From: Mytilus californianus
Lineage: Eukaryota
DNA: 64,000 bases
Direction of reading: 5' to 3'
Assembly: GCF_021869535.1 (NCBI RefSeq)
Contig: NW_026262734.1
Coordinates: forward strand, 52,204,001-52,268,000
Part shown: positions 1-64,000 of the stretch, in pieces
Position numbering within the stretch: the stretch's first letter is position 1
Layout: every line of letters begins with the position of its first letter
The notes under the pieces: model-generated
Database searches by the model: none
Told to the model about the DNA's origin: nothing
What the model saw: only the letters and a program-made list of their open reading frames with translations
Program-made: the position numbers and the translations under genes

Positions 1-1893
1 ATATTAATTGAAGAAGGCTTGAATTGTTTATGTCGAACAGAGCCTATGATAGAATTAAAAAAATGACCATATTTTTTTTTATCAAAAATTGACATCAATT
101 TGTTCATTTTTTTCAAAAAATTTTTTTCAAATTTGTTTACAAACGAATCTTTGTTTTTTACTGATGAAAACCATTTTTGAATGAAGATGTCATTATCACC
201 AACAAATGTAAAATAATATCATATATATGTAAATATTTTTTTCATTAAAGTGGGTCAGCAACTTGTTAATCTTTATTTATGATTTTCGTGCAATTTATCA
301 TATCAGTAACGATGACGACCAAGATATATTACATTGAAGTAAATTCACCCTGAGGTTGACGAAGGCCATCTGAAATACTATTTGCTAAGCAGTGACGGAA
401 TTACACTTTTCCAAAACGTCTAAGATGGATCCCGAACAGCACTTGCTAGACGATTGGCGTCAAGTCATGATTGCAAAAAACTCACATTGAACTTCAAAGC
501 TTAGTGAGCTGTTGATTTGCCCTAACACTTGTTATTTAATATTGTTCATTCATCGTCATTGTTTTATCTATTTCAGGGGAAATGATAAGATGGAGATTGT
601 CTCTCAGACCATTATAGGAGAGATCTTATAATTTAAGATTGTGTTTTAAAGAGCAGTAAAATTTTATTATTTCTAACGTTTGGTCAATTGCTACATGTTA
701 GTGTAATTTAGTTCATACTGCAACTTACTGATATTTGGGGAAACTTCATTAAGATTGAAATAAAAAAGCAACAGTCACAAATATTATCGGGAATTACTTC
801 AGTAAGAATAATTTATTAATATTTTTTTCTCATGCAGACTGTTTTGCATTGTATGTATAGAGAATCATTTCTACTTTGAACTTAACCAATTGTACAAGCC
901 GGCTATTGTTGAAGACAGTGTGTCTCTCTCTCTCGATGTATTTTTTTAGATATATTTGTTGGTGGATAGTTGTTTTATAAACGTAAAGTGCACTTTTTTT
1001 GTTCCTTTGCTCAATATGATTTATGCAATACTTGACGTCGTACACCATTGGTGCAAACACATTTCTATTAACATGTGTAAATGTTTCGTGTTAAAAGTAA
1101 ATTATAAAAAATACCAAACGCCAAGGAAAATTCAAACTGGAAAGTCCCTTATCAAATGGCAAAATCAAAAGTTCACACACATCAAACGAATGGAAAACAA
1201 CGGTCATATTCGTGATTGTATAGCTACTTAATCTCTAACTTGTATGACAGTCGCATAAAATTCCATTATATTGACAACAATGTGTGAATAGACATAATAG
1301 GTAAGACTGTCAAAAAAGGGGTACAGCAGTAAACATTGTGTTATGATCTTAATCACTATGAAAACAAACAAATATATCAACAAAGAAAACAAACTGGCAT
1401 ATCGACAAAGCACATATTCAAAAATAAAAAAACAACATAAATTGACCACAGCACAACAACAAAATGGCTGGGTGCATAAATACGGAGCCACGCAAAAAGG
1501 ATTTTACCAAACATTGACTAAACAGTAAAGATTAATAATTTACAAAGATTAATAAAATTACACTATAACACGTAATTAAGATGATATACAACGTCAGTAC
1601 CTTTCACTCTATACTTCAAGACCATCATATATTAGTTGTGCATATTTATCAATAAGGTCTTAGTATCTTCCGATGAACCTTTTTAGAAAGAGGACGAGAC
1701 ATTTTTTGACATAAACCTGATTCATCAACTTTCTGCTCAGACACTGGTGACGTATTATAAAGTCTGGGTAGCACTTGCAAGCTTTTGAATACTGAATGGA
1801 GTGGTAAATGTATATCCCATATGCAGGTAAAGTTAGTAAACTGCTACTAAAGTGGGGGAAATTGATGATTTCATAATTGAAATCGTCTTGTTT

Positions 1894-2088
1894 ATAGATT
1901 ATAGATAGGAATAGATTATCTTAGCCGTATTTGGCACAACTTTTTAGAATTTTGGGTCCTCAATGCTCTTCAATTTTGTACTTGTTTGGCCTTATATCTA
2001 TTTTGATCTGAGCGTCACTGATGAGTCTTATGTAGACGAAAAGCGCGTCTGGCGAATTAAATTATAATCCTGGTACCTTTGATAACTA
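1894..2088 (+). mobile_element. 195-bp hammerhead-bearing retrozyme-like fragment inserted in the PLE RT (second copy at 2787-2981)
   Basis: Interrupts the RT codons D-K-Q-D-D (empty site atcgtcttgtttgtcatg) and carries an HHR motif. Confidence 0.7.
2013..2054 (+). ncRNA. Type I hammerhead ribozyme motif with a helix III mismatch
   Basis: CGTCA-CTGATGA-GTCT(tatgt)AGAC-GAA-AAGCGCGT-C-TGGCG. Helices I and II pair; helix III is one substitution from the palindrome ACGCGCGT. Confidence 0.7.
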
Positions 2089-2138
2089 TTGTCATGCATT
2101 CTGGTACTGAAACGACCGCTTATGTCAATTTCGAGGTA

Positions 2139-2346
2139 CTGTGGATTCATTTATTTTCGTGGATACCAATTTTCGTGGATTGAGGAAAAATTGCATTTTC
2201 GTGGATATTTAATTTCGTGGTTTTGGCAAAGTTTGTATACATTCCTTTACACAATTAGCAATTCGTTGAACATTTAAATTCGTTGTTCCCCTGTACCCAC
2301 GAAATCCACGAAAATTGGTATCCAACGAATAATAATGAATCCACAG
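2139..2346. mobile_element. 208-bp MITE, Tc1/mariner-type (TA target duplication)
   Basis: About 40-bp imperfect TIRs (ctgtggattcatt...aatgaatccacag), TA on both sides, and an empty site gaggTAtaagtc in the duplicate at ~3026-3037. Confidence 0.9.
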
Positions 2347-2905
2347 TATAAGTCTAAAAACGAGGCAGAGAAAGTCGTGTCTGTTGTTTCTTAATTTCTA
2401 GTTCTAGAGAATATATTAATGGAACCCAAACAGAGAAGTTTGGATTGTTAATGGAAAGAACATCATCAATATATCTGAATGTGAAATTAAATGACCTTGC
2501 TTCTTTGATCGTTTCGTTTTGACAAGTGTCTGAAGGAACTCCAAATCATATGAAAATAAGAAGAGGTCGTCAAGGAGAGGCGACCAGCTCGTTTTCATAG
2601 GAATGCCGACAATTTGGTGAAAAAGTCTACCTCCAAATTCAACAAATATGTTGTCAATAAGAAACATCATCTTACTGATCACTTGTTCTTCGGTGTAGAA
2701 ATGTATATCCCATATGCAGGTGAAGTTAGTAAACTGCTACTAAAGTGGAGGAAATTGATGATTTCATAATTGAAATCGTCTTGTTTATAGATTATAGATA
2801 GGAATAGATTACCTTAGCCGTATTTGGCACAACTTTTTAGAATTTTGGGTCCTCAATGCTCTTCAATTTTGTACTTGTTTGGCTTTATAACTATTTTGAT
2901 CTGAG

Positions 2906-2947
2906 CGTCACTGATGAGTCTTATGTAGACGAAAAGCGCGTCTGGCG
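2906..2947 (+). ncRNA. Type I hammerhead ribozyme motif, duplicate of 2013-2054
   Basis: Identical HHR core including the same helix III substitution. Confidence 0.7.
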
Positions 2948-4717
2948 AATTAAATTATAATCCTGTTACCTTTGATAACTATTGTCATGCATTCTGGTAC
3001 TGAAACGACCGCTTATGTCAACTTCGAGGTATAAGTCTAAAAACGAGGCAGAGAAAGTCGTGTCTGTTGTTTCTTAAATTCTAGTTCTAGAGAATATATT
3101 AATGGAACCCAAACAGAGAAGTTTGGATTGTTAATGGAAAGAACATCATCAATATATCTGAATGTGAAATTAAATGATCTTGCTTCTTTGATCTTTTCGT
3201 TTTGACAAGTGTCTGAAGGAACTCCAAATCATATGAAAATAAGAAGAGGTCGGCAAGGAGAGGCGACCAGCTCGTTTTCATAGGAATGCCGACAATTTGG
3301 TGAAAAAGTCTACCTCCAAATTCAACAAATATGTTGTCAATAAGAAACATCATCTTACTGATCACTTGTTCTTCAGTGTAGAATGTTTTACCTTTTTGTT
3401 CACTATTAACAAAATATGCCGTATGTGATCCCAAAGTAATAAATATATAGCGTATGCTACCATATTTATATTAAAAAGCATTGTGGATAATTTATTTTAG
3501 TTAAAGTTTTTCTTATGCTCAATTAAATTCTTAAACATTCAAAACTGATAAGGAGGTCGCGATCGCAACCCTCTATTACTGATCTAAAACTTGTTCTGTT
3601 GTATTTTCTTCTTTTTGATCCTTCCGAAGATTGTTTGTACTTCAGGATCCGTTTGTGTTTAGTGTCCAACGTGATATATTTGGTGTCGAATGTACAAGAT
3701 ACATCTGTAACTAGTTTTTTTGAGAGCACGTGTCGTGTGAAATAAGTTGTAGCACATTTTTTAAGTGAATGTGTCCAACATCAATTTCTAACACTTCAAT
3801 CATTAGAACATGTGCGTATATTTGAGATGATAATAGGTATATAGATCAATAACATGTTTTTCCTTATTGGATCATATTAATGTATGGAGCAGTTTATAGA
3901 GAAATCAAACCGACATGTGTGTTGGATAAGCGTGCCATATGCCATGCGAGATATATTTTGTGGTACCTCACCTGTCTGGCTTTTCCATGACTATTAATCT
4001 GTTTTTCTTAATTTAGAATAACATATTGTAAAACGATCAGTTTAAAAAATAAAAAGGTTAATAAAATACAAAACACAAAAACACAAAACACAGAAAAAAA
4101 GTTTCTTAGACATATCATACCATACATACATACATAACAGAAAATAAAAACAAATAGTTTTATTATTGGGTATTTATTCTTAATAGAACCGTATCATGAA
4201 CATACAGCGTAATACAAAATGTTTACCCATATAAGAAAGCCTGAATATGACTATTATATGAATGAGCAACAAACATTGTTTTATTCTTTGTGGTTTTATC
4301 TGTATAAATATAAGAAGATGTGGTTTGATTGCCAAAAAACGCATCTCTGTAAGATACAAAATGTCGTAGATTTAAGCACGTATATGTCACCGTACGACAT
4401 TAAGCAATGAACAAAACTCATGCCTTACAAATGTAGTACGCTATGAAAGGCCCCGAAATTACTAAGTGAAAACAATCAAAACTGAAAACTAACGGCCTGG
4501 TCAATAAAGACAACTATGAACGAAAAAAAGAATATGATAGACATCGACCAACTACAATAACTAAATTACAAGCTGCTGGCCTTGGATTTTTTATCACCGA
4601 GTACTCACGATTGATTTATTGATTTATTGTTTGTTGTCCTCTATTTCAAGTTGCATATATGTTTTTCTGATACTGCCACCGTTTTTCCCCCCGTTAAGTA
4701 TAAAACCACAATTACAA

Positions 4718-6600
4718 ATATACTGTTAAAAAAAAGAAACGCATAGCTCGGATGATTTTTTCAAAATGCAAAATATATATCTTACAAGGTAAAATGAAAC
4801 GGTCAATTGTATCTTCGAATTTTTACAGGTAAGTTTTATACTTTAAATACCCGTTCTTTTTATTTGGCTGTCTGCCGCATGGAATTTGGAAATCGCTTAA
4901 AGTGCAAATGACCTTTTTTGCCGCGACATTTTGCTAACCTTTTTCATAAGCATTTTGTGGTCAATTCAATTGTTACACTTTTGCGCATATAAGGATCAAG
5001 TTTGAAATGTTTCTTCACAACGTTAACACGCTGCCATGCCAAGGTTGGAACTTGATATTCAAAATGTGGTCATCGGCTGTCTTCAGACCGGAGGGTATCA
5101 AAGTAAATTAGCAAGAACTTGAAACGTTAACCAGAACACAATTTCGCGACATTGGAACAGATACCAGCAAACTGATTGTACTAAGGACTGCCGGATAAGT
5201 GGACGACATCGCCTAACGTCTCCTGGACAAGATCGCTACATCCGTGAATTTCATCTACGGAATCGAACCGTTACTGCAACAACCACTGCAGTTTGGGTAC
5301 CAGAATTGAGAGAAGATTCATCTCACAAACAGTCCGCAATTGACTGCGACAACATGGCGTTACACGCAGGAGATCGTATTTTGAACCCGTTTGAGGCCGT
5401 TACACAGACAGAATAGAATCCGATGGTAAAACAAATTGAGGGGCTGGAAATTCCGCAACTGTCACCGAATCTGGTTCAGTGATGAGTACTACTTTATGCT
5501 TCAAAAACGTGATGGAAGAACTCGTGTCTACCAGCGCATCAATGAACGTTTTGCTTCCTCGTGTGTACAAGAAGTGGACATCTTTGGTGGAGAAAGTGTC
5601 ATGATATGGGCGGTTATCTCTATTGACAGTAAAACCTAATTGGCAAATGTTCCGGGTAATTTAACGACACAAAGGCACAGAGACGAAATTATTCCACCTT
5701 ATCTTATATAAAGAATAAGGAGATGTGGTATGAATGCAGATGAGACAACTATCCTCCAAATCATAAATAAAGAGGATGTAAGCAATTATAGGCAAGCGTA
5801 CGGCCTTCAACAATGAGAAAAAACCATGCCATATAGTCGACTATAAAAGGTTTAATCATGAAAAATATGAAACAATTCAATTGAGAAAACTAACGGCCTA
5901 AATTATAACAAAACATTTTACGAAACAAAAAACGACAGACGTGAACCAACGACAACCACTGAACTACAGGCTCCTGACAGGTGACAGGCACATGTAGAAT
6001 GTGGCGGGGTTAAACATGTTTGTGAACGCTAAATCCACCCCTAACCTGGAACAGTTGTGTTGCAACAAAAAATAAGAACAAACTAAAAAAATCAGTTGAA
6101 AAGGGCTTAACACATCAGAGAGCCAATTATAGCTTATACAAAATCATGCTTTTCAGTTTAATGGCCATAAATTCACATCAAATGGATATATGAATCTTTG
6201 AAAAACATTACCTTTTGCAATACATCAATATAAGTATTGACAGAATGAATGGCCTACCTTGAGCAGAACAACATCAATGTGCTACCTTGGCGTTCCAAAT
6301 AACAGGACTTGAAACCTATTGAGCATCTATGGGACCAACGGAATAAACGTATGTGCAAGCGTCAACCTCCGCCTCAGATCCTTGATCAGCTCCGAAAAAT
6401 GTTGCAACAGGAATGGCGAGCAATTCCACGTAACAACATTAGAACATTGATAGCATCCAGACCAAGGGGATACGTAGTAGTCTTACCATCGAAAGGTGGT
6501 CATACACGGTACTTGCTTTAATGGCACCGGAAGTAGTTCTAATTGTGATAAATTGACAGTACTATTTCATACTGTAATGGTCATTGAAATATTTTGTCCT
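4718..6600 (+). mobile_element. Degenerate Tc1-family DNA transposon (transposase ~5036-6521)
   Basis: MPRL... start at 5036, IWFSDE, GGESVMIW, VLPWRSK*QDLKPIEHLWD, KGGHTRY. Multiple stops and frameshifts, an internal insertion at ~5710-6135, and no 3' TIR seen. Confidence 0.85.
5710..6135 (+). mobile_element. Non-coding interspersed repeat nested in Tc1 (family aagaagatgtggtatg...acaggctcctga)
   Basis: Splits the transposase between PYLI and QNHA. Related copies at ~4310-4580, 26700-27180, 33310-33600, 60890-60980 and 63830-63915 (minus). Confidence 0.65.
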
Positions 6601-6656
6601 TCCTTTTCTTAGATTCATTTCAATTTATTTTGATCAACTTGAACATATATGTTTAT

Positions 6657-6956
6657 AATGACTGACCTTTATAAATATTTGTGTAGACTATTGATTTTAT
6701 TTGTGCATGATTTGTATCTGTTCTTGTGTTTTTGATTATTATGAAGGACCAACAATGGCGATTGCATACACAATTATAAAGTGTGTCATATCGAAAAAAG
6801 CACACTGTTCAAAGTATCTAGTTTACGCAAATCTCATACCGTATTTCTTGCATTCCAAATTTTTGACGACACACTCGACCTCGGATGAGTCGAACCTCGG
6901 ATGAGTCGAATACTTTGGTCCGGTCCCTTCGACTTCGACACAACGAGGTTCGACTG
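6657..6956. mobile_element. Truncated MITE with a CAGTCGAACCTCG-type (pogo/Tigger-like) TIR at its right end
   Basis: ...caacgaggttcgactg followed by TA; internal repeats cctcggatgagtcga. Absent from the homologous site in copy F. No left TIR found. Confidence 0.5.
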
Positions 6957-7323
6957 TACATATTAGCAAAATGTGAAGAATTAACTATCAAGAGTTTATG
7001 AATAATGAAGTCAATAGAAACAAATGATAGAAGGTGCTTCTCTAATGATTTATTCTAATAATGCTGAGTGTAATGTTCCGAATGAAATTACACGAGAGAA
7101 AGTGATTCAAATTGCTTTTCACATGTTTTATGAAAATTTCTCAACCGGATCAAAACTGGTTAAAATGCATACATTATTAGAGAAACTTATCAGTGTTAAC
7201 TAATTTTAAAGAGGATTGTGTTCGATACAAGTGTAGTTAATCCAATCATAAGTAGGATATCGTTTCACTTACACTACCATGTGTAGGTAGGTATTAAACG
7301 TTTACACGCTTAAAAATAATAAA

Positions 7324-7420
7324 TCTTGCAATCTGATTGGTAGAATTAACCTATAGGTTTTCAATAAGAAAAAGTATAAAACGTTAAACTGAAAATACAT
7401 AAAATAATTACTTCAGTTGT
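7324..7420 (+). promoter_or_regulatory. Core promoter of copy A
   Basis: TCTTGCAATCTGATTGG (7324-7340, inverted CCAAT), TATAAAA 7375-7381, Inr-like TCAGTT 7413-7418. Confidence 0.65.
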
Positions 7421-7444
7421 TTTTCTTATCAGTGCGTGCTTTAA

Positions 7445-7837
7445 ATGGATATTTCAGCTGGAATTGCGAGAATGTTTAAAAACTACGAAAGATTCTCCTG
7501 TGACAAACATTTGCAAAAAGATTGGATAGAAATTTTCAATTCAATTGTGAAAGCTGATTCCGTGAAAACGAAGCGTCTTCTGGAGAAACAAGCGGATGTT
7601 AATAATAAAACTAATCTCAAAACAACAATCTTAATGTTGATATGTCAATCTTTTCCCGCCAAAAAAGAAGATGACGTGTATTCTTTAGCGATGTATTTGC
7701 TTGATAGAGGAGCAGATGTAGATGAAGTTGACGTCTTTGGGAAGACCGCTATACACTATGCAGAAAGCAATGGATTTTCAAAAACTACAAAATTACTTTT
7801 GGCGTGTTCATTGATAGACCAATTCAACCTCGTATAA
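7445..7837 (+). CDS. Mini-ankyrin-repeat protein, copy A (130 aa, single coding exon)
   Basis: ATG ORF with ANK motifs LLEKQADVN, YLLDRGADVDEVDVFGKTAIHYAESNG. 18 aa differences from copy C. Upstream inverted CCAAT and TATA; downstream AATAAA. Confidence 0.85.
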   Translation: MDISAGIARMFKNYERFSCDKHLQKDWIEIFNSIVKADSVKTKRLLEKQADVNNKTNLKTTILMLICQSFPAKKEDDVYSLAMYLLDRGADVDEVDVFGKTAIHYAESNGFSKTTKLLLACSLIDQFNLV

Positions 7838-8227
7838 GCCAAGATACGTTTCATGTCATATAAACATTTCTACAGATGCCGAAACATTGCTGACAAATAT
7901 TCATATAGCATATTTCATCATTTGTTTTGCTCATAGGAAAAGGATTGATATTTTAGAGACTTGAATAAACTTTGTCTATTATATAGATAAGTATATAATT
8001 TTTTAACAAGCTCTATTAGAAGTATTTTGACCTTGTTAGCCTCGGTGAATATCATATATCTGGGATTGATAAATCATTGTTTAAACTCATCAAAAGTCAA
8101 TAATTGTATATTACATTCCATTTACTCTCTTTTCTGTTTTGTTTACATATATTCGTGTACCTGTGTTAAATTAACTTGTCTGTTTGAACAATACAGTATA
8201 TATTTTATCATCATTTACAAATTAAAT

Positions 8228-8265
8228 TATGTACATTGTATATCTAAATAAACAAAATAAAAGAT
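8228..8265 (+). terminator. Putative poly(A) signal of copy A
   Basis: tgtacattgtata followed by AATAAA at 8247 and 8256; context aataaaagat is shared with paralogs. Confidence 0.5.
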
Positions 8266-8949
8266 CATGTAGATTTTACAGTGTTTTCATTCAACGTACA
8301 AAAAGTGATGCACTCGATCTTTATCATACATCATCTTGACTTTTAAAATTAATTACATTTTTAAACATCCCGCACTGACGAGCGTCACCAATAATGCACA
8401 TACATTTTAAAGTTAGAGTTAGAGTTGACCAGACAATCATTCAAAAATATATTTCAATAAATAAACAAATTATGTTAGAAAAACCCCTGAGATACACAGT
8501 AAGAGCCTAATTTGTGTCTAGTATCTGAATTGTATACATTATCCTCTTTTGCACAAATTAACAACTTTACATCGAGTTGCCTATAATACATGAATATAGC
8601 TACGATGACTTGATAAAAAATCTGCATGCATCTTATTTTAACATCTTGTAAGTCAAACCAGGTTTCTTATTTTTCAAGAATGAATCGAAATCATTCCCAA
8701 AATATCTATTTTTGTCACGTAGGGTTCAAAATGGGAACTGTGTAGTCCAAATCCTGTCATATTTTGCTGCACTAAAATTCTGTTCGCCCATTACAGATTT
8801 CAAAATAGAAAGCAAAATGGGAAACAAATCTGTGATTCAGGAGAACAACTTCTAAAAGGATTCGAATTTTAATTTCGGTCATGTTCACCCCCTGTTGTGG
8901 TGGGGTGCGGGATGCTTAGTCCATCTAGTTTCTACATGTCTATTTTCTG

Positions 8950-9245
8950 TTTTTTATACTGTTGTTTTGATTGTTCTCCCATTTTTTGCCATGGCGTTGT
9001 CAGTTTTTCTTCGACTTATGAGTTTGAATCTCCCTTTGGTATCTTCCGCCTCTCTTTGACATGTTTGACGTATTTGTAAATCTTATTTCCTTACTCAGTT
9101 TTTCTTAAAAGAGGGGCGAAAGATACTAGAAGGACATTCAAACTCATAGATCAAACATAAACTGACAACGCCAGGGCTAAAAAAGAAAAAGACAAACAGA
9201 AAAACAATAGTACACAAAACACAACATAGAAAACTAAAGACTATT
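8950..9245. repeat. Head-to-head pair of the gaaagataccaaagggacattcaaactc interspersed repeat
   Basis: Minus copy at ~8950-9058 and plus copy at ~9108-9245. Other family members at ~20195, 39118, 42868 (+) and ~17700, 29270 (-). Confidence 0.7.
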
Positions 9246-10483
9246 TTTTTTGTTTTACTATCTTTTTCTTCACACCATTATCACATCAATGTGTTGTTAA
9301 TGTATCTTTCTCGTTGAACGTCGATGAAGATAGTGCATAAGTGACATAAACAAAACAAAAACCAAAAATATTATTAAGAACTGCCCTATTCCATGTACCT
9401 CTAAGATTTGAAAGTCACATGGAAATTCAACAGTTCAGTCACCGATCTTCAACACTAAACATGAAACAACAGCATTAAAACATCAAACATGTTTTCCAAC
9501 TGGCAGTATGTCCATTTTAATGTAGGTAATCCGATTATGAAGAGAATCGTGATCTTCAGATTAAGGTTAAAAAAGTGTAAAAATAGAAGTCGGTTTACAC
9601 TGATTCCTGTTTTGTGTTCCTCACACAGCTCTATTTATTCTCAATAATTTGTGTTAAGATTAGTGGTTTTCTGTACTTTTCCATTTGAATCTTTAGAAAG
9701 TACGTAGATGCGTCTGGTTTGAGATGCGACACAATATCTTTGATGTCTCTTGTAGGGAAAGTACATTTTTTCCCGTATTTAAAAAAAACTTGCCATACCG
9801 GTTACAATAACTTCTTCCAAAGCCAGATGTTTGCCCTTACAGCATACCCTCGTCCCTAGTAGCAGTCCCCATTTCACTTCCTTAATATCGATTTTTTTCG
9901 TTTTGAAGATCAAATTAAATGTTTATAATTGAGTATTGTCTCGTCTTTAACATGTTGAACATTCGTGAACATCTGCCCAACCAATATATATTTCGCATAT
10001 TTTAATGTTACTTTGCTTTCAACATTTGATTATATTAGTTAACTATCTAACCATGCTAACATGCCATCTGAAAACCTGCTTTAAAACATTCAAATGTGAC
10101 ACTCTTCTATTTATTTTGTTAAAATAGTCGTCCTCTTATGAACACAAAATTTTCTCATGAATAATCATTTGTCTAAAATTGTCAAGATAGTAAATTCAAT
10201 CGAGCATCTGTTGGGAGTGAAGTGAAAATTTTAAAATAGAGTTATTAATAAACTATAAAAGAGTGTTCGTAGTTTAATTTTATGCAAATAACTATTCCTG
10301 TACATTAACGTCTAGACAAAAACAATGTTTAGTCGTACTAAATTTAAACTTCACCATATATATTTTGAAAAGTGTGTGTCGGAGAGGGACAGAAGTGTTG
10401 TCGTGCTTTTTTGGTTTTGTTTTATGGTGACTAACGGAACACTAAAATCTGCAGTCAATTATAATAGATAGATCATTGACATT

Positions 10484-10830
10484 ATGCTTCAAAAGAAACA
10501 GTTTAAAAGTCAATGCAAACTGCATGTCCTAAAGAAGAAGTCATATTAGTGCAATTTTCTTGCAATTCCGTCAAAACCTTCTAAAATTGCTTATGAATAC
10601 AGATACCGCTCCTCTTGAGAACAAATTCCACGAAACTTTTGTAACACATATCAGATGCCACGAAAGTTTTGACGCAAAATAGGACGATTTAGAAGAAAAC
10701 TCAATTGTTGTGTTCATAAGCGTTAAACTTAGTAAAAAGTTATTTTTATTAACAAATTCGTATTAAGCGAAACAGGATTTTACCAAAGCTGCATTGATAG
10801 TCAAATAGTACAAACGAGGGGATATAAAAA
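10484..10830 (+). pseudogene. Probable decayed paralog of the mini-ankyrin family
   Basis: Collinear matches to copy A: attccgtcaaaac (SVKT, ~10565), in-frame KLL...RCHESFDAK*DDL vs RLL...ICQSFPAKKEDDV (~10585-10692), ggattttaccaaagct (~10775), gcattgatagtcaaat (~10791). Contains stops and indels. Confidence 0.45.
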
Positions 10831-11161
10831 AGAAGTGTGATTAACAATTCATTGTTTATTAAGTATCGTATCAAATATCACCAGAAGACTTGAAAAAATA
10901 ATTAATTTTATTAATCCTTTTTCCTCTACATGTGAACATGTGAATAGATACTGACACTAACACGGACAACACGTTTTCTAATTGATGGTGTGTAGTCATA
11001 GTATTTTTTCGTGGATTAGTAATCATCAGATTATCATCACATTAAAACAATGTGAAATTTGTTTCTCTTTTACTTGAGTTTTATTCTATTTCGTTAAACA
11101 TGGTATCAAGGATCTATCTATTTAAATTGACTGAAGACTTGAGAGTTCCGAAAGTCACACA

Positions 11162-11162
<1 letters not shown>

Positions 11163-11208
<46 letters not shown>
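11163..11208 (+). repeat. Pure poly(A) tract, 46 nt
   Basis: Uninterrupted A run. Confidence 0.9.
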
Positions 11209-11209
<1 letters not shown>

Positions 11210-11634
11210 ACAAGGCAACATATTGGTCCCTTCAATTCTTTATTTCTTATAAAGCCAAGTTAATGGTACAAAGAAAGATATTTTTACATATACATGATAT
11301 AATAACATACAAATTCTGTGCATGACAAGTTTGAACAAAACGAGCATAAAAAGATGAGAGATTGATGATCAACCTGGAGAACACACTTCTGTATTGATAA
11401 TTTTGATTAATTTACACAAATTTTCCAATACCCAAATATTTTTGGAAATAAATAAAATGCCGAATTTAAAACGAACCTTCGGCCAAACCCTATTCAAAGT
11501 GTATATAGTGCAGTTCAAATTTGGTACGACTGATTAATGTTTTATCAAGACCTGAATGTAAATGGCTAATTATTTTTTGTTCATTAAACTATGAAACTAT
11601 TTTCTGTTTCTTAACTTTATTTTTTTAAGAGAGG

Positions 11635-13459
11635 TGAAAGACACCAAAGGAATATTACAATGCTGAAAGACACCAAAGTGATATAACAATGCTGAAAGAT
11701 ACCAAAGACATATTACAATGCTGAAAGACACCATATGGATATTACAATGCTGAAATATACCATAGGGACATTAGAATGCTGAAAGATACCAAAGGGATAT
11801 AACAATGCTGAAAGACACCAAAGGGATATAACAATGCTGAAAGATACCAAAGGGATATTACAATGCTGAAAGATACCAAAGGGATATTACAATGCTGAAA
11901 GATACCAAAGGGATATTACAATGCTGAAAGATTCCAAAGGGATATTAGAATGCTGAAAGATACCAAAGGGATATTACAATGCTGTAGGATACCAAAGGAA
12001 TATTACAATGTTGAAAGATACCAAAGTGATATTACAATGCTGAAAGACACAAAAGGGATTTAACAATGCTGAAAGATACCAAAGGGATATTACAATGCTG
12101 AAAGATTCCAAAGGGATATTAAAATGCTGAAAGATACCAAAGGGATATTACAATGCTGTAAGATACCAAAGGGATATTACAATGCTGAAAGATACCGAAG
12201 GGATATTACAATGCTGAAAGATACCAAAGGAATATTACAATGCTGAAAGATACCGAAGGGATATTACAATGCTAAAAGATATCAAAGAAATATTACAATG
12301 CTGAAATATACCAAAGGAATATTACAGTGCTGAAAGACACCAAAGAGATATTACAATGCTGAAAGATACCAAAGGGATATTAGAATGCTGAAAGATACTA
12401 AAGAGATATTACGATGCTGAAATATACCAAAGAGATATTAGAATGCTGAAAGATACCAAAGGGATATTACAATGCTGAGAGACACCAAAGAGATATTACA
12501 ATGCTGAAAGATACCAAAGGGATATTAGAATGCTGAAAGATACTAAAGAGATATTACGATGCTGAAATATACCAAAGAGATATTAGAATGCTGAAAGATA
12601 CCAAAGGGATATTACAATGCTGAGAGACACCAAAGAGATATTACAATGCTGAAAGATACCAAAGGGATATTACAATGCTGAAAGATACCAAAGGAATATT
12701 ACAATGCTGAAAGATACCGAAGAGATATTACAATGCTAAAAGATATCAAAGGAATATTACAATGCTGAAATATACCAAAGGAATATTACAGTGCTGAAAG
12801 ACACCAAAGAGATATTACAATGCTGAAAGATACCAAAGGGATATTAGAATGCTGAAAGATACTAAAGAGATATTACGATGCTGAAATATACCAAAGAGAT
12901 ATTAGAATGCTGAAAGATACCAAAGGGATATTACAATGCTGAGAGACACCAAAGAGATATTACAATGCTGAAAGATACCAAAGGGATATTAGAATGCTGA
13001 AAGATACCAAAGGGATATTACAATGCTGAGAGATACTAAAGGGATATTACAATGCTGAAAGATACCAAAGGGATATTACAATGCTGAGAGATACTAAAGG
13101 GATATTACAATGCTGAAAGATACCAAAGGGATATTACAATGCTGAAAGATACCAAAGGGATATTACAATGCTGAAAGATACCAAAGGGATATTACAATGC
13201 TGAAAGATACTAAAGGGATATTACAATGCTGAAAGATACCATAGGGATATTAGAATGCTAAAAGTTACCAAAGGGAAATTACAATGCTGAACGATACCAA
13301 AGGGATATTACAATGCTGAAAGATACCAAAGGGATATTACAATGCTGAGAGATATCAAAGGGATATTACAATGTTGAAAGACACAAAAGAGATATTACAA
13401 TGCTGAAAGATACCAAAGGGATATTACAATGCTGAAAGACACCAAAGGGATATTAGAAT
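11635..13459 (+). repeat. 29-bp minisatellite, ~63 copies
   Basis: Consensus CCAAAGGGATATTACAATGCTGAAAGATA, head-to-tail with no spacers. Confidence 0.95.
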
Positions 13460-14485
13460 TCATAAGAAGATGACATCCTGACAACGCCATTGCAAAAATA
13501 AAAACTGAAAACGGCCAAAAGACAAACAGTTTCCTTTTCACTCTCAACGGATGCACGTGATTTCTTTCAATGCTTGTAACGTTGTTGCTGAATGATTATT
13601 CATAAGAAAGCTGAACTACTAAAATGAAATACCAAAAAAAAAAAACATACCGTTTATTCTGACACACGAAGAAGCATGAACATTACGTCTTCATACATCG
13701 TTTTGTACTCTCATTTGAAAAAAAAATGAAAACAACAAGTTATAAATTTCATGCGTCCGAAGCTTTCCTGGAGTTACCTTCATCGATCACGAATGCTCTA
13801 AAAATAAAATCAAAAAGCAAATTTAGATACGTTTAAAAAAAAAATCCAAAACATTTTTCTAGCTAAAACATAATCTTATCTTATTTTAGCAATTCAGTTC
13901 TTCACGTCTTTAATGTCTTATACATCCTTGGCTCTAAAATTTATCTTTGAGTGTTTCTGATGAAGAACGGGAAAGTCTATGTCTATTTATTTATCAAAAT
14001 TATTTCATTACACTTGAATGTGTAATATTTTCGTTTTGCCTTACAGTGGTCTAATGATATTAGTGTCTTAGAAACCATGTATAAAAGCGTACAGTCTGTA
14101 TATAAAACTGATCTGCACCGACCAATTTGCATTAGTAAGACTGCTCAAGTTTTGAGATATTGAGAAGCAATATGATATGACAGAAGATGTGGGTAAGATG
14201 ACCCGGACACATGCTATGGTCATTGAAAATACAACATTACAGTAAGCCCGATATCATTTGATAGACATTTCGTATATATGGAAAAAAAAAAAATGAAAGG
14301 AATAAGCTTTCAAATATTAACATTTAATTCTCTAAAAGAGAATGACGTTAAACTCATACTAATTATCATCATTATATTAAAGGGCTGCCACACGATTACA
14401 TATTAGGGTAACTATTGTTAGGGAAATAACTTTTATAGATTAAAAGCATGTTTCTGTCCACTATTTTATAAATATTAGGTTTCGG

Positions 14486-14527
14486 CGCCACTGACGAGTA
14501 TTAAGTAGAAAAAATGCGCGCCTGAAG
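14486..14527 (+). ncRNA. Degenerate hammerhead motif (same family as 2013)
   Basis: gcgcca-CTGACGA-gtat(taagt)agaa-aaaatgcgcgcc. Helix II and GAAA are disrupted. Confidence 0.4.
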
Positions 14528-14794
14528 TACCAAATGATAAGCCTGGTATCTTCGGTGAGTTTTCTTTTTGAATATTCCAAACAGTTTATTTCAAAATAGT
14601 ATCTTTCAATTCATTAGATTGTGTACTCCAAAATTTAGAACACACGACTATTACGTTATGGCTGTCAATAATCGGCAGTTAAAAACACTTGACATATAAC
14701 TAAAACAAATTTTTTAGTGGTTCATTTAAAATGCGTTGTAAATAAATTTTTCAAGAAACTGCAGAAGTGAACTAATTTTATTTGCATTTGCTAA

Positions 14795-15374
14795 AGGAGT
14801 AGGTCCAGTAAGGCCCCTTTTTGGCCCCACAATATAGCAGTTTTACAAAATTGTTAAAATGTAAATTTTTAGCTATTTATTGGAAAAAGAATACTTCTGT
14901 TACATAAATATGGGCTGTTTTTAACAATACAATGCACATGTATCGGGTACTAGCATCATTAAGTCATGCTAAATTATTGAAATCTTCGAAATTTTTGCAT
15001 TTTGGTTAATTTTTAGACGGTTTCCGTCTGAAATGGAAGTGGCCGCATTTGTGTTCATTCTTAATATTTAAATGGAAGTTGTATTTGATGATAATACATA
15101 ACATATATATAGGTTGAGAATGAACACGGATGCGGCCAGTTTCATTTTTGACAAAAAAACATCTGAAAAGTGACATATTATGGCATATTTGATAGGTTTG
15201 TCATATTTAAGCTTGAATTTGAGCGTCTTTAATGACTAAATCAGTTCAAATCTTTCACATAAACTAGTTGAATCGACTGAGGTAGACACCTAAGTGTTTA
15301 ATAAGTGTCCAAAATCTTTCATCAGATGAACCTGAATTTTGAGGCCAAAATCGGCCCTTACCGGACCTACTCCT
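14795..15374. mobile_element. 580-bp MITE, Kolobok-like termini
   Basis: About 30-bp TIRs AGGAGTAGGTCCAGTAAGG / CCTTACCGGACCTACTCCT, flanked by CTAA and TTCA (degenerate TTAA). Confidence 0.75.
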
Positions 15375-15759
15375 TTCAACAATTTAAATATTATACTTAT
15401 ATGCAGCGCAAGAGACGATTACCCTGTCGACGCTCCTTGTCTCGCTCCTTTTTTGGTTCATGTGATTCCCTGAGTTTTGTTTGTCACTTTGATTTGTCTC
15501 TTTGAACTATTTTCTAAATTTTAAAATCGGTAAACTACGGCCGTCTTAATTTATATCTCATTATATTAATTTCGTCAAGTGTTATTATTTTATTTCTAAT
15601 ATATCTTTGATTGTTACTCATGTATTGCAAAGAAGAAGGGATTAGTTAAAAAAAAAATAATCTGCATGGTTAAAATATTTTTCAAAACTGGATATGGTTT
15701 AAAAAAAAATGCCAAATCTACATGGTTAAAGAAATATATAGTTATAGTACTCAGAATGG

Positions 15760-15890
15760 TAACGGGAAATGTGTCAAAGAGATAACAAGTCGACCAAAGA
15801 GCAGAAAACACCCAGAGCAATCAATGGGTCTTCAACGCAGCGATAAATCCCGCACACAGAGGCTGGCGTGAGCTGGCCCCTAAACAATAT
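15760..15890. mobile_element. Fragment of interspersed repeat (gtgtcaaagagacaacaacccgacc...ggcccctaaacaat family)
   Basis: A longer opposite-orientation copy lies at ~30705-31110. Confidence 0.6.
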
Positions 15891-16190
15891 TTATTTTTTA
15901 ATGTCACTGTCTTCTATTTTTTTTTTTTATATTTACCGTTTACGTAAACATTTTAAAGTAGTTACCAAAGAATGTTTTTATCTAAAAGTTGTTTTTCCTT
16001 CTGCGGAACATATTTCCAATCAACTGTCAAAACATATTTGATATAAATCAGTACACGTACAAACATGTATGTACGTGCACATTATAAAATATTGTTTTTA
16101 TTAAAAAGAGATGTGGTGTATACGCAAATGACACAGCAACCAAACGACAGCAACCCCAAAGAGACTATAGATACCACCACTGCAAAAAGT

Positions 16191-16570
16191 GTGTAACGAT
16201 ATTTCTCCACTTGAGACAGTTAAATATTAATATTTAAAGCGCGAGGCTTGCCGAGCTTTTTATATAATTGAAATTTAACTGTTGAGAGTGGAGAAATATC
16301 GTAATACACGAGTTATAGTAGTGGAATCTGTTTCTTTAATGATTTTTATCCTTCCTTTTCAAAGATTTGCCGAAAGTTGTGTTCTTTATATGTGACGTCA
16401 TCAGGCATGGTCGCCTTTTTTCATGACGTCACAATGGGAAAGTCGGAGGCAACCAAGACAAAGTTGATGTCATAATTAAATTTCGAACAATCATTTGCCG
16501 AGAACAGACATTTCACTAGTGAGGAGAAATATTTTTCTCACACCGATCAAGAAATGTGAAAATAGCACTA
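16191..16570. mobile_element. Non-autonomous element starting with a ~35-bp-arm inverted repeat
   Basis: gtgtaacgatatttctccact...acagttaaat (16191-16225) pairs with atttaactgt...agtggagaaatatcgtaatacac (16273-16309). Family not assigned. Confidence 0.5.
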
Positions 16571-16879
16571 AAGTTAGAGAAATCAATATAAAGTCCCTTT
16601 CAACATAACGGAATGTATCCAAATGCGAAGATCTTAAGTTTTCAAAGTGAAAAAAAGGTGTGAATGGAATATCTACAGAGACTATCCTATCAAAGATCTA
16701 TTTTCAATACTAAACACATTATGATAGTTATGACAAGAGACAACAAATGATGAGTTTCTCATGAACATGTTATTGATATACTCAATCACGTTTTTATCTC
16801 GATTAGTCGATTAATATCGGCAAAAAAAAACAAAAAAAACAAAAAAAAACACCCCAACCACACGATAATAAAATCATGT

Positions 16880-17115
16880 TAATATAATAGCGTAAAATGG
16901 AATTTTACGCGACTGTCATACAAGTGAGAGGTTTATCTAGCTAAAAAATTTGGTTTAATCCACCTTTTTCTACACAAGGAAATGCTTACAATACCCAGTC
17001 AAGAATATGACAATTGTTTTCTACTCGTTTGATGTGTTTGAGCTTTTGATTTTGCCATTTGATAAGGGACTTTCTGTTTTGAATTTTCCTATGAGTTCAG
17101 TATTTGTTATTTTGC
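16880..17115. mobile_element. Interspersed repeat fragment (gtcccttatcaaatggcaaaatcaaaagc family)
   Basis: Reverse-complement matches at ~1110-1290; same-orientation partial copy at ~57570-57710. Confidence 0.6.
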
Positions 17116-18141
17116 TTTTTATAATAAAGCATTTTTTTTAAGCTCAACTCAAAATATCTTTATTTGTCAACCCCAACTGATGATATATTCTATATTCTTT
17201 GGAACATTTAACCAATGAATTTTACAAAAAATACCGCTGTGGTGTTAAACTTCTTGAAACAGATGTCTTATCCATATACATTTATATTTGTTATTATAGA
17301 TAATTATAATTGAATAAATACTATAAATCAGTATCAATTGACGCAATGTTATCAATCTGATAACATTTTGACATGTACTTACACAAATAACAAAAAATAT
17401 CCTTTTGGTATTTTCGGCCTTTTTTTAACAGGTTACTTTATTGAAGAAAAAAACCTTTTTTTCTAACAACCAATACACATGATACACTTGTAATGTAAAA
17501 TAATGCAATGTTTATTTTTGAAACAGTTGTCATTATAAATACAGGCAACATGTTAAATAGTATTATAATCATTTTCTAACACTTTTAATTAAGTCGAGTG
17601 TAGCGTAGTGAGTAGGATCTGTTAACCATTACGGAGCACCCGAGATTCCACCAGTATTTGTTACGCTTCCTGTTTCTCTGTCTTTTGTATTCTATAAGTA
17701 TTTTATCGACTGGTTTTGTCTTTTCGTCGTTTTTTTGCGATGATTTTATCGCTTATATTAAAATTTTTGATTGTCCATTTGACATTGTTTGCCTCTTTTT
17801 TCAAAACGTATGCTGTAAATCATTTTAATGCATAACTTTCATTCAACAAATTTTGTTAAAATTTGACTCACTTCCCATAAGGGGTTTTAATAATAATGAA
17901 AACTTTTGAATATATTAATTTGAGGTTTTGTGGCTCAATCGCTCCGTGACATGTATGCAAAAATTTTTGAAACCTGAATACAATATTATAATCTTCGCAA
18001 ACATCAAAAATGCCTTATGTATACATTTCACGTGTTGTACTTTACAAATACAATACACATGTTGAGTTGTTACTAATTTTGCACGTGTTATGTGTTTTTT
18101 ATATACATTGCACAAGTTTTTTTATACATTGCACGTGTTGT

Positions 18142-18144
<3 letters not shown>

Positions 18145-18176
<32 letters not shown>
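18145..18176. repeat. (TA)n microsatellite among short atacattgcac repeats
   Basis: 16 TA units ~250 bp upstream of the copy B ATG. Confidence 0.9.
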
Positions 18177-18179
<3 letters not shown>

Positions 18180-18427
18180 TGCACGTGTTGTGTTGTTTCT
18201 GATGAACTGCAGGTGGTCTGTTGTTACTAATTTATCTAGTTGATAATTCTTCTAATCCTTTATGACGCAAGTAATATGTATGTCATGTTGGCAGGATTAG
18301 TGATGTGCTACAAATATAAGACCTCGTCAATTCAATTCATTGTTATTGTAATTTTAGTAACGAATATTGGTATATTTTGTAGAAATACAGATCTCTAAGG
18401 TTAATAACACGAATAAGTATTTCGAAA

Positions 18428-18835
18428 ATGCCTCATCTCGGATTTAGAATGCAATTAAAAGAAAACGAAAAACCAATTTTCTGGATTGAAGAAACGTCTA
18501 TAGAAAAATCATTTGAGGAAATCATCAGCTTAGTATCCTACGGGGATTTCAATGAGGCGTATTGTCTGCTGAAGAACATATTGTATAGAACATCAAAACT
18601 CAACAACAATACAATGATGTTAATATTGATATGTCAGTTTTGTTCTTCATCAAATGAAGAAGACGTTTTACCCTTCGTTCGTTTCTTGCTAAATGGAGGT
18701 GCATGTGTGGCCGCAGTTGATAACTCTGGAAATTCTGCTATAAAATATGCTAACAAAAACGGATTATGGAAAATCAAGAAGATACTTAATGCTGAAATAA
18801 CTTTTTCAATTCTTGACCAATACAACGTTTTTTGA
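18428..18835 (+). CDS. Divergent mini-ankyrin-repeat protein, copy B (135 aa)
   Basis: ATG ORF with LICQ...EEDV...FLLNGGACVAAVDNSGNSAIKYANKNG. About 40% identity to copy A over the C-terminal ~70 aa (manual alignment). Ends SILDQYNVF. Confidence 0.75.
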   Translation: MPHLGFRMQLKENEKPIFWIEETSIEKSFEEIISLVSYGDFNEAYCLLKNILYRTSKLNNNTMMLILICQFCSSSNEEDVLPFVRFLLNGGACVAAVDNSGNSAIKYANKNGLWKIKKILNAEITFSILDQYNVF

Positions 18836-21800
18836 GTTTTTTTGAAAAGACATATGAAGAATATATTTATCAAAAGACATAAATAAGAAGTATAATATTT
18901 TTGTATCAGCTGATCGTGCGAGACCCTCATGGTTAGTCAAGGTCGTTAAACATCCCATAGTAGTAGTATCAATATATTTAATTTGTTTAAAAACCAATCA
19001 TATGTGTCAGAACAGCTAAGAAGGAATAGTCATCTGCTTTTCTAAGTGATACTGTAATATATCTCAGTTTTTATTCTTTCATACTACACTATTTAAAGAT
19101 ATTGTAAGTATGAAAACGGCTAAGTTACAGATGTGTCTGATTTTCTGATTTCTGCAAGAACCTTGCAGAAACATACAATGTCATTTTTCTGAATGCAGAT
19201 GAATAGACATGTAGTAATTTGAAAGTTTGTTTTTTTGCGGCCTGTTATTGAAGCAAGAATGGGATATACTGTATATTGTATTCCATGTAAACAATAAGAA
19301 GAAAAAAAGATAAATTCAATGGTTTTGTTTCTTTTGTATATACAATAATTTAACAAAAATAACATGTTTTCATTTATTGAGTTGTAATTGTGCTTACTTT
19401 TTGTATTCTTTAATCTCATATAACATGTAGTGTAGAAAAATAAAACATTAAAACCCTTCAACAAAGCATCTGTTTTGCATTTTTGTTTTTATCCGATTAA
19501 TGTGTACATTGTCAATACCCGAATAGCTATAGTTATCTGCAAAATTTAAACGTACCTTTCCTTCTTTAACTAGAATTTTATTCCGGTTTTAAATCGGGCT
19601 CTAGTAACTCAGTCTTAAGTTTTATGTGAAGTGCTGCGATGACTATTATTTGCTTTTTTCGTTGTTTTTTGTCATGATATTGTCTGTTTTATTTGACTTC
19701 TTCCTCATGTTGGTATTTAATTTCCGTTTGAAACTGTACCCGTTTTGAACTTTCCCTTAATGTCTGACTTTAGAATATATTCGAGTGATGCATATGTAAC
19801 AGACAATCTTGTTCTGTTCGTGAAGGAAATTTTTTTATAAACACTTTAAACATGTTAAATAATCAATCTTATTCTTACAACGGTTTTCGTTTGATAAGAC
19901 ATTAAAACAAACACACGACTTCTTATATTCGAGGCAAGCACCCTAAAAAATATTATCACCAAGTCCGCCATTGCTTTATAGCTTCCAGAGAGTAAAACGT
20001 TGGTCGGCAGTTTGATATAGTTCAGTAATTAAAGTGTCTAACGGTGCAGCATCATATTATTGCTAGTTTTTTTTTTTAATATTTGCTACGTATGTAATAA
20101 GACACATACAAGCGATATGCATCAACAACACTCAAGCCTAAGGTTAATATTAAAAGTATTTCACACACAATAATGCTATATAGATATCACTTAAAAAAAG
20201 AGACGGAAGATACCAAAGGGATTTTCAAACTCGTAATAAAGTCGAAGACAAATTGACAACGCCATTACACGAAACAAATCTTGGAAAACAACGACCAAGC
20301 AACACGAACCCAACCAAATACCGAAGACGAAAGCAGGTGCTAAAAGGGTAGTAATGCAGATGGAAATAATTATAGTATTACTTTTTGATATGACAAGGTA
20401 TTATTTCCAACAAATATTTCAATTTTTATTCTCTTTTTCTAATTGTTTTCATCATTATTACATCACATTATTTGTCAATGTCTTAATACCGTTGATAAAT
20501 TTTTAGAAAAAAAACAATAACACTAAATATGTTATATTCCATCTTCTCCTTATACCCTAAAAGTCACGTGCATAGAAAACATTTAAGTTGTCGATCTATA
20601 ACACTACACATGTGAGTATACAGAACAGCATTAACGCAACAAAAAGTTTCTTCTTTTTGTACAATAATTATCAATTTGATAGTCTAAAGCTGTTACAAAC
20701 ACGTTTTCTAATTGATAGCGTGTCCATTCAAATTCAAATAATTCATCGAAGAATCGTGATCTTCATATTGAAAAGTGTGTACCATAGTTCACTTTTGCAT
20801 TGGTTTGTTGTTTGTGGTTCTTTTTTATGTTCTATTTCTATTTTGAACGGCTGTGATCTAGCAATATGATTATCGGCACGTTTGAATTTCATTGTACAGA
20901 ATATTATTAGTTACATAGTGTGCTAGTGCCCGAAACGATATATATGGGGTCAGTAAATTCTATATGGGATGAGAGCGAATTAATCCCATATGAAATGTAC
21001 ACGGTCTCCACGCGGTTACTTTTAGTCAATCATATTCATAGAAATGTATAGGAGTTAAGACAAATATATATATATATATAAATATATATACGCAGCTACA
21101 GAACGTATGGTTTGACCAGTACATTCGATGTATCTTGTTAAAAAAAGTTTGTTTCCTGTCGGAGAAAGAACTCGGCATTAACTCTTTAATATTTGAAACC
21201 CTGAGGGTTGACTAGGGTATAGAAACATGATCACCTGCAACTCGTCTGTTCCTGCAGTAAAATAATTATGTTCCCTTGCACTTCTCCCGTTGCTGCAGTA
21301 AAATATTTGTTAAATTAGGTATACGTTTTGCTGTGCAGGATGTATACATTAGCAGTCATGTTTGGTCGGAATTGGGGAGTGGGATACATCCCATGCCTGA
21401 TGAAGGACATGTGACACACTTTAATGCGTCATGCACGTTTAACAACAAGGTTGCAACAACTCTCTGAGGGTTCCGTAGATTTTGACACCTATTTTTGGTG
21501 CCCTTTCTCCAAGTGGCTGTCTATATTCATGATATTATTCACACTGCATCCTGGTTGTCTATCCTTAAAGAACCTACCTGTTTTATAAATTTTTATTGTT
21601 CTCGACCTAAATATGCTTGTATTTATGAGAAAAATGCGACAATATCAGGTTTTGCAATATTTAAAATTTGTACTCATAATGTCAGTAGTTATTTTCCGTC
21701 ATTAAATGTTTGCAATCGTATTAATTAGATTTAATATATTTGGCAGATGTGAAGGATTCCGAATAATAAATACAAGCATTAATTTCTGAATTTAAGTTAC

Positions 21801-23494
21801 ATTATATATTTTAAATTTACAATCTTCGTATGATCATATATAGATTTTAAATATACAAAGTAGTTAATAACAAATTATTGCATAAATATTGCTAAAATAA
21901 CTCTAACAGAAAGATGGTAAAAAATGAAAACAAAAACAAAAAAACAAACTTACTTATGTAACTGACGATGTCGAAATCTCGTGGCTATCATACATTATAC
22001 AGGAATTAGAATGCCACTTTGCTTTCATTTCATTGTAGTAATTATTAACCATTATTTTCCATGGATTTTTTTTATACACAAATAAAAATATCAACATACA
22101 TAAACTCACATTTGAATATTTATTTGTTGGTAGCCAAACTTTTTCGTCGTTGAGCTCGATATCAATACGCATAACAAACTTAAATAAGGGGACCCAATTC
22201 TCTTTAACGGCACATTACTTATAAAATTCAAAGGTAATGTTTAAAATTAATTCCATATGTTAACACAAATATTCAAATTAGGCTATTCCAACATTATACA
22301 ATTAAGTGAATAGAGTAGTTGTATAAAATTCAGTAACTCTATTTCAGCAACCAAATTTAGAAGCTTTCATTCTAGAAACAGACCAACGGTTACTGAATAG
22401 ATTGACGTCACATCAATGGCTTAAAATATTGATTAAGGTACGTTTTACATAAATTATGGTCGTTTTTGGCATTAAAACACACTCCGTTCCAGTAAGTGAA
22501 AGCAGGGTAATAAATAATCAGTTACAAATTATCTTCCAAACACTTAAAAGAACAAAACCAACATTCCCCACTAATCGTTTATTCATTAAATAAATATAGT
22601 TTATAATTAATATAATTAAACATTAGTAATGCCTCTGAAGTGATATCTCTGCCTTGTCATATGGGATAAGGTAACATATAAAAACTAGTCAATGACAGTT
22701 TCTTGAAAGATAGTATTAGTTTTGTAGTCTCAAATATTCTTGTCTGAGGTGATATCTCTGCAGATTGATTGCTAGTCATCAAAAGAATCACATCATGATT
22801 AGTTCAGTACATCGGTTATAGCATGAACATGTTCAGATATGGATTTTAAAACTTCAAAATAAATAGTGTGAATTTCTTTTTTCATAATTTGAAATTTTGC
22901 TTTTTTTCCTTGAACGTATTACTATATCGACATTATACTGAAACAATCTGCAATGTCTATCTTAGTATCAATGATAGATGGTGGTAAAAAAAAGTAGTCA
23001 AATAGGACTCTTCGTGGAATTGTTTTTCTTTAGATTGAAATAATGTGACAAATATGTTTATATTAATTGGATATAACGTCGCACTATTTTTTTTTCTCTT
23101 CCTGACATTCCCATATTTTTATGAGATGGAGAATGGCATTTTGCTAAACAACACTGCTGAGTATGATCATGCGGATTATGGCAAAACATAGACACGTCTG
23201 GTCGACGTGAGGAGAGTATATGCCTGAAAAATGCAGTTGGGAAGTGTACTGTTTTATGTTCATGGAAGAACGTAACCGTTTTGAACGTTCTTTTAGTCAC
23301 CATTTTCAACAAACATATTTTTCCTTTTTTCACATACATATCTAATATATATCTATAGTGGTAGTTCATCTTTGACTTAATGTATGTTTTCCTCGAGATC
23401 TGAATATATATTGAACATTATTATTTATTTGTTCCCATTTAAAGTATTAAAATATATTGTTTTTTTTCTTAACACTCCCAAAGAACGCATGATT

Positions 23495-24670
23495 GCTTTG
23501 ACTGCCTGCTGCATTTTTGCCAAATGAATTTTTCTGCACTTTTCATATGAAAAACCGCAAACATGCCCATCGTTTTGTCAAATTTCCCTTTCTTATATCA
23601 CTATTTTCTTTGTTATCTACTGCAATTAACTATCAAATACCTATCTTTCTTACATTGATATTTGAAGAGTACAAACGTGACATGCATACCAAAAAAAAAA
23701 AAAAAAAAAAAGGAATGACACTCACACCTTATATCAAATATCACTTGTAAATTAAATAGTTAAGTTGATCATCAATTTTAAACTTATAACATGAAAAGAT
23801 CATTGACACTGTTTACACGATTTTTATTTGAGTGTGTTAATGAATATGTCACTCAACTCTATTCGTCTAATCTTTGGATTAGCAAATTGTGAAACGTATC
23901 CGGATTTACATCGAACCCTCGAATATATTTTACACAGTAAAATTTCTAATTTGTTTAAATTATTTGGGTGTAGACATAAGTTATTTGCACTCCCAACGTG
24001 TTTTCATATAGAAACAAAACTACACTGTACCTAACCAAAATTCTCCAGCTTGATCACAAAATGAAATAAGTTGTTATATGCTGCTAATTTCGTGAGGGAA
24101 TCACGTAAAACTTAATAAAATATTTTAAATTTTGCTTTGTTTGCCTGCTGTATTTTTGCCGAAGGAGTTTTCATATGAAATACCGGAAACACGCCCATCA
24201 TTTTATCAATTTTTCTTTTTTCTTTTATCACTCATTTTTATACCGATCTTTCTTACATTGATAATTATAGAGTACAAACGTGACATGTGTACCAATAAAC
24301 TAGGACTGACACTCAATTTTACACAGATATCCCTTGCAAATTAGACATTCAAATTGATCGTCAAAACTTAACATGAGAAAATGTTATCGACACTGCCTAC
24401 ACGATATGTATTGGAGTTTGTATAAATATACAATTCAACTCTATTTGTCTAATATTTGGATTAGCATATTGTGAAAAAGAATTCGGATTTACATCGAACC
24501 CTCGAATATTATTTACACAGTTAATGCTATATCCAACGTGTTTTCACAGAGAAACAACACAACGCCATACCTACTTAAACATTTCCAGCTAGATCACCAA
24601 TTGAAATCATTTGTATATATATGCCAATTTCTTGAGGAAATCACTCAAAACCTGAAATATTTTCAATTTT
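23495..24670. repeat. Diverged tandem duplication, period ~639 bp
   Basis: Shared anchors gcctgctg (23504/24143), tacaaacgtgacatg, ggatttacatcgaaccctcgaatat. Confidence 0.8.
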
Positions 24671-27576
24671 GAAATTTGGGAACATAAAACATAGCAACCT
24701 TGTGATATCTAACATTAAGATGTTCTTGCAGATATCTGCAGCAAATGGTTCATGAACTCTTAAAATATTCAATCTATAACAGAGAACAGACAAAGATATC
24801 ATAAAATCTATAAGACATCCTAATCAAAAGGCAAAAAGGGTACATGCATGTACCATGAACAGAACGAATGCAGAAAAAAACCAAAACAAAAACACTACAA
24901 AAACACTACACAATCAACGCCGATTGAGATAGGACAGACATTGCAGTAGACAATTTTAACTATGACTAATATAACGGTATTGTTTTCATGAAGTGATGTT
25001 CCAGTGCAGTTATGTTTTTTGACAAATATATTTTGATACATCTGTCCCTGGCGCTACAGTTAACGTTCATTTATCTTTATTAAACATTTATAAAATCCCA
25101 AAAGTTGTTTTTTTTTTTTTTTTTTGCTACTTGGACATGTTGTATTAATACCCGTTTATGCCATAAACAATCCCAAAAAGAATACGACTAAGATGAAGAT
25201 ATGTATGTTATCTGCTTGTGAGCCCATTATCAGCTCATGTTTCAAGATTTCTTACAAACAATTGAAACAAACGAGAAGAAAAGATACCAAAGGGTCAATC
25301 TAAAACTAAAAGAATATGTGAGGCAAACAGTTATGAAAATGTTAGGTGAAAGTTGATCTAAGATATACTATAACTAGTTTGTGTTACATATAATAAGAAG
25401 GTATGGTATGATTGCCAATGAAACAACTCTCCACCAGAGACAGATTCTTGTCTGATTCGAGTCGGCTTCGACAGCTGTTTTCTTATCAAAACATGCCGTG
25501 AACATACTTTCATGCAGGCAATGTTGAAATGTTTACACCCTTCACATTGAATGATACAGTATTTACCATCCGAAACTAATAGGAAAGTTGCCAACTCCTT
25601 ATGTTGATCCGAAAATAGTTGGCTGCATTTATTTTTATCTTTTTATTTTAGACTTCCGAAGATGTATGGTACTACACGATCAGTATGTGTTTAGTGTTCA
25701 ACTTTAGTGATATAATGGTTGTTTCAGGACCAATAGAATTGATGGGGTGTGATTGTTGGATACGTTTGCTTTGTTAAGGCTTCCAAACTTTCATTTCACG
25801 ATCCGTTTATTTTTATTTGTGTTATTTTGGTGTCCAACGTACATGCTATCCTTTTTTTTTCAAAAGCACGTGTCATTTGAATTAGTTCAATCACATGTAC
25901 AAAGATTCTGTTATCAAAATCAATTTCTAGCAATTCTATCATTGGTACATGCATAATGATGTACATGTGTTTGTAATAGAAACTAATCACATGTTTCTCC
26001 CTTATGGCTTGTATCAATATCATGTATGTGGCATTTATAAATACACCAAATTGACAGGTGTTTTGGATTAGCATGCAGTGTCTACTTCATGCGAGATATA
26101 TTATCGGGGTACCTCAAATTTGGAATTGATATCAGTGTTGTGTTGGCGACAAAGTATAAAGGCATTAGCTGATATTACCGTCAATTTAAAAATGTTACAA
26201 TTTCGAACTCATAACGTGCTAGGTTTTACCGTGACTACTGTATTTGTATAAATTTCGATTAAACATTGTAAAACGATCAATACTAAAACTTGATTAAAAA
26301 AAAAAAAAAAATAAGTAACATATAACAGAAAAAAACAATAAAACAAAAAGACAACTAAACTAACAAAATCCAACTAAAGTATAACAATAGTAATAAAAAA
26401 AATACCGACCTTCAAATTAACCCAAAAATCAATGAAAAAGGAAGAAGTCAATAAAAACTGAAAAAATCAAATGTTAGATTATATATCAACCAACGAAACG
26501 AATGGAAAAACAACTGTCTTATTCCTGACTTGGTACATTTCAAATCATTATATTATTGCGTATTTATTCTTAACATAATCTTGAACTTACAGCTGTGTAG
26601 TACTAAATTTTGACCCATCTTGAAAACCTGATTGTGACCATGAGATGAAGATCAGCCAAACGCACTATTCATTTCCTTGAAGTTTCTGTATAAAACAAAT
26701 GTCTTATTGTTGCTAATGAGACATATATCCATCAGAGATAAAATAACGTTGATGTAAGAAACTTGATCATGTCCATGTCATTGATTGACAGCAATGAACA
26801 AAATCCATACCGTATAGTTAGCCATTAAAGACCCCGAAATGACAAAATGTAAAACATTTCATACCAAAAATATTAACGGCCTGATTTATGTCAAAACAAA
26901 ACAATAAACAAAATACTAATATAACAGACAGCGACCAACTACAACTACTGCATTACAGGCTCCTAGCTTGTGACAGGCACATAAAGACATTCATTGTAGT
27001 CGAGTTAAACATGATAGCAAGCGCTCAACCTTCCCCTTTCCTTGGACAGTAGTATAACAGCTCAACATAAATATACTAAATACTAAAAAAAACTATACAA
27101 TCGGTTGAAATATGCTTTATTCTTCAGAATACCACAAAACACAAAAACATAACTAACAAAAAGACTTAAGACATAAAGTAACGATCTTAGAGTACTCACA
27201 GTTACTGAGAGATAATAAATCATGTTTCGCAGAAAATAATAAAGCTCTACACATCTAAGGAATTCAATGTAATGAATTGCGAAAAAAAAAAAAAAAACGT
27301 GACCTTGTAATAAACTGTAAATGGTGAGTGCAATGTCCCAAATGAATATAGCGGAAAATTACATCAGAGAAATTTAATCAACGTGCTGTTGCTCAAACTA
27401 ATAAAAACCGGTTAAAATGCATAAAACATTAGAGAAACTCAATCATATAACACAGACGAGATAACTTGATACACGACTATTTAACCTAATCATTAACAGG
27501 ATATCGTTTTCATTTACACTACGATATGTAGGTAGGTATTAAAATCTACACGTTTACAATAACAGTTTGAAATTAT

Positions 27577-27625
27577 TCTTGCAATCTGATTGGTAAAATG
27601 AACATACAGTGTACTATAAATATAG
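27577..27625 (+). promoter_or_regulatory. Core promoter of copy C
   Basis: Invariant 17-mer at 27577-27593; TATAAATA at 27615-27622 in a rewired context. Confidence 0.6.
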
Positions 27626-27699
27626 TTAATAGTTGAAGGCAAACATAATTAGTAACAGTTTTTGTTCAAGTTGTTAGTTCCATCAGTGGTTGCTTAAAA

Positions 27700-28092
27700 A
27701 TGGATCTTTCAGCTGGAATTGCGTTGATGTTTAAAAACTACGAAAGATTCTCCTGTGACAAAAAATTGCAAAAAGATTGGATGGAAATTTTCAATTCAAT
27801 TGTGAAAGCAGATTCCGTGACAACGAAGCGTCTACTAGAGAAACAGTTGGATGTTAATATTAAAACCAACCTCAAAACAACAATATTAATGTTAATATGT
27901 AAAACTTTTCCCGCAAATAAAGAAGATGACGTGTATTCTTTAGCTCTGTATTTGCTTAATAGAGGAGCAAATGTGGATGAAGTTGATGTCTTTGGGAAGA
28001 CGGCTGTACATTATGCAGAAAGCAATGGAATGTCAAAAACTACAAAATTACTTTTGTCGTGTGCATTGATTCACCAATTCAACCTCGTTTGA
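27700..28092 (+). CDS. Mini-ankyrin-repeat protein, copy C (130 aa)
   Basis: Intact 393-bp ORF collinear with copy A, with conserved promoter and poly(A) signal. Confidence 0.85.
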   Translation: MDLSAGIALMFKNYERFSCDKKLQKDWMEIFNSIVKADSVTTKRLLEKQLDVNIKTNLKTTILMLICKTFPANKEDDVYSLALYLLNRGANVDEVDVFGKTAVHYAESNGMSKTTKLLLSCALIHQFNLV

Positions 28093-28508
28093 ACCAAAAT
28101 AAATACCATATCATATTAACATTTCTACAGATGCCAAAACAATGCTGACAAATATTCATATGGCGAATTTCATTATTTTTATTTCTCATAGGAAAAGGAT
28201 TGATCTTTTAGAGACTTTGATAACTTTGTCTATTATATAGATAAATATATCATTTTCTAACAAGCTCTAGTGGAAGTATTTTGACCTCGTTGGCCTCGGT
28301 GAATATCATATCTCTGGGGTTGATAAATCATTGTTTAAACTCATCAAAAGTCAATAATTGTATATTATATTCCGTTTACTCTCTTTTCTGTTTTGTTTGC
28401 ATATATTCATGTGCATGCATTAGATTAATTTGTCTGTTTGAACAATACATTGTATATATTATCATCATTTTCAAATTAAAGTGTGTATATTCTATATATA
28501 AATATTCA

Positions 28509-28514
28509 AATAAA
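28509..28514 (+). terminator. Putative poly(A) signal of copy C
   Basis: AATAAA in the paralog-conserved context aatattcaAATAAAagat. Confidence 0.5.
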
Positions 28515-31500
28515 AGATCATATAGATTTTGCAGTGTTTTTATTTAACGTACAAAAAGCGATGCGCTCGATCTTTATGAGACATCATCTTGACTGCAGAG
28601 TAAACAGGGTTTTATACATCCCGCACTAACGAACGTCACCCACAATGCACATTCAATGTAATGCTGAATTGGAGTTGACCATACAATCATTCAAAAAGAT
28701 ATCTTAGAAGTAAATTTGTTGTGTTTGAAAAACCCCTGAGGTACACAAATAGAGCCTTATTTGTGTCTAGCATCTGCATAGTATACATTACTCCTCTTTT
28801 GTACAAATTAACGAATTTAAATAAAGTTGCCTTTTATACATGTATATAGCTACGATTACTTGATAAAAAATCTACACGCATCTTATTCATTTTGTTTTTT
28901 GAATATCTAGTTAGTCGAACCCCGAGTCTTATGTTTCCAAGAATGAATCTAAAACGTTCCCGAAAATATCTATTTTTGTCACTGCGGGGTTCAAAATGGG
29001 AAATGTGTAGGCCAAAATGCTGTTTATTTTTGCTGCACCAAGTTTCTGTTTGTATATTACAGATTTCAAAATAGAAAGCAAAATGGAAAACAAATCTGTG
29101 ATTCAGGAGCACAACTTCTTAAATGATTCGACTTTTAATTTCGGTTATGTTCAACCCCTGTTTTTGGTGAGGTTCGTGTTGTTTAGTCTTGTAGTCTTTA
29201 TCTGACTATTTTCTGTTTTTCATACTGTTATTTATCTTGTGATAATTTTTCGTTCTCTAGCCATGGCTTTGTCAGTTTTTCATCGACTTATGAGTTTGAA
29301 TATCCTTTTGTATTTTCCGCCTCTCTTTGACGTATTTGCAAATCTGGTTTACTTGATCAGTTTTTCTTAGTTGCAATCATACCACATCTCCTTATTGTTA
29401 TATCATTTGAAGATCTTGTATTGCTGATCATTTATGGTATTAACTGTTTCTCTCGATGTTGTGAAGATAATAACAAAAACCCAAAACATGGTAAAACTAT
29501 TCATTAAAGTCTAATAACACCAATTTTGATTCATCTCACATTTTGTCGTCAACATGTTGACAAGTTGGATGATCTTTGCATTCTGTAAATTTCTGTACCT
29601 CTCAGAAGTTGTCTTATCTTAAACGGCTTTCATGATAATATACAAGTTTTGTATTTTTTTCCTTATGTTATATTTTTAGCCTTAGCTGTTGGCGGTCATT
29701 TTAGTTGGCAGGTTGGATCACCGGACACAATTACAAATGTATATTTACCCTAATACTAGTACTGGTTGTGGCCAAGTTAGGTTAGAATTTGCACGGTAGC
29801 TTCAGAAAGAGAGGGGGTTGCTGATGAGAATAGCTCATACTAGCCCCTTTGGCCACTTGGAAGATTGACAAAATCGTTCTATTATACTTTCTTAGATAAT
29901 TATGGCATCAACTAGAAAATCTGTACATTCTAAAATTTCTTATTTGGTGTTTGGTGGACGCTCTCATATCAGCCAGTTACTAAATTTTAATGTGCGTCTA
30001 CTCCTCTGCAATGAATGTAATATTTATTCAAAGCTGTTGGTTATTTTTGATACGAGTCGTTTTAAACAAAGGACGTTTAAAAAGTTATCAATGAATCAAA
30101 TTTCGTAGTGTATAAAGGATTTGAACTTAGATTATTCATTTGAAGATATTGTCAATAACAAATGTATGCAGCAGTAATTTTAGAAATAATTGTTCGTTGA
30201 TTCTTAAAACGGATAGCCTGATCTTGTTCATCTAACATTTCAAAATGTGGTATCATGACTAGGAAACTAAATAAAAGTACTTTCTTTTTTTGTAAAGATA
30301 GCAATTCTTATATTAGATAGATGAACCCGGTGTTGCTTTGCAAAAAAACACTTCAAATTCACAAAACTGAAAAATGTAATGAATTACATTAATTAAACTT
30401 CCGATGCAACAAATTAAATAAGTTAGAATTTGACTTTCCAATCGAACTCGTATTTTGAAATCTTTACCTAATCAGGCTAACTATCAAATGTGTTTGTCGC
30501 TTTCATCGTTACGCGTTACTTTGTCTTGCGGTGATTCTTGCATGTTTCATTTATAATTCCATCAGTTGTGAAGAGGTATTATAGTCCATTTATTCTTCCC
30601 TTTTTTACAAATGTATCGATTGTGAGTATGTAATCTAAACAATTCATGATTTTGCTTTGATATATTGTTTAACTGACTATAAATATAAGCATGCTTGGAA
30701 GGATAACATGTTTTAAGTCGGACTCGGACTTCTTTTAAACTTAGTCTTACTGTGCGTATTGCTGTGTGTTTGTTTTTTTAACATTGGCTAGAGGTATAGG
30801 GGGAGAATTGAGATCTCCCAAAACATGTTAAACACCGCTGCATTTTTTCGCCTTGCCAAGTCAGGAACCTCTGGCTTTTTTTAGTCTTGTAATTTTTTTT
30901 TTAATATTGGTTCATTGATATGTTTCAGAGTTTAGTGTGACGTCCATTTTCGCTGAACTAGTATACATATTGTTTAGGGGCCAGCTGAAGCCCGCCTAAT
31001 GGTGCGAGATTTTCTCTCTGTATTGAAGATCCATTAGTGGCAGTGGGCTGTTTTCTGCTGTTTGGTCGGGTTGTTGTCTCTTTGACACATTCCACGTTTC
31101 CATTTTCCATTTTATTGTTCTATCAATTAATTACATTAATTAATTCATATATATTTTTTTGTTTTTAATTAAATAAAGTAGCTGTTGTAATATATTGGTA
31201 ATATCAAATATGTTCAACAATTTCACACACTGAAAACAAAGGCTTAGAGTAAATGTACTTCCTATTCATTTGTCATCTGAGGTTTCACGGACATAAGAGG
31301 TTGTTCTTGCTTTAGGTTTGTTTTTTGTTTTAGGTTCCCTACTGTCTTATGTTCTTTGAATCCCACACTTTAAGTATCAAACGTGCCCGTATAAAAATAA
31401 AAGCACATTTATGACACGGTTCTTGTTACTATAAATTTAAATGTTAGACAATTTGTTAATTTGTATGTTTGTTAGAAATCATATCTGCTAATTGAAAATA

Positions 31501-33705
31501 AATCACATGCTTCCCTTACCTTTGGATTATTTTCATTCGGAGTGATAGCTACAAGACATGTGCCTTGGATTAGAATACGAAACCCTCAATTTATGATACG
31601 TATTACGTTGAACTGTGGACATTAAATTCTAACAGAAACAAACATTGTAATATGTTTGAAAAAAAAATCATCATGACAGCTATGTGATGAGACAAATAAA
31701 CCTTACCGCTCACAGAAAAACAAAAAAACAAAATGCCACATTTAATTAACCATGGCAACAGGTTTTTTATACGACCTTTTTTTTATTGAATTATGTAAAC
31801 CTTTCTATGTTTACTAATTGAGGAGGACATAATTTATGTCAAATAAAGCCAAAAATCAAAAATCCTAAAGATGAATTGTATGTTTTAATCAGTTTTACAT
31901 CAATTTGTTCATTTTGTTCAATATGTTTTGCAAGACTTTTTCAATAATCTATGTTTAAGATCGGTTGAGAGCACACATAAAAGCAATTGGTGCCAATAAT
32001 AAAGGGGAACATCCCATATATATATATATATAAATTCAAGTCCGTCAAAGGAATTTGCAGAATATGTTTCCCTGTGATTATCAACTTGATAATACATTAT
32101 ATAAAACGAAAGAAAATTTGCAAATTTGCACTTTGACCAATGAGGAGGTAGACTTACATGTAGAGATTGAATAACTTTTTGTTTACGGGTGAGGGGTTAA
32201 CTTTTAGTTCCCGGATGTTGCATGTTCCTTTGCTTCCTTTGCATCGGCATCGTATGTTCTATTGACGAGACGGGCTTCCTCTTCATTTTGCTTCCTGTTG
32301 TTTTTTTTAAGGAATGGTGCCCGTTTTCAGTGAACACATGTTGTGAAAATTGAATCGATATCACACAGTCATGCTACGTTTCTTGTTACTAGACAGCTTT
32401 TAATTTCAGACACCTTGTTAATCTGTATATTTGTCAGATATCGTATCTGTTAATTGAATATTAATCACATACTTATCATTCTTTCCATCGGATCTTTTTT
32501 ATTTGGAGTGTCAGCTTCATGTTTCAGACATATGCGTTGAATTAGAGGGCAATTCCCTTATCATAGGACATATACTTTTTGAACAGTGAACATCAAATTA
32601 TTACAGCCACACACAGTATCATATTTTAGAAAAATCATTATGGCAGTCCTGTTTTGACAATTTGATAACAACTTAATAATTTTACAGCGGATGAAAGCCA
32701 TGTTTAAATTAGGGTGTCTCTATCTACAACAAATTTAAAATAATATCTTCTATCTGTATTTTGTTTTATTAAAGTGGGTCAGCAACTGGTTCGTCGTTTT
32801 TTATTATTTTCTTGCCACTTATTGTATTAGTAGCGATGAGGAAGAAGATATATTTCATAGAAATAAGTTCAATTGCGATTGATGAAGGCCATCTTAAATT
32901 CTAATTGGTCAAGCGATTACAGGAGAAATTTTTCCATAACTTCTAAGACAGATCCCGGATAATACACACCAGAAGATGGAAGTCAAGTCATGATTGCAAA
33001 AACCTACATTAAGCTTCAAAGCCTGGCGAGCTGTTTACATGTTCTTATTCTTTTTATTACATTTTATTCATTTTTTATCATTTATATATTCATTTTTAAT
33101 GGGAAATAATGGGAGGGGAATGTCTCTCTGATCATTCTAAAACCAGTCTTATCATCTAAATTTTCATTTTTTAGAGAAGTTAAACTTTAATTATTTCTGA
33201 TGTTTGATCAACTGCTATATGTGAGTGTAATGTACTGCAAACTGACATTTGGGGGAAGTTCATTTTGATTAACATGTATAAAGCGACAGTCTCATCTATG
33301 GTTGATATAACAATAAGAAGATGTGGTATTATTCCAAATCAGACAACTCTCCACCAGAGACCAAATGACATAGAAGTAAACAACTATAAGCAAAACCCAT
33401 ACCATATAGTCAGCTACAAAAGGCACCGAAATGATAAATGTAAAAACAATTCAAACGAGAAAACTAGCGACATGATTTATGTACAAAAGAATGAACCAAA
33501 CACAAATATGATAAACAGCAACAAACGCCAATCACTGAATTACAGGCTCCTGACTTAGGACTGGCACATACAGATGGGGGAGCGCCCAACCCTCCCCTAA
33601 CCTGGGTCGAGCATTTCTTAAGGACGACTCATTTATATATATCCATTAATCTGGCTAATTTGCATTGTATATACAGAGACTCGGTACTATATTGAACTTG
33701 ACATA

Positions 33706-36700
33706 TTTGTTCTTTTTTATTTTTCATATTTTATTGAAATCTGTACATTTGTTAGTTGAAAAACATCAAGTACCGGTACCTTATCCCGGCCTCGTTAACA
33801 TTAGTAAATAACATATTTATACAGCTGTTAGTATTTGTTAGTAATATACATACAATATTGCATCAACAAGAATTATTTATTTTTTGGTCGAAAAGTTTGT
33901 TTTGTTTGTTTTAGTTTGTATTTGCACAGATGAATTTTTATAGTATTTTCTCATAAAAGAACCAATATATCGTATGACACTTTTATTTCTACCATATCAT
34001 GTTCACATATACATTCTAAAAACTATTGATCAATCACTGAAAAGTATGGCAAAAACATTCCAACTCTTGTTAAAAATATTTTCTGTTATTTTTAATAGCA
34101 ATTATTTTTTTCAATGCTGTATTGAGACTTCATTCTATTTTGCACTGCCTGCAATGTTAAAGCTTTTTTTTAAATATTTGCAGTTAAAATTATATTTTTT
34201 TATTTGCAGATAAATCAAACTAACAGCATCTCCCCTAAATGATTTTATAATATCCACAAACAGAAAACTTTTGATAGTAAATAGAACACATACCATTTGA
34301 CAAAAACTGATAGTCAATTTCATCAATGAATGTTTGTACAATCTCAGAATTCCAAAATATATGTTCAATTTTTTCTGCTTCTTCTTGGCAAAAAGTACAG
34401 TTTGGATTGTCAAAAACATAAATTTATTCAAATTTTTTTTGTACCTAAAATATGCTGATTTATTCTATATTGTAACCACTGCAGGTTTGTATTTGTTGTG
34501 ACTATGAAAGGTAATTAAAAAATTTGTGTTTCCATTCATTCATCATCTGAACCTTAAATTTGATTCCTTTTTTTCTGACCTGTTGAAACTATATTATTTC
34601 TTGTTAATAGTAGATACATGTCTTTAGTTTTCTTTGAACTTTTCAAAAATATCTTTGCAAATGAAGAAATAAATGTAGTGGCTAGTTTATAATTATAAAG
34701 AACATAGCACTTTACTGCATGCTTTACAGCAATATTATGCTGTTATATTTCATAACATCTCTGTCAATTTTGAATTTTGTTTCTAACTGTTCCAAACTGA
34801 GAATTTTTCCAGCATCTGATACAATGTCATTGATAAAAAATATACCTTTGTTGAACCAGTTTTTTTTTTTATAAAATACAGGTTTATCCTCTATTTTTAT
34901 ACATTTGTTCATCCACAGTGGGCTTGATTAAAAATATTCCCACGTACAGTTTTCTTCTTTAAAAATAATAGGAGTACATCATGCCAAACTTTATTTTTTA
35001 TATCAATTTGATGTATGACAGATAACCTTTACCAAATTTAAATAATTTTTCTTGATTTATTACGGAAAATAAAATATTTTTCCATTAATAGTCAGATTGA
35101 AAAGGTTTTTCTAACCCATGTAGATAAGAGGGCTGTTATGAAGGAGCTAAGGTTGATCATTTGCAACCCAACTTCATTGTAGTCCTTCTGTAACAGCTCT
35201 TTATTAACTCTATGCACAGGTGAATTCCAAATAAACTTAAAAATAAGCGCGTTAATCTTTTTAACAAGTTCTTGATTTGGATTTGGCAATGTAATTATAA
35301 GGTGATTAAGGACAAGTAAAATCAGAGTTTTCACAACTGTAATTTTACCTATTACTGTAAGATTTCTTTTTGACCATATCTTAGTTAGATTTTTTATCTG
35401 CAAAACTTTCTCATTATAATTAATGTTAATAATTGTATCAAGATCAACATCAAAAGTAATACCCAATAACTTAAAAGTTGTTGTACCCCAGGATAAATTT
35501 CTATTCGAACAAAGAATATCACTACAGTATTTTTTACTCCCAATAAAAACTACCTGACTGTGTTTTTGAAAAATTAATATTTAGCCCTGAAAGTTTTGCA
35601 TACCAATCTAATTCAGTTAAAGTTTCTTTAAGGACTGTTCACTTTCATCTAAAATAAGTGAAGTATCATCTGCAAACTGTGATAACTTATGTCTATCCTA
35701 GTTACAGTTATACCAGTAATATATCTATTCCCCCGTATCCGGATTGCCAAAATTTCTGCACAAAGTATGAAAATGTAGGGTGATAAGGGGTCCCCGTGTT
35801 TACAGCCACGTCCTATTTAAAACAAGTCTGAATGATTTCCACCCTGAATGAAATTTTATTATAAAATACTTTAACCCAGTTAATAATAGATTCACCATAA
35901 TTGAAAAATTGTAATACTGATAACAGAAAGTCCCAAGAAAAAGAATCAAATGCTTTTTGAAAATCAATTAAAAGCAAAAAACCTGGAATGTTATGTTCTT
36001 CTGTATACTGTAAAAGATCTTAAATCAATCTAATGTCATCCCCCAATAAAACGTCCACTGATGAAACTGGTCTGATCTAAATCAATCAATTTGTCTAAAA
36101 AATTTTAAAATCTACTAGCAATAACCCCTTGTATACAGTATTCAGTAAGGAGATAGGTATTCAGTTTTTAAGTAAACGTCGTGGTTTATTGCCTTTGGGT
36201 AAGCATGTAATGATTCCCTGCCTTTGAGTTACTGATAAGTGTCCTAAATTTGACCAATAATTTAGTGATTTTAGATCAAAAGATTTAAAATCATTCCAGA
36301 AAAACTAAAAAATTCTGTTGAAAAACCATCTGACCCTAGTGATTTATTATTATTCATTTTCTGTAAAGTAATGCTGGCTTCATTTATAGTTATCTCCCCT
36401 TCTAAATTCAACTGTTCATCCACTGATAATTTATTAAAATTTAAATTTTCAAATCTCTCTCTAAATCACTCACTTTACACCCATTGCCATTTTTATCTCT
36501 TTTTGTATAAATTTTCATAAAAGTCGTCTGCCTCCTTTAAAATATCAAAATTGATTTTTAACAATTTTCCCATCATTCTTTCCGCTTTTGGAATTATTTG
36601 CTTGTAAAACTTTTTGATTCAAGACCACAAAAAATACTTTGTAGGTTTTTTGCCTTCTTCAATCCTCTGTACTCTAGAGCGTATAATCTTACCCCTTATT

Positions 36701-37900
36701 TTTTCCTTCCTTATACCTTCGAATCCTTGTTTTTTTTAGTTTCTAAGCTGTGTAAAGTTTTCGTTTAATGCAGCTTTTAATATTTCAATATCGCATAATA
36801 AATCTTTTTCTTTTGATCCCCTTTTTTTCTTATAGCTTCAATAAGAGATAAGTTTACCTCTAATTTCAAACAACAAAGTTTCAAGAAACAATTGACTATT
36901 TATAGTAAAATGAAGAACATCATTACAAATCTCGTGTATATTTTCAAAATTATAAACCAATGCACAATATTGTTTTTTAACATTTGAAATCTTATCTTTA
37001 ACAATATTTATGTATTCAATATCATAAAATCTTCAATAACATTCATGAATTGTTGAATTTCCATAGACCTTTTCCTCGAACAAAAGGATTAAATTCAATT
37101 CTAAAACTACCATAGAATGATCGGAACGATAACAAGGTTCAATTTTACAATTTTTTAAATTTGTCAACATGCAGTCTGGAATAAGAAAAAAATCAAGACG
37201 TGCTTGTTTGAATGGGGATTTGTTTTCTCCAAGTGTATCTGTGTAAATCAGGAAACAGTTCTCTGAAAGGGTCCAAAAGAGACTAGTTGTCTATAATTTC
37301 AAAATTTTTATCTCTGGCATTGGGATTATTAATATGTAAATAACTACAGTAATCAATATGTGGATCTAATACTTAACTGAAGTCTCCACAAAGTATGTAA
37401 CTTTCATTTCCAAAATCTTCAATAACATTCATGATCTGATCATCAAAACCAGGACTAACTATATTAGGGCCATATAGTGACAAAAGTGTAAGTTTCTGTT
37501 TATCAATTATAACATCTAATGCTAAGTAATTGCCATTCATATCTTTTTTTCTCTTTTAGCACTTTAAATTCAAAATTATTATTTAACAAAATTGATACAC
37601 CTCGTAAGTTAGAGATAAACGAAGAGAAAAAAACATCCAGAACCCCACATTGATCTGACAGTAATCTCAATTTCAGTGGTAAAATGCGTATCTTGAAAGC
37701 AGTAAATATTATAATTGTTTGTTTTAAGTTAATTAAACACATCTTTTCTTTTTGCGCTATCCCGCAAACCCTGGCGATTTACTGTTAACATTTTCAGTGA
37801 CCCCATAACAAGGTAAATACATTTTGACTATACATGTACATACCAATATTTACAAAATATTGAAAATACCTATTCATCAGGTAAACAAACAATTGTTTTG
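33706..37900 (-). mobile_element. L1/Tx1-clade non-LTR retrotransposon, decayed ORF2 (~37806 to 34030)
   Basis: APE motifs MLTVNRQGL, QDTHF, RGVSIL, YGPN, CGDF and RT motif SQFADDT. Many stops and frameshifts. A-rich tail with AATAAA at ~33706-33735. Interrupts unit homology. Confidence 0.85.
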
Positions 37901-39839
37901 GAAAACAGTTGTCTTTATATAATTGTTGAAGATAGTGTGTTACCCTCTAAATGTCTTTCTTAAATATTTTCGTTTTCGGATTGCTGTCTTATTGACGTAA
38001 AATGCAAATCTTTGGATAGTATAATATATAAATATAAAATGCAAAACTTAACCTTTGGAATATATGTTATTTAACTATGTGTTCACTTTTTATTTTAGGA
38101 GCTAATATAATTTGTAAACAAATACAACCTAAAACATCGAATGAGAGGAATATACGACTTTTAACGCATAGACATAAAGAAAAAAAAATGTCAAAATAAA
38201 TGTATTACAAAAAGGATAGTGTATTGTGACAATATGGATTAGAACAATCAAACATATTTATTAATCATAATTCAGTTTTTACTACCGATTCACAAATCAT
38301 TTAAGGAGATATATGTGGATCCTATAAAACTCTTGTACCAATGGAAGCTATATTTCGTCGCTGACTCACATCTTTGTTGATGTGATAATTCACTATTTAC
38401 TGGTGTTGCATATTTCCCTTTACATCATGACCTAGTCGCTCGCGGTCAATATTCGAATGTAAACAAATTTAACTAAAACTTTTATAGTTTAATTACATTC
38501 TCAAACATTCAAAACTGAAAAGAATGTCGGAACCCCCTTTGTTGAACTGAAATTATTTGGCTGCCATTTGTGTTATCTTCTTTTTTTAAGCTTTCGAAGA
38601 TTGTTTGTACTTTACGTTTGTCTTCAGAGTCAAGCGTAAGTGTTTTAACGGTTGTTTCATGATCAGCTGTCTTGTGGTATATCTGGCTGTGTTTTTCCTT
38701 TAGGCTACCAAAGTTTATTGTACGTAACATTTCTTTTTTGTTTTAATTGATGTCGAACGCACATGATACATGTGTAATGAGGTTTTTGTAAGAGCACGTG
38801 TCGTGTGAAATAACTTGTATCACATTTTTAAAGTGTATGTTACCAAAATCAATTTCTAACACTTTAGTCATTAGTACATGCACAAATGTTTGAAATGATA
38901 TTTGCTAAAAACCAATCACATGTTTCTCTCTTATGGCTTGTATCATTTTTATTCAAGTGGCAGTTTATAAGGAAATCAAACCGACATGTGTGTTGAATTA
39001 GCGTGCATGGTATATGTCAAGCGAGATATATTTCGGGGTATCTCCAATAGGCATTACTAAAAGGTTTTTTCATTGGCAACACATTATCAAGGCACTAGCT
39101 TCTATTACGGACAATTTAAAAGAAAGGCAAAAGATACTAAAGGTACATTCAAACTCATAAGTTTTAAATAAACTGATAACGCCATGGCAAAAATGAAAAA
39201 GACCAAAACAAAAACAGCAGTACACAAAACACAACATAGAAAAAAAAGACTGAGCTACACGAACCCTATCATAAACCGAGGGTGATCGCAGGTGCTCCAG
39301 AATGGTTAGTAGATCCTGCTCCTTATGTGGCACCCGTCGTGTTGCGCTTGTAAGTATAAACCCGATTATAATTCTAATTCAGTAGGTCATTACCGTGATT
39401 TATATTTTTCCCTAGTTAAGAATAACAAATTTGTAAAACGATCAATTCATAAATGTGAGTAAAGACAGACACACAATCAGAAAAAAACCCAGAAAAACAG
39501 AAAGGCAAGTAAACTAACAAATATCAAATATCGAATATCAAAACATAACATAACAGAAAACAAAACAATATTGATATTATTGGGTATTTATTTTCGAAAG
39601 AATTTTTAACATACCATTTTGGTCCACGTTGAAATCCTGAATTTACGTATGAGAAGAATTTCAGCCAAAAGGATTATTCATTTCCCTTTGAGAAAAAACA
39701 TGACCTAGTGCAATACCGAATAGAAGTATCGAGAGGATGAATGACCGTAAGTGTTCATAACTGTATAGGAATAAATATTTAGTTATGTTTTAATTCATTA
39801 ATATAACAAGAATGTTAGTATTGATTAAAATACTATTTT

Positions 39840-40090
39840 AAGATCATATTACAATACAAAAACATTTAAGAATACGTTTTCGCAGAGGATCATGAAGCTT
39901 ACATTGACTCAATCTGAATTCACGGACTCTATAAACAACATCATCATAAGTTTTAAAATACAATATCCCGTTTGTAATACATTCTCTACAAGTACAGCCA
40001 AATTTCAAATCTAGCAATCTAGTAATGATAAAACGTAATTTGTGGTAACGAAATCCCTGTTTTGTCATTTGATAATTGCGTGCTGTTATA
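39840..40090 (-). mobile_element. Penelope-like RT C-terminal fragment
   Basis: KQGFRYHKLR...GI...YDDVVYRV resembles the PLE RT thumb region. Confidence 0.6.
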
Positions 40091-40449
40091 ATCAGTTTTC
40101 CGATTTTCTTAAGTTATCTCTTGCATTCGACTTTTCAAATTAACTGCTTGTTAACTTCTCCAATGATAAATTCAGATATTGCTGAGTGTAATGTTACGAA
40201 TGAATAGCGGAAAATTGCAAGAGAGAAATTTAGTCAAATTGTTTTTTATGAAAATTTCTCAACCTGATCAGAACTGGTTAAAAGGCATACATGACTAGAG
40301 AAACTGGTAAGTTATAATTAATTAAAAAGACGATATAATTTGATACAAGTAAACCCAATCATTAGCAGGGTATCGTTTTCATTTACAATTCGATGTGTAG
40401 GCAGGTTTTGAAATTTGTACGTTTATAATTACAAAACAATAAGAATTAA

Positions 40450-40510
40450 TCTTGCAATCTGATTGGAAGAATTAACCTACACGGTTTTTAACAGAAAAAG
40501 TATAAAACAT
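40450..40510 (+). promoter_or_regulatory. Core promoter of copy D
   Basis: Invariant 17-mer at 40450-40466; TATAAAA at 40501-40507. Confidence 0.6.
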
Positions 40511-40580
40511 TAGACCTGAAATACATGAAAGGCAAAATATAATAATTGAAGTTGTTAGTCATATCAGTGCATGCTTAAAA

Positions 40581-40973
40581 ATGGATCTTTCAGCAGGAAT
40601 TGCGATGATGTTTAAAAACTACGAAAGATTTTCCTGCGAAAAACATTTACAAAAAGATTTAATAGAAATTTTCTATTCAATTGTGAATGCTGACTCCGTA
40701 AAAACGCATCGTCTTCTGGAGAAACAATTGGATATAAATATTAAAACCAATCTCAAAACAACAATCTTAATGTTGATATGCCAATCTTTTCCTACAAATA
40801 AAGAAGATGACGTGTATTCTCTAGCTCTGTATTTGCTTAATAGAGGAGCCAATGTGGATGAAGTTGATGTCTTTGGAAAGACGGCTATACACTATGCAGA
40901 AAGCAATGGATTTTCAAAAACTAGAAAATTACTTTTGTCGTGTGCATTGATTGACCAATTCAACCTCGGTTGA
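40581..40973 (+). CDS. Mini-ankyrin-repeat protein, copy D (130 aa)
   Basis: Intact 393-bp ORF with the same ANK motifs. Ends DQFNLG. Confidence 0.85.
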   Translation: MDLSAGIAMMFKNYERFSCEKHLQKDLIEIFYSIVNADSVKTHRLLEKQLDINIKTNLKTTILMLICQSFPTNKEDDVYSLALYLLNRGANVDEVDVFGKTAIHYAESNGFSKTRKLLLSCALIDQFNLG

Positions 40974-41522
40974 ATCAAGATAAGTACCATCTCATATAAC
41001 AATTTCTACAGATGCCAAAAAACAATGCTGACAGCTATTCATCAGTCGATTTTCTTTTTATTTGCTCGTAGGAACAAGAATGATGATTCAGACACTTGAA
41101 TATTTTTGTCATATAAACAATAGTCATTATTGATTTTCCGAACGAGTGGATCCGCATCTGAAATTACAAGCATTTATACTTAAACCCAAAGTATGTTATT
41201 CAAGTTAATACATAAATAAAACATTTATGCCAATGACTGGTGATTAATATCAAAGCATCGGAACAAGCAGAAATTACATATAAAATAAAAATAAAACACC
41301 TACTTTGCAATATTAAACTATTTTTGGAATGTACATATGTTTAATTATTCCAGAGAGTTGAGATACATTGAAATTATGTACAGATAGTATTTTCAATTTT
41401 ATATCATTTCACTTTTGTTTGTGTAGTTTCAAGCGCATGCGTTCGATTTATTTGTACAGTTCACAGAATATATCATCATCGTTTTCGAATTAAAGATTGT
41501 ATATTGTATAACTTAATATTTG

Positions 41523-41528
41523 AATAAA
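41523..41528 (+). terminator. Putative poly(A) signal of copy D
   Basis: AATAAA after tgtatattgtataac, conserved context. Confidence 0.5.
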
Positions 41529-44500
41529 AGATAATACAGATTCTCGCCTTTTTTGTATTCATAAATTATTCACATGACTATGGTGCGATACAGGATGCTG
41601 AATTTCGACATTTTGAAGTCTGTCAGCAGATCAGTGCTAGTTACCAGAAAATATTGTTGATACTATATTTTCGTCTAGTACATTTTTATATAAATATTAA
41701 CGAATTCTCGTACTTATCTTTTTCATATGGGTAATTAAACAAAATGATTTTCCATTAAGGTATCATCCTTATATTGTTTCTTTCAGTTAGCTAGACATTT
41801 GTAATTTGGTCTTTTACATGTACATGCATGTACTCGATAAATGTGGTTTTCAGGCATTCTTCGTACTTAGCGTTAGAATAATAGGTACATGTTTTTTCTT
41901 TCCTAGTGTACTATATTTGTTGCCAATCACTAGTATGTACTCCTTTTTTTACTGCAGGAAATATTTCATAGCATATTTTCTCTTACACAAATCTTTCATT
42001 CGGTCAACGCCACCCCCTTTTTTCAACCAAACGAACTCGATATATGAAGGTTTAAGACTAAAAGTATTACCTAGAGTAAGTTTTACTTCTCATTTGAATC
42101 TTATGTAACAGTGACATTTTTCAGAAATAGATATTATGTCTTTTTGCTTGAGTTTTCGAATAAGTGTACGAGAAAAATCCAGCAGAATTTTGAAAGTCAC
42201 CGAAAAAATTAAGGTAGAGTCGAAATGAAGCATACATTTTGCCTTTCACGATAGCACCTATAGACACAGTAAAAAGCTGTTATACGTGTTCGTTAATTAG
42301 CAAAAAGCGTTGCACTCTCTCTACTTGAGGCACAAGGTTTGATGACTCCATTTCAGACATGGCTGAGCCAACAAAATTTTATACATCTTCACCAGAAGAC
42401 GTCGCAAAACTTGAGTATCGATTTTACAGCTGGATTATAGAAGTTCATGTATTACTAGATTTCTTTACCCCAGGCAACAATGGAGGTTTTGAATCCTTAA
42501 TAAAATCAAAGAGATTTCATAGAAGTATACATGCTATATTTAAAATAATATGGGTACACAGTTAGCGTTCAATTCATATAATTTGTGTTTAGCATCTGTG
42601 CTGCATACTTTACTGCTCTATTGTCCAAATGTTAAAACGCCGATGTTGCCATTATAGGTGTATCTAACTACAACGTATACATTTACATATTGATGTGATT
42701 TTATGACAGTATGGTAAGCATACAGTTTATTTAAAGATCGGAAACGAATCTGCATGCGCCAACCATGTCAACAAAAATATATTTAAACAATTGGGTTCTT
42801 ATGATAAATCTCAAACATGTATACAATCTCCTACGTATTACATGATTACTAACAATAACTTCTATGAAAGAGAGGCGAAAGATAACAAAGGGATAATCAA
42901 ACTCACATTCAAACTGACAATACAATTTCAAAGACGGAAACACGGCCAAAAGACACACAAAAGTATACTATATAGAAATCTAAAGACAGAGCAACACGAA
43001 TCCCACAAAAACCGAGGATGATCTCAGAATCAACGGAAGGGTAAGCAGAGGACGGGATTGTGGTTACGATAATAAGAACATATCCGTGGTGATCTGTGAA
43101 ACAGAAATTCAATAATGGTCAACTAACTCGTGATGGCGTCTTTGATTTTTTTGGAGATCATAATACTGATCATTTTGTCATTTTTTGTTTTATTTTAGCC
43201 ACTTTAGTTCTGCAAAAAACAGAAAAAGGATATAAATCGTATTTCCAGTGCTAGAATTCCTACACGTCGTCGACTGACAATTTCGGCCTTGTTGATCTAT
43301 TCGAGACTTTGTACAGCCAATACATTTAGATTTGATCTATGTAAACTTAAAGTTTCTTTGAGTAGACGTATTCTTACAGGTTATTAATTTAACAGTATAG
43401 TTTATAACATTACTATGTTTTGCTATGTAATTATGAAAACTAATGGTTCTACATCTTGTAGATAACATGTACTTATATTTTAGAGTTCACAAGATCATGG
43501 CATTCTCAGACTGTTTTTTAAACTTTCTTCACTACATCCGTTGGTTGTGTAATGTTTGATAATTTAGCATGGGGAAACCTTATTTATCTTTTAGCGTTAA
43601 GCACTTGCGAGTACTCATAGATCGGTACTTTGTGTATTTTGTCTTTTTGTTATTTGTTTTGATGTTTTATGGAGATCTGATGCTTCAAACGCATATTTTC
43701 CTACTGATTTTTGTCAGGTTTGCTCATTTGTTGTGCTGTAATACCACTGTTCCAAGTTAGAGAGTTGAATTTTAACTCCGCGTCATTCCTTATGTGCCTG
43801 TCCCAAATCAAGATCTTGTAAATCACTGGTTGCCGTTGGGTGCTGCCGTTCATAATTATTTGTTGTTTATTGTTTTATTATAAATCGAACCGTTTTTGGT
43901 TTTCTTGTTTGAATTGTTTCACATTTGTCTTGACACAGTATGCGATATTGCTTACTTTTCTCATTAATAAAGACCGTGGGGTGACCAAAGTTGCTAACAT
44001 CCACGTCCTCAAGTTGCAATCATCATGATAATATCACATTTCCCTATTCTTATATTCATTGTAGATATTGTTCTGCTGATCGTTTATGTCATTCACAATT
44101 TCTCTCTATCGTTTAGATTTTTTCAGCTAATAACCAAAAAACGCAAAAATTGGTAAAAAATCATCATCAAATACTAATAACTCAGATAAGGAGTCACCTC
44201 ACTTGTTTTGTCAAAAATGAAAGAAGGTGGAAGTTGAACTAAAAGAAATATACAAAAAATCGTTCTTTTTACTTTCTTAGATGATTATGACATCAACTTG
44301 AAAATCTGTTCATCTTGATATCATACTTAATGTTCGGTGTCAAATATTGCCTTTACAGTACCTAATCATTTACGCCAACAACCTTATTTTAAATGTGCGT
44401 CTAAACCTCTGCTATGTATGGTAGTTATTTTCATAGCTGTTGGTCCCTTTATATGCGAGTCGATTCATATAAAGGTAGTATGTATTTGTCCAAGGCCTTT

Positions 44501-47500
44501 ATATATAAAACATTTGAACTAAGATTTGTCATGGGAAGATCAACGAGAATAACAAATGTAAACAGAAGTAATTCTGAAAAGAATTGTTCTGTGATTTCCA
44601 AAAAAACACCAGATATCCTTATCTTGTTCAACTAGCATTTTAAAAGTGTCTTTTGACTTATAAGGCACACATGTGATATATTGACGGGGAAAAGCAATAA
44701 AAGTGCTTTCCTTTTTGTGCATGTACATGATGTATCCTTCGTTATATAAGATAAATGAATCAGATTTAGCTTTGAGAAACACTTCAAGTTCACAGAACTG
44801 AAAAATGTAATGGATAAAACTTTTTAATCAAACTTGTATTTTGAATTTTTCACTCAATCACGCTAAATATCTAACTTGTTGGTCATTTTTAACATTATAC
44901 GTTACTTTGTCTTGTGGTATATCTTCTTAAGTTCTATCCGTTGAGAATTGTCACTTCATCTTTTTTTTTTCTTTACAATTGTATCGATTGCAAGTAATAA
45001 TTGTCTCTTATTTCTCATGCTTGAGTATGTATTGTTCATCTAAAGGAAATAGAGATTATGCAATTAATGATTTCATATCAGCCCCAGAATATATTTTCAT
45101 TATTTATGAAATAGTTCATTGTAAGGATGGTATTTATGAAATTTGCATGTTCAATCAAATAAAAACTTAACTATTTCTTTTATAATTTCTGTTTTACATG
45201 AATCAACATTATCATATATTATTAATAAGATCAAATAAATTCAACACTTGTGCATACTGAAAAACAAGTTAAAAGTATATGTCGTCCATCTAGTTTCTGG
45301 CAACTTCATGCCTTAATCACAGAGGTAATGTAAAGGATATATATTTAGTTGCACAGTAGACATATAATTTTAACAAGAATTTTAACATTGTAGCATGTTT
45401 AAAAAAGAACCTTATGATACCGCTGTTTTGGGGCAAAACGGTTCATAAACCTTACTTTTCACAGAAAAAAAACAAATAAAAAATGCCTCATTTAATTAAC
45501 CTTGTTAATTGATTTAACCTTAACATCAAATTTTAATAACACAAAATCCATATTTTCATGCCCGGACCAAAGAACTGGTAATTTGGCTGGTGAAACCCTC
45601 GTTGACTAACAGTCTACCAGCAGAAGCATCGCCCATATTGCATGTAAGATATGTCTCTTCAGTGATGATTCAGGATAATATATTTTAAAATCCAAAGCTT
45701 ATTAAAGAGCTATAAAACAAAAAGGACTACAGAGTATAGCTGGGGCCGGGCAAGGAATAAGAGCTTTGCAAAATGGAGATTTATTCTTTAATTCAGAATT
45801 ATTTCTAAAATTTTGCAACAGCAAATTTTTATTACACAATTTCCGTATGTTCATGCCAATACCGAAATACTGGCTACTGGGAAGGTATTAGTCTCGATAA
45901 AATTCGAATTATTTTATGACATGCATAAGAGTCGAATTATGGGGGAATGGGTGCGGGCATTGTGCTCGGACTTACCATAAATTCCACTCCCCAGGTTGCC
46001 TTGTTGACGAAACGTTCTAGCCAATCACTTGTCGCATAATTTAGAAAATAACGTCAGATCTAGATTTCGATCATTCATTATAAATCAGTGCCTTTTTTTT
46101 TAAGTGCATAAACCTGTCTGCGTTTTGTAATCAAAGTTTCAAATCAATTTGTTTATTTTTTCAAAAATGTTTTGCTAGATTTTTCAATATTCCATGTTTT
46201 TGATCAGTTATAGGCACACATAAATACAATTGGTGTAATTAAAAAGGGATGCATCCCATGCATATAAATGTTGGTCCGTTAAAAGAAATTGGCAGAATAT
46301 GTTTTCCTGTGAATATCTATTTATATATTTATATAAGACGAAAGCTAGTTTACAAATTCGCATTTTTATCAATGTACAGGTTGACTTAGAGATGCAATTA
46401 CTAATTTGTTTTTGCTGTTTGCTTTATTTCTTGTCTTTTTGGTTAGGGGGAAGGGCTTAACTTTTAGTTCCCGGATGTTTAATAAACTTACTACCAATTC
46501 CGCATCGCATTATTCATGATGTTTGTTCTTTCGTTGGGTTTTATTAAACGGAAATGGGTTCATTTTTTGTCCTTTGTTTTAGTTTCCCTTTTGTCTTATA
46601 ATCTCGGAATACCACACTTTGGGCATCAAACGTGCCTGTAATCAAGAAACAGCTGTTGTGAAAATTGTATAGGTATCACACAGTCATGCTACGTTTCTGG
46701 TTTCTATACAGCTTTTAATTTCAAACACCTTGATAAACTGTATATTTGTCAGATATATTATCTGGTAATTTAATATTAATCACATGCTTCTCGTTCTTTC
46801 TACTGGATCATTTTTTTATTTGGATTGTCAGCTTCAACATGTTCAAGTTGTAGACATGTGCATTAAATTAGAATGCAATTCCCTCATCGTAGGATATATA
46901 TTTCGTCAAGCTTTCTATGTTTTTTTTAGGGAGGCTGACATTGTTAATGTCGAACAGTTCATGACAAAAATCGTTAAGATGACTTTTTTCAAAGAAAACC
47001 AATTTGCTCATTTTTTTCCAAAATGTTTTGCAAATTTGGTAACAGCCAAATATTCTTTAGCGCCGATGAAAGCCATGTTTGAATGAGGATGTCTCTATCT
47101 ACAACAAATATAAAAACAACAACATATATTATGTATTTTATCTTACTAATTTTAAAAAAGGTTCAGTAACTGGGTCTTCTTTATTTATGATGTTCTTGCA
47201 TATATTATATTAGTAACGATGACGACCAAGATATATTACATTGAAATAAGTTCGCTTTATGGTTGGTGAAGGCTATGCTTGAAATTGGCCAAGCAATTAC
47301 AGAAGTTACTTTCCTGAACTTCTAAAACAGATGCCGGATAACAGACGCCAGAAAGTAGGCGTTAAGTCATGATTGCTGACACCCACATTGAACTTTGAAC
47401 CTGGTTGTCTGTTGATTTGTCCTAACATTTTTTATTTAATTCTATTCATTTATCTTCATTTTTTTTAAATCTATTTCAGGGGAAATGATGGAAGGGGATT

Positions 47501-49217
47501 GTCTCTCTGATCATTATAAAACAGATCTCATGATTTAAATTTAAATTTAAAGAGCAGTAAAATTTTATTTCTGACGTTTAGTCAATTGCTACACGCTATT
47601 GCAATTTATTTCAAACTGCCACAAAATTACGTTTTAGGGAATTTCATTAAGAACAAATTAAAAAAGCTCCGGTCTCAAATATGGTCGAGCATTACTTCAG
47701 GACGACTCGTTCATAATATTCCTTTTGCAGACTGTTTTGCATTTTATATATAAAAAATCAGTACTCTTTAGAACTTTACATAGTGTACACGCTATCTATT
47801 GTTGAAGACTATGTGATATTCCCTATATGTATTTCTTTAATATTTTCATTTTTGGATAGCTGTTTTATTGACATAAAATTCACAACTTTTGTTTAAATAC
47901 TCTATATAACTTATGCAATACTTGACATCGTACTCCGGTGGAGCCAAATTCATTCCATAATTTGAAATATGTATAAATGTCTTGTGTTGTAGTTTTTATT
48001 ATGTTTAATTAAATTCTCAAACATTCAAACTGATAAAAAGGTCGCAACCCCCTTTTACTGATCTGAAAATATTTGGCTGCATTCTGTTGTACCTTCTTCT
48101 TTTATAGGCTTCACAAAATTGTTTGTACTTTACGATCCGTTTATGAATAGTGTCCAACGTGATATATATGGCTGTGTTTGTTCGTTGTTAAGGCTATCAT
48201 AGTTCACTGTAAGATACATTTATTTATGTTTTATTTGGTGTCGAATGTACATGATACATAGGTAACGAGTGTTTTTTAAGAGCACGTGTCGTGTGAAACA
48301 AGTTGTAGCACATGTTTAAAGTGTCTGTGTCTTAAATCAATTTCTACCGTTTCAAACATTAGTAACTGTACGTATATTTGAGATAAAAATTGGAAATTGA
48401 AAACCAATCACACGTTTCTCCCTTATGGGTTGTATAATTTTTCTTTAGAGGGCAGTTGATAAATAAATCAAACGTACATGTGCGTTGGATTAGCATGCCA
48501 TATGCCATGCGAGATATATTTTGTGGTACCTCTCCTGCTGGACGTTACAGTAAATATTATATTTATTTCTAAATTGAGAATAATAAAAACATTGTAAAAC
48601 AATCAATTTAAAAAATAAAAGTTAAAAGGAGTTAAAAAAAATAAACAACACACAATCTGAAAACACAGAAAAAAAGACAAGTCACTCAAGCATACCAAAC
48701 TATATTAAACATAACAGAAAACAAAAACAAATAGTTATGCTATTTGGTATTTATTCTTCACAGAATCTTGAACTTACCGTGTAGTACGACATTTTGACCC
48801 ATGTCAAAGCCTGAATTTGACTATGAGATGAATTGGAGCTACAAACACTTTTCATTTCATTTGTGTTTTTTTCTGTATAAAAAAAAGAAGCTGTGCCATT
48901 GAAACAAATATATGTCAGAGAAAAAATAACGTAAATTTAAGCAACCATATGTCACCGTACGACTTTAAGCAATGTACAACCCACACATTATCAATGTAGT
49001 AAGCTATAAAAGACCCCAAAAATACAAAGTGTAAACAATTCAAACTGAAAACTGAATGCCTGATTTATGTAGAAAAACAATGAACGAACAACAAATATGA
49101 AAGACATCAACATGATAGAAAATCTTGAGTTTAGTTCAATTTATGTTGATGAACATATGTTTATATATAAATACAGTTGTTCGACTTGTTAGTCAAATAC
49201 GTTTTGTTAAAATATGC

Positions 49218-52200
49218 TTTTTTTTTTTTTTTTTTAACAACAAATAAATATTCTTTATTCTTCAGAATGCTTGTTACAATTTTACTTCACTGTCCAAGCT
49301 CCAATAAAGTATCCCTGTGAAATACTTTCTGAGCATCCAGGACAATACTCAGAATATAATAAAATATAAAAGTTTTTTTCTATTATATCAATCTTTTTAA
49401 ATTAATGAAAAATACATTTTGAGATACTGTTTTGTTCTCATTCATAACCCTTAGTATTTCTTTTATTAACATATTATACACATCTAAAAATTTAAGTTTT
49501 TGCTCGGAGACATAATATGACTTGTAAATACAAAAACCTAGAACCGTCAAAAGAAAGTTAAAACCATAATACCCCTGGTCTGATATTTTGTATCCAAATA
49601 CTATATGTTTTGCTAATACCTTGTTATGAAAATTCATTTTTGCTAGAAGATAATGTACCTTCTCCCAAAAATCTTTCAAAAATGAACATGTAATAAAAAA
49701 ATGCAAGTAATCTTCTTCTTCTGTTTTACAAAAATTGCATTTAAAATTCTCAGATATTTTCCATCTTAAAAGTAACTGCTTTGTATGAATAATATACTGA
49801 AGTAGTTTCCATCTTAAAATTTTCAACTTGTTTTCTGTTAAAATTTTAAATATAAAATCGTATACAAATGTCATATGTGGTGTGTATTCTAATTTTAAAT
49901 ATCTTGTCCAAATATTAATACCGATTGGCTTTGTATATTTTTTATCAATTAAAGTATTATAGAGTATTTTATTGTTGATATATTTTGCTTCAATTTGTTT
50001 ATTTTGCCAACTTAATTTATCCTTACATATATTGATTATTCTCTTAACGGAGTTTTCTTTTTTTTAAACTTGCAGGTATTCTTTTGGAATGCAAGATTTT
50101 AACATCTTAAACTCTGCAATCCAGTTTGATTTATTCTTTAACTTTTTTAAAATAAAGCTTTCGGATAATTTTCCCTCACTATCCAGTATGTCGTTAATAT
50201 ACACCAATCCACTTTTAACCCAGTTCGGGAAGAACAAACTTTTATTGCGATTTTTAATATATTTATTTCCCCAAATAATCTGTTTTCTGATACCCGAAAA
50301 GTGATCAGAAAATTTTGTTAAACCTCCTCCTGTTTACACCCAACTTGAAATTACTTGTAAATAAAAATCAGGCATGTTTCTAAGTTCATTTAGTGATTTT
50401 ATGTTATCTAAATTCATTTTAAAGACAAGAAATTTTTTACCAAGAGTGTTAAAATATTTAGTAGGAATAATCTTCCAGTTCGGCAGTTCGGTTGTTGTTA
50501 ATTTGGAGACCCATGAAGCTTTCAGTGTTGTAAAATAACTGTTAAAATCAATCATTTTTAATCTCCCTTTTTGGTATTCTCCGATAAGTGTGTTTCTTTT
50601 TACTTTGTCATTTTTTTCCCTCCCAAATATATTTGAAACAGCAGCTTTCAATTTCTTTTAGGTAAATATCTGGAACTTTGCACGAAGTAGCCAAAAATGT
50701 GAATTTTGGTAATATTAAAGATTTTATGATCAATAGTTTCCCAACCATTGTTAATTTTCTTTTTTCCCAAGTTTTAATTAATGATTTCATGTTTTCTTTT
50801 TTAGGTTCCCAATTTAACTTTTCACATTGGTGTTTATCGTGACCAAAATAAATGCCTAAAGCTTTAACGGGTTTGTCTGTCCAGCGTAAGCCTTCAATTT
50901 TATCTATGCTATTTTTAAGCGCCCCAATCCAAATTCCTTCTGTTTTATTACGGTTTAACTTCAGACCTGAGAAAGAACCAAATTTTTCAATTATATTCAT
51001 AGCTTTTGATATATCTGATTTTGAACTACAAAAAAGTGTTGTATCATCAGCCAATTGTGATATTTTGATGCTGTGTGTTTTATTATCTATAGTAATACGA
51101 AAACCTTTAATGTCTGAGGTTTGCCTTAATCGCTCGGCCATAATTTCGACTGATAAAACAAAAAGTAAAGCCGATAAAGGACATCCTTGACGAATTCCTC
51201 TAGAGTTTTCAAAAATTTCGGATACCCATCCATTATTTATCACACACGTCTGTATTCCCTTATATAGTGTTTCCACCCATGATATGAATGATTCATTAAA
51301 ACCAAAATGCTTTAAAACGCTTAACATGAATTCCCATTCCAAAGAATCGAGAGCTTTTGTGAAATCAACAAATATTATAGCCCCATCTATTCCGTTTGAT
51401 TCTGCATAGTCCATTATATCTTGGATTTGCTTTAAATTAAATCCAATAAAACGATTTTTTACATATCCGGTTTGATCTTCATTAATTAGTTTAGGAAGAA
51501 GCTCTTTTAGTCTCTGTGCCAAAACATGAGATAATATTTTCAAATCTACATTTAATAATGATATTGGGCGATAATTGTCCAAAGATAATGGGTCATTTTT
51601 TTTAAATAATAAAGATAGAACACCTGTTCGTTGTGTATATGATAAAAGTTTTTCCTCGTGTCCTTTATTTAAAACTTTTACTAACATTGTTTTAATTTTT
51701 CCCAAAACGTCTTATAAAATTCTAATGTTAAACCATCTAGACCAGGTGATTTATTTAGCTTCATCTTATTAACAGCATTTGTACATTCATCTATAGTAAC
51801 CTCCCCGTCACAAATTTTAAAGTCGTCTCCATTTATCTCCTTTTCCATGACAGTATCGCCTACATATTTATGTAGTAGATTTTTATCCGGATTCGTGGTT
51901 GTATATAATACTTTATAATAGTTTTTTATCATTTCTAGAATTTGTTCCTGATTTGTTGTTACCTCGTTATTTTCAATTCTGAGTTTGTTAATAGATTTCT
52001 TAACTTGTCGCTGTTTTTCTAAACCTAGAAAATAAGAATTATTTTTTTCCCCCAGTTCTATCCATTTTTCCCTTGACCTTATTTGAGCCCCCTTTGCCTT
52101 ATTTTCATAAATTTTGTCCAATTGTAACTCTAATTGTTTAATATTATTTGTTATTGTTTCATCTTCGTTTAATTGTTCATCTCTAAGTGTCGTAAAGTGT

Positions 52201-52716
52201 TCTAATTCTCTTTCTAATTTTCTTGTTGTCTCCCTTGATAATTTCGATTTTCTTTTACAGTAAAGAATAGATTCGTCCCTAATTTCGATTTTAAGATTGT
52301 CCCATAATAGACGGATATCGCTAATATCACTATTGTTTAAACGATTTTCGAACTTATTAATTACTCTGTTGATTGTTTTTTTATATTCAATATCTTTTAA
52401 AATAGAATTATTCAGTTTCCAGTACCCATTTCCTCTTTCAGAAGCTCCTGTCCTAAAGTTTAAAACCATCCCTTGATGGTCTGTCACTTTAATTAGTGCC
52501 GGTTTAATTTTACAATATTCAACGAGAGATTGAAATTCTTTTCCAATTAAAATTAAATCTATCCTACTGGCTTGTGTCTTATCCTTTCTTCTCCATGTAA
52601 ACTGTTGTGTATTTTCATGTAAGAAACGCCAAATATCTATAAAATTATGATTTTTCATAAAGGTTTTTAAACTATTTACAGGCTCAGAAAACTTTGTATT
52701 TTTATTAACGCTTTTC
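49218..52716 (-). mobile_element. 5'-truncated L1/Tx1-clade non-LTR retrotransposon with poly(A) tail
   Basis: EN C-terminal half (IDIWR, FTW, SRID, DH), RT (YRPISLLNVD, RQGCPLS, QLADD) and CCHC CNFC...H...C. Few frameshifts. T18 at 49218-49235 and tttatt at 49254. Confidence 0.92.
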
Positions 52717-52994
52717 GGTCTTTTGGAAAATGTTGTTTGTGCTGTATTTAGACTCCTCTACCAAGAAATTTGTTTTGCATGCACCAGATAAAAATTGCGG
52801 TTTTTATCCAACGCAATCATAGGTTTGAACGTTGTTTTCAATTTAGACTTGTTTATATTTTTCGTTTGGGCTTGTATTATATTTTTCTTCGGGTTTATAT
52901 GATCCGTTCATCCTATTTCGACTCTTCAAAATTCAAGAGTCTATCCTAAATTGAGGTAAATTATACGACCTTCCAATTACTGTTTAGATTCCTA

Positions 52995-53038
52995 GCATCA
53001 CTGAAGAGACATTAATTGTCGAAATCCGGATATGGTGT
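52995..53038 (+). ncRNA. Intact minimal type I hammerhead ribozyme
   Basis: GCATCA-CTGAAGA-GACA(ttaat)TGTC-GAA-ATCCGGAT-A-TGGTGT: 6-bp helix I (2 G-U), 4-bp helix II, perfectly palindromic helix III, AUA cleavage triplet (cut after 53032). Confidence 0.8.
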
Positions 53039-53758
53039 ACTTATTATTGCAACTCATGTTTGTGGTATTCCATCTTTTCCGCAAGTTTATTGTTTTCTGT
53101 CTGGTATTGAATTAATAGTTAAGATCCATTTTGTTACATCTTGTGATACGTTTATTTGGCAATCGCCATGGCAGTCGGCAGGGTTTAAGAACATCAGTTG
53201 TTCGATCTGATAGTCAAATGCGTTGTGTTAAAATATGCTTTTTTCACTTTTTGGTCTTTTGGAAAATGTTGTTTGCGCTCTATTTAGACCCCTCTACCAA
53301 GAAATTTGTTTTGCATGCACACGTATAAAAATTGCGGTTTTTATCCAATGCAATCATAGGTTTGAACGTTGTTTTCAATTTAGACTTGTATATGTCTAAA
53401 TATATATATTCGTACAATATAAAAAAAATAACTATCAAGAGTTTATAAATATTGCATCCAATAGAAAGCAAATGATAGAATTTGTTTCTCTAATTACTTC
53501 TGAAAATTCTGAGTGCAATTTTTCGAATGCATAAAGTGAAAAAACACAGGAGAGGAATTTAAACCACGTGTTTGTATCAAATCTCGCAACCTGATTTAAA
53601 CCGGTTAAAATGCATACAGAATAAGAGAAACTGATAAGTTTAATCATATAAAAAAAACGAGATTAGTCTAGTAAAACTAATACTTAGCAGGATATCGTTT
53701 TCATTTACACTACCATGTGTACGGATGTATTACACGTTTACACGATTAAGATAACAAA

Positions 53759-53830
53759 TCTTGCAATCTGATTGGTAGAATTAACCTTACAGAAAAAGTA
53801 TAAAACGTTAGACTGATATACAAATCAGTT
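53759..53830 (+). promoter_or_regulatory. Core promoter of copy E
   Basis: 17-mer at 53759-53775; TATAAAA from 53799; Inr-like TCAGTT at 53825-53830 with its A 28 nt after the TATA start (canonical spacing). Confidence 0.65.
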
Positions 53831-53856
53831 GTAAGTCATATCAGTGCGTGCTTAAA

Positions 53857-54249
53857 ATGGATCTTTCAGCAGGAATTGCGATGATGTTTAAAAACTACGA
53901 AAGATTCTCTTGTGACAAACATTTACAAAGAGATTTGATGGAAATTTTCAATTCAATTTTGAATGCTGACTCCGTGAATACACGGCGTCTTCTGGAGAAA
54001 CAATCGGATGTTAATATTAAAACCAATCTTAAAACAACAATCTTGATGTTGATATGCCAATCTTTTCCTGCAAATAAAGAAGATGACGTGTATTCTTTGG
54101 TTGTGTATTTGCTAAATAGAGGAGCAGATGTGGATGAAGTTGATGTCTTTGGAAAGACCGCTATCAACTATGCAGAAAGCAATGGATATTCAAAAACTAA
54201 AAAATTGCTTTTGTCATGTGCCTTGATTGACCGATTCAACCTCGTATAA
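53857..54249 (+). CDS. Mini-ankyrin-repeat protein, copy E (130 aa)
   Basis: ATG at 53857 in context cttaaaATGG (the ORF track starts 3 codons earlier at GTG). Intact 393-bp ORF. Confidence 0.85.
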   Translation: MDLSAGIAMMFKNYERFSCDKHLQRDLMEIFNSILNADSVNTRRLLEKQSDVNIKTNLKTTILMLICQSFPANKEDDVYSLVVYLLNRGADVDEVDVFGKTAINYAESNGYSKTKKLLLSCALIDRFNLV

Positions 54250-54821
54250 GCCAAGATAGGTTTCATATCATATAAACATTTCTACAGATGCCAAAATAAT
54301 GCGGACATATATTCATAAGGCGAATAACTTTTGTTGTTTCCTCATGGGAAAAAGGAATGCTTGTTGGAGACTTGAATAATTGTGTCACATTTACAATCCT
54401 TATTATTGATTTTTCAAACGAAGGGTATAAGACAGCATCTGCATTTGAGTAAATCAGCATTTAAACTTATACCAAAAGTTTTTTTTTTAGATTTTACATA
54501 AACAAAGCATGTTTTTCATTGGTGTTTAATATCAAAACATTCAAACAAGCAGTACATAAACATGAAGTTGAGAAATAAACCAGCCATTTTGTAATATTAT
54601 ATTATTTTCTGGAATGTAGGATATGTGTTGAAATATTCTAGGGAGTTGAGATGCAAAGAGATTCATACACATTTGTGATTTTTCCATTTACCATTTTTCA
54701 TTTTTCTGTGAGTATATTCATGCGCATGCGTTCGATTCATTTGTCAGTTTGTTCAGTATATTGTATATAGTATTATCAGTTTCAAATTAAAAGAAATGTA
54801 CATTGTATAACTTGATATTCA

Positions 54822-54827
54822 AATAAA
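54822..54827 (+). terminator. Putative poly(A) signal of copy E
   Basis: AATAAA after tgtacattgtataac, conserved context. Confidence 0.5.
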
Positions 54828-57800
54828 AGATAATATTGATTCACGACGTTTTTATTTATAATTTACTAAAATGATTAAGGATGGATACAAAAAGGAAGAA
54901 TTTTGGCATTTTTAAGTCTATCAGAAGAACCGGAATAGTCAGCAGAAAGTGATTTGATACTATGCCTCTCTTTGACGTATTTGTAAAATTTAATGTTGAT
55001 TTTTTCTTAATTTATGTTCTCTTTATCTACCTTAGTTGCAAACACACAAAATGAAAACAAAAAACAAAAACAAAAACAAAAACATTATCATCCAGGTAAA
55101 CGACATCTATCAATTTTGATTGACTGTTTCAGCCATATGTACTTATAAGTAGATCTTATATTGTTGATCATATCACTATATACCATTTCTCTCTATGTCT
55201 CAGATAGTCAACACAAAAACACAAATACTGATAACTGTCTTTCAATGCAAATAACTCCTATAAGGAGTCGACACACGATTAGGAGTATTTTTACTCCCTT
55301 GTTTTTCACTCTTAAATTATAATAGTTACATATTGTCTCTATTATACAACACATTTTACGGACAGTAACTGATATGAGGAGTTGGCTGAAAATTTCGACT
55401 ATTTGATTTACTTGGAGATCATATGTTGAATTAGTTGATCATTTTGTCAATTTTAGTTTCAATCTAGACGATCTAGTTTCTGAAATAACACACAAAAAAA
55501 AAAAAAAAAATAAAAAACACGGTCAATCGTCACTCCAGAGCAAACATTCCTTAGTAGATTCACGATTTTTGGTCATGCTGACTTTTTCAAGATGATGCTG
55601 CTTATACAGTTCGTAAATTGAGATGTAATAAGGGTAAACTCATGATTACCTTGAATAAACTTATTCGTACAGGTTATTAATTTAACAATGCAGTACAATT
55701 ATTGAATAGTGTCTTTATTGGTACTAACATTAATTTTGTTGTTTAAAAAAAAATGAATATTACTTACTATGTTTTACTAAACAGTTATGAAACCAAAGGT
55801 CCTATACCTTGTCGTTACAATGTACTTTTATCATAATATTGCACTAGTTCATAAGATCATGAAGATTCTCAGGTTGTTTTAAACGTTTTTTTTTAATAAA
55901 TTCGTTGGATGTGGATTGTTTGAAAATTTAGTCTGGAAAAACCATGTTTATTTATTTGTTGTAATTGGATCTGAACTAACTTTCAGTAACTACGAGTACT
56001 CTTAGATTGGTAATTTTTGTCTTTTGACTTTTTATTAGTTGTCTTTGTGTTTAGAGAAGTTCTGTAGATTCAAGCGGTTGATTTGCAACATAAACTTAAA
56101 GTAGGTTCATTTGTTGTTTTGTTAAATCACTGTTCCAGAGAATATAATTGACATTTAACCCCATGACATTCTGTATGTGCCTGTCCTAAGTTGGAAGCCT
56201 TTAACACACTGGTTGACGTTAGTTGCTGTCAGTCAAATTTGTTCTTGGTTTATTAGTTAAGTATGATTTGGATCGTATTGGCTTCTTGTTTGAAATGTTT
56301 CATATTGTGTCATGCCGGGGTCTTTTACGCAATTAAATTCATTATCGGAAGATGTTTCATTTGAAATCAATTCACATATCCTCATTATCGTATCATTTGT
56401 ATATCTTGTATTACTGACCATTTTTTGGCAGATACTGTTACCCTCTATCTATTATATATAATAGTTATTAAGATAAAACCAAAAACGCAAAAATGGTAAA
56501 ACCTTTCATTAAAATCTTTTATACCAATATTGATTCATCTCACATTCGCGGTCAACTTAAGTATTGTAAAGTAAGAAGATCTTTACATTCTGTACATTTC
56601 TGTACCTGTCAGAATTTGCCTTACCTAAAACTGTTTTCGAGATAATAGACAATTTTTGCATTTTACCCTTATTATGCTTTTGTCATGGTTTTAGCGTTGG
56701 CAGTCATTTTGGTTGGCAGCTTAAATCACCGGACACATATACAAATATATATTTACCCTAAACTAGTACTGGTTATTGTCCAGTAACTTCAGGTAGAGAG
56801 GTGGTAGCAAAAGTTGAAGGACAATGGTAAATGATGGCCACTAACAGACGACGACGATGGACGATGTCAGAACTGACTTCAAGTGACGAAAATTGCCTAT
56901 ATTATCACTTTTGGCCAGGTGAAATAAAATCGTTCTATTTCAATTTTTTAGATAACTAGAAATTCTTTTCATCTTGAAATTTGACTTATTTGGTGTTTGA
57001 TAGTATTGTACTGTACCTTTTCATATCAGTCGGCTACTATATCTGACGTCTACATCTTAGCATTGATTGATTGGGAATAACACATGTATTGTAAAAAGAA
57101 CTGTTCGTTGATTCTAAAACAACAAATGTAGTATCAAGACGGGGAAAATAAAGTGCCTTCTATTTTTTGGTAAATATAACACTTGTTATATCAGATGGAT
57201 GACTCAGATGTTGCCTTGAAAAAACACTTCAAATTCACGACACTGAAAAATGTAATGGATAAAATTGATTCAACTACCAGCACAAAAACAAATAATTAGT
57301 TGGAATTTGACAAGTCATTTTCATCATTGCACGCTACTTGACATTGTTGTTCTAGCACGTTAATTTTAGAATAATATTAGTTGTGAAGAGGTATTATTGT
57401 CCTTTCATTTCTTCTGTTCTTTACAAATGTTTCGATTGTGTGTATGTATTTTTTATCTAAACAATTTGAGATTTTGCATTCATTTAATGATTATCAAGAA
57501 TATTGCGTTACTGACAATCAATGTAAGCATTTTTTAAGAATAATATTCAAAATGGTCCAACCCACCATTTTCTTCAGAAAATGCCTATTCCCAGTCAGGA
57601 ATATGACAGTTGTTTTTCACATGTCCCGTTGTTTGGTAACGTTTGATTTTGTCAGTTTTATGGACTTCCCTTTTTTGAATTTGCCTTGGGATTCTGTATT
57701 TTTGTTATAATTTTTCATTTATTAAATTTGGTTGTCGATCAATTAATAACACGTCTACTAAATTCATTTAAATTCTGTTTTACATAAAAGTTGTAATATA

Positions 57801-60800
57801 TTGATAATATCAAATAAGTTCAACAATTGCGCATACTGAAAGAAAGCTTCAAGTACATGTACTCTCTATAGACTTTCTGTTGACTTAATACCGTCATTGT
57901 AACTATATATTTCCTTATGAATATCAATTTGATAATACATTTATACATGTTATATAAGACGAAAGTCAATTTACATATTTGCACTTTTACCAATGTAGAG
58001 GTGGGCCTTTGGGCTTTGCTTCTATCCATTCGAAATTGGATGTTCCAACGACATGAGGGGTTGTTCTTGTCTTAGGTTTGCTTTTTCTTTTAGTTTCCCT
58101 GATATCTTATGTTCTTTTATTCCCACACTTTGAGTATCAAACGTGGCTTTTTCAAGATGCACTTCTTGAGCAAATTGAATCGATATCACACATTCATGCT
58201 ACGGTTCGTGTTCCTCTCTAGATATTAATTTTCAACACTTTACCTTTTTTTTTAGAAATCATATTTGCTAATTGAATATTTATCAATGCTTCTCTTACCT
58301 TCAAGTGGATCATTTGATATGTTGAATGTCAGCTTCAAGACATGTGCGCTAGATGAGAGTACGATGCCCTTTACTTAGGATACGTATTTCGTTGAATAGT
58401 TGACATCAAATTCAAACAGACAGAAACATTGTATCAATTTAAAAAACGTAACCATGATAACCCTGTTTCGGCGATATGGTTGATAAAACTTACATCTCAC
58501 CGGAAAAAAAATTGTCTCAATTAATCAACCTTGATGACTGGTTTTTGATATGACCTTTGAGGGGTTTTTTGATGAATTTCTGAACCTTTCTATGTTCATT
58601 AATAGAGGCGGAAAATTGTTACGTGGAATAGAGCCAATAACAAAAAAAAAATTAACAGGCTAAGGATGAATTGTATTATTAAATCAAAGTTTTATCATGT
58701 TTTACATCAATTTGTTGTTTTTTTTTAATGTTTTGCCAGATGTTTTTCAATATTCTTTGCTTAGGATCGGTTGAGAGCACACATGAAGGCAATTGGTGTC
58801 ATTAATAATTGGGAGCATCCCATATATATAAGTTCTGGTCCGTTAAAGGAATAAGTAGAATATGTTTTCCTGTTAATATCAATTTGATAATACATTAATA
58901 TCAGACGAAAGTAAATTTACAAATTCGCCGTTTGACAATGAAGAGGTGGATTTACATGTACATGATGTAGAGATGCAATTAATAAATTGTTTTGCTGTTT
59001 GTTTTTTGAATTTCTGTTTGTTTGGTTAATTCTCTTCTTTTTTGGTTAGGGATGAAGGGTTTACTTTTGGTTCCCATTGTTGAATGAACTTTTGTTCCTA
59101 TCCATTCGGCATCGGGGTTTGTTCTTCCTTTGGGGTTTATCGAGAGGGGTTAATTTTTGTTTTTTGGTTTAGTTTCTGATTGTCTTATATTGTTTGATTC
59201 CCACACGTTTTGTTTCAAACGTGCCCGTTTTCAAGAAACACCTCTTGTGAAAGTTGAACCGGTATCACACATTCATGCTATGTTTCTTGTTACTAGACAG
59301 CTTTTAATTTCAGAGACCTTCTTAATCTGTATATTTTTCAATTGGAGTGTCAGCTTCAAGTTTCAGACATTCAATTCCCTCATCGTAAGCTATGTATTTC
59401 GTTAAACAAGGAACATCAAATTCTAACAGGCACAAACAGTATCATGTATCATGTTTTAACAAAATTATTATGACAGTACTGTTTTTATGTGAAAGGGTTC
59501 ATAAACCTTACTCATTTACATAATCTTAGTCATTTCCAAGTTTTTTTCCTATTCGAATTTTGTGAACTTTTCTTTGTTCATTGAGGGAGGCTGAATTTGT
59601 TTATGTCGAATAGAGCCCATAACCAAAATTCTAGTTCGCTTTGAGTTTGATGAAGGCCACTATTTGACATTTGAGCGAACCTTATTAATTCAAATTTAAA
59701 AAGCCCAAGTCTCAAATATGGTCGAGCATTACTTAAGGACGAATCATGTATTAATATTCTTTTTTCATACTGTTTCGTATTGTTTATTTAGAGAAACAGT
59801 ATTATTCCGAACATAACATATTGTACACGCTGTATATTGTTGAAGACGGCGTGTCGCTCTCTAGATTGTATTTGTATTTGTTAAATATTTTTGTTGTTGG
59901 GTGGCTGTTTTGTAAATGTAAAATTATTATCTTTTGAACTGTACTTCACCTCGTACTCCATTGGTGCCAAATTTATTCCATTTACATGTACAAATGTCTC
60001 TTGTTAAAGTCTTATGCTTTATTAAATTATTAAACATTCAAAACTGAAAAGAAATTCGCAGTCCCCTTTTACTTATTGGAAAATCATGCTTTTGTATTTT
60101 CTTCTTTTTAAGGCTTCCGAGCATTGTGTGTACTTTATGATTCGTTTGTGTTTAATGTCCAGTGTGATATATATGGCTGTGTTTTTCTTTGTTAATGTTA
60201 TCATCGTTCATTGTACGATACATTTCTTTTTTTGTTTGTTTTTTTTTTTGTGCCAAATGTATATGATACATGTGTTACTAGTTTTTTTAAGACCACGTGT
60301 CGTATGAAATAAGTGGTAGTGCATGTTTAAAGTATATGTGTCCAAAATCAATTTCTAACACTTCGATCATTAGAACATGTGCGTATATTCGAGATGATAA
60401 TTGGTAATTTTAAATCAAACACATGTTTCTCCCTTATGGATTGTATCATTTTAATTTATGGAAAGTCAATAAAGAAATAAAACCGACATGTGTGTTGGAT
60501 TAACGTGCCATATGCCATGCGAGTATATATTTAGTGATACCGCACATGTTGGGCTTAATCGTGACTATTATATTTTTTCTGAATCTAGAATAAAACATTG
60601 TAAAACGATGAATTGAAAAAATGAAATAAAAAGAATAAAAAAAAAAAGATGCACACACAAACATAAAACACAGAAAAAAAATATTTATTAAATATCAAAC
60701 CATACATACATAACAGAAAACAAAAACAAATAGTTCTGTTATTGGGTTTTTATTCTTTATAGAATGTTATCTTGAACTTGCAGTGTTATACACAATTTTG

Positions 60801-61631
60801 ACTCATGTTGAAAGCCTGAATTTGACTATGAGATGAATTGCAGGCACAAACACTATTCATTTCTTTGTGGTTTTATCTGTATGAAAATAAGAAGATGTGG
60901 TATGATTGCCAATGAAACAAATCTTTCTCAGATACCAAATGACGTAGATTTAAGCCACTATATGTCAACGTACCACAATTACATATATCATTCCATGTTT
61001 GATTATCTATAGGGATAGTAGATACTGAAAAATAAAACATATAACTTGCATAACGAAAGTGCACGGAGAATATATGGAATGATCAGTGTTATATTTGTTA
61101 TTCGATATATTACATGTAGTTATAATCAGTTACACAATTTTATGAGATGTTTTTTGCAGTCGACTTTTTAAAATGACTGTTTCCTAACTTTTGACATTTA
61201 TTTTATTGTTCGAGTACATAATTTTTTTTCTATTCGCAGTTTTAATTCATACTGTATGGATCATTTAAAAGACTTGTTTTTCTTATGTTCATTTAACTTT
61301 ATGTTAATAAACTTATATATATATATAGACATATCAGTACAATGTGAAGAATTAACTACCATGGGATTATAAATATTGTAGTCAATAGAAACAAATGATA
61401 GAATATGTTTCTCTGATAATTTATTCTGAACATGCTGAGTGTAGTGTTCCGAATGAATATAGTGGAAATTTACACGAAAGAAATTTAATCAACGTGTTTT
61501 TATGAAATTTCTCAACCTCATTAAAACCGGGTCAAATGCATACAGAATTAGAGAAACTGATCAGTATAATCTTATAAAAGAGACGACATTATTAGGTAGG
61601 TTTTACACCTTCACACGATTAAAATAACAAA

Positions 61632-61690
61632 TCTTGCAATCTGATTGGTAGAAATAACCTAGAGGGTTTTCAACAGAAAAGTATAAACGT
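61632..61690 (+). promoter_or_regulatory. Core promoter of copy F
   Basis: 17-mer at 61632-61648; TATAAA at 61682-61687. The upstream GGATATCGTTTTCATTTACAC block is missing. Confidence 0.5.
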
Positions 61691-61750
61691 TAGACTGAAA
61701 ATACAAAATATAATAACTTCACTGGCTAGTCCTATCAGTGGGTGCTTAAA

Positions 61751-62278
61751 ATGGATCTTTCAGCAGGAATTGCGATGATGTTTAAAAACTACGAAAGATT
61801 CATCTGCGAAAAATATTTACAAAGAGATTTGATGGAAATTTTCAATTCAATTTTGAATGCCGACTCTGTAAAAACGCAGCGTCTTCTGGAGAAACAATCG
61901 GATGTTAATATTAAAACCAATCTCAAAACAACAATCTTGATGTTGATATGCCAATATTTTCCTGCAAGTAAAGAAGATGACGTGTATTCTTTAGCTATGT
62001 ATTTACTTAACAGAGGAGCAAATGTGGATGAAGTTGATGTCTTTGGGAAGACGGCTATACACTATGCAAATGCAATGGCTTTTCAAAAACTAAAAAAATA
62101 CTTTTGTCATGTGCATTTATTGACCGGTTCAACCTCGTATAAACCAAGATACGTTTCATATCATATAACCAGTTCTACAAATGCCAAAATTATTCAAAAG
62201 GCAAATTACTTTCGTTGTTTTTTTTTTCTCGCGGGAAAAGGAATGCTCTTTGGAGACTTGAATAATTATGTCGCATAA
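61751..62278 (+). pseudogene. Mini-ankyrin copy F, 1-bp deletion near 62068 giving a frameshifted tail
   Basis: tatgca-aatgcaatggc vs tatgcagaaagcaatgga in paralogs. The native-frame stop is at 62140-62142 (392 bp instead of 393), and the native tail GFSKTKKILLSCAFIDRFNLV is intact but out of frame. Confidence 0.7.
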
Positions 62279-64000
62279 ACAATCGTTATTATTGATTTTC
62301 AAAACGAAGGGCATAAGACAGCATCTGCATTTGAGTTCATAACTATTTATACTTTATTTAAGATTTTACAAAAACAAAGTATGCTTTTCATCGGTGTTTA
62401 ATACCAAAAAATTGAAACAAGCAGTACATACATATAAAACAAGAAATAAACCAGCTCCTTTTTTTATATTATATTATTTATTTGAATGTAGGGTATGTGT
62501 TGAAATATTCTAGGGAGTTGAGATGCAAAGATATTCATATACAGTTGTTAGTTTTTCATTTACCATTTTTCATTTTTTGTGTGTATATTCATGCGGATGC
62601 TTTAGATTCATTTGTAAGTTTGTTCTGTATATTGTATATATTATAATCATTACCAATTTAGAGAAAGTACATTGTATAACTTAATATTCAAATATATGAA
62701 AAAATATTGATTTTCTACTTTTTATCAATAATTTAGTAGCATGACTAACATGACAAAGGCGTGGTACAAAAACGTTGAATTTCGACATTTATAAGTCTTT
62801 TATAAGAACCGGACAATTCAGCAGAAAGTGATGTTGATACTACGCCTCTCTTTGACGTATTTGTAAATCTTGTTTTCTTAATATTGTTTCTTTATTTACC
62901 TTAGTTGCAAACACACAAAATGAAAAAAAAATATCATCGAGGTAAATGACTCCTATCAAAGTGGATTGACAGTTTCAGCCATATGTACTTATTAGTAGAT
63001 CTTATATTGTTGATCATTTAACTCATGTAGTCAACATAAAAACACAAATACTTATAAACTGTCTGTCAATGGATATAACTCCTATAAGGAGTCGACACAC
63101 GATTTGGAGTATTTTGACTTCACTTTTTCCAATCATAATTTACTTAACATTTGTAGTATTACATACTGTCTCTATTAAACAACACCACAAATCTCTTTCT
63201 CGAACAGTTAATGGCATAAGGAGTTGGCTGACATTTTTAATTATTTGAATTACTTGGAGATCATATTTAGTTGATTATTTTGTCCTTTATATGTTATTTT
63301 CAATCTAAACAATCTTGTTTCTGCAACAACAAAAATGGATAAAACTATCGTCACTCCAGAGCAATTAATCATATACTTAGTCGACTCACGATTTTGGCCA
63401 TGCTGACTCTTTCAAGATGATGATGTCTATACAGTTGCGATTCGTGAAAACTGATTGTTCTTTTGAATACACTCATTCATACAGGTTATTAATTTAACAA
63501 TGTAGTACGATAATTGAAAATGTTCTTTATCGGCACTAACATATATTTTGTTTTTAATAAGTTAAATATTACTTACCATGTTTTTCTATACAGTTGTGAA
63601 AACAAACAGTCCTACACCTTGTCGTTAAAATGCACTTATATTATAAGTGTGCACTAGGTTGCAACGAGTCCTCATCAATCGGTACTTCGTGTCTTTTGTT
63701 TTTTTTTTAATTAGCTTTCTTTGTGTTTCGAGCAGATCTAATGATTCAAGTGTTTCATTTCCAACTTACATGTATAAGTTGTGCTGTTAAACCACTGTTC
63801 TAATCTATAGAGATGACTCATTGTTGAAGGCAATACGGTGACCTATAGCTGTAAAATTCTATGTCATTTGGTCTCTGGTAGAGAATTGTCTCAATAGCAA
63901 TCATACCACATATTTGTATTTTTATATTAAACCCCACAACATTTTGAATGTACCTGTCCCAAGTCAGAAGCCTTTAAATCACTGGTTGACGTTAGGTGAT

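What the first reader, a model, noticed from the sequence alone, without database searches (positions are those of the whole stretch)
7445..62278. Tandem array of intronless ~130-aa mini-ankyrin genes under purifying selection, with birth-and-death turnover
Six recognisable genes plus a relic. Each has a conserved ~25-aa N-terminal segment, a degenerate first ANK, a second ANK with an inserted loop (FPAKKEDD) and a third ANK, and no other domain. A manual count between E and F over 106 codons gave ~13 synonymous and 11 amino-acid-changing codons, consistent with dN/dS well below 1, so these are functional genes. Cys19, Cys67 and Cys121 are invariant in the close paralogs. Single-exon structure and a looped ANK recall ANKRD34-type proteins (weak resemblance from memory). 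As minimal ANK-only proteins they could be adaptor, decoy or binder modules, and I do not recognise them as a described family.
Basis: partly seen in the sequence, partly recalled or inferred. Interest (0 to 1): 0.7.

Follow-up and report, generated by a model that had tools for sequence, protein, structure and literature searches.

The report
Mussel tandem mini-ankyrin gene family
The window holds six tandem, intronless mussel genes for tiny three-repeat ankyrin proteins (one broken by a 1-base deletion), part of a family of over 100 uncharacterised, selectively constrained genes seen so far only in Mytilus, whose binding partner and function are unknown.

Summary
Observation confirmed. Six + strand ORFs of about 130 aa lie at the stated places. 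Four of the six reach Pfam Ank_2 above its cut-off.

Among eight intact close paralogs dN/dS is 0.28 (bootstrap 0.18-0.38). Each gene has its own invariant CCAAT box, TATA box and AAAATGG start context, with no conserved acceptor site. Contigs from a related species cover only about 40544-41270, which fits an unspliced mRNA of about 0.7 kb.

F carries a 1-nt deletion. I found no seventh "relic" copy.

The array is only part of the picture. This genome (probably Mytilus californianus) has at least 122 six-frame matches in small open frames, in arrays on 11 large contigs. dN/dS is 0.2-0.6 in almost every comparison; two near-identical pairs are uninformative. Named relatives are only Mytilus "hypothetical" proteins.

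The AlphaFold2 model is a minimal ankyrin domain (N-cap, one elongated repeat, C-cap). Fold and sequence searches return only generic ankyrin domains.

The likeliest role is an intracellular protein binder or regulator, but the partner is unknown. One RNA run gave no reads on gene D.

The ANKRD34 resemblance is unsupported. I class this as a new, uncharacterised member of a known kind, of moderate interest.

The parts
7445..7837 (+). Gene A, intact 130-aa mini-ankyrin ORF. Inverted CCAAT box about 109 bp and TATA box about 70 bp upstream of the ATG.
   Evidence: (Ank_2 E 2.6e-8, above cut-off)
18428..18835 (+). Gene B, intact 135-aa member of a divergent subfamily (33% identical to A). Its close twin B' lies 41 kb upstream, outside the window.
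   Evidence: family HMM E 7e-47; B versus B': dN 0.061, dS 0.212
27700..28092 (+). Gene C, intact 130-aa ORF. Its closest paralog is Z, outside the window (dS 0.18).
40450..40508 (+). Core promoter of gene D. The 17-nt block TCTTGCAATCTGATTGG (40450-40466) is identical in all ten close paralogs and holds an inverted CCAAT box plus a TTGCAAT half-site. The TATA box GTATAAAAC lies at 40500-40508.
   Evidence: (alignment A2)
40581..40973 (+). Gene D, intact 130-aa ORF. It was used as the family reference and for the AlphaFold2 model.
40544..41270 (+). Inferred unspliced transcript of gene D, about 0.7 kb. It runs from 37 nt upstream of the ATG to about 300 nt past the stop, with an AATAAA at 41215-41220.
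   Evidence: contigs of runs X3 and X4 (a related species, library type not on record) cover only this stretch plus interspersed repeats. One search gives the sequence. Contigs cannot prove transcript ends.
53857..54249 (+). Gene E, intact 130-aa ORF. A non-LTR retrotransposon remnant (49383-52658, minus strand) lies upstream of its promoter.
61751..62139 (+). Gene F, a frameshifted copy. A 1-nt deletion after 62068 shifts the frame. The homologous C-terminus continues in another frame to 62139, while the frame as read runs on to 62278.

Best explanation
Shown: the window holds six members (five intact, one frameshifted) of a 12-member local array of autonomous, intronless genes. Each unit has a CCAAT box and a TATA box within about 120 bp of the ATG, and a 390-405 nt ORF. 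From the contigs laid on gene D I infer a 5' UTR of roughly 40-50 nt and a 3' UTR of about 270-300 nt with an AATAAA signal.

Shown: the proteins have no signal peptide or membrane segment by inspection. The model is a minimal ankyrin domain. A low-confidence N-terminal helix is followed by an N-cap-like helix pair. Then comes one internal repeat about 7 residues longer than canonical, with Cys in place of the second Ala of the TPLHLAA motif. The last element is a C-cap repeat of the DxFGKTAxxYA type.

Shown: the array belongs to a family of more than 100 such genes in tandem arrays on 11 large contigs. Database names come only from Mytilus species. The family grows by tandem and block duplication, loses copies by frameshifts and stops, and is under purifying selection.

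Inferred: like other stand-alone three- or four-repeat ankyrin proteins (myotrophin/V-1, NRARP, INK4, viral vankyrins), each protein probably binds and sequesters or regulates one intracellular partner stoichiometrically. The compact, intronless, TATA-box design and the lack of reads in one RNA sample fit tissue-restricted or inducible expression. The partner and pathway are unknown.
For: ORFs and domain.

Selection: dN/dS has a median of 0.29 over 28 pairs. The mean is 0.28, with a bootstrap range of 0.18-0.38 and no replicate of 200 above 0.46. In eight other arrays it is 0.18-0.61, apart from two uninformative pairs: one near-identical and one with saturated dS.

Own promoter: alignment A2 shows the invariant 17-nt CCAAT block, the TATA box and the AAAATGG start context.

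Stand-alone gene models of the same length exist in M. galloprovincialis and M. edulis. The consecutive accessions VDI10215-VDI10217 fit the same array there.

Transcript-like coverage is limited to 40544-41270 in two runs of a related species.

Family size: at least 64 protein matches and at least 122 profile matches, almost all in open frames of 112-190 aa.

Fold: pLDDT 83.6 and pTM 0.77. The best structural neighbours are all ankyrin domains. They include the three-repeat glutaminase tail (Z 9.8), Bcl-3 (Z 9.0) and myotrophin/V-1 (Z 8.9, 90 of 117 residues). The last repeat aligns to the DARPin C-cap.

Turnover: the F deletion, the stop in H, I versus J at dS 0.026, and matching dS for B'/B (0.21) and Z/C (0.18).
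Against: Expression is not firmly shown. The one raw-read RNA run (X5, about 6% of it read, 10.3 million reads) gave no read on gene D. The library type of X3 and X4 is not on record, and their contigs are only 93-97% like D, so they may come from orthologs or paralogs.

No binding partner, localisation or phenotype is known. The functional statement rests on analogy with other small ankyrin proteins.

Variation among paralogs is scattered and not concentrated on the usual ankyrin binding face. I judged this by eye from alignment A1 and did not test it statistically. So nothing points to a diversifying-binder role.

One M. coruscus gene model joins a mini-ankyrin ORF to a C1q domain.

Restriction to Mytilus rests on a word-indexed protein search with a length filter. 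The full HMMER search was swamped by giant ankyrin proteins.
Confidence: 0.75

Rival explanations
1. The ORFs are first exons of larger spliced genes, for example ankyrin-C1q fusions, and not complete genes.
For: The M. coruscus model P0185 ('COL8A', 264 aa) joins a mini-ankyrin ORF to a C1q domain. The ankyrin part is 81% identical to D and lacks only the last residue. In most copies the last sense codon starts with GT, which could serve as a donor site.
Against: There is no C1q-like exon anywhere in the window. The nearest same-strand C1q exon is at C154:52381969, about 44 kb beyond the last array member. All M. galloprovincialis models and the M. edulis model are stand-alone. The stop codon and about 100 nt after it are conserved (83% identity). 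Transcript-like contigs run straight through the stop into the 3' UTR. C1q proteins are secreted, and these ORFs have no signal peptide.
Confidence: 0.05
2. The array is non-functional. The ORFs stay open only because the copies are young or are homogenised by gene conversion.
For: F and H are broken. One RNA run gave no reads on D. The I/J pair has dN/dS near 1, but on very few changes.
Against: dS among copies is 0.18-0.44, so there has been ample time for decay. Yet eight of the ten close copies (A/C-J type) keep full-length frames with dN/dS 0.28. Third codon positions and flanks diverge far more than positions 1 and 2. Copies of 130 aa are kept in M. galloprovincialis at 82-87% identity. 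Distant arrays with dS 0.6-1.0 still have dN/dS 0.2-0.3.
Confidence: 0.05
3. The genes are cargo of, or derive from, a mobile element or virus and spread selfishly, not as host genes.
For: They are intronless, compact, present in over 100 copies and spread over many chromosomes. Interspersed repeats and a retrotransposon lie between copies. Small ankyrin-only genes are typical of polydnaviruses, poxviruses and giant viruses (general knowledge).
Against: Copies sit in same-strand tandem arrays 8-21 kb apart. Homology is limited to about 0.45 kb upstream and 0.2-1.5 kb downstream. No terminal direct or inverted repeats frame the D unit. The 170-bp repeats near the genes are a general high-copy element at varying positions. 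No transposase, integrase or viral gene accompanies them in the window. The promoter is a standard CCAAT/TATA type.
Confidence: 0.07

Closest known systems
Myotrophin / V-1 (118-aa stand-alone ankyrin protein that binds actin capping protein)
   Same: Similar size, an ankyrin-only design of about three repeats, and cytosolic. It is a structural neighbour with Z 8.9, rmsd 3.2 and 90 aligned residues of 117.
   Different: There is no specific sequence relationship; it is absent from the top 60 sequence matches. To my knowledge myotrophin is a conserved, spliced gene and not a large family. The mussel proteins have an extra N-terminal helix, an elongated middle repeat and a family-specific Cys. 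The Z score is tied with many unrelated ankyrin domains.
NRARP (about 114 aa, intronless, Notch-regulated ankyrin repeat protein)
   Same: From general knowledge, it is a single-exon gene for a minimal ankyrin-only protein that works as a stoichiometric regulator.
   Different: It was not recovered by any search here. NRARP is a conserved one- or two-copy gene across bilaterians and not a lineage-specific array. The resemblance is one of design only.
Designed N1C/N2C ankyrin proteins (DARPins, 3ANK) and their natural capping repeats
   Same: These are the best sequence and Foldseek matches. The last mussel repeat aligns with the DARPin C-cap motif (DKFGKTAFD..NG), and the first helix pair behaves like an N-cap.
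   Different: They are synthetic consensus proteins. The match reflects closeness to the ankyrin consensus, not ancestry.
Vankyrins and other viral I-kappa-B-like ankyrin-only proteins
   Same: Small ankyrin-only proteins encoded by multigene families. I-kappa-B family ankyrin domains (Bcl-3 Z 9.0, I-kappa-B-alpha Z 8.3) are among the structural neighbours.
   Different: Those proteins have four or more repeats and match I-kappa-B in sequence. Nothing of the kind was seen here, and the Z scores are tied with generic ankyrin domains.
ANKRD34 family
   Same: A single coding exon and ankyrin repeats (from memory).
   Different: ANKRD34 proteins are several times longer, with a long non-ankyrin tail (from memory). 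No search linked the two, although the length filter of the word search would have excluded them.

Membership tests
Ankyrin repeat superfamily (Pfam clan Ank; Ank_2 PF12796) | Sequence match to the Ank_2/Ank/Ank_4 models above the curated cut-off | tested here: met
   A, C, D and E score 30.6-34.8 bits on Ank_2 against a cut-off of 27.3. B (17.4) and F (23.9) fall below it but match the family HMM at E 7e-47 and 4e-46.
Ankyrin repeat superfamily (Pfam clan Ank; Ank_2 PF12796) | Stacked helix-turn-helix repeats with beta-hairpin loops | tested here: met
   The AlphaFold2 model has pLDDT 83.6 and pTM 0.77 with three helix pairs. All top structural matches are ankyrin domains, with Z up to 10.
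Mytilus mini-ankyrin family (defined here, alignments A4 and A6) | A single ORF of 112-190 aa holding an N-terminal extension, an N-cap, one elongated repeat with Cys at repeat position 12, and a C-cap with the D..G.TA..Y motif | tested here: met
   Alignments A4 and A6 show Cys67, Asp96, Ala102 and Tyr105 invariant in 22 diverse members. All six window copies carry them.
ANKRD34-type proteins | A long protein (several hundred residues) with N-terminal ankyrin repeats and a long C-terminal region | tested here: not met
   The ORFs end after 130-135 aa at a conserved stop. The family definition is from memory and was not checked against a reference sequence.
ANKRD34-type proteins | Specific sequence similarity to ANKRD34 members | not tested
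   No ANKRD34 sequence was available by reference. The word search excludes proteins longer than 1.75 times the query.
I-kappa-B / vankyrin | Four or more ankyrin repeats with specific similarity to I-kappa-B ankyrin domains | tested here: not met
   Only about three helix pairs are present. Bcl-3 and I-kappa-B-alpha appear only as tied generic structural neighbours and not among the sequence matches.
Myotrophin / NRARP | Orthology-level sequence similarity | tested here: not met
   Neither is among the best 60 of the PDB matches by sequence or profile at E up to 1. Only fold-level similarity to V-1 was seen.

The most novel reading that the evidence does not exclude
The family of over 100 members is a mussel-specific set of inducible intracellular decoys or regulators. 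Each small ankyrin domain would bind and tune one component of the greatly expanded mussel innate-immune or cell-death machinery, for example ankyrin-bearing STAND/NLR-like receptors or NF-kappa-B/I-kappa-B-type factors, much as viral vankyrins do. Copy-number variation would then contribute to differences in immunity between individuals.
Probability: 0.12. Interest if true: 0.7.

Novelty: new member of a known kind. Interest (0 to 1): 0.4.

Why it matters
Stand-alone ankyrin domains of about 130 aa are nature's version of the DARPin scaffold. A family of over 100 compact, constrained and easily expressed natural variants would be a ready panel for finding partners by pull-down.

Mussels are a model for gene presence-absence variation. 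In M. galloprovincialis, Ank_2 is among the most frequent domains in the dispensable gene set (supplement of PMC7653742). That paper does not single out this family. Identifying it as a large, tandemly evolving, uncharacterised part of the ankyrin complement gives such surveys a defined target.

No function is known yet, so the present value is descriptive.

Tried and rejected
- Full HMMER profile search of 1.84 billion representatives. It returned 153,624 hits led by giant multi-repeat ankyrin proteins, so it says nothing about the family's range.
- ESM Atlas. Only generic ankyrin clusters came back.
- Foldseek PDB, VIA-align wide search and PDB sequence searches. Only generic or designed ankyrin domains appeared, with no specific natural relative.
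Nothing scored below E 0.1 apart from F's out-of-frame tail.
- Mobile-element cargo idea. No framing repeats were found, only a common 170-bp interspersed repeat.
- C1q fusion idea. There is no C1q exon in the window.
- Rfam on the whole window. No match reached a gathering score.
- Literature. No paper describes this family.
I could therefore not inspect the M. galloprovincialis contigs, their gene models or the origin of the ENA and Logan contigs.
- Reads were laid on gene D only. The other five genes have no read evidence.
Full report
**What is in the window.** The ORF listing finds six + strand ORFs of 130-135 aa at 7445, 18428, 27700, 40581, 53857 (ATG) and 61751. I call them A to F. A, C, D and E are 84-86% identical in protein. 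F is 73% identical over its read-through frame. B is a divergent relative at 33%.

Pfam Ank_2 is above its gathering score for A, C, D and E (E 2.6e-8 to 5e-7). It is below the score for B and F. A family HMM built later scores all six at E 4e-46 to 1e-54 in a six-frame scan of the window. Nothing else scores below E 0.1 except the out-of-frame tail of F. So there are six copies and no separate relic.

F has lost one base after window 62068 relative to D and E. Its homologous C-terminus continues in another frame to 62139.

E versus F over the first 106 codons gives 13 synonymous and 11 replacement codons, with dN 0.049 and dS 0.259. Cys19, Cys67 and Cys121 are present in A, C, D and E.

**Selection.** I added the copies just outside the window, giving ten close paralogs, eight of them intact.
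- Pairwise Nei-Gojobori dN is 0.03-0.12 and dS is 0.18-0.44, with a median dN/dS of 0.29.
- The mean ratio is 0.28. A codon bootstrap gives 0.18-0.38, and none of 200 replicates exceeds 0.46.
- Mean pairwise identity is 91% and 94% at codon positions 1 and 2. It is 82% at position 3 and 65-80% in the alignable flanks.

The coding sequence is therefore constrained as protein, not merely young. The same holds in eight other arrays of the family, where dN/dS is 0.18-0.61 at dS up to 1.0. Two pairs there are uninformative: one is near-identical and one has saturated dS.

**Gene structure.** The upstream regions of the ten close paralogs were aligned (A2). They share a 17-nt block, TCTTGCAATCTGATTGG, identical in every copy. 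It holds an inverted CCAAT box of the classic CCAATCAG type and lies 86-119 bp before the ATG. A TATAAA box follows 26-39 bp later, and the start context is AAAATGG. There is no conserved acceptor site. Most other subfamilies also have a TATA-like motif 40-100 bp before the ATG. In a genome that is 70% A+T this alone is weak evidence.

Downstream, the stop codon and about 100 nt after it are 83% conserved. Gene D has an AATAAA at 41215-41220.

**Read evidence for gene D (on 37600-43599).**
- DNA run X2 covers the whole stretch.
- Raw-read RNA run X5 gave no read on the gene. About 6% of the run was read, 10.3 million reads. Its only reads fell on interspersed repeats.
- Two runs of a related species, X3 and X4, come from one study and their library type is not on record. 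Their contigs lie only on 40544-41270 and on the repeats. This stretch runs from 37 nt before the ATG to about 300 nt after the stop, uninterrupted.

That pattern is what an unspliced mRNA of about 0.7 kb would give. Contigs cannot prove transcript ends, and at 93-97% identity they may derive from orthologs or paralogs. I treat transcription of the family as likely and expression of D in this species as unproven.

**A much larger family.** The window is C154:52204001-52268000 of a 1.65-Gb assembly in 175 contigs. From memory this matches the Mytilus californianus reference, and an earlier scan note also calls it the California mussel.

The local array has 12 members between 52.18 and 52.34 Mb, all on the same strand and 8-21 kb apart except for one gap of about 43 kb before H. 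In order they are B', Z, A, B, C, D, E, F, G, H, I and J. H has a premature stop. H, I and J are near-identical (I versus J dS 0.026). The pairs B'/B (dS 0.21) and Z/C (dS 0.18) have the same spacing, which indicates duplication of a two-gene block.

Genome-wide, gene D finds at least 64 matches and a 21-member profile finds at least 122 at E up to 1e-8. These lie in arrays on C1, C2, C13, C24, C35, C46, C88, C99, C110, C121, C132, C143, C154 and C165. Almost all sit in open frames of 112-190 aa. Roughly one in six shows stops or is split between frames.

Twenty further members were extracted. They share the same plan. In a 22-sequence alignment only Cys67, Asp96, Ala102 and Tyr105 are invariant besides Met1.

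**Relatives elsewhere.** Three word-indexed searches of 5.8 billion proteins were run, with D and with alignments A4 and A6. Significant hits with a species name came only from Mytilus. They are M. galloprovincialis 'hypothetical predicted protein', M. edulis 'unnamed protein product' and one M. coruscus model. The next hits are ordinary multi-repeat ankyrin proteins from bacteria and algae.

The M. galloprovincialis copies are 82-87% identical. They carry consecutive accessions VDI10215-VDI10217, which fits the same tandem array, and in a tree they group with the A/Z/C clade.

The full HMMER search was swamped by giant ankyrin proteins and gave no information on range. Restriction to Mytilus is therefore provisional. 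Unannotated mytilid genomes could not be searched.

**One awkward gene model.** M. coruscus 'COL8A' (264 aa) joins a mini-ankyrin ORF, minus its last residue, to a C1q domain. The window contains no C1q-like sequence. The nearest same-strand C1q exon is at C154:52381969, well beyond the array. With the conserved stop and 3' UTR, and the stand-alone models in two other species, I read this as a merged prediction.

**Protein.** AlphaFold2 with alignment A4 gives pLDDT 83.6 and pTM 0.77. The elements are:
- a low-confidence helix at residues 3-15;
- helix pairs at 21-35/39-51, 56-69/72-86 and 102-108/112-129;
- a hairpin loop at 87-101.

The middle repeat is about 7 residues longer than canonical, and the extra length is modelled as longer helices. 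The last repeat aligns with the C-capping repeat used in DARPins. The first pair resembles an N-cap. The protein is thus a natural N-cap, one repeat, C-cap domain.

Foldseek and an all-against-representatives structural search return only ankyrin domains, with tied scores. Examples are the glutaminase three-repeat tail at Z 9.8, Bcl-3 at 9.0, myotrophin/V-1 at 8.9 and the designed 3ANK at 8.7. Sequence searches of the PDB and the ESM Atlas give only consensus-like ankyrin proteins.

By inspection there is no signal peptide or membrane segment. Many members end in a short acidic-then-hydrophobic tail (DQFNLV, LLDQNLF, ENIFIFF) of unknown meaning.

**Mechanism.** What is shown: the gene units are autonomous, the fold is ankyrin, the proteins are constrained, and the family evolves by birth and death. 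What is inferred: the proteins act as intracellular binders that sequester or regulate a partner, as myotrophin, NRARP, INK4 proteins and viral vankyrins do.

Differences among close paralogs are scattered and not concentrated on the usual binding face. I judged this by eye only. With dN/dS near 0.3, nothing suggests an arms-race binder. Compact, intronless, TATA-box genes are often inducible or tissue-restricted. That would fit the empty RNA sample, but it is conjecture.

**Context and novelty.** In M. galloprovincialis, Ank_2 is among the most frequent domains in the dispensable gene set (supplement of PMC7653742). That statement covers all ankyrin genes, not this family. Four literature searches found no description of the family.

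I class it as a new, uncharacterised member of a known kind, namely stand-alone ankyrin proteins. It is notable for its copy number and intronless arrays.

Noticed in passing
window 11635-13459: A 29-bp minisatellite with about 63 copies and 89% matches between copies (consensus TGAAAGATACCAAAGGGATATTACAATGC). It lies between genes A and B.
   Followed up: no
window 49383-52658 (minus strand): Remains of a non-LTR retrotransposon lie between the upstream homology block of gene E and its promoter. RVT_1 matches at E 4e-36 (50611-51705) and zf-RVT at E 1e-10 (49386-49874), next to a 325-aa ORF with no Pfam match. Rfam at gathering threshold found no RNA family anywhere in the window.
   Followed up: partly
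window 39119-39291, 42867-43027, 9105-9242, 8939-9057, 29151-29328, 20191-20341: A 170-bp interspersed repeat of very high copy number lies 1-2 kb from several of the genes. Summed contig depth is about 1e5 in DNA run X2. It is the only part of 37600-43599 with reads in RNA run X5.
   Followed up: partly
P0185 (M. coruscus 'COL8A', 264 aa); G000:C154:52381969-52382343: A public gene model fuses a mini-ankyrin ORF to a C1q domain. In this genome the nearest same-strand C1q exon lies about 44 kb beyond the last array member. This is probably a merged prediction.
   Followed up: partly
G000:C154:52181470-52232089 (partly in the window: B 18428-18835, C 27700-28092): The two-gene block [B', Z] is duplicated as [B, C]. 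Spacing is similar (8.6 and 9.3 kb) and dS matches (0.21 and 0.18).
   Followed up: partly
G000: C1 15.45-15.60 Mb, C121 2.24-2.30 and 54.5-54.9 Mb, C99 40.6-40.9 Mb, C24 39.1-41.1 Mb, C46 2.15-2.26 Mb and others: There are many further tandem arrays of small single-ORF ankyrin genes of 112-190 aa, including four nearly identical copies 4.3 kb apart at C24:41058675-41071945. dN/dS is 0.18-0.61 in the eight arrays tested, apart from two uninformative pairs.
   Followed up: partly
window 40200-40260 and 42089 (run X3): Single contigs from the related species end at 40258 and begin at 42089 and continue in sequence unlike the window. These may be structural differences or paralog joins near gene D (table 7).
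   Followed up: no
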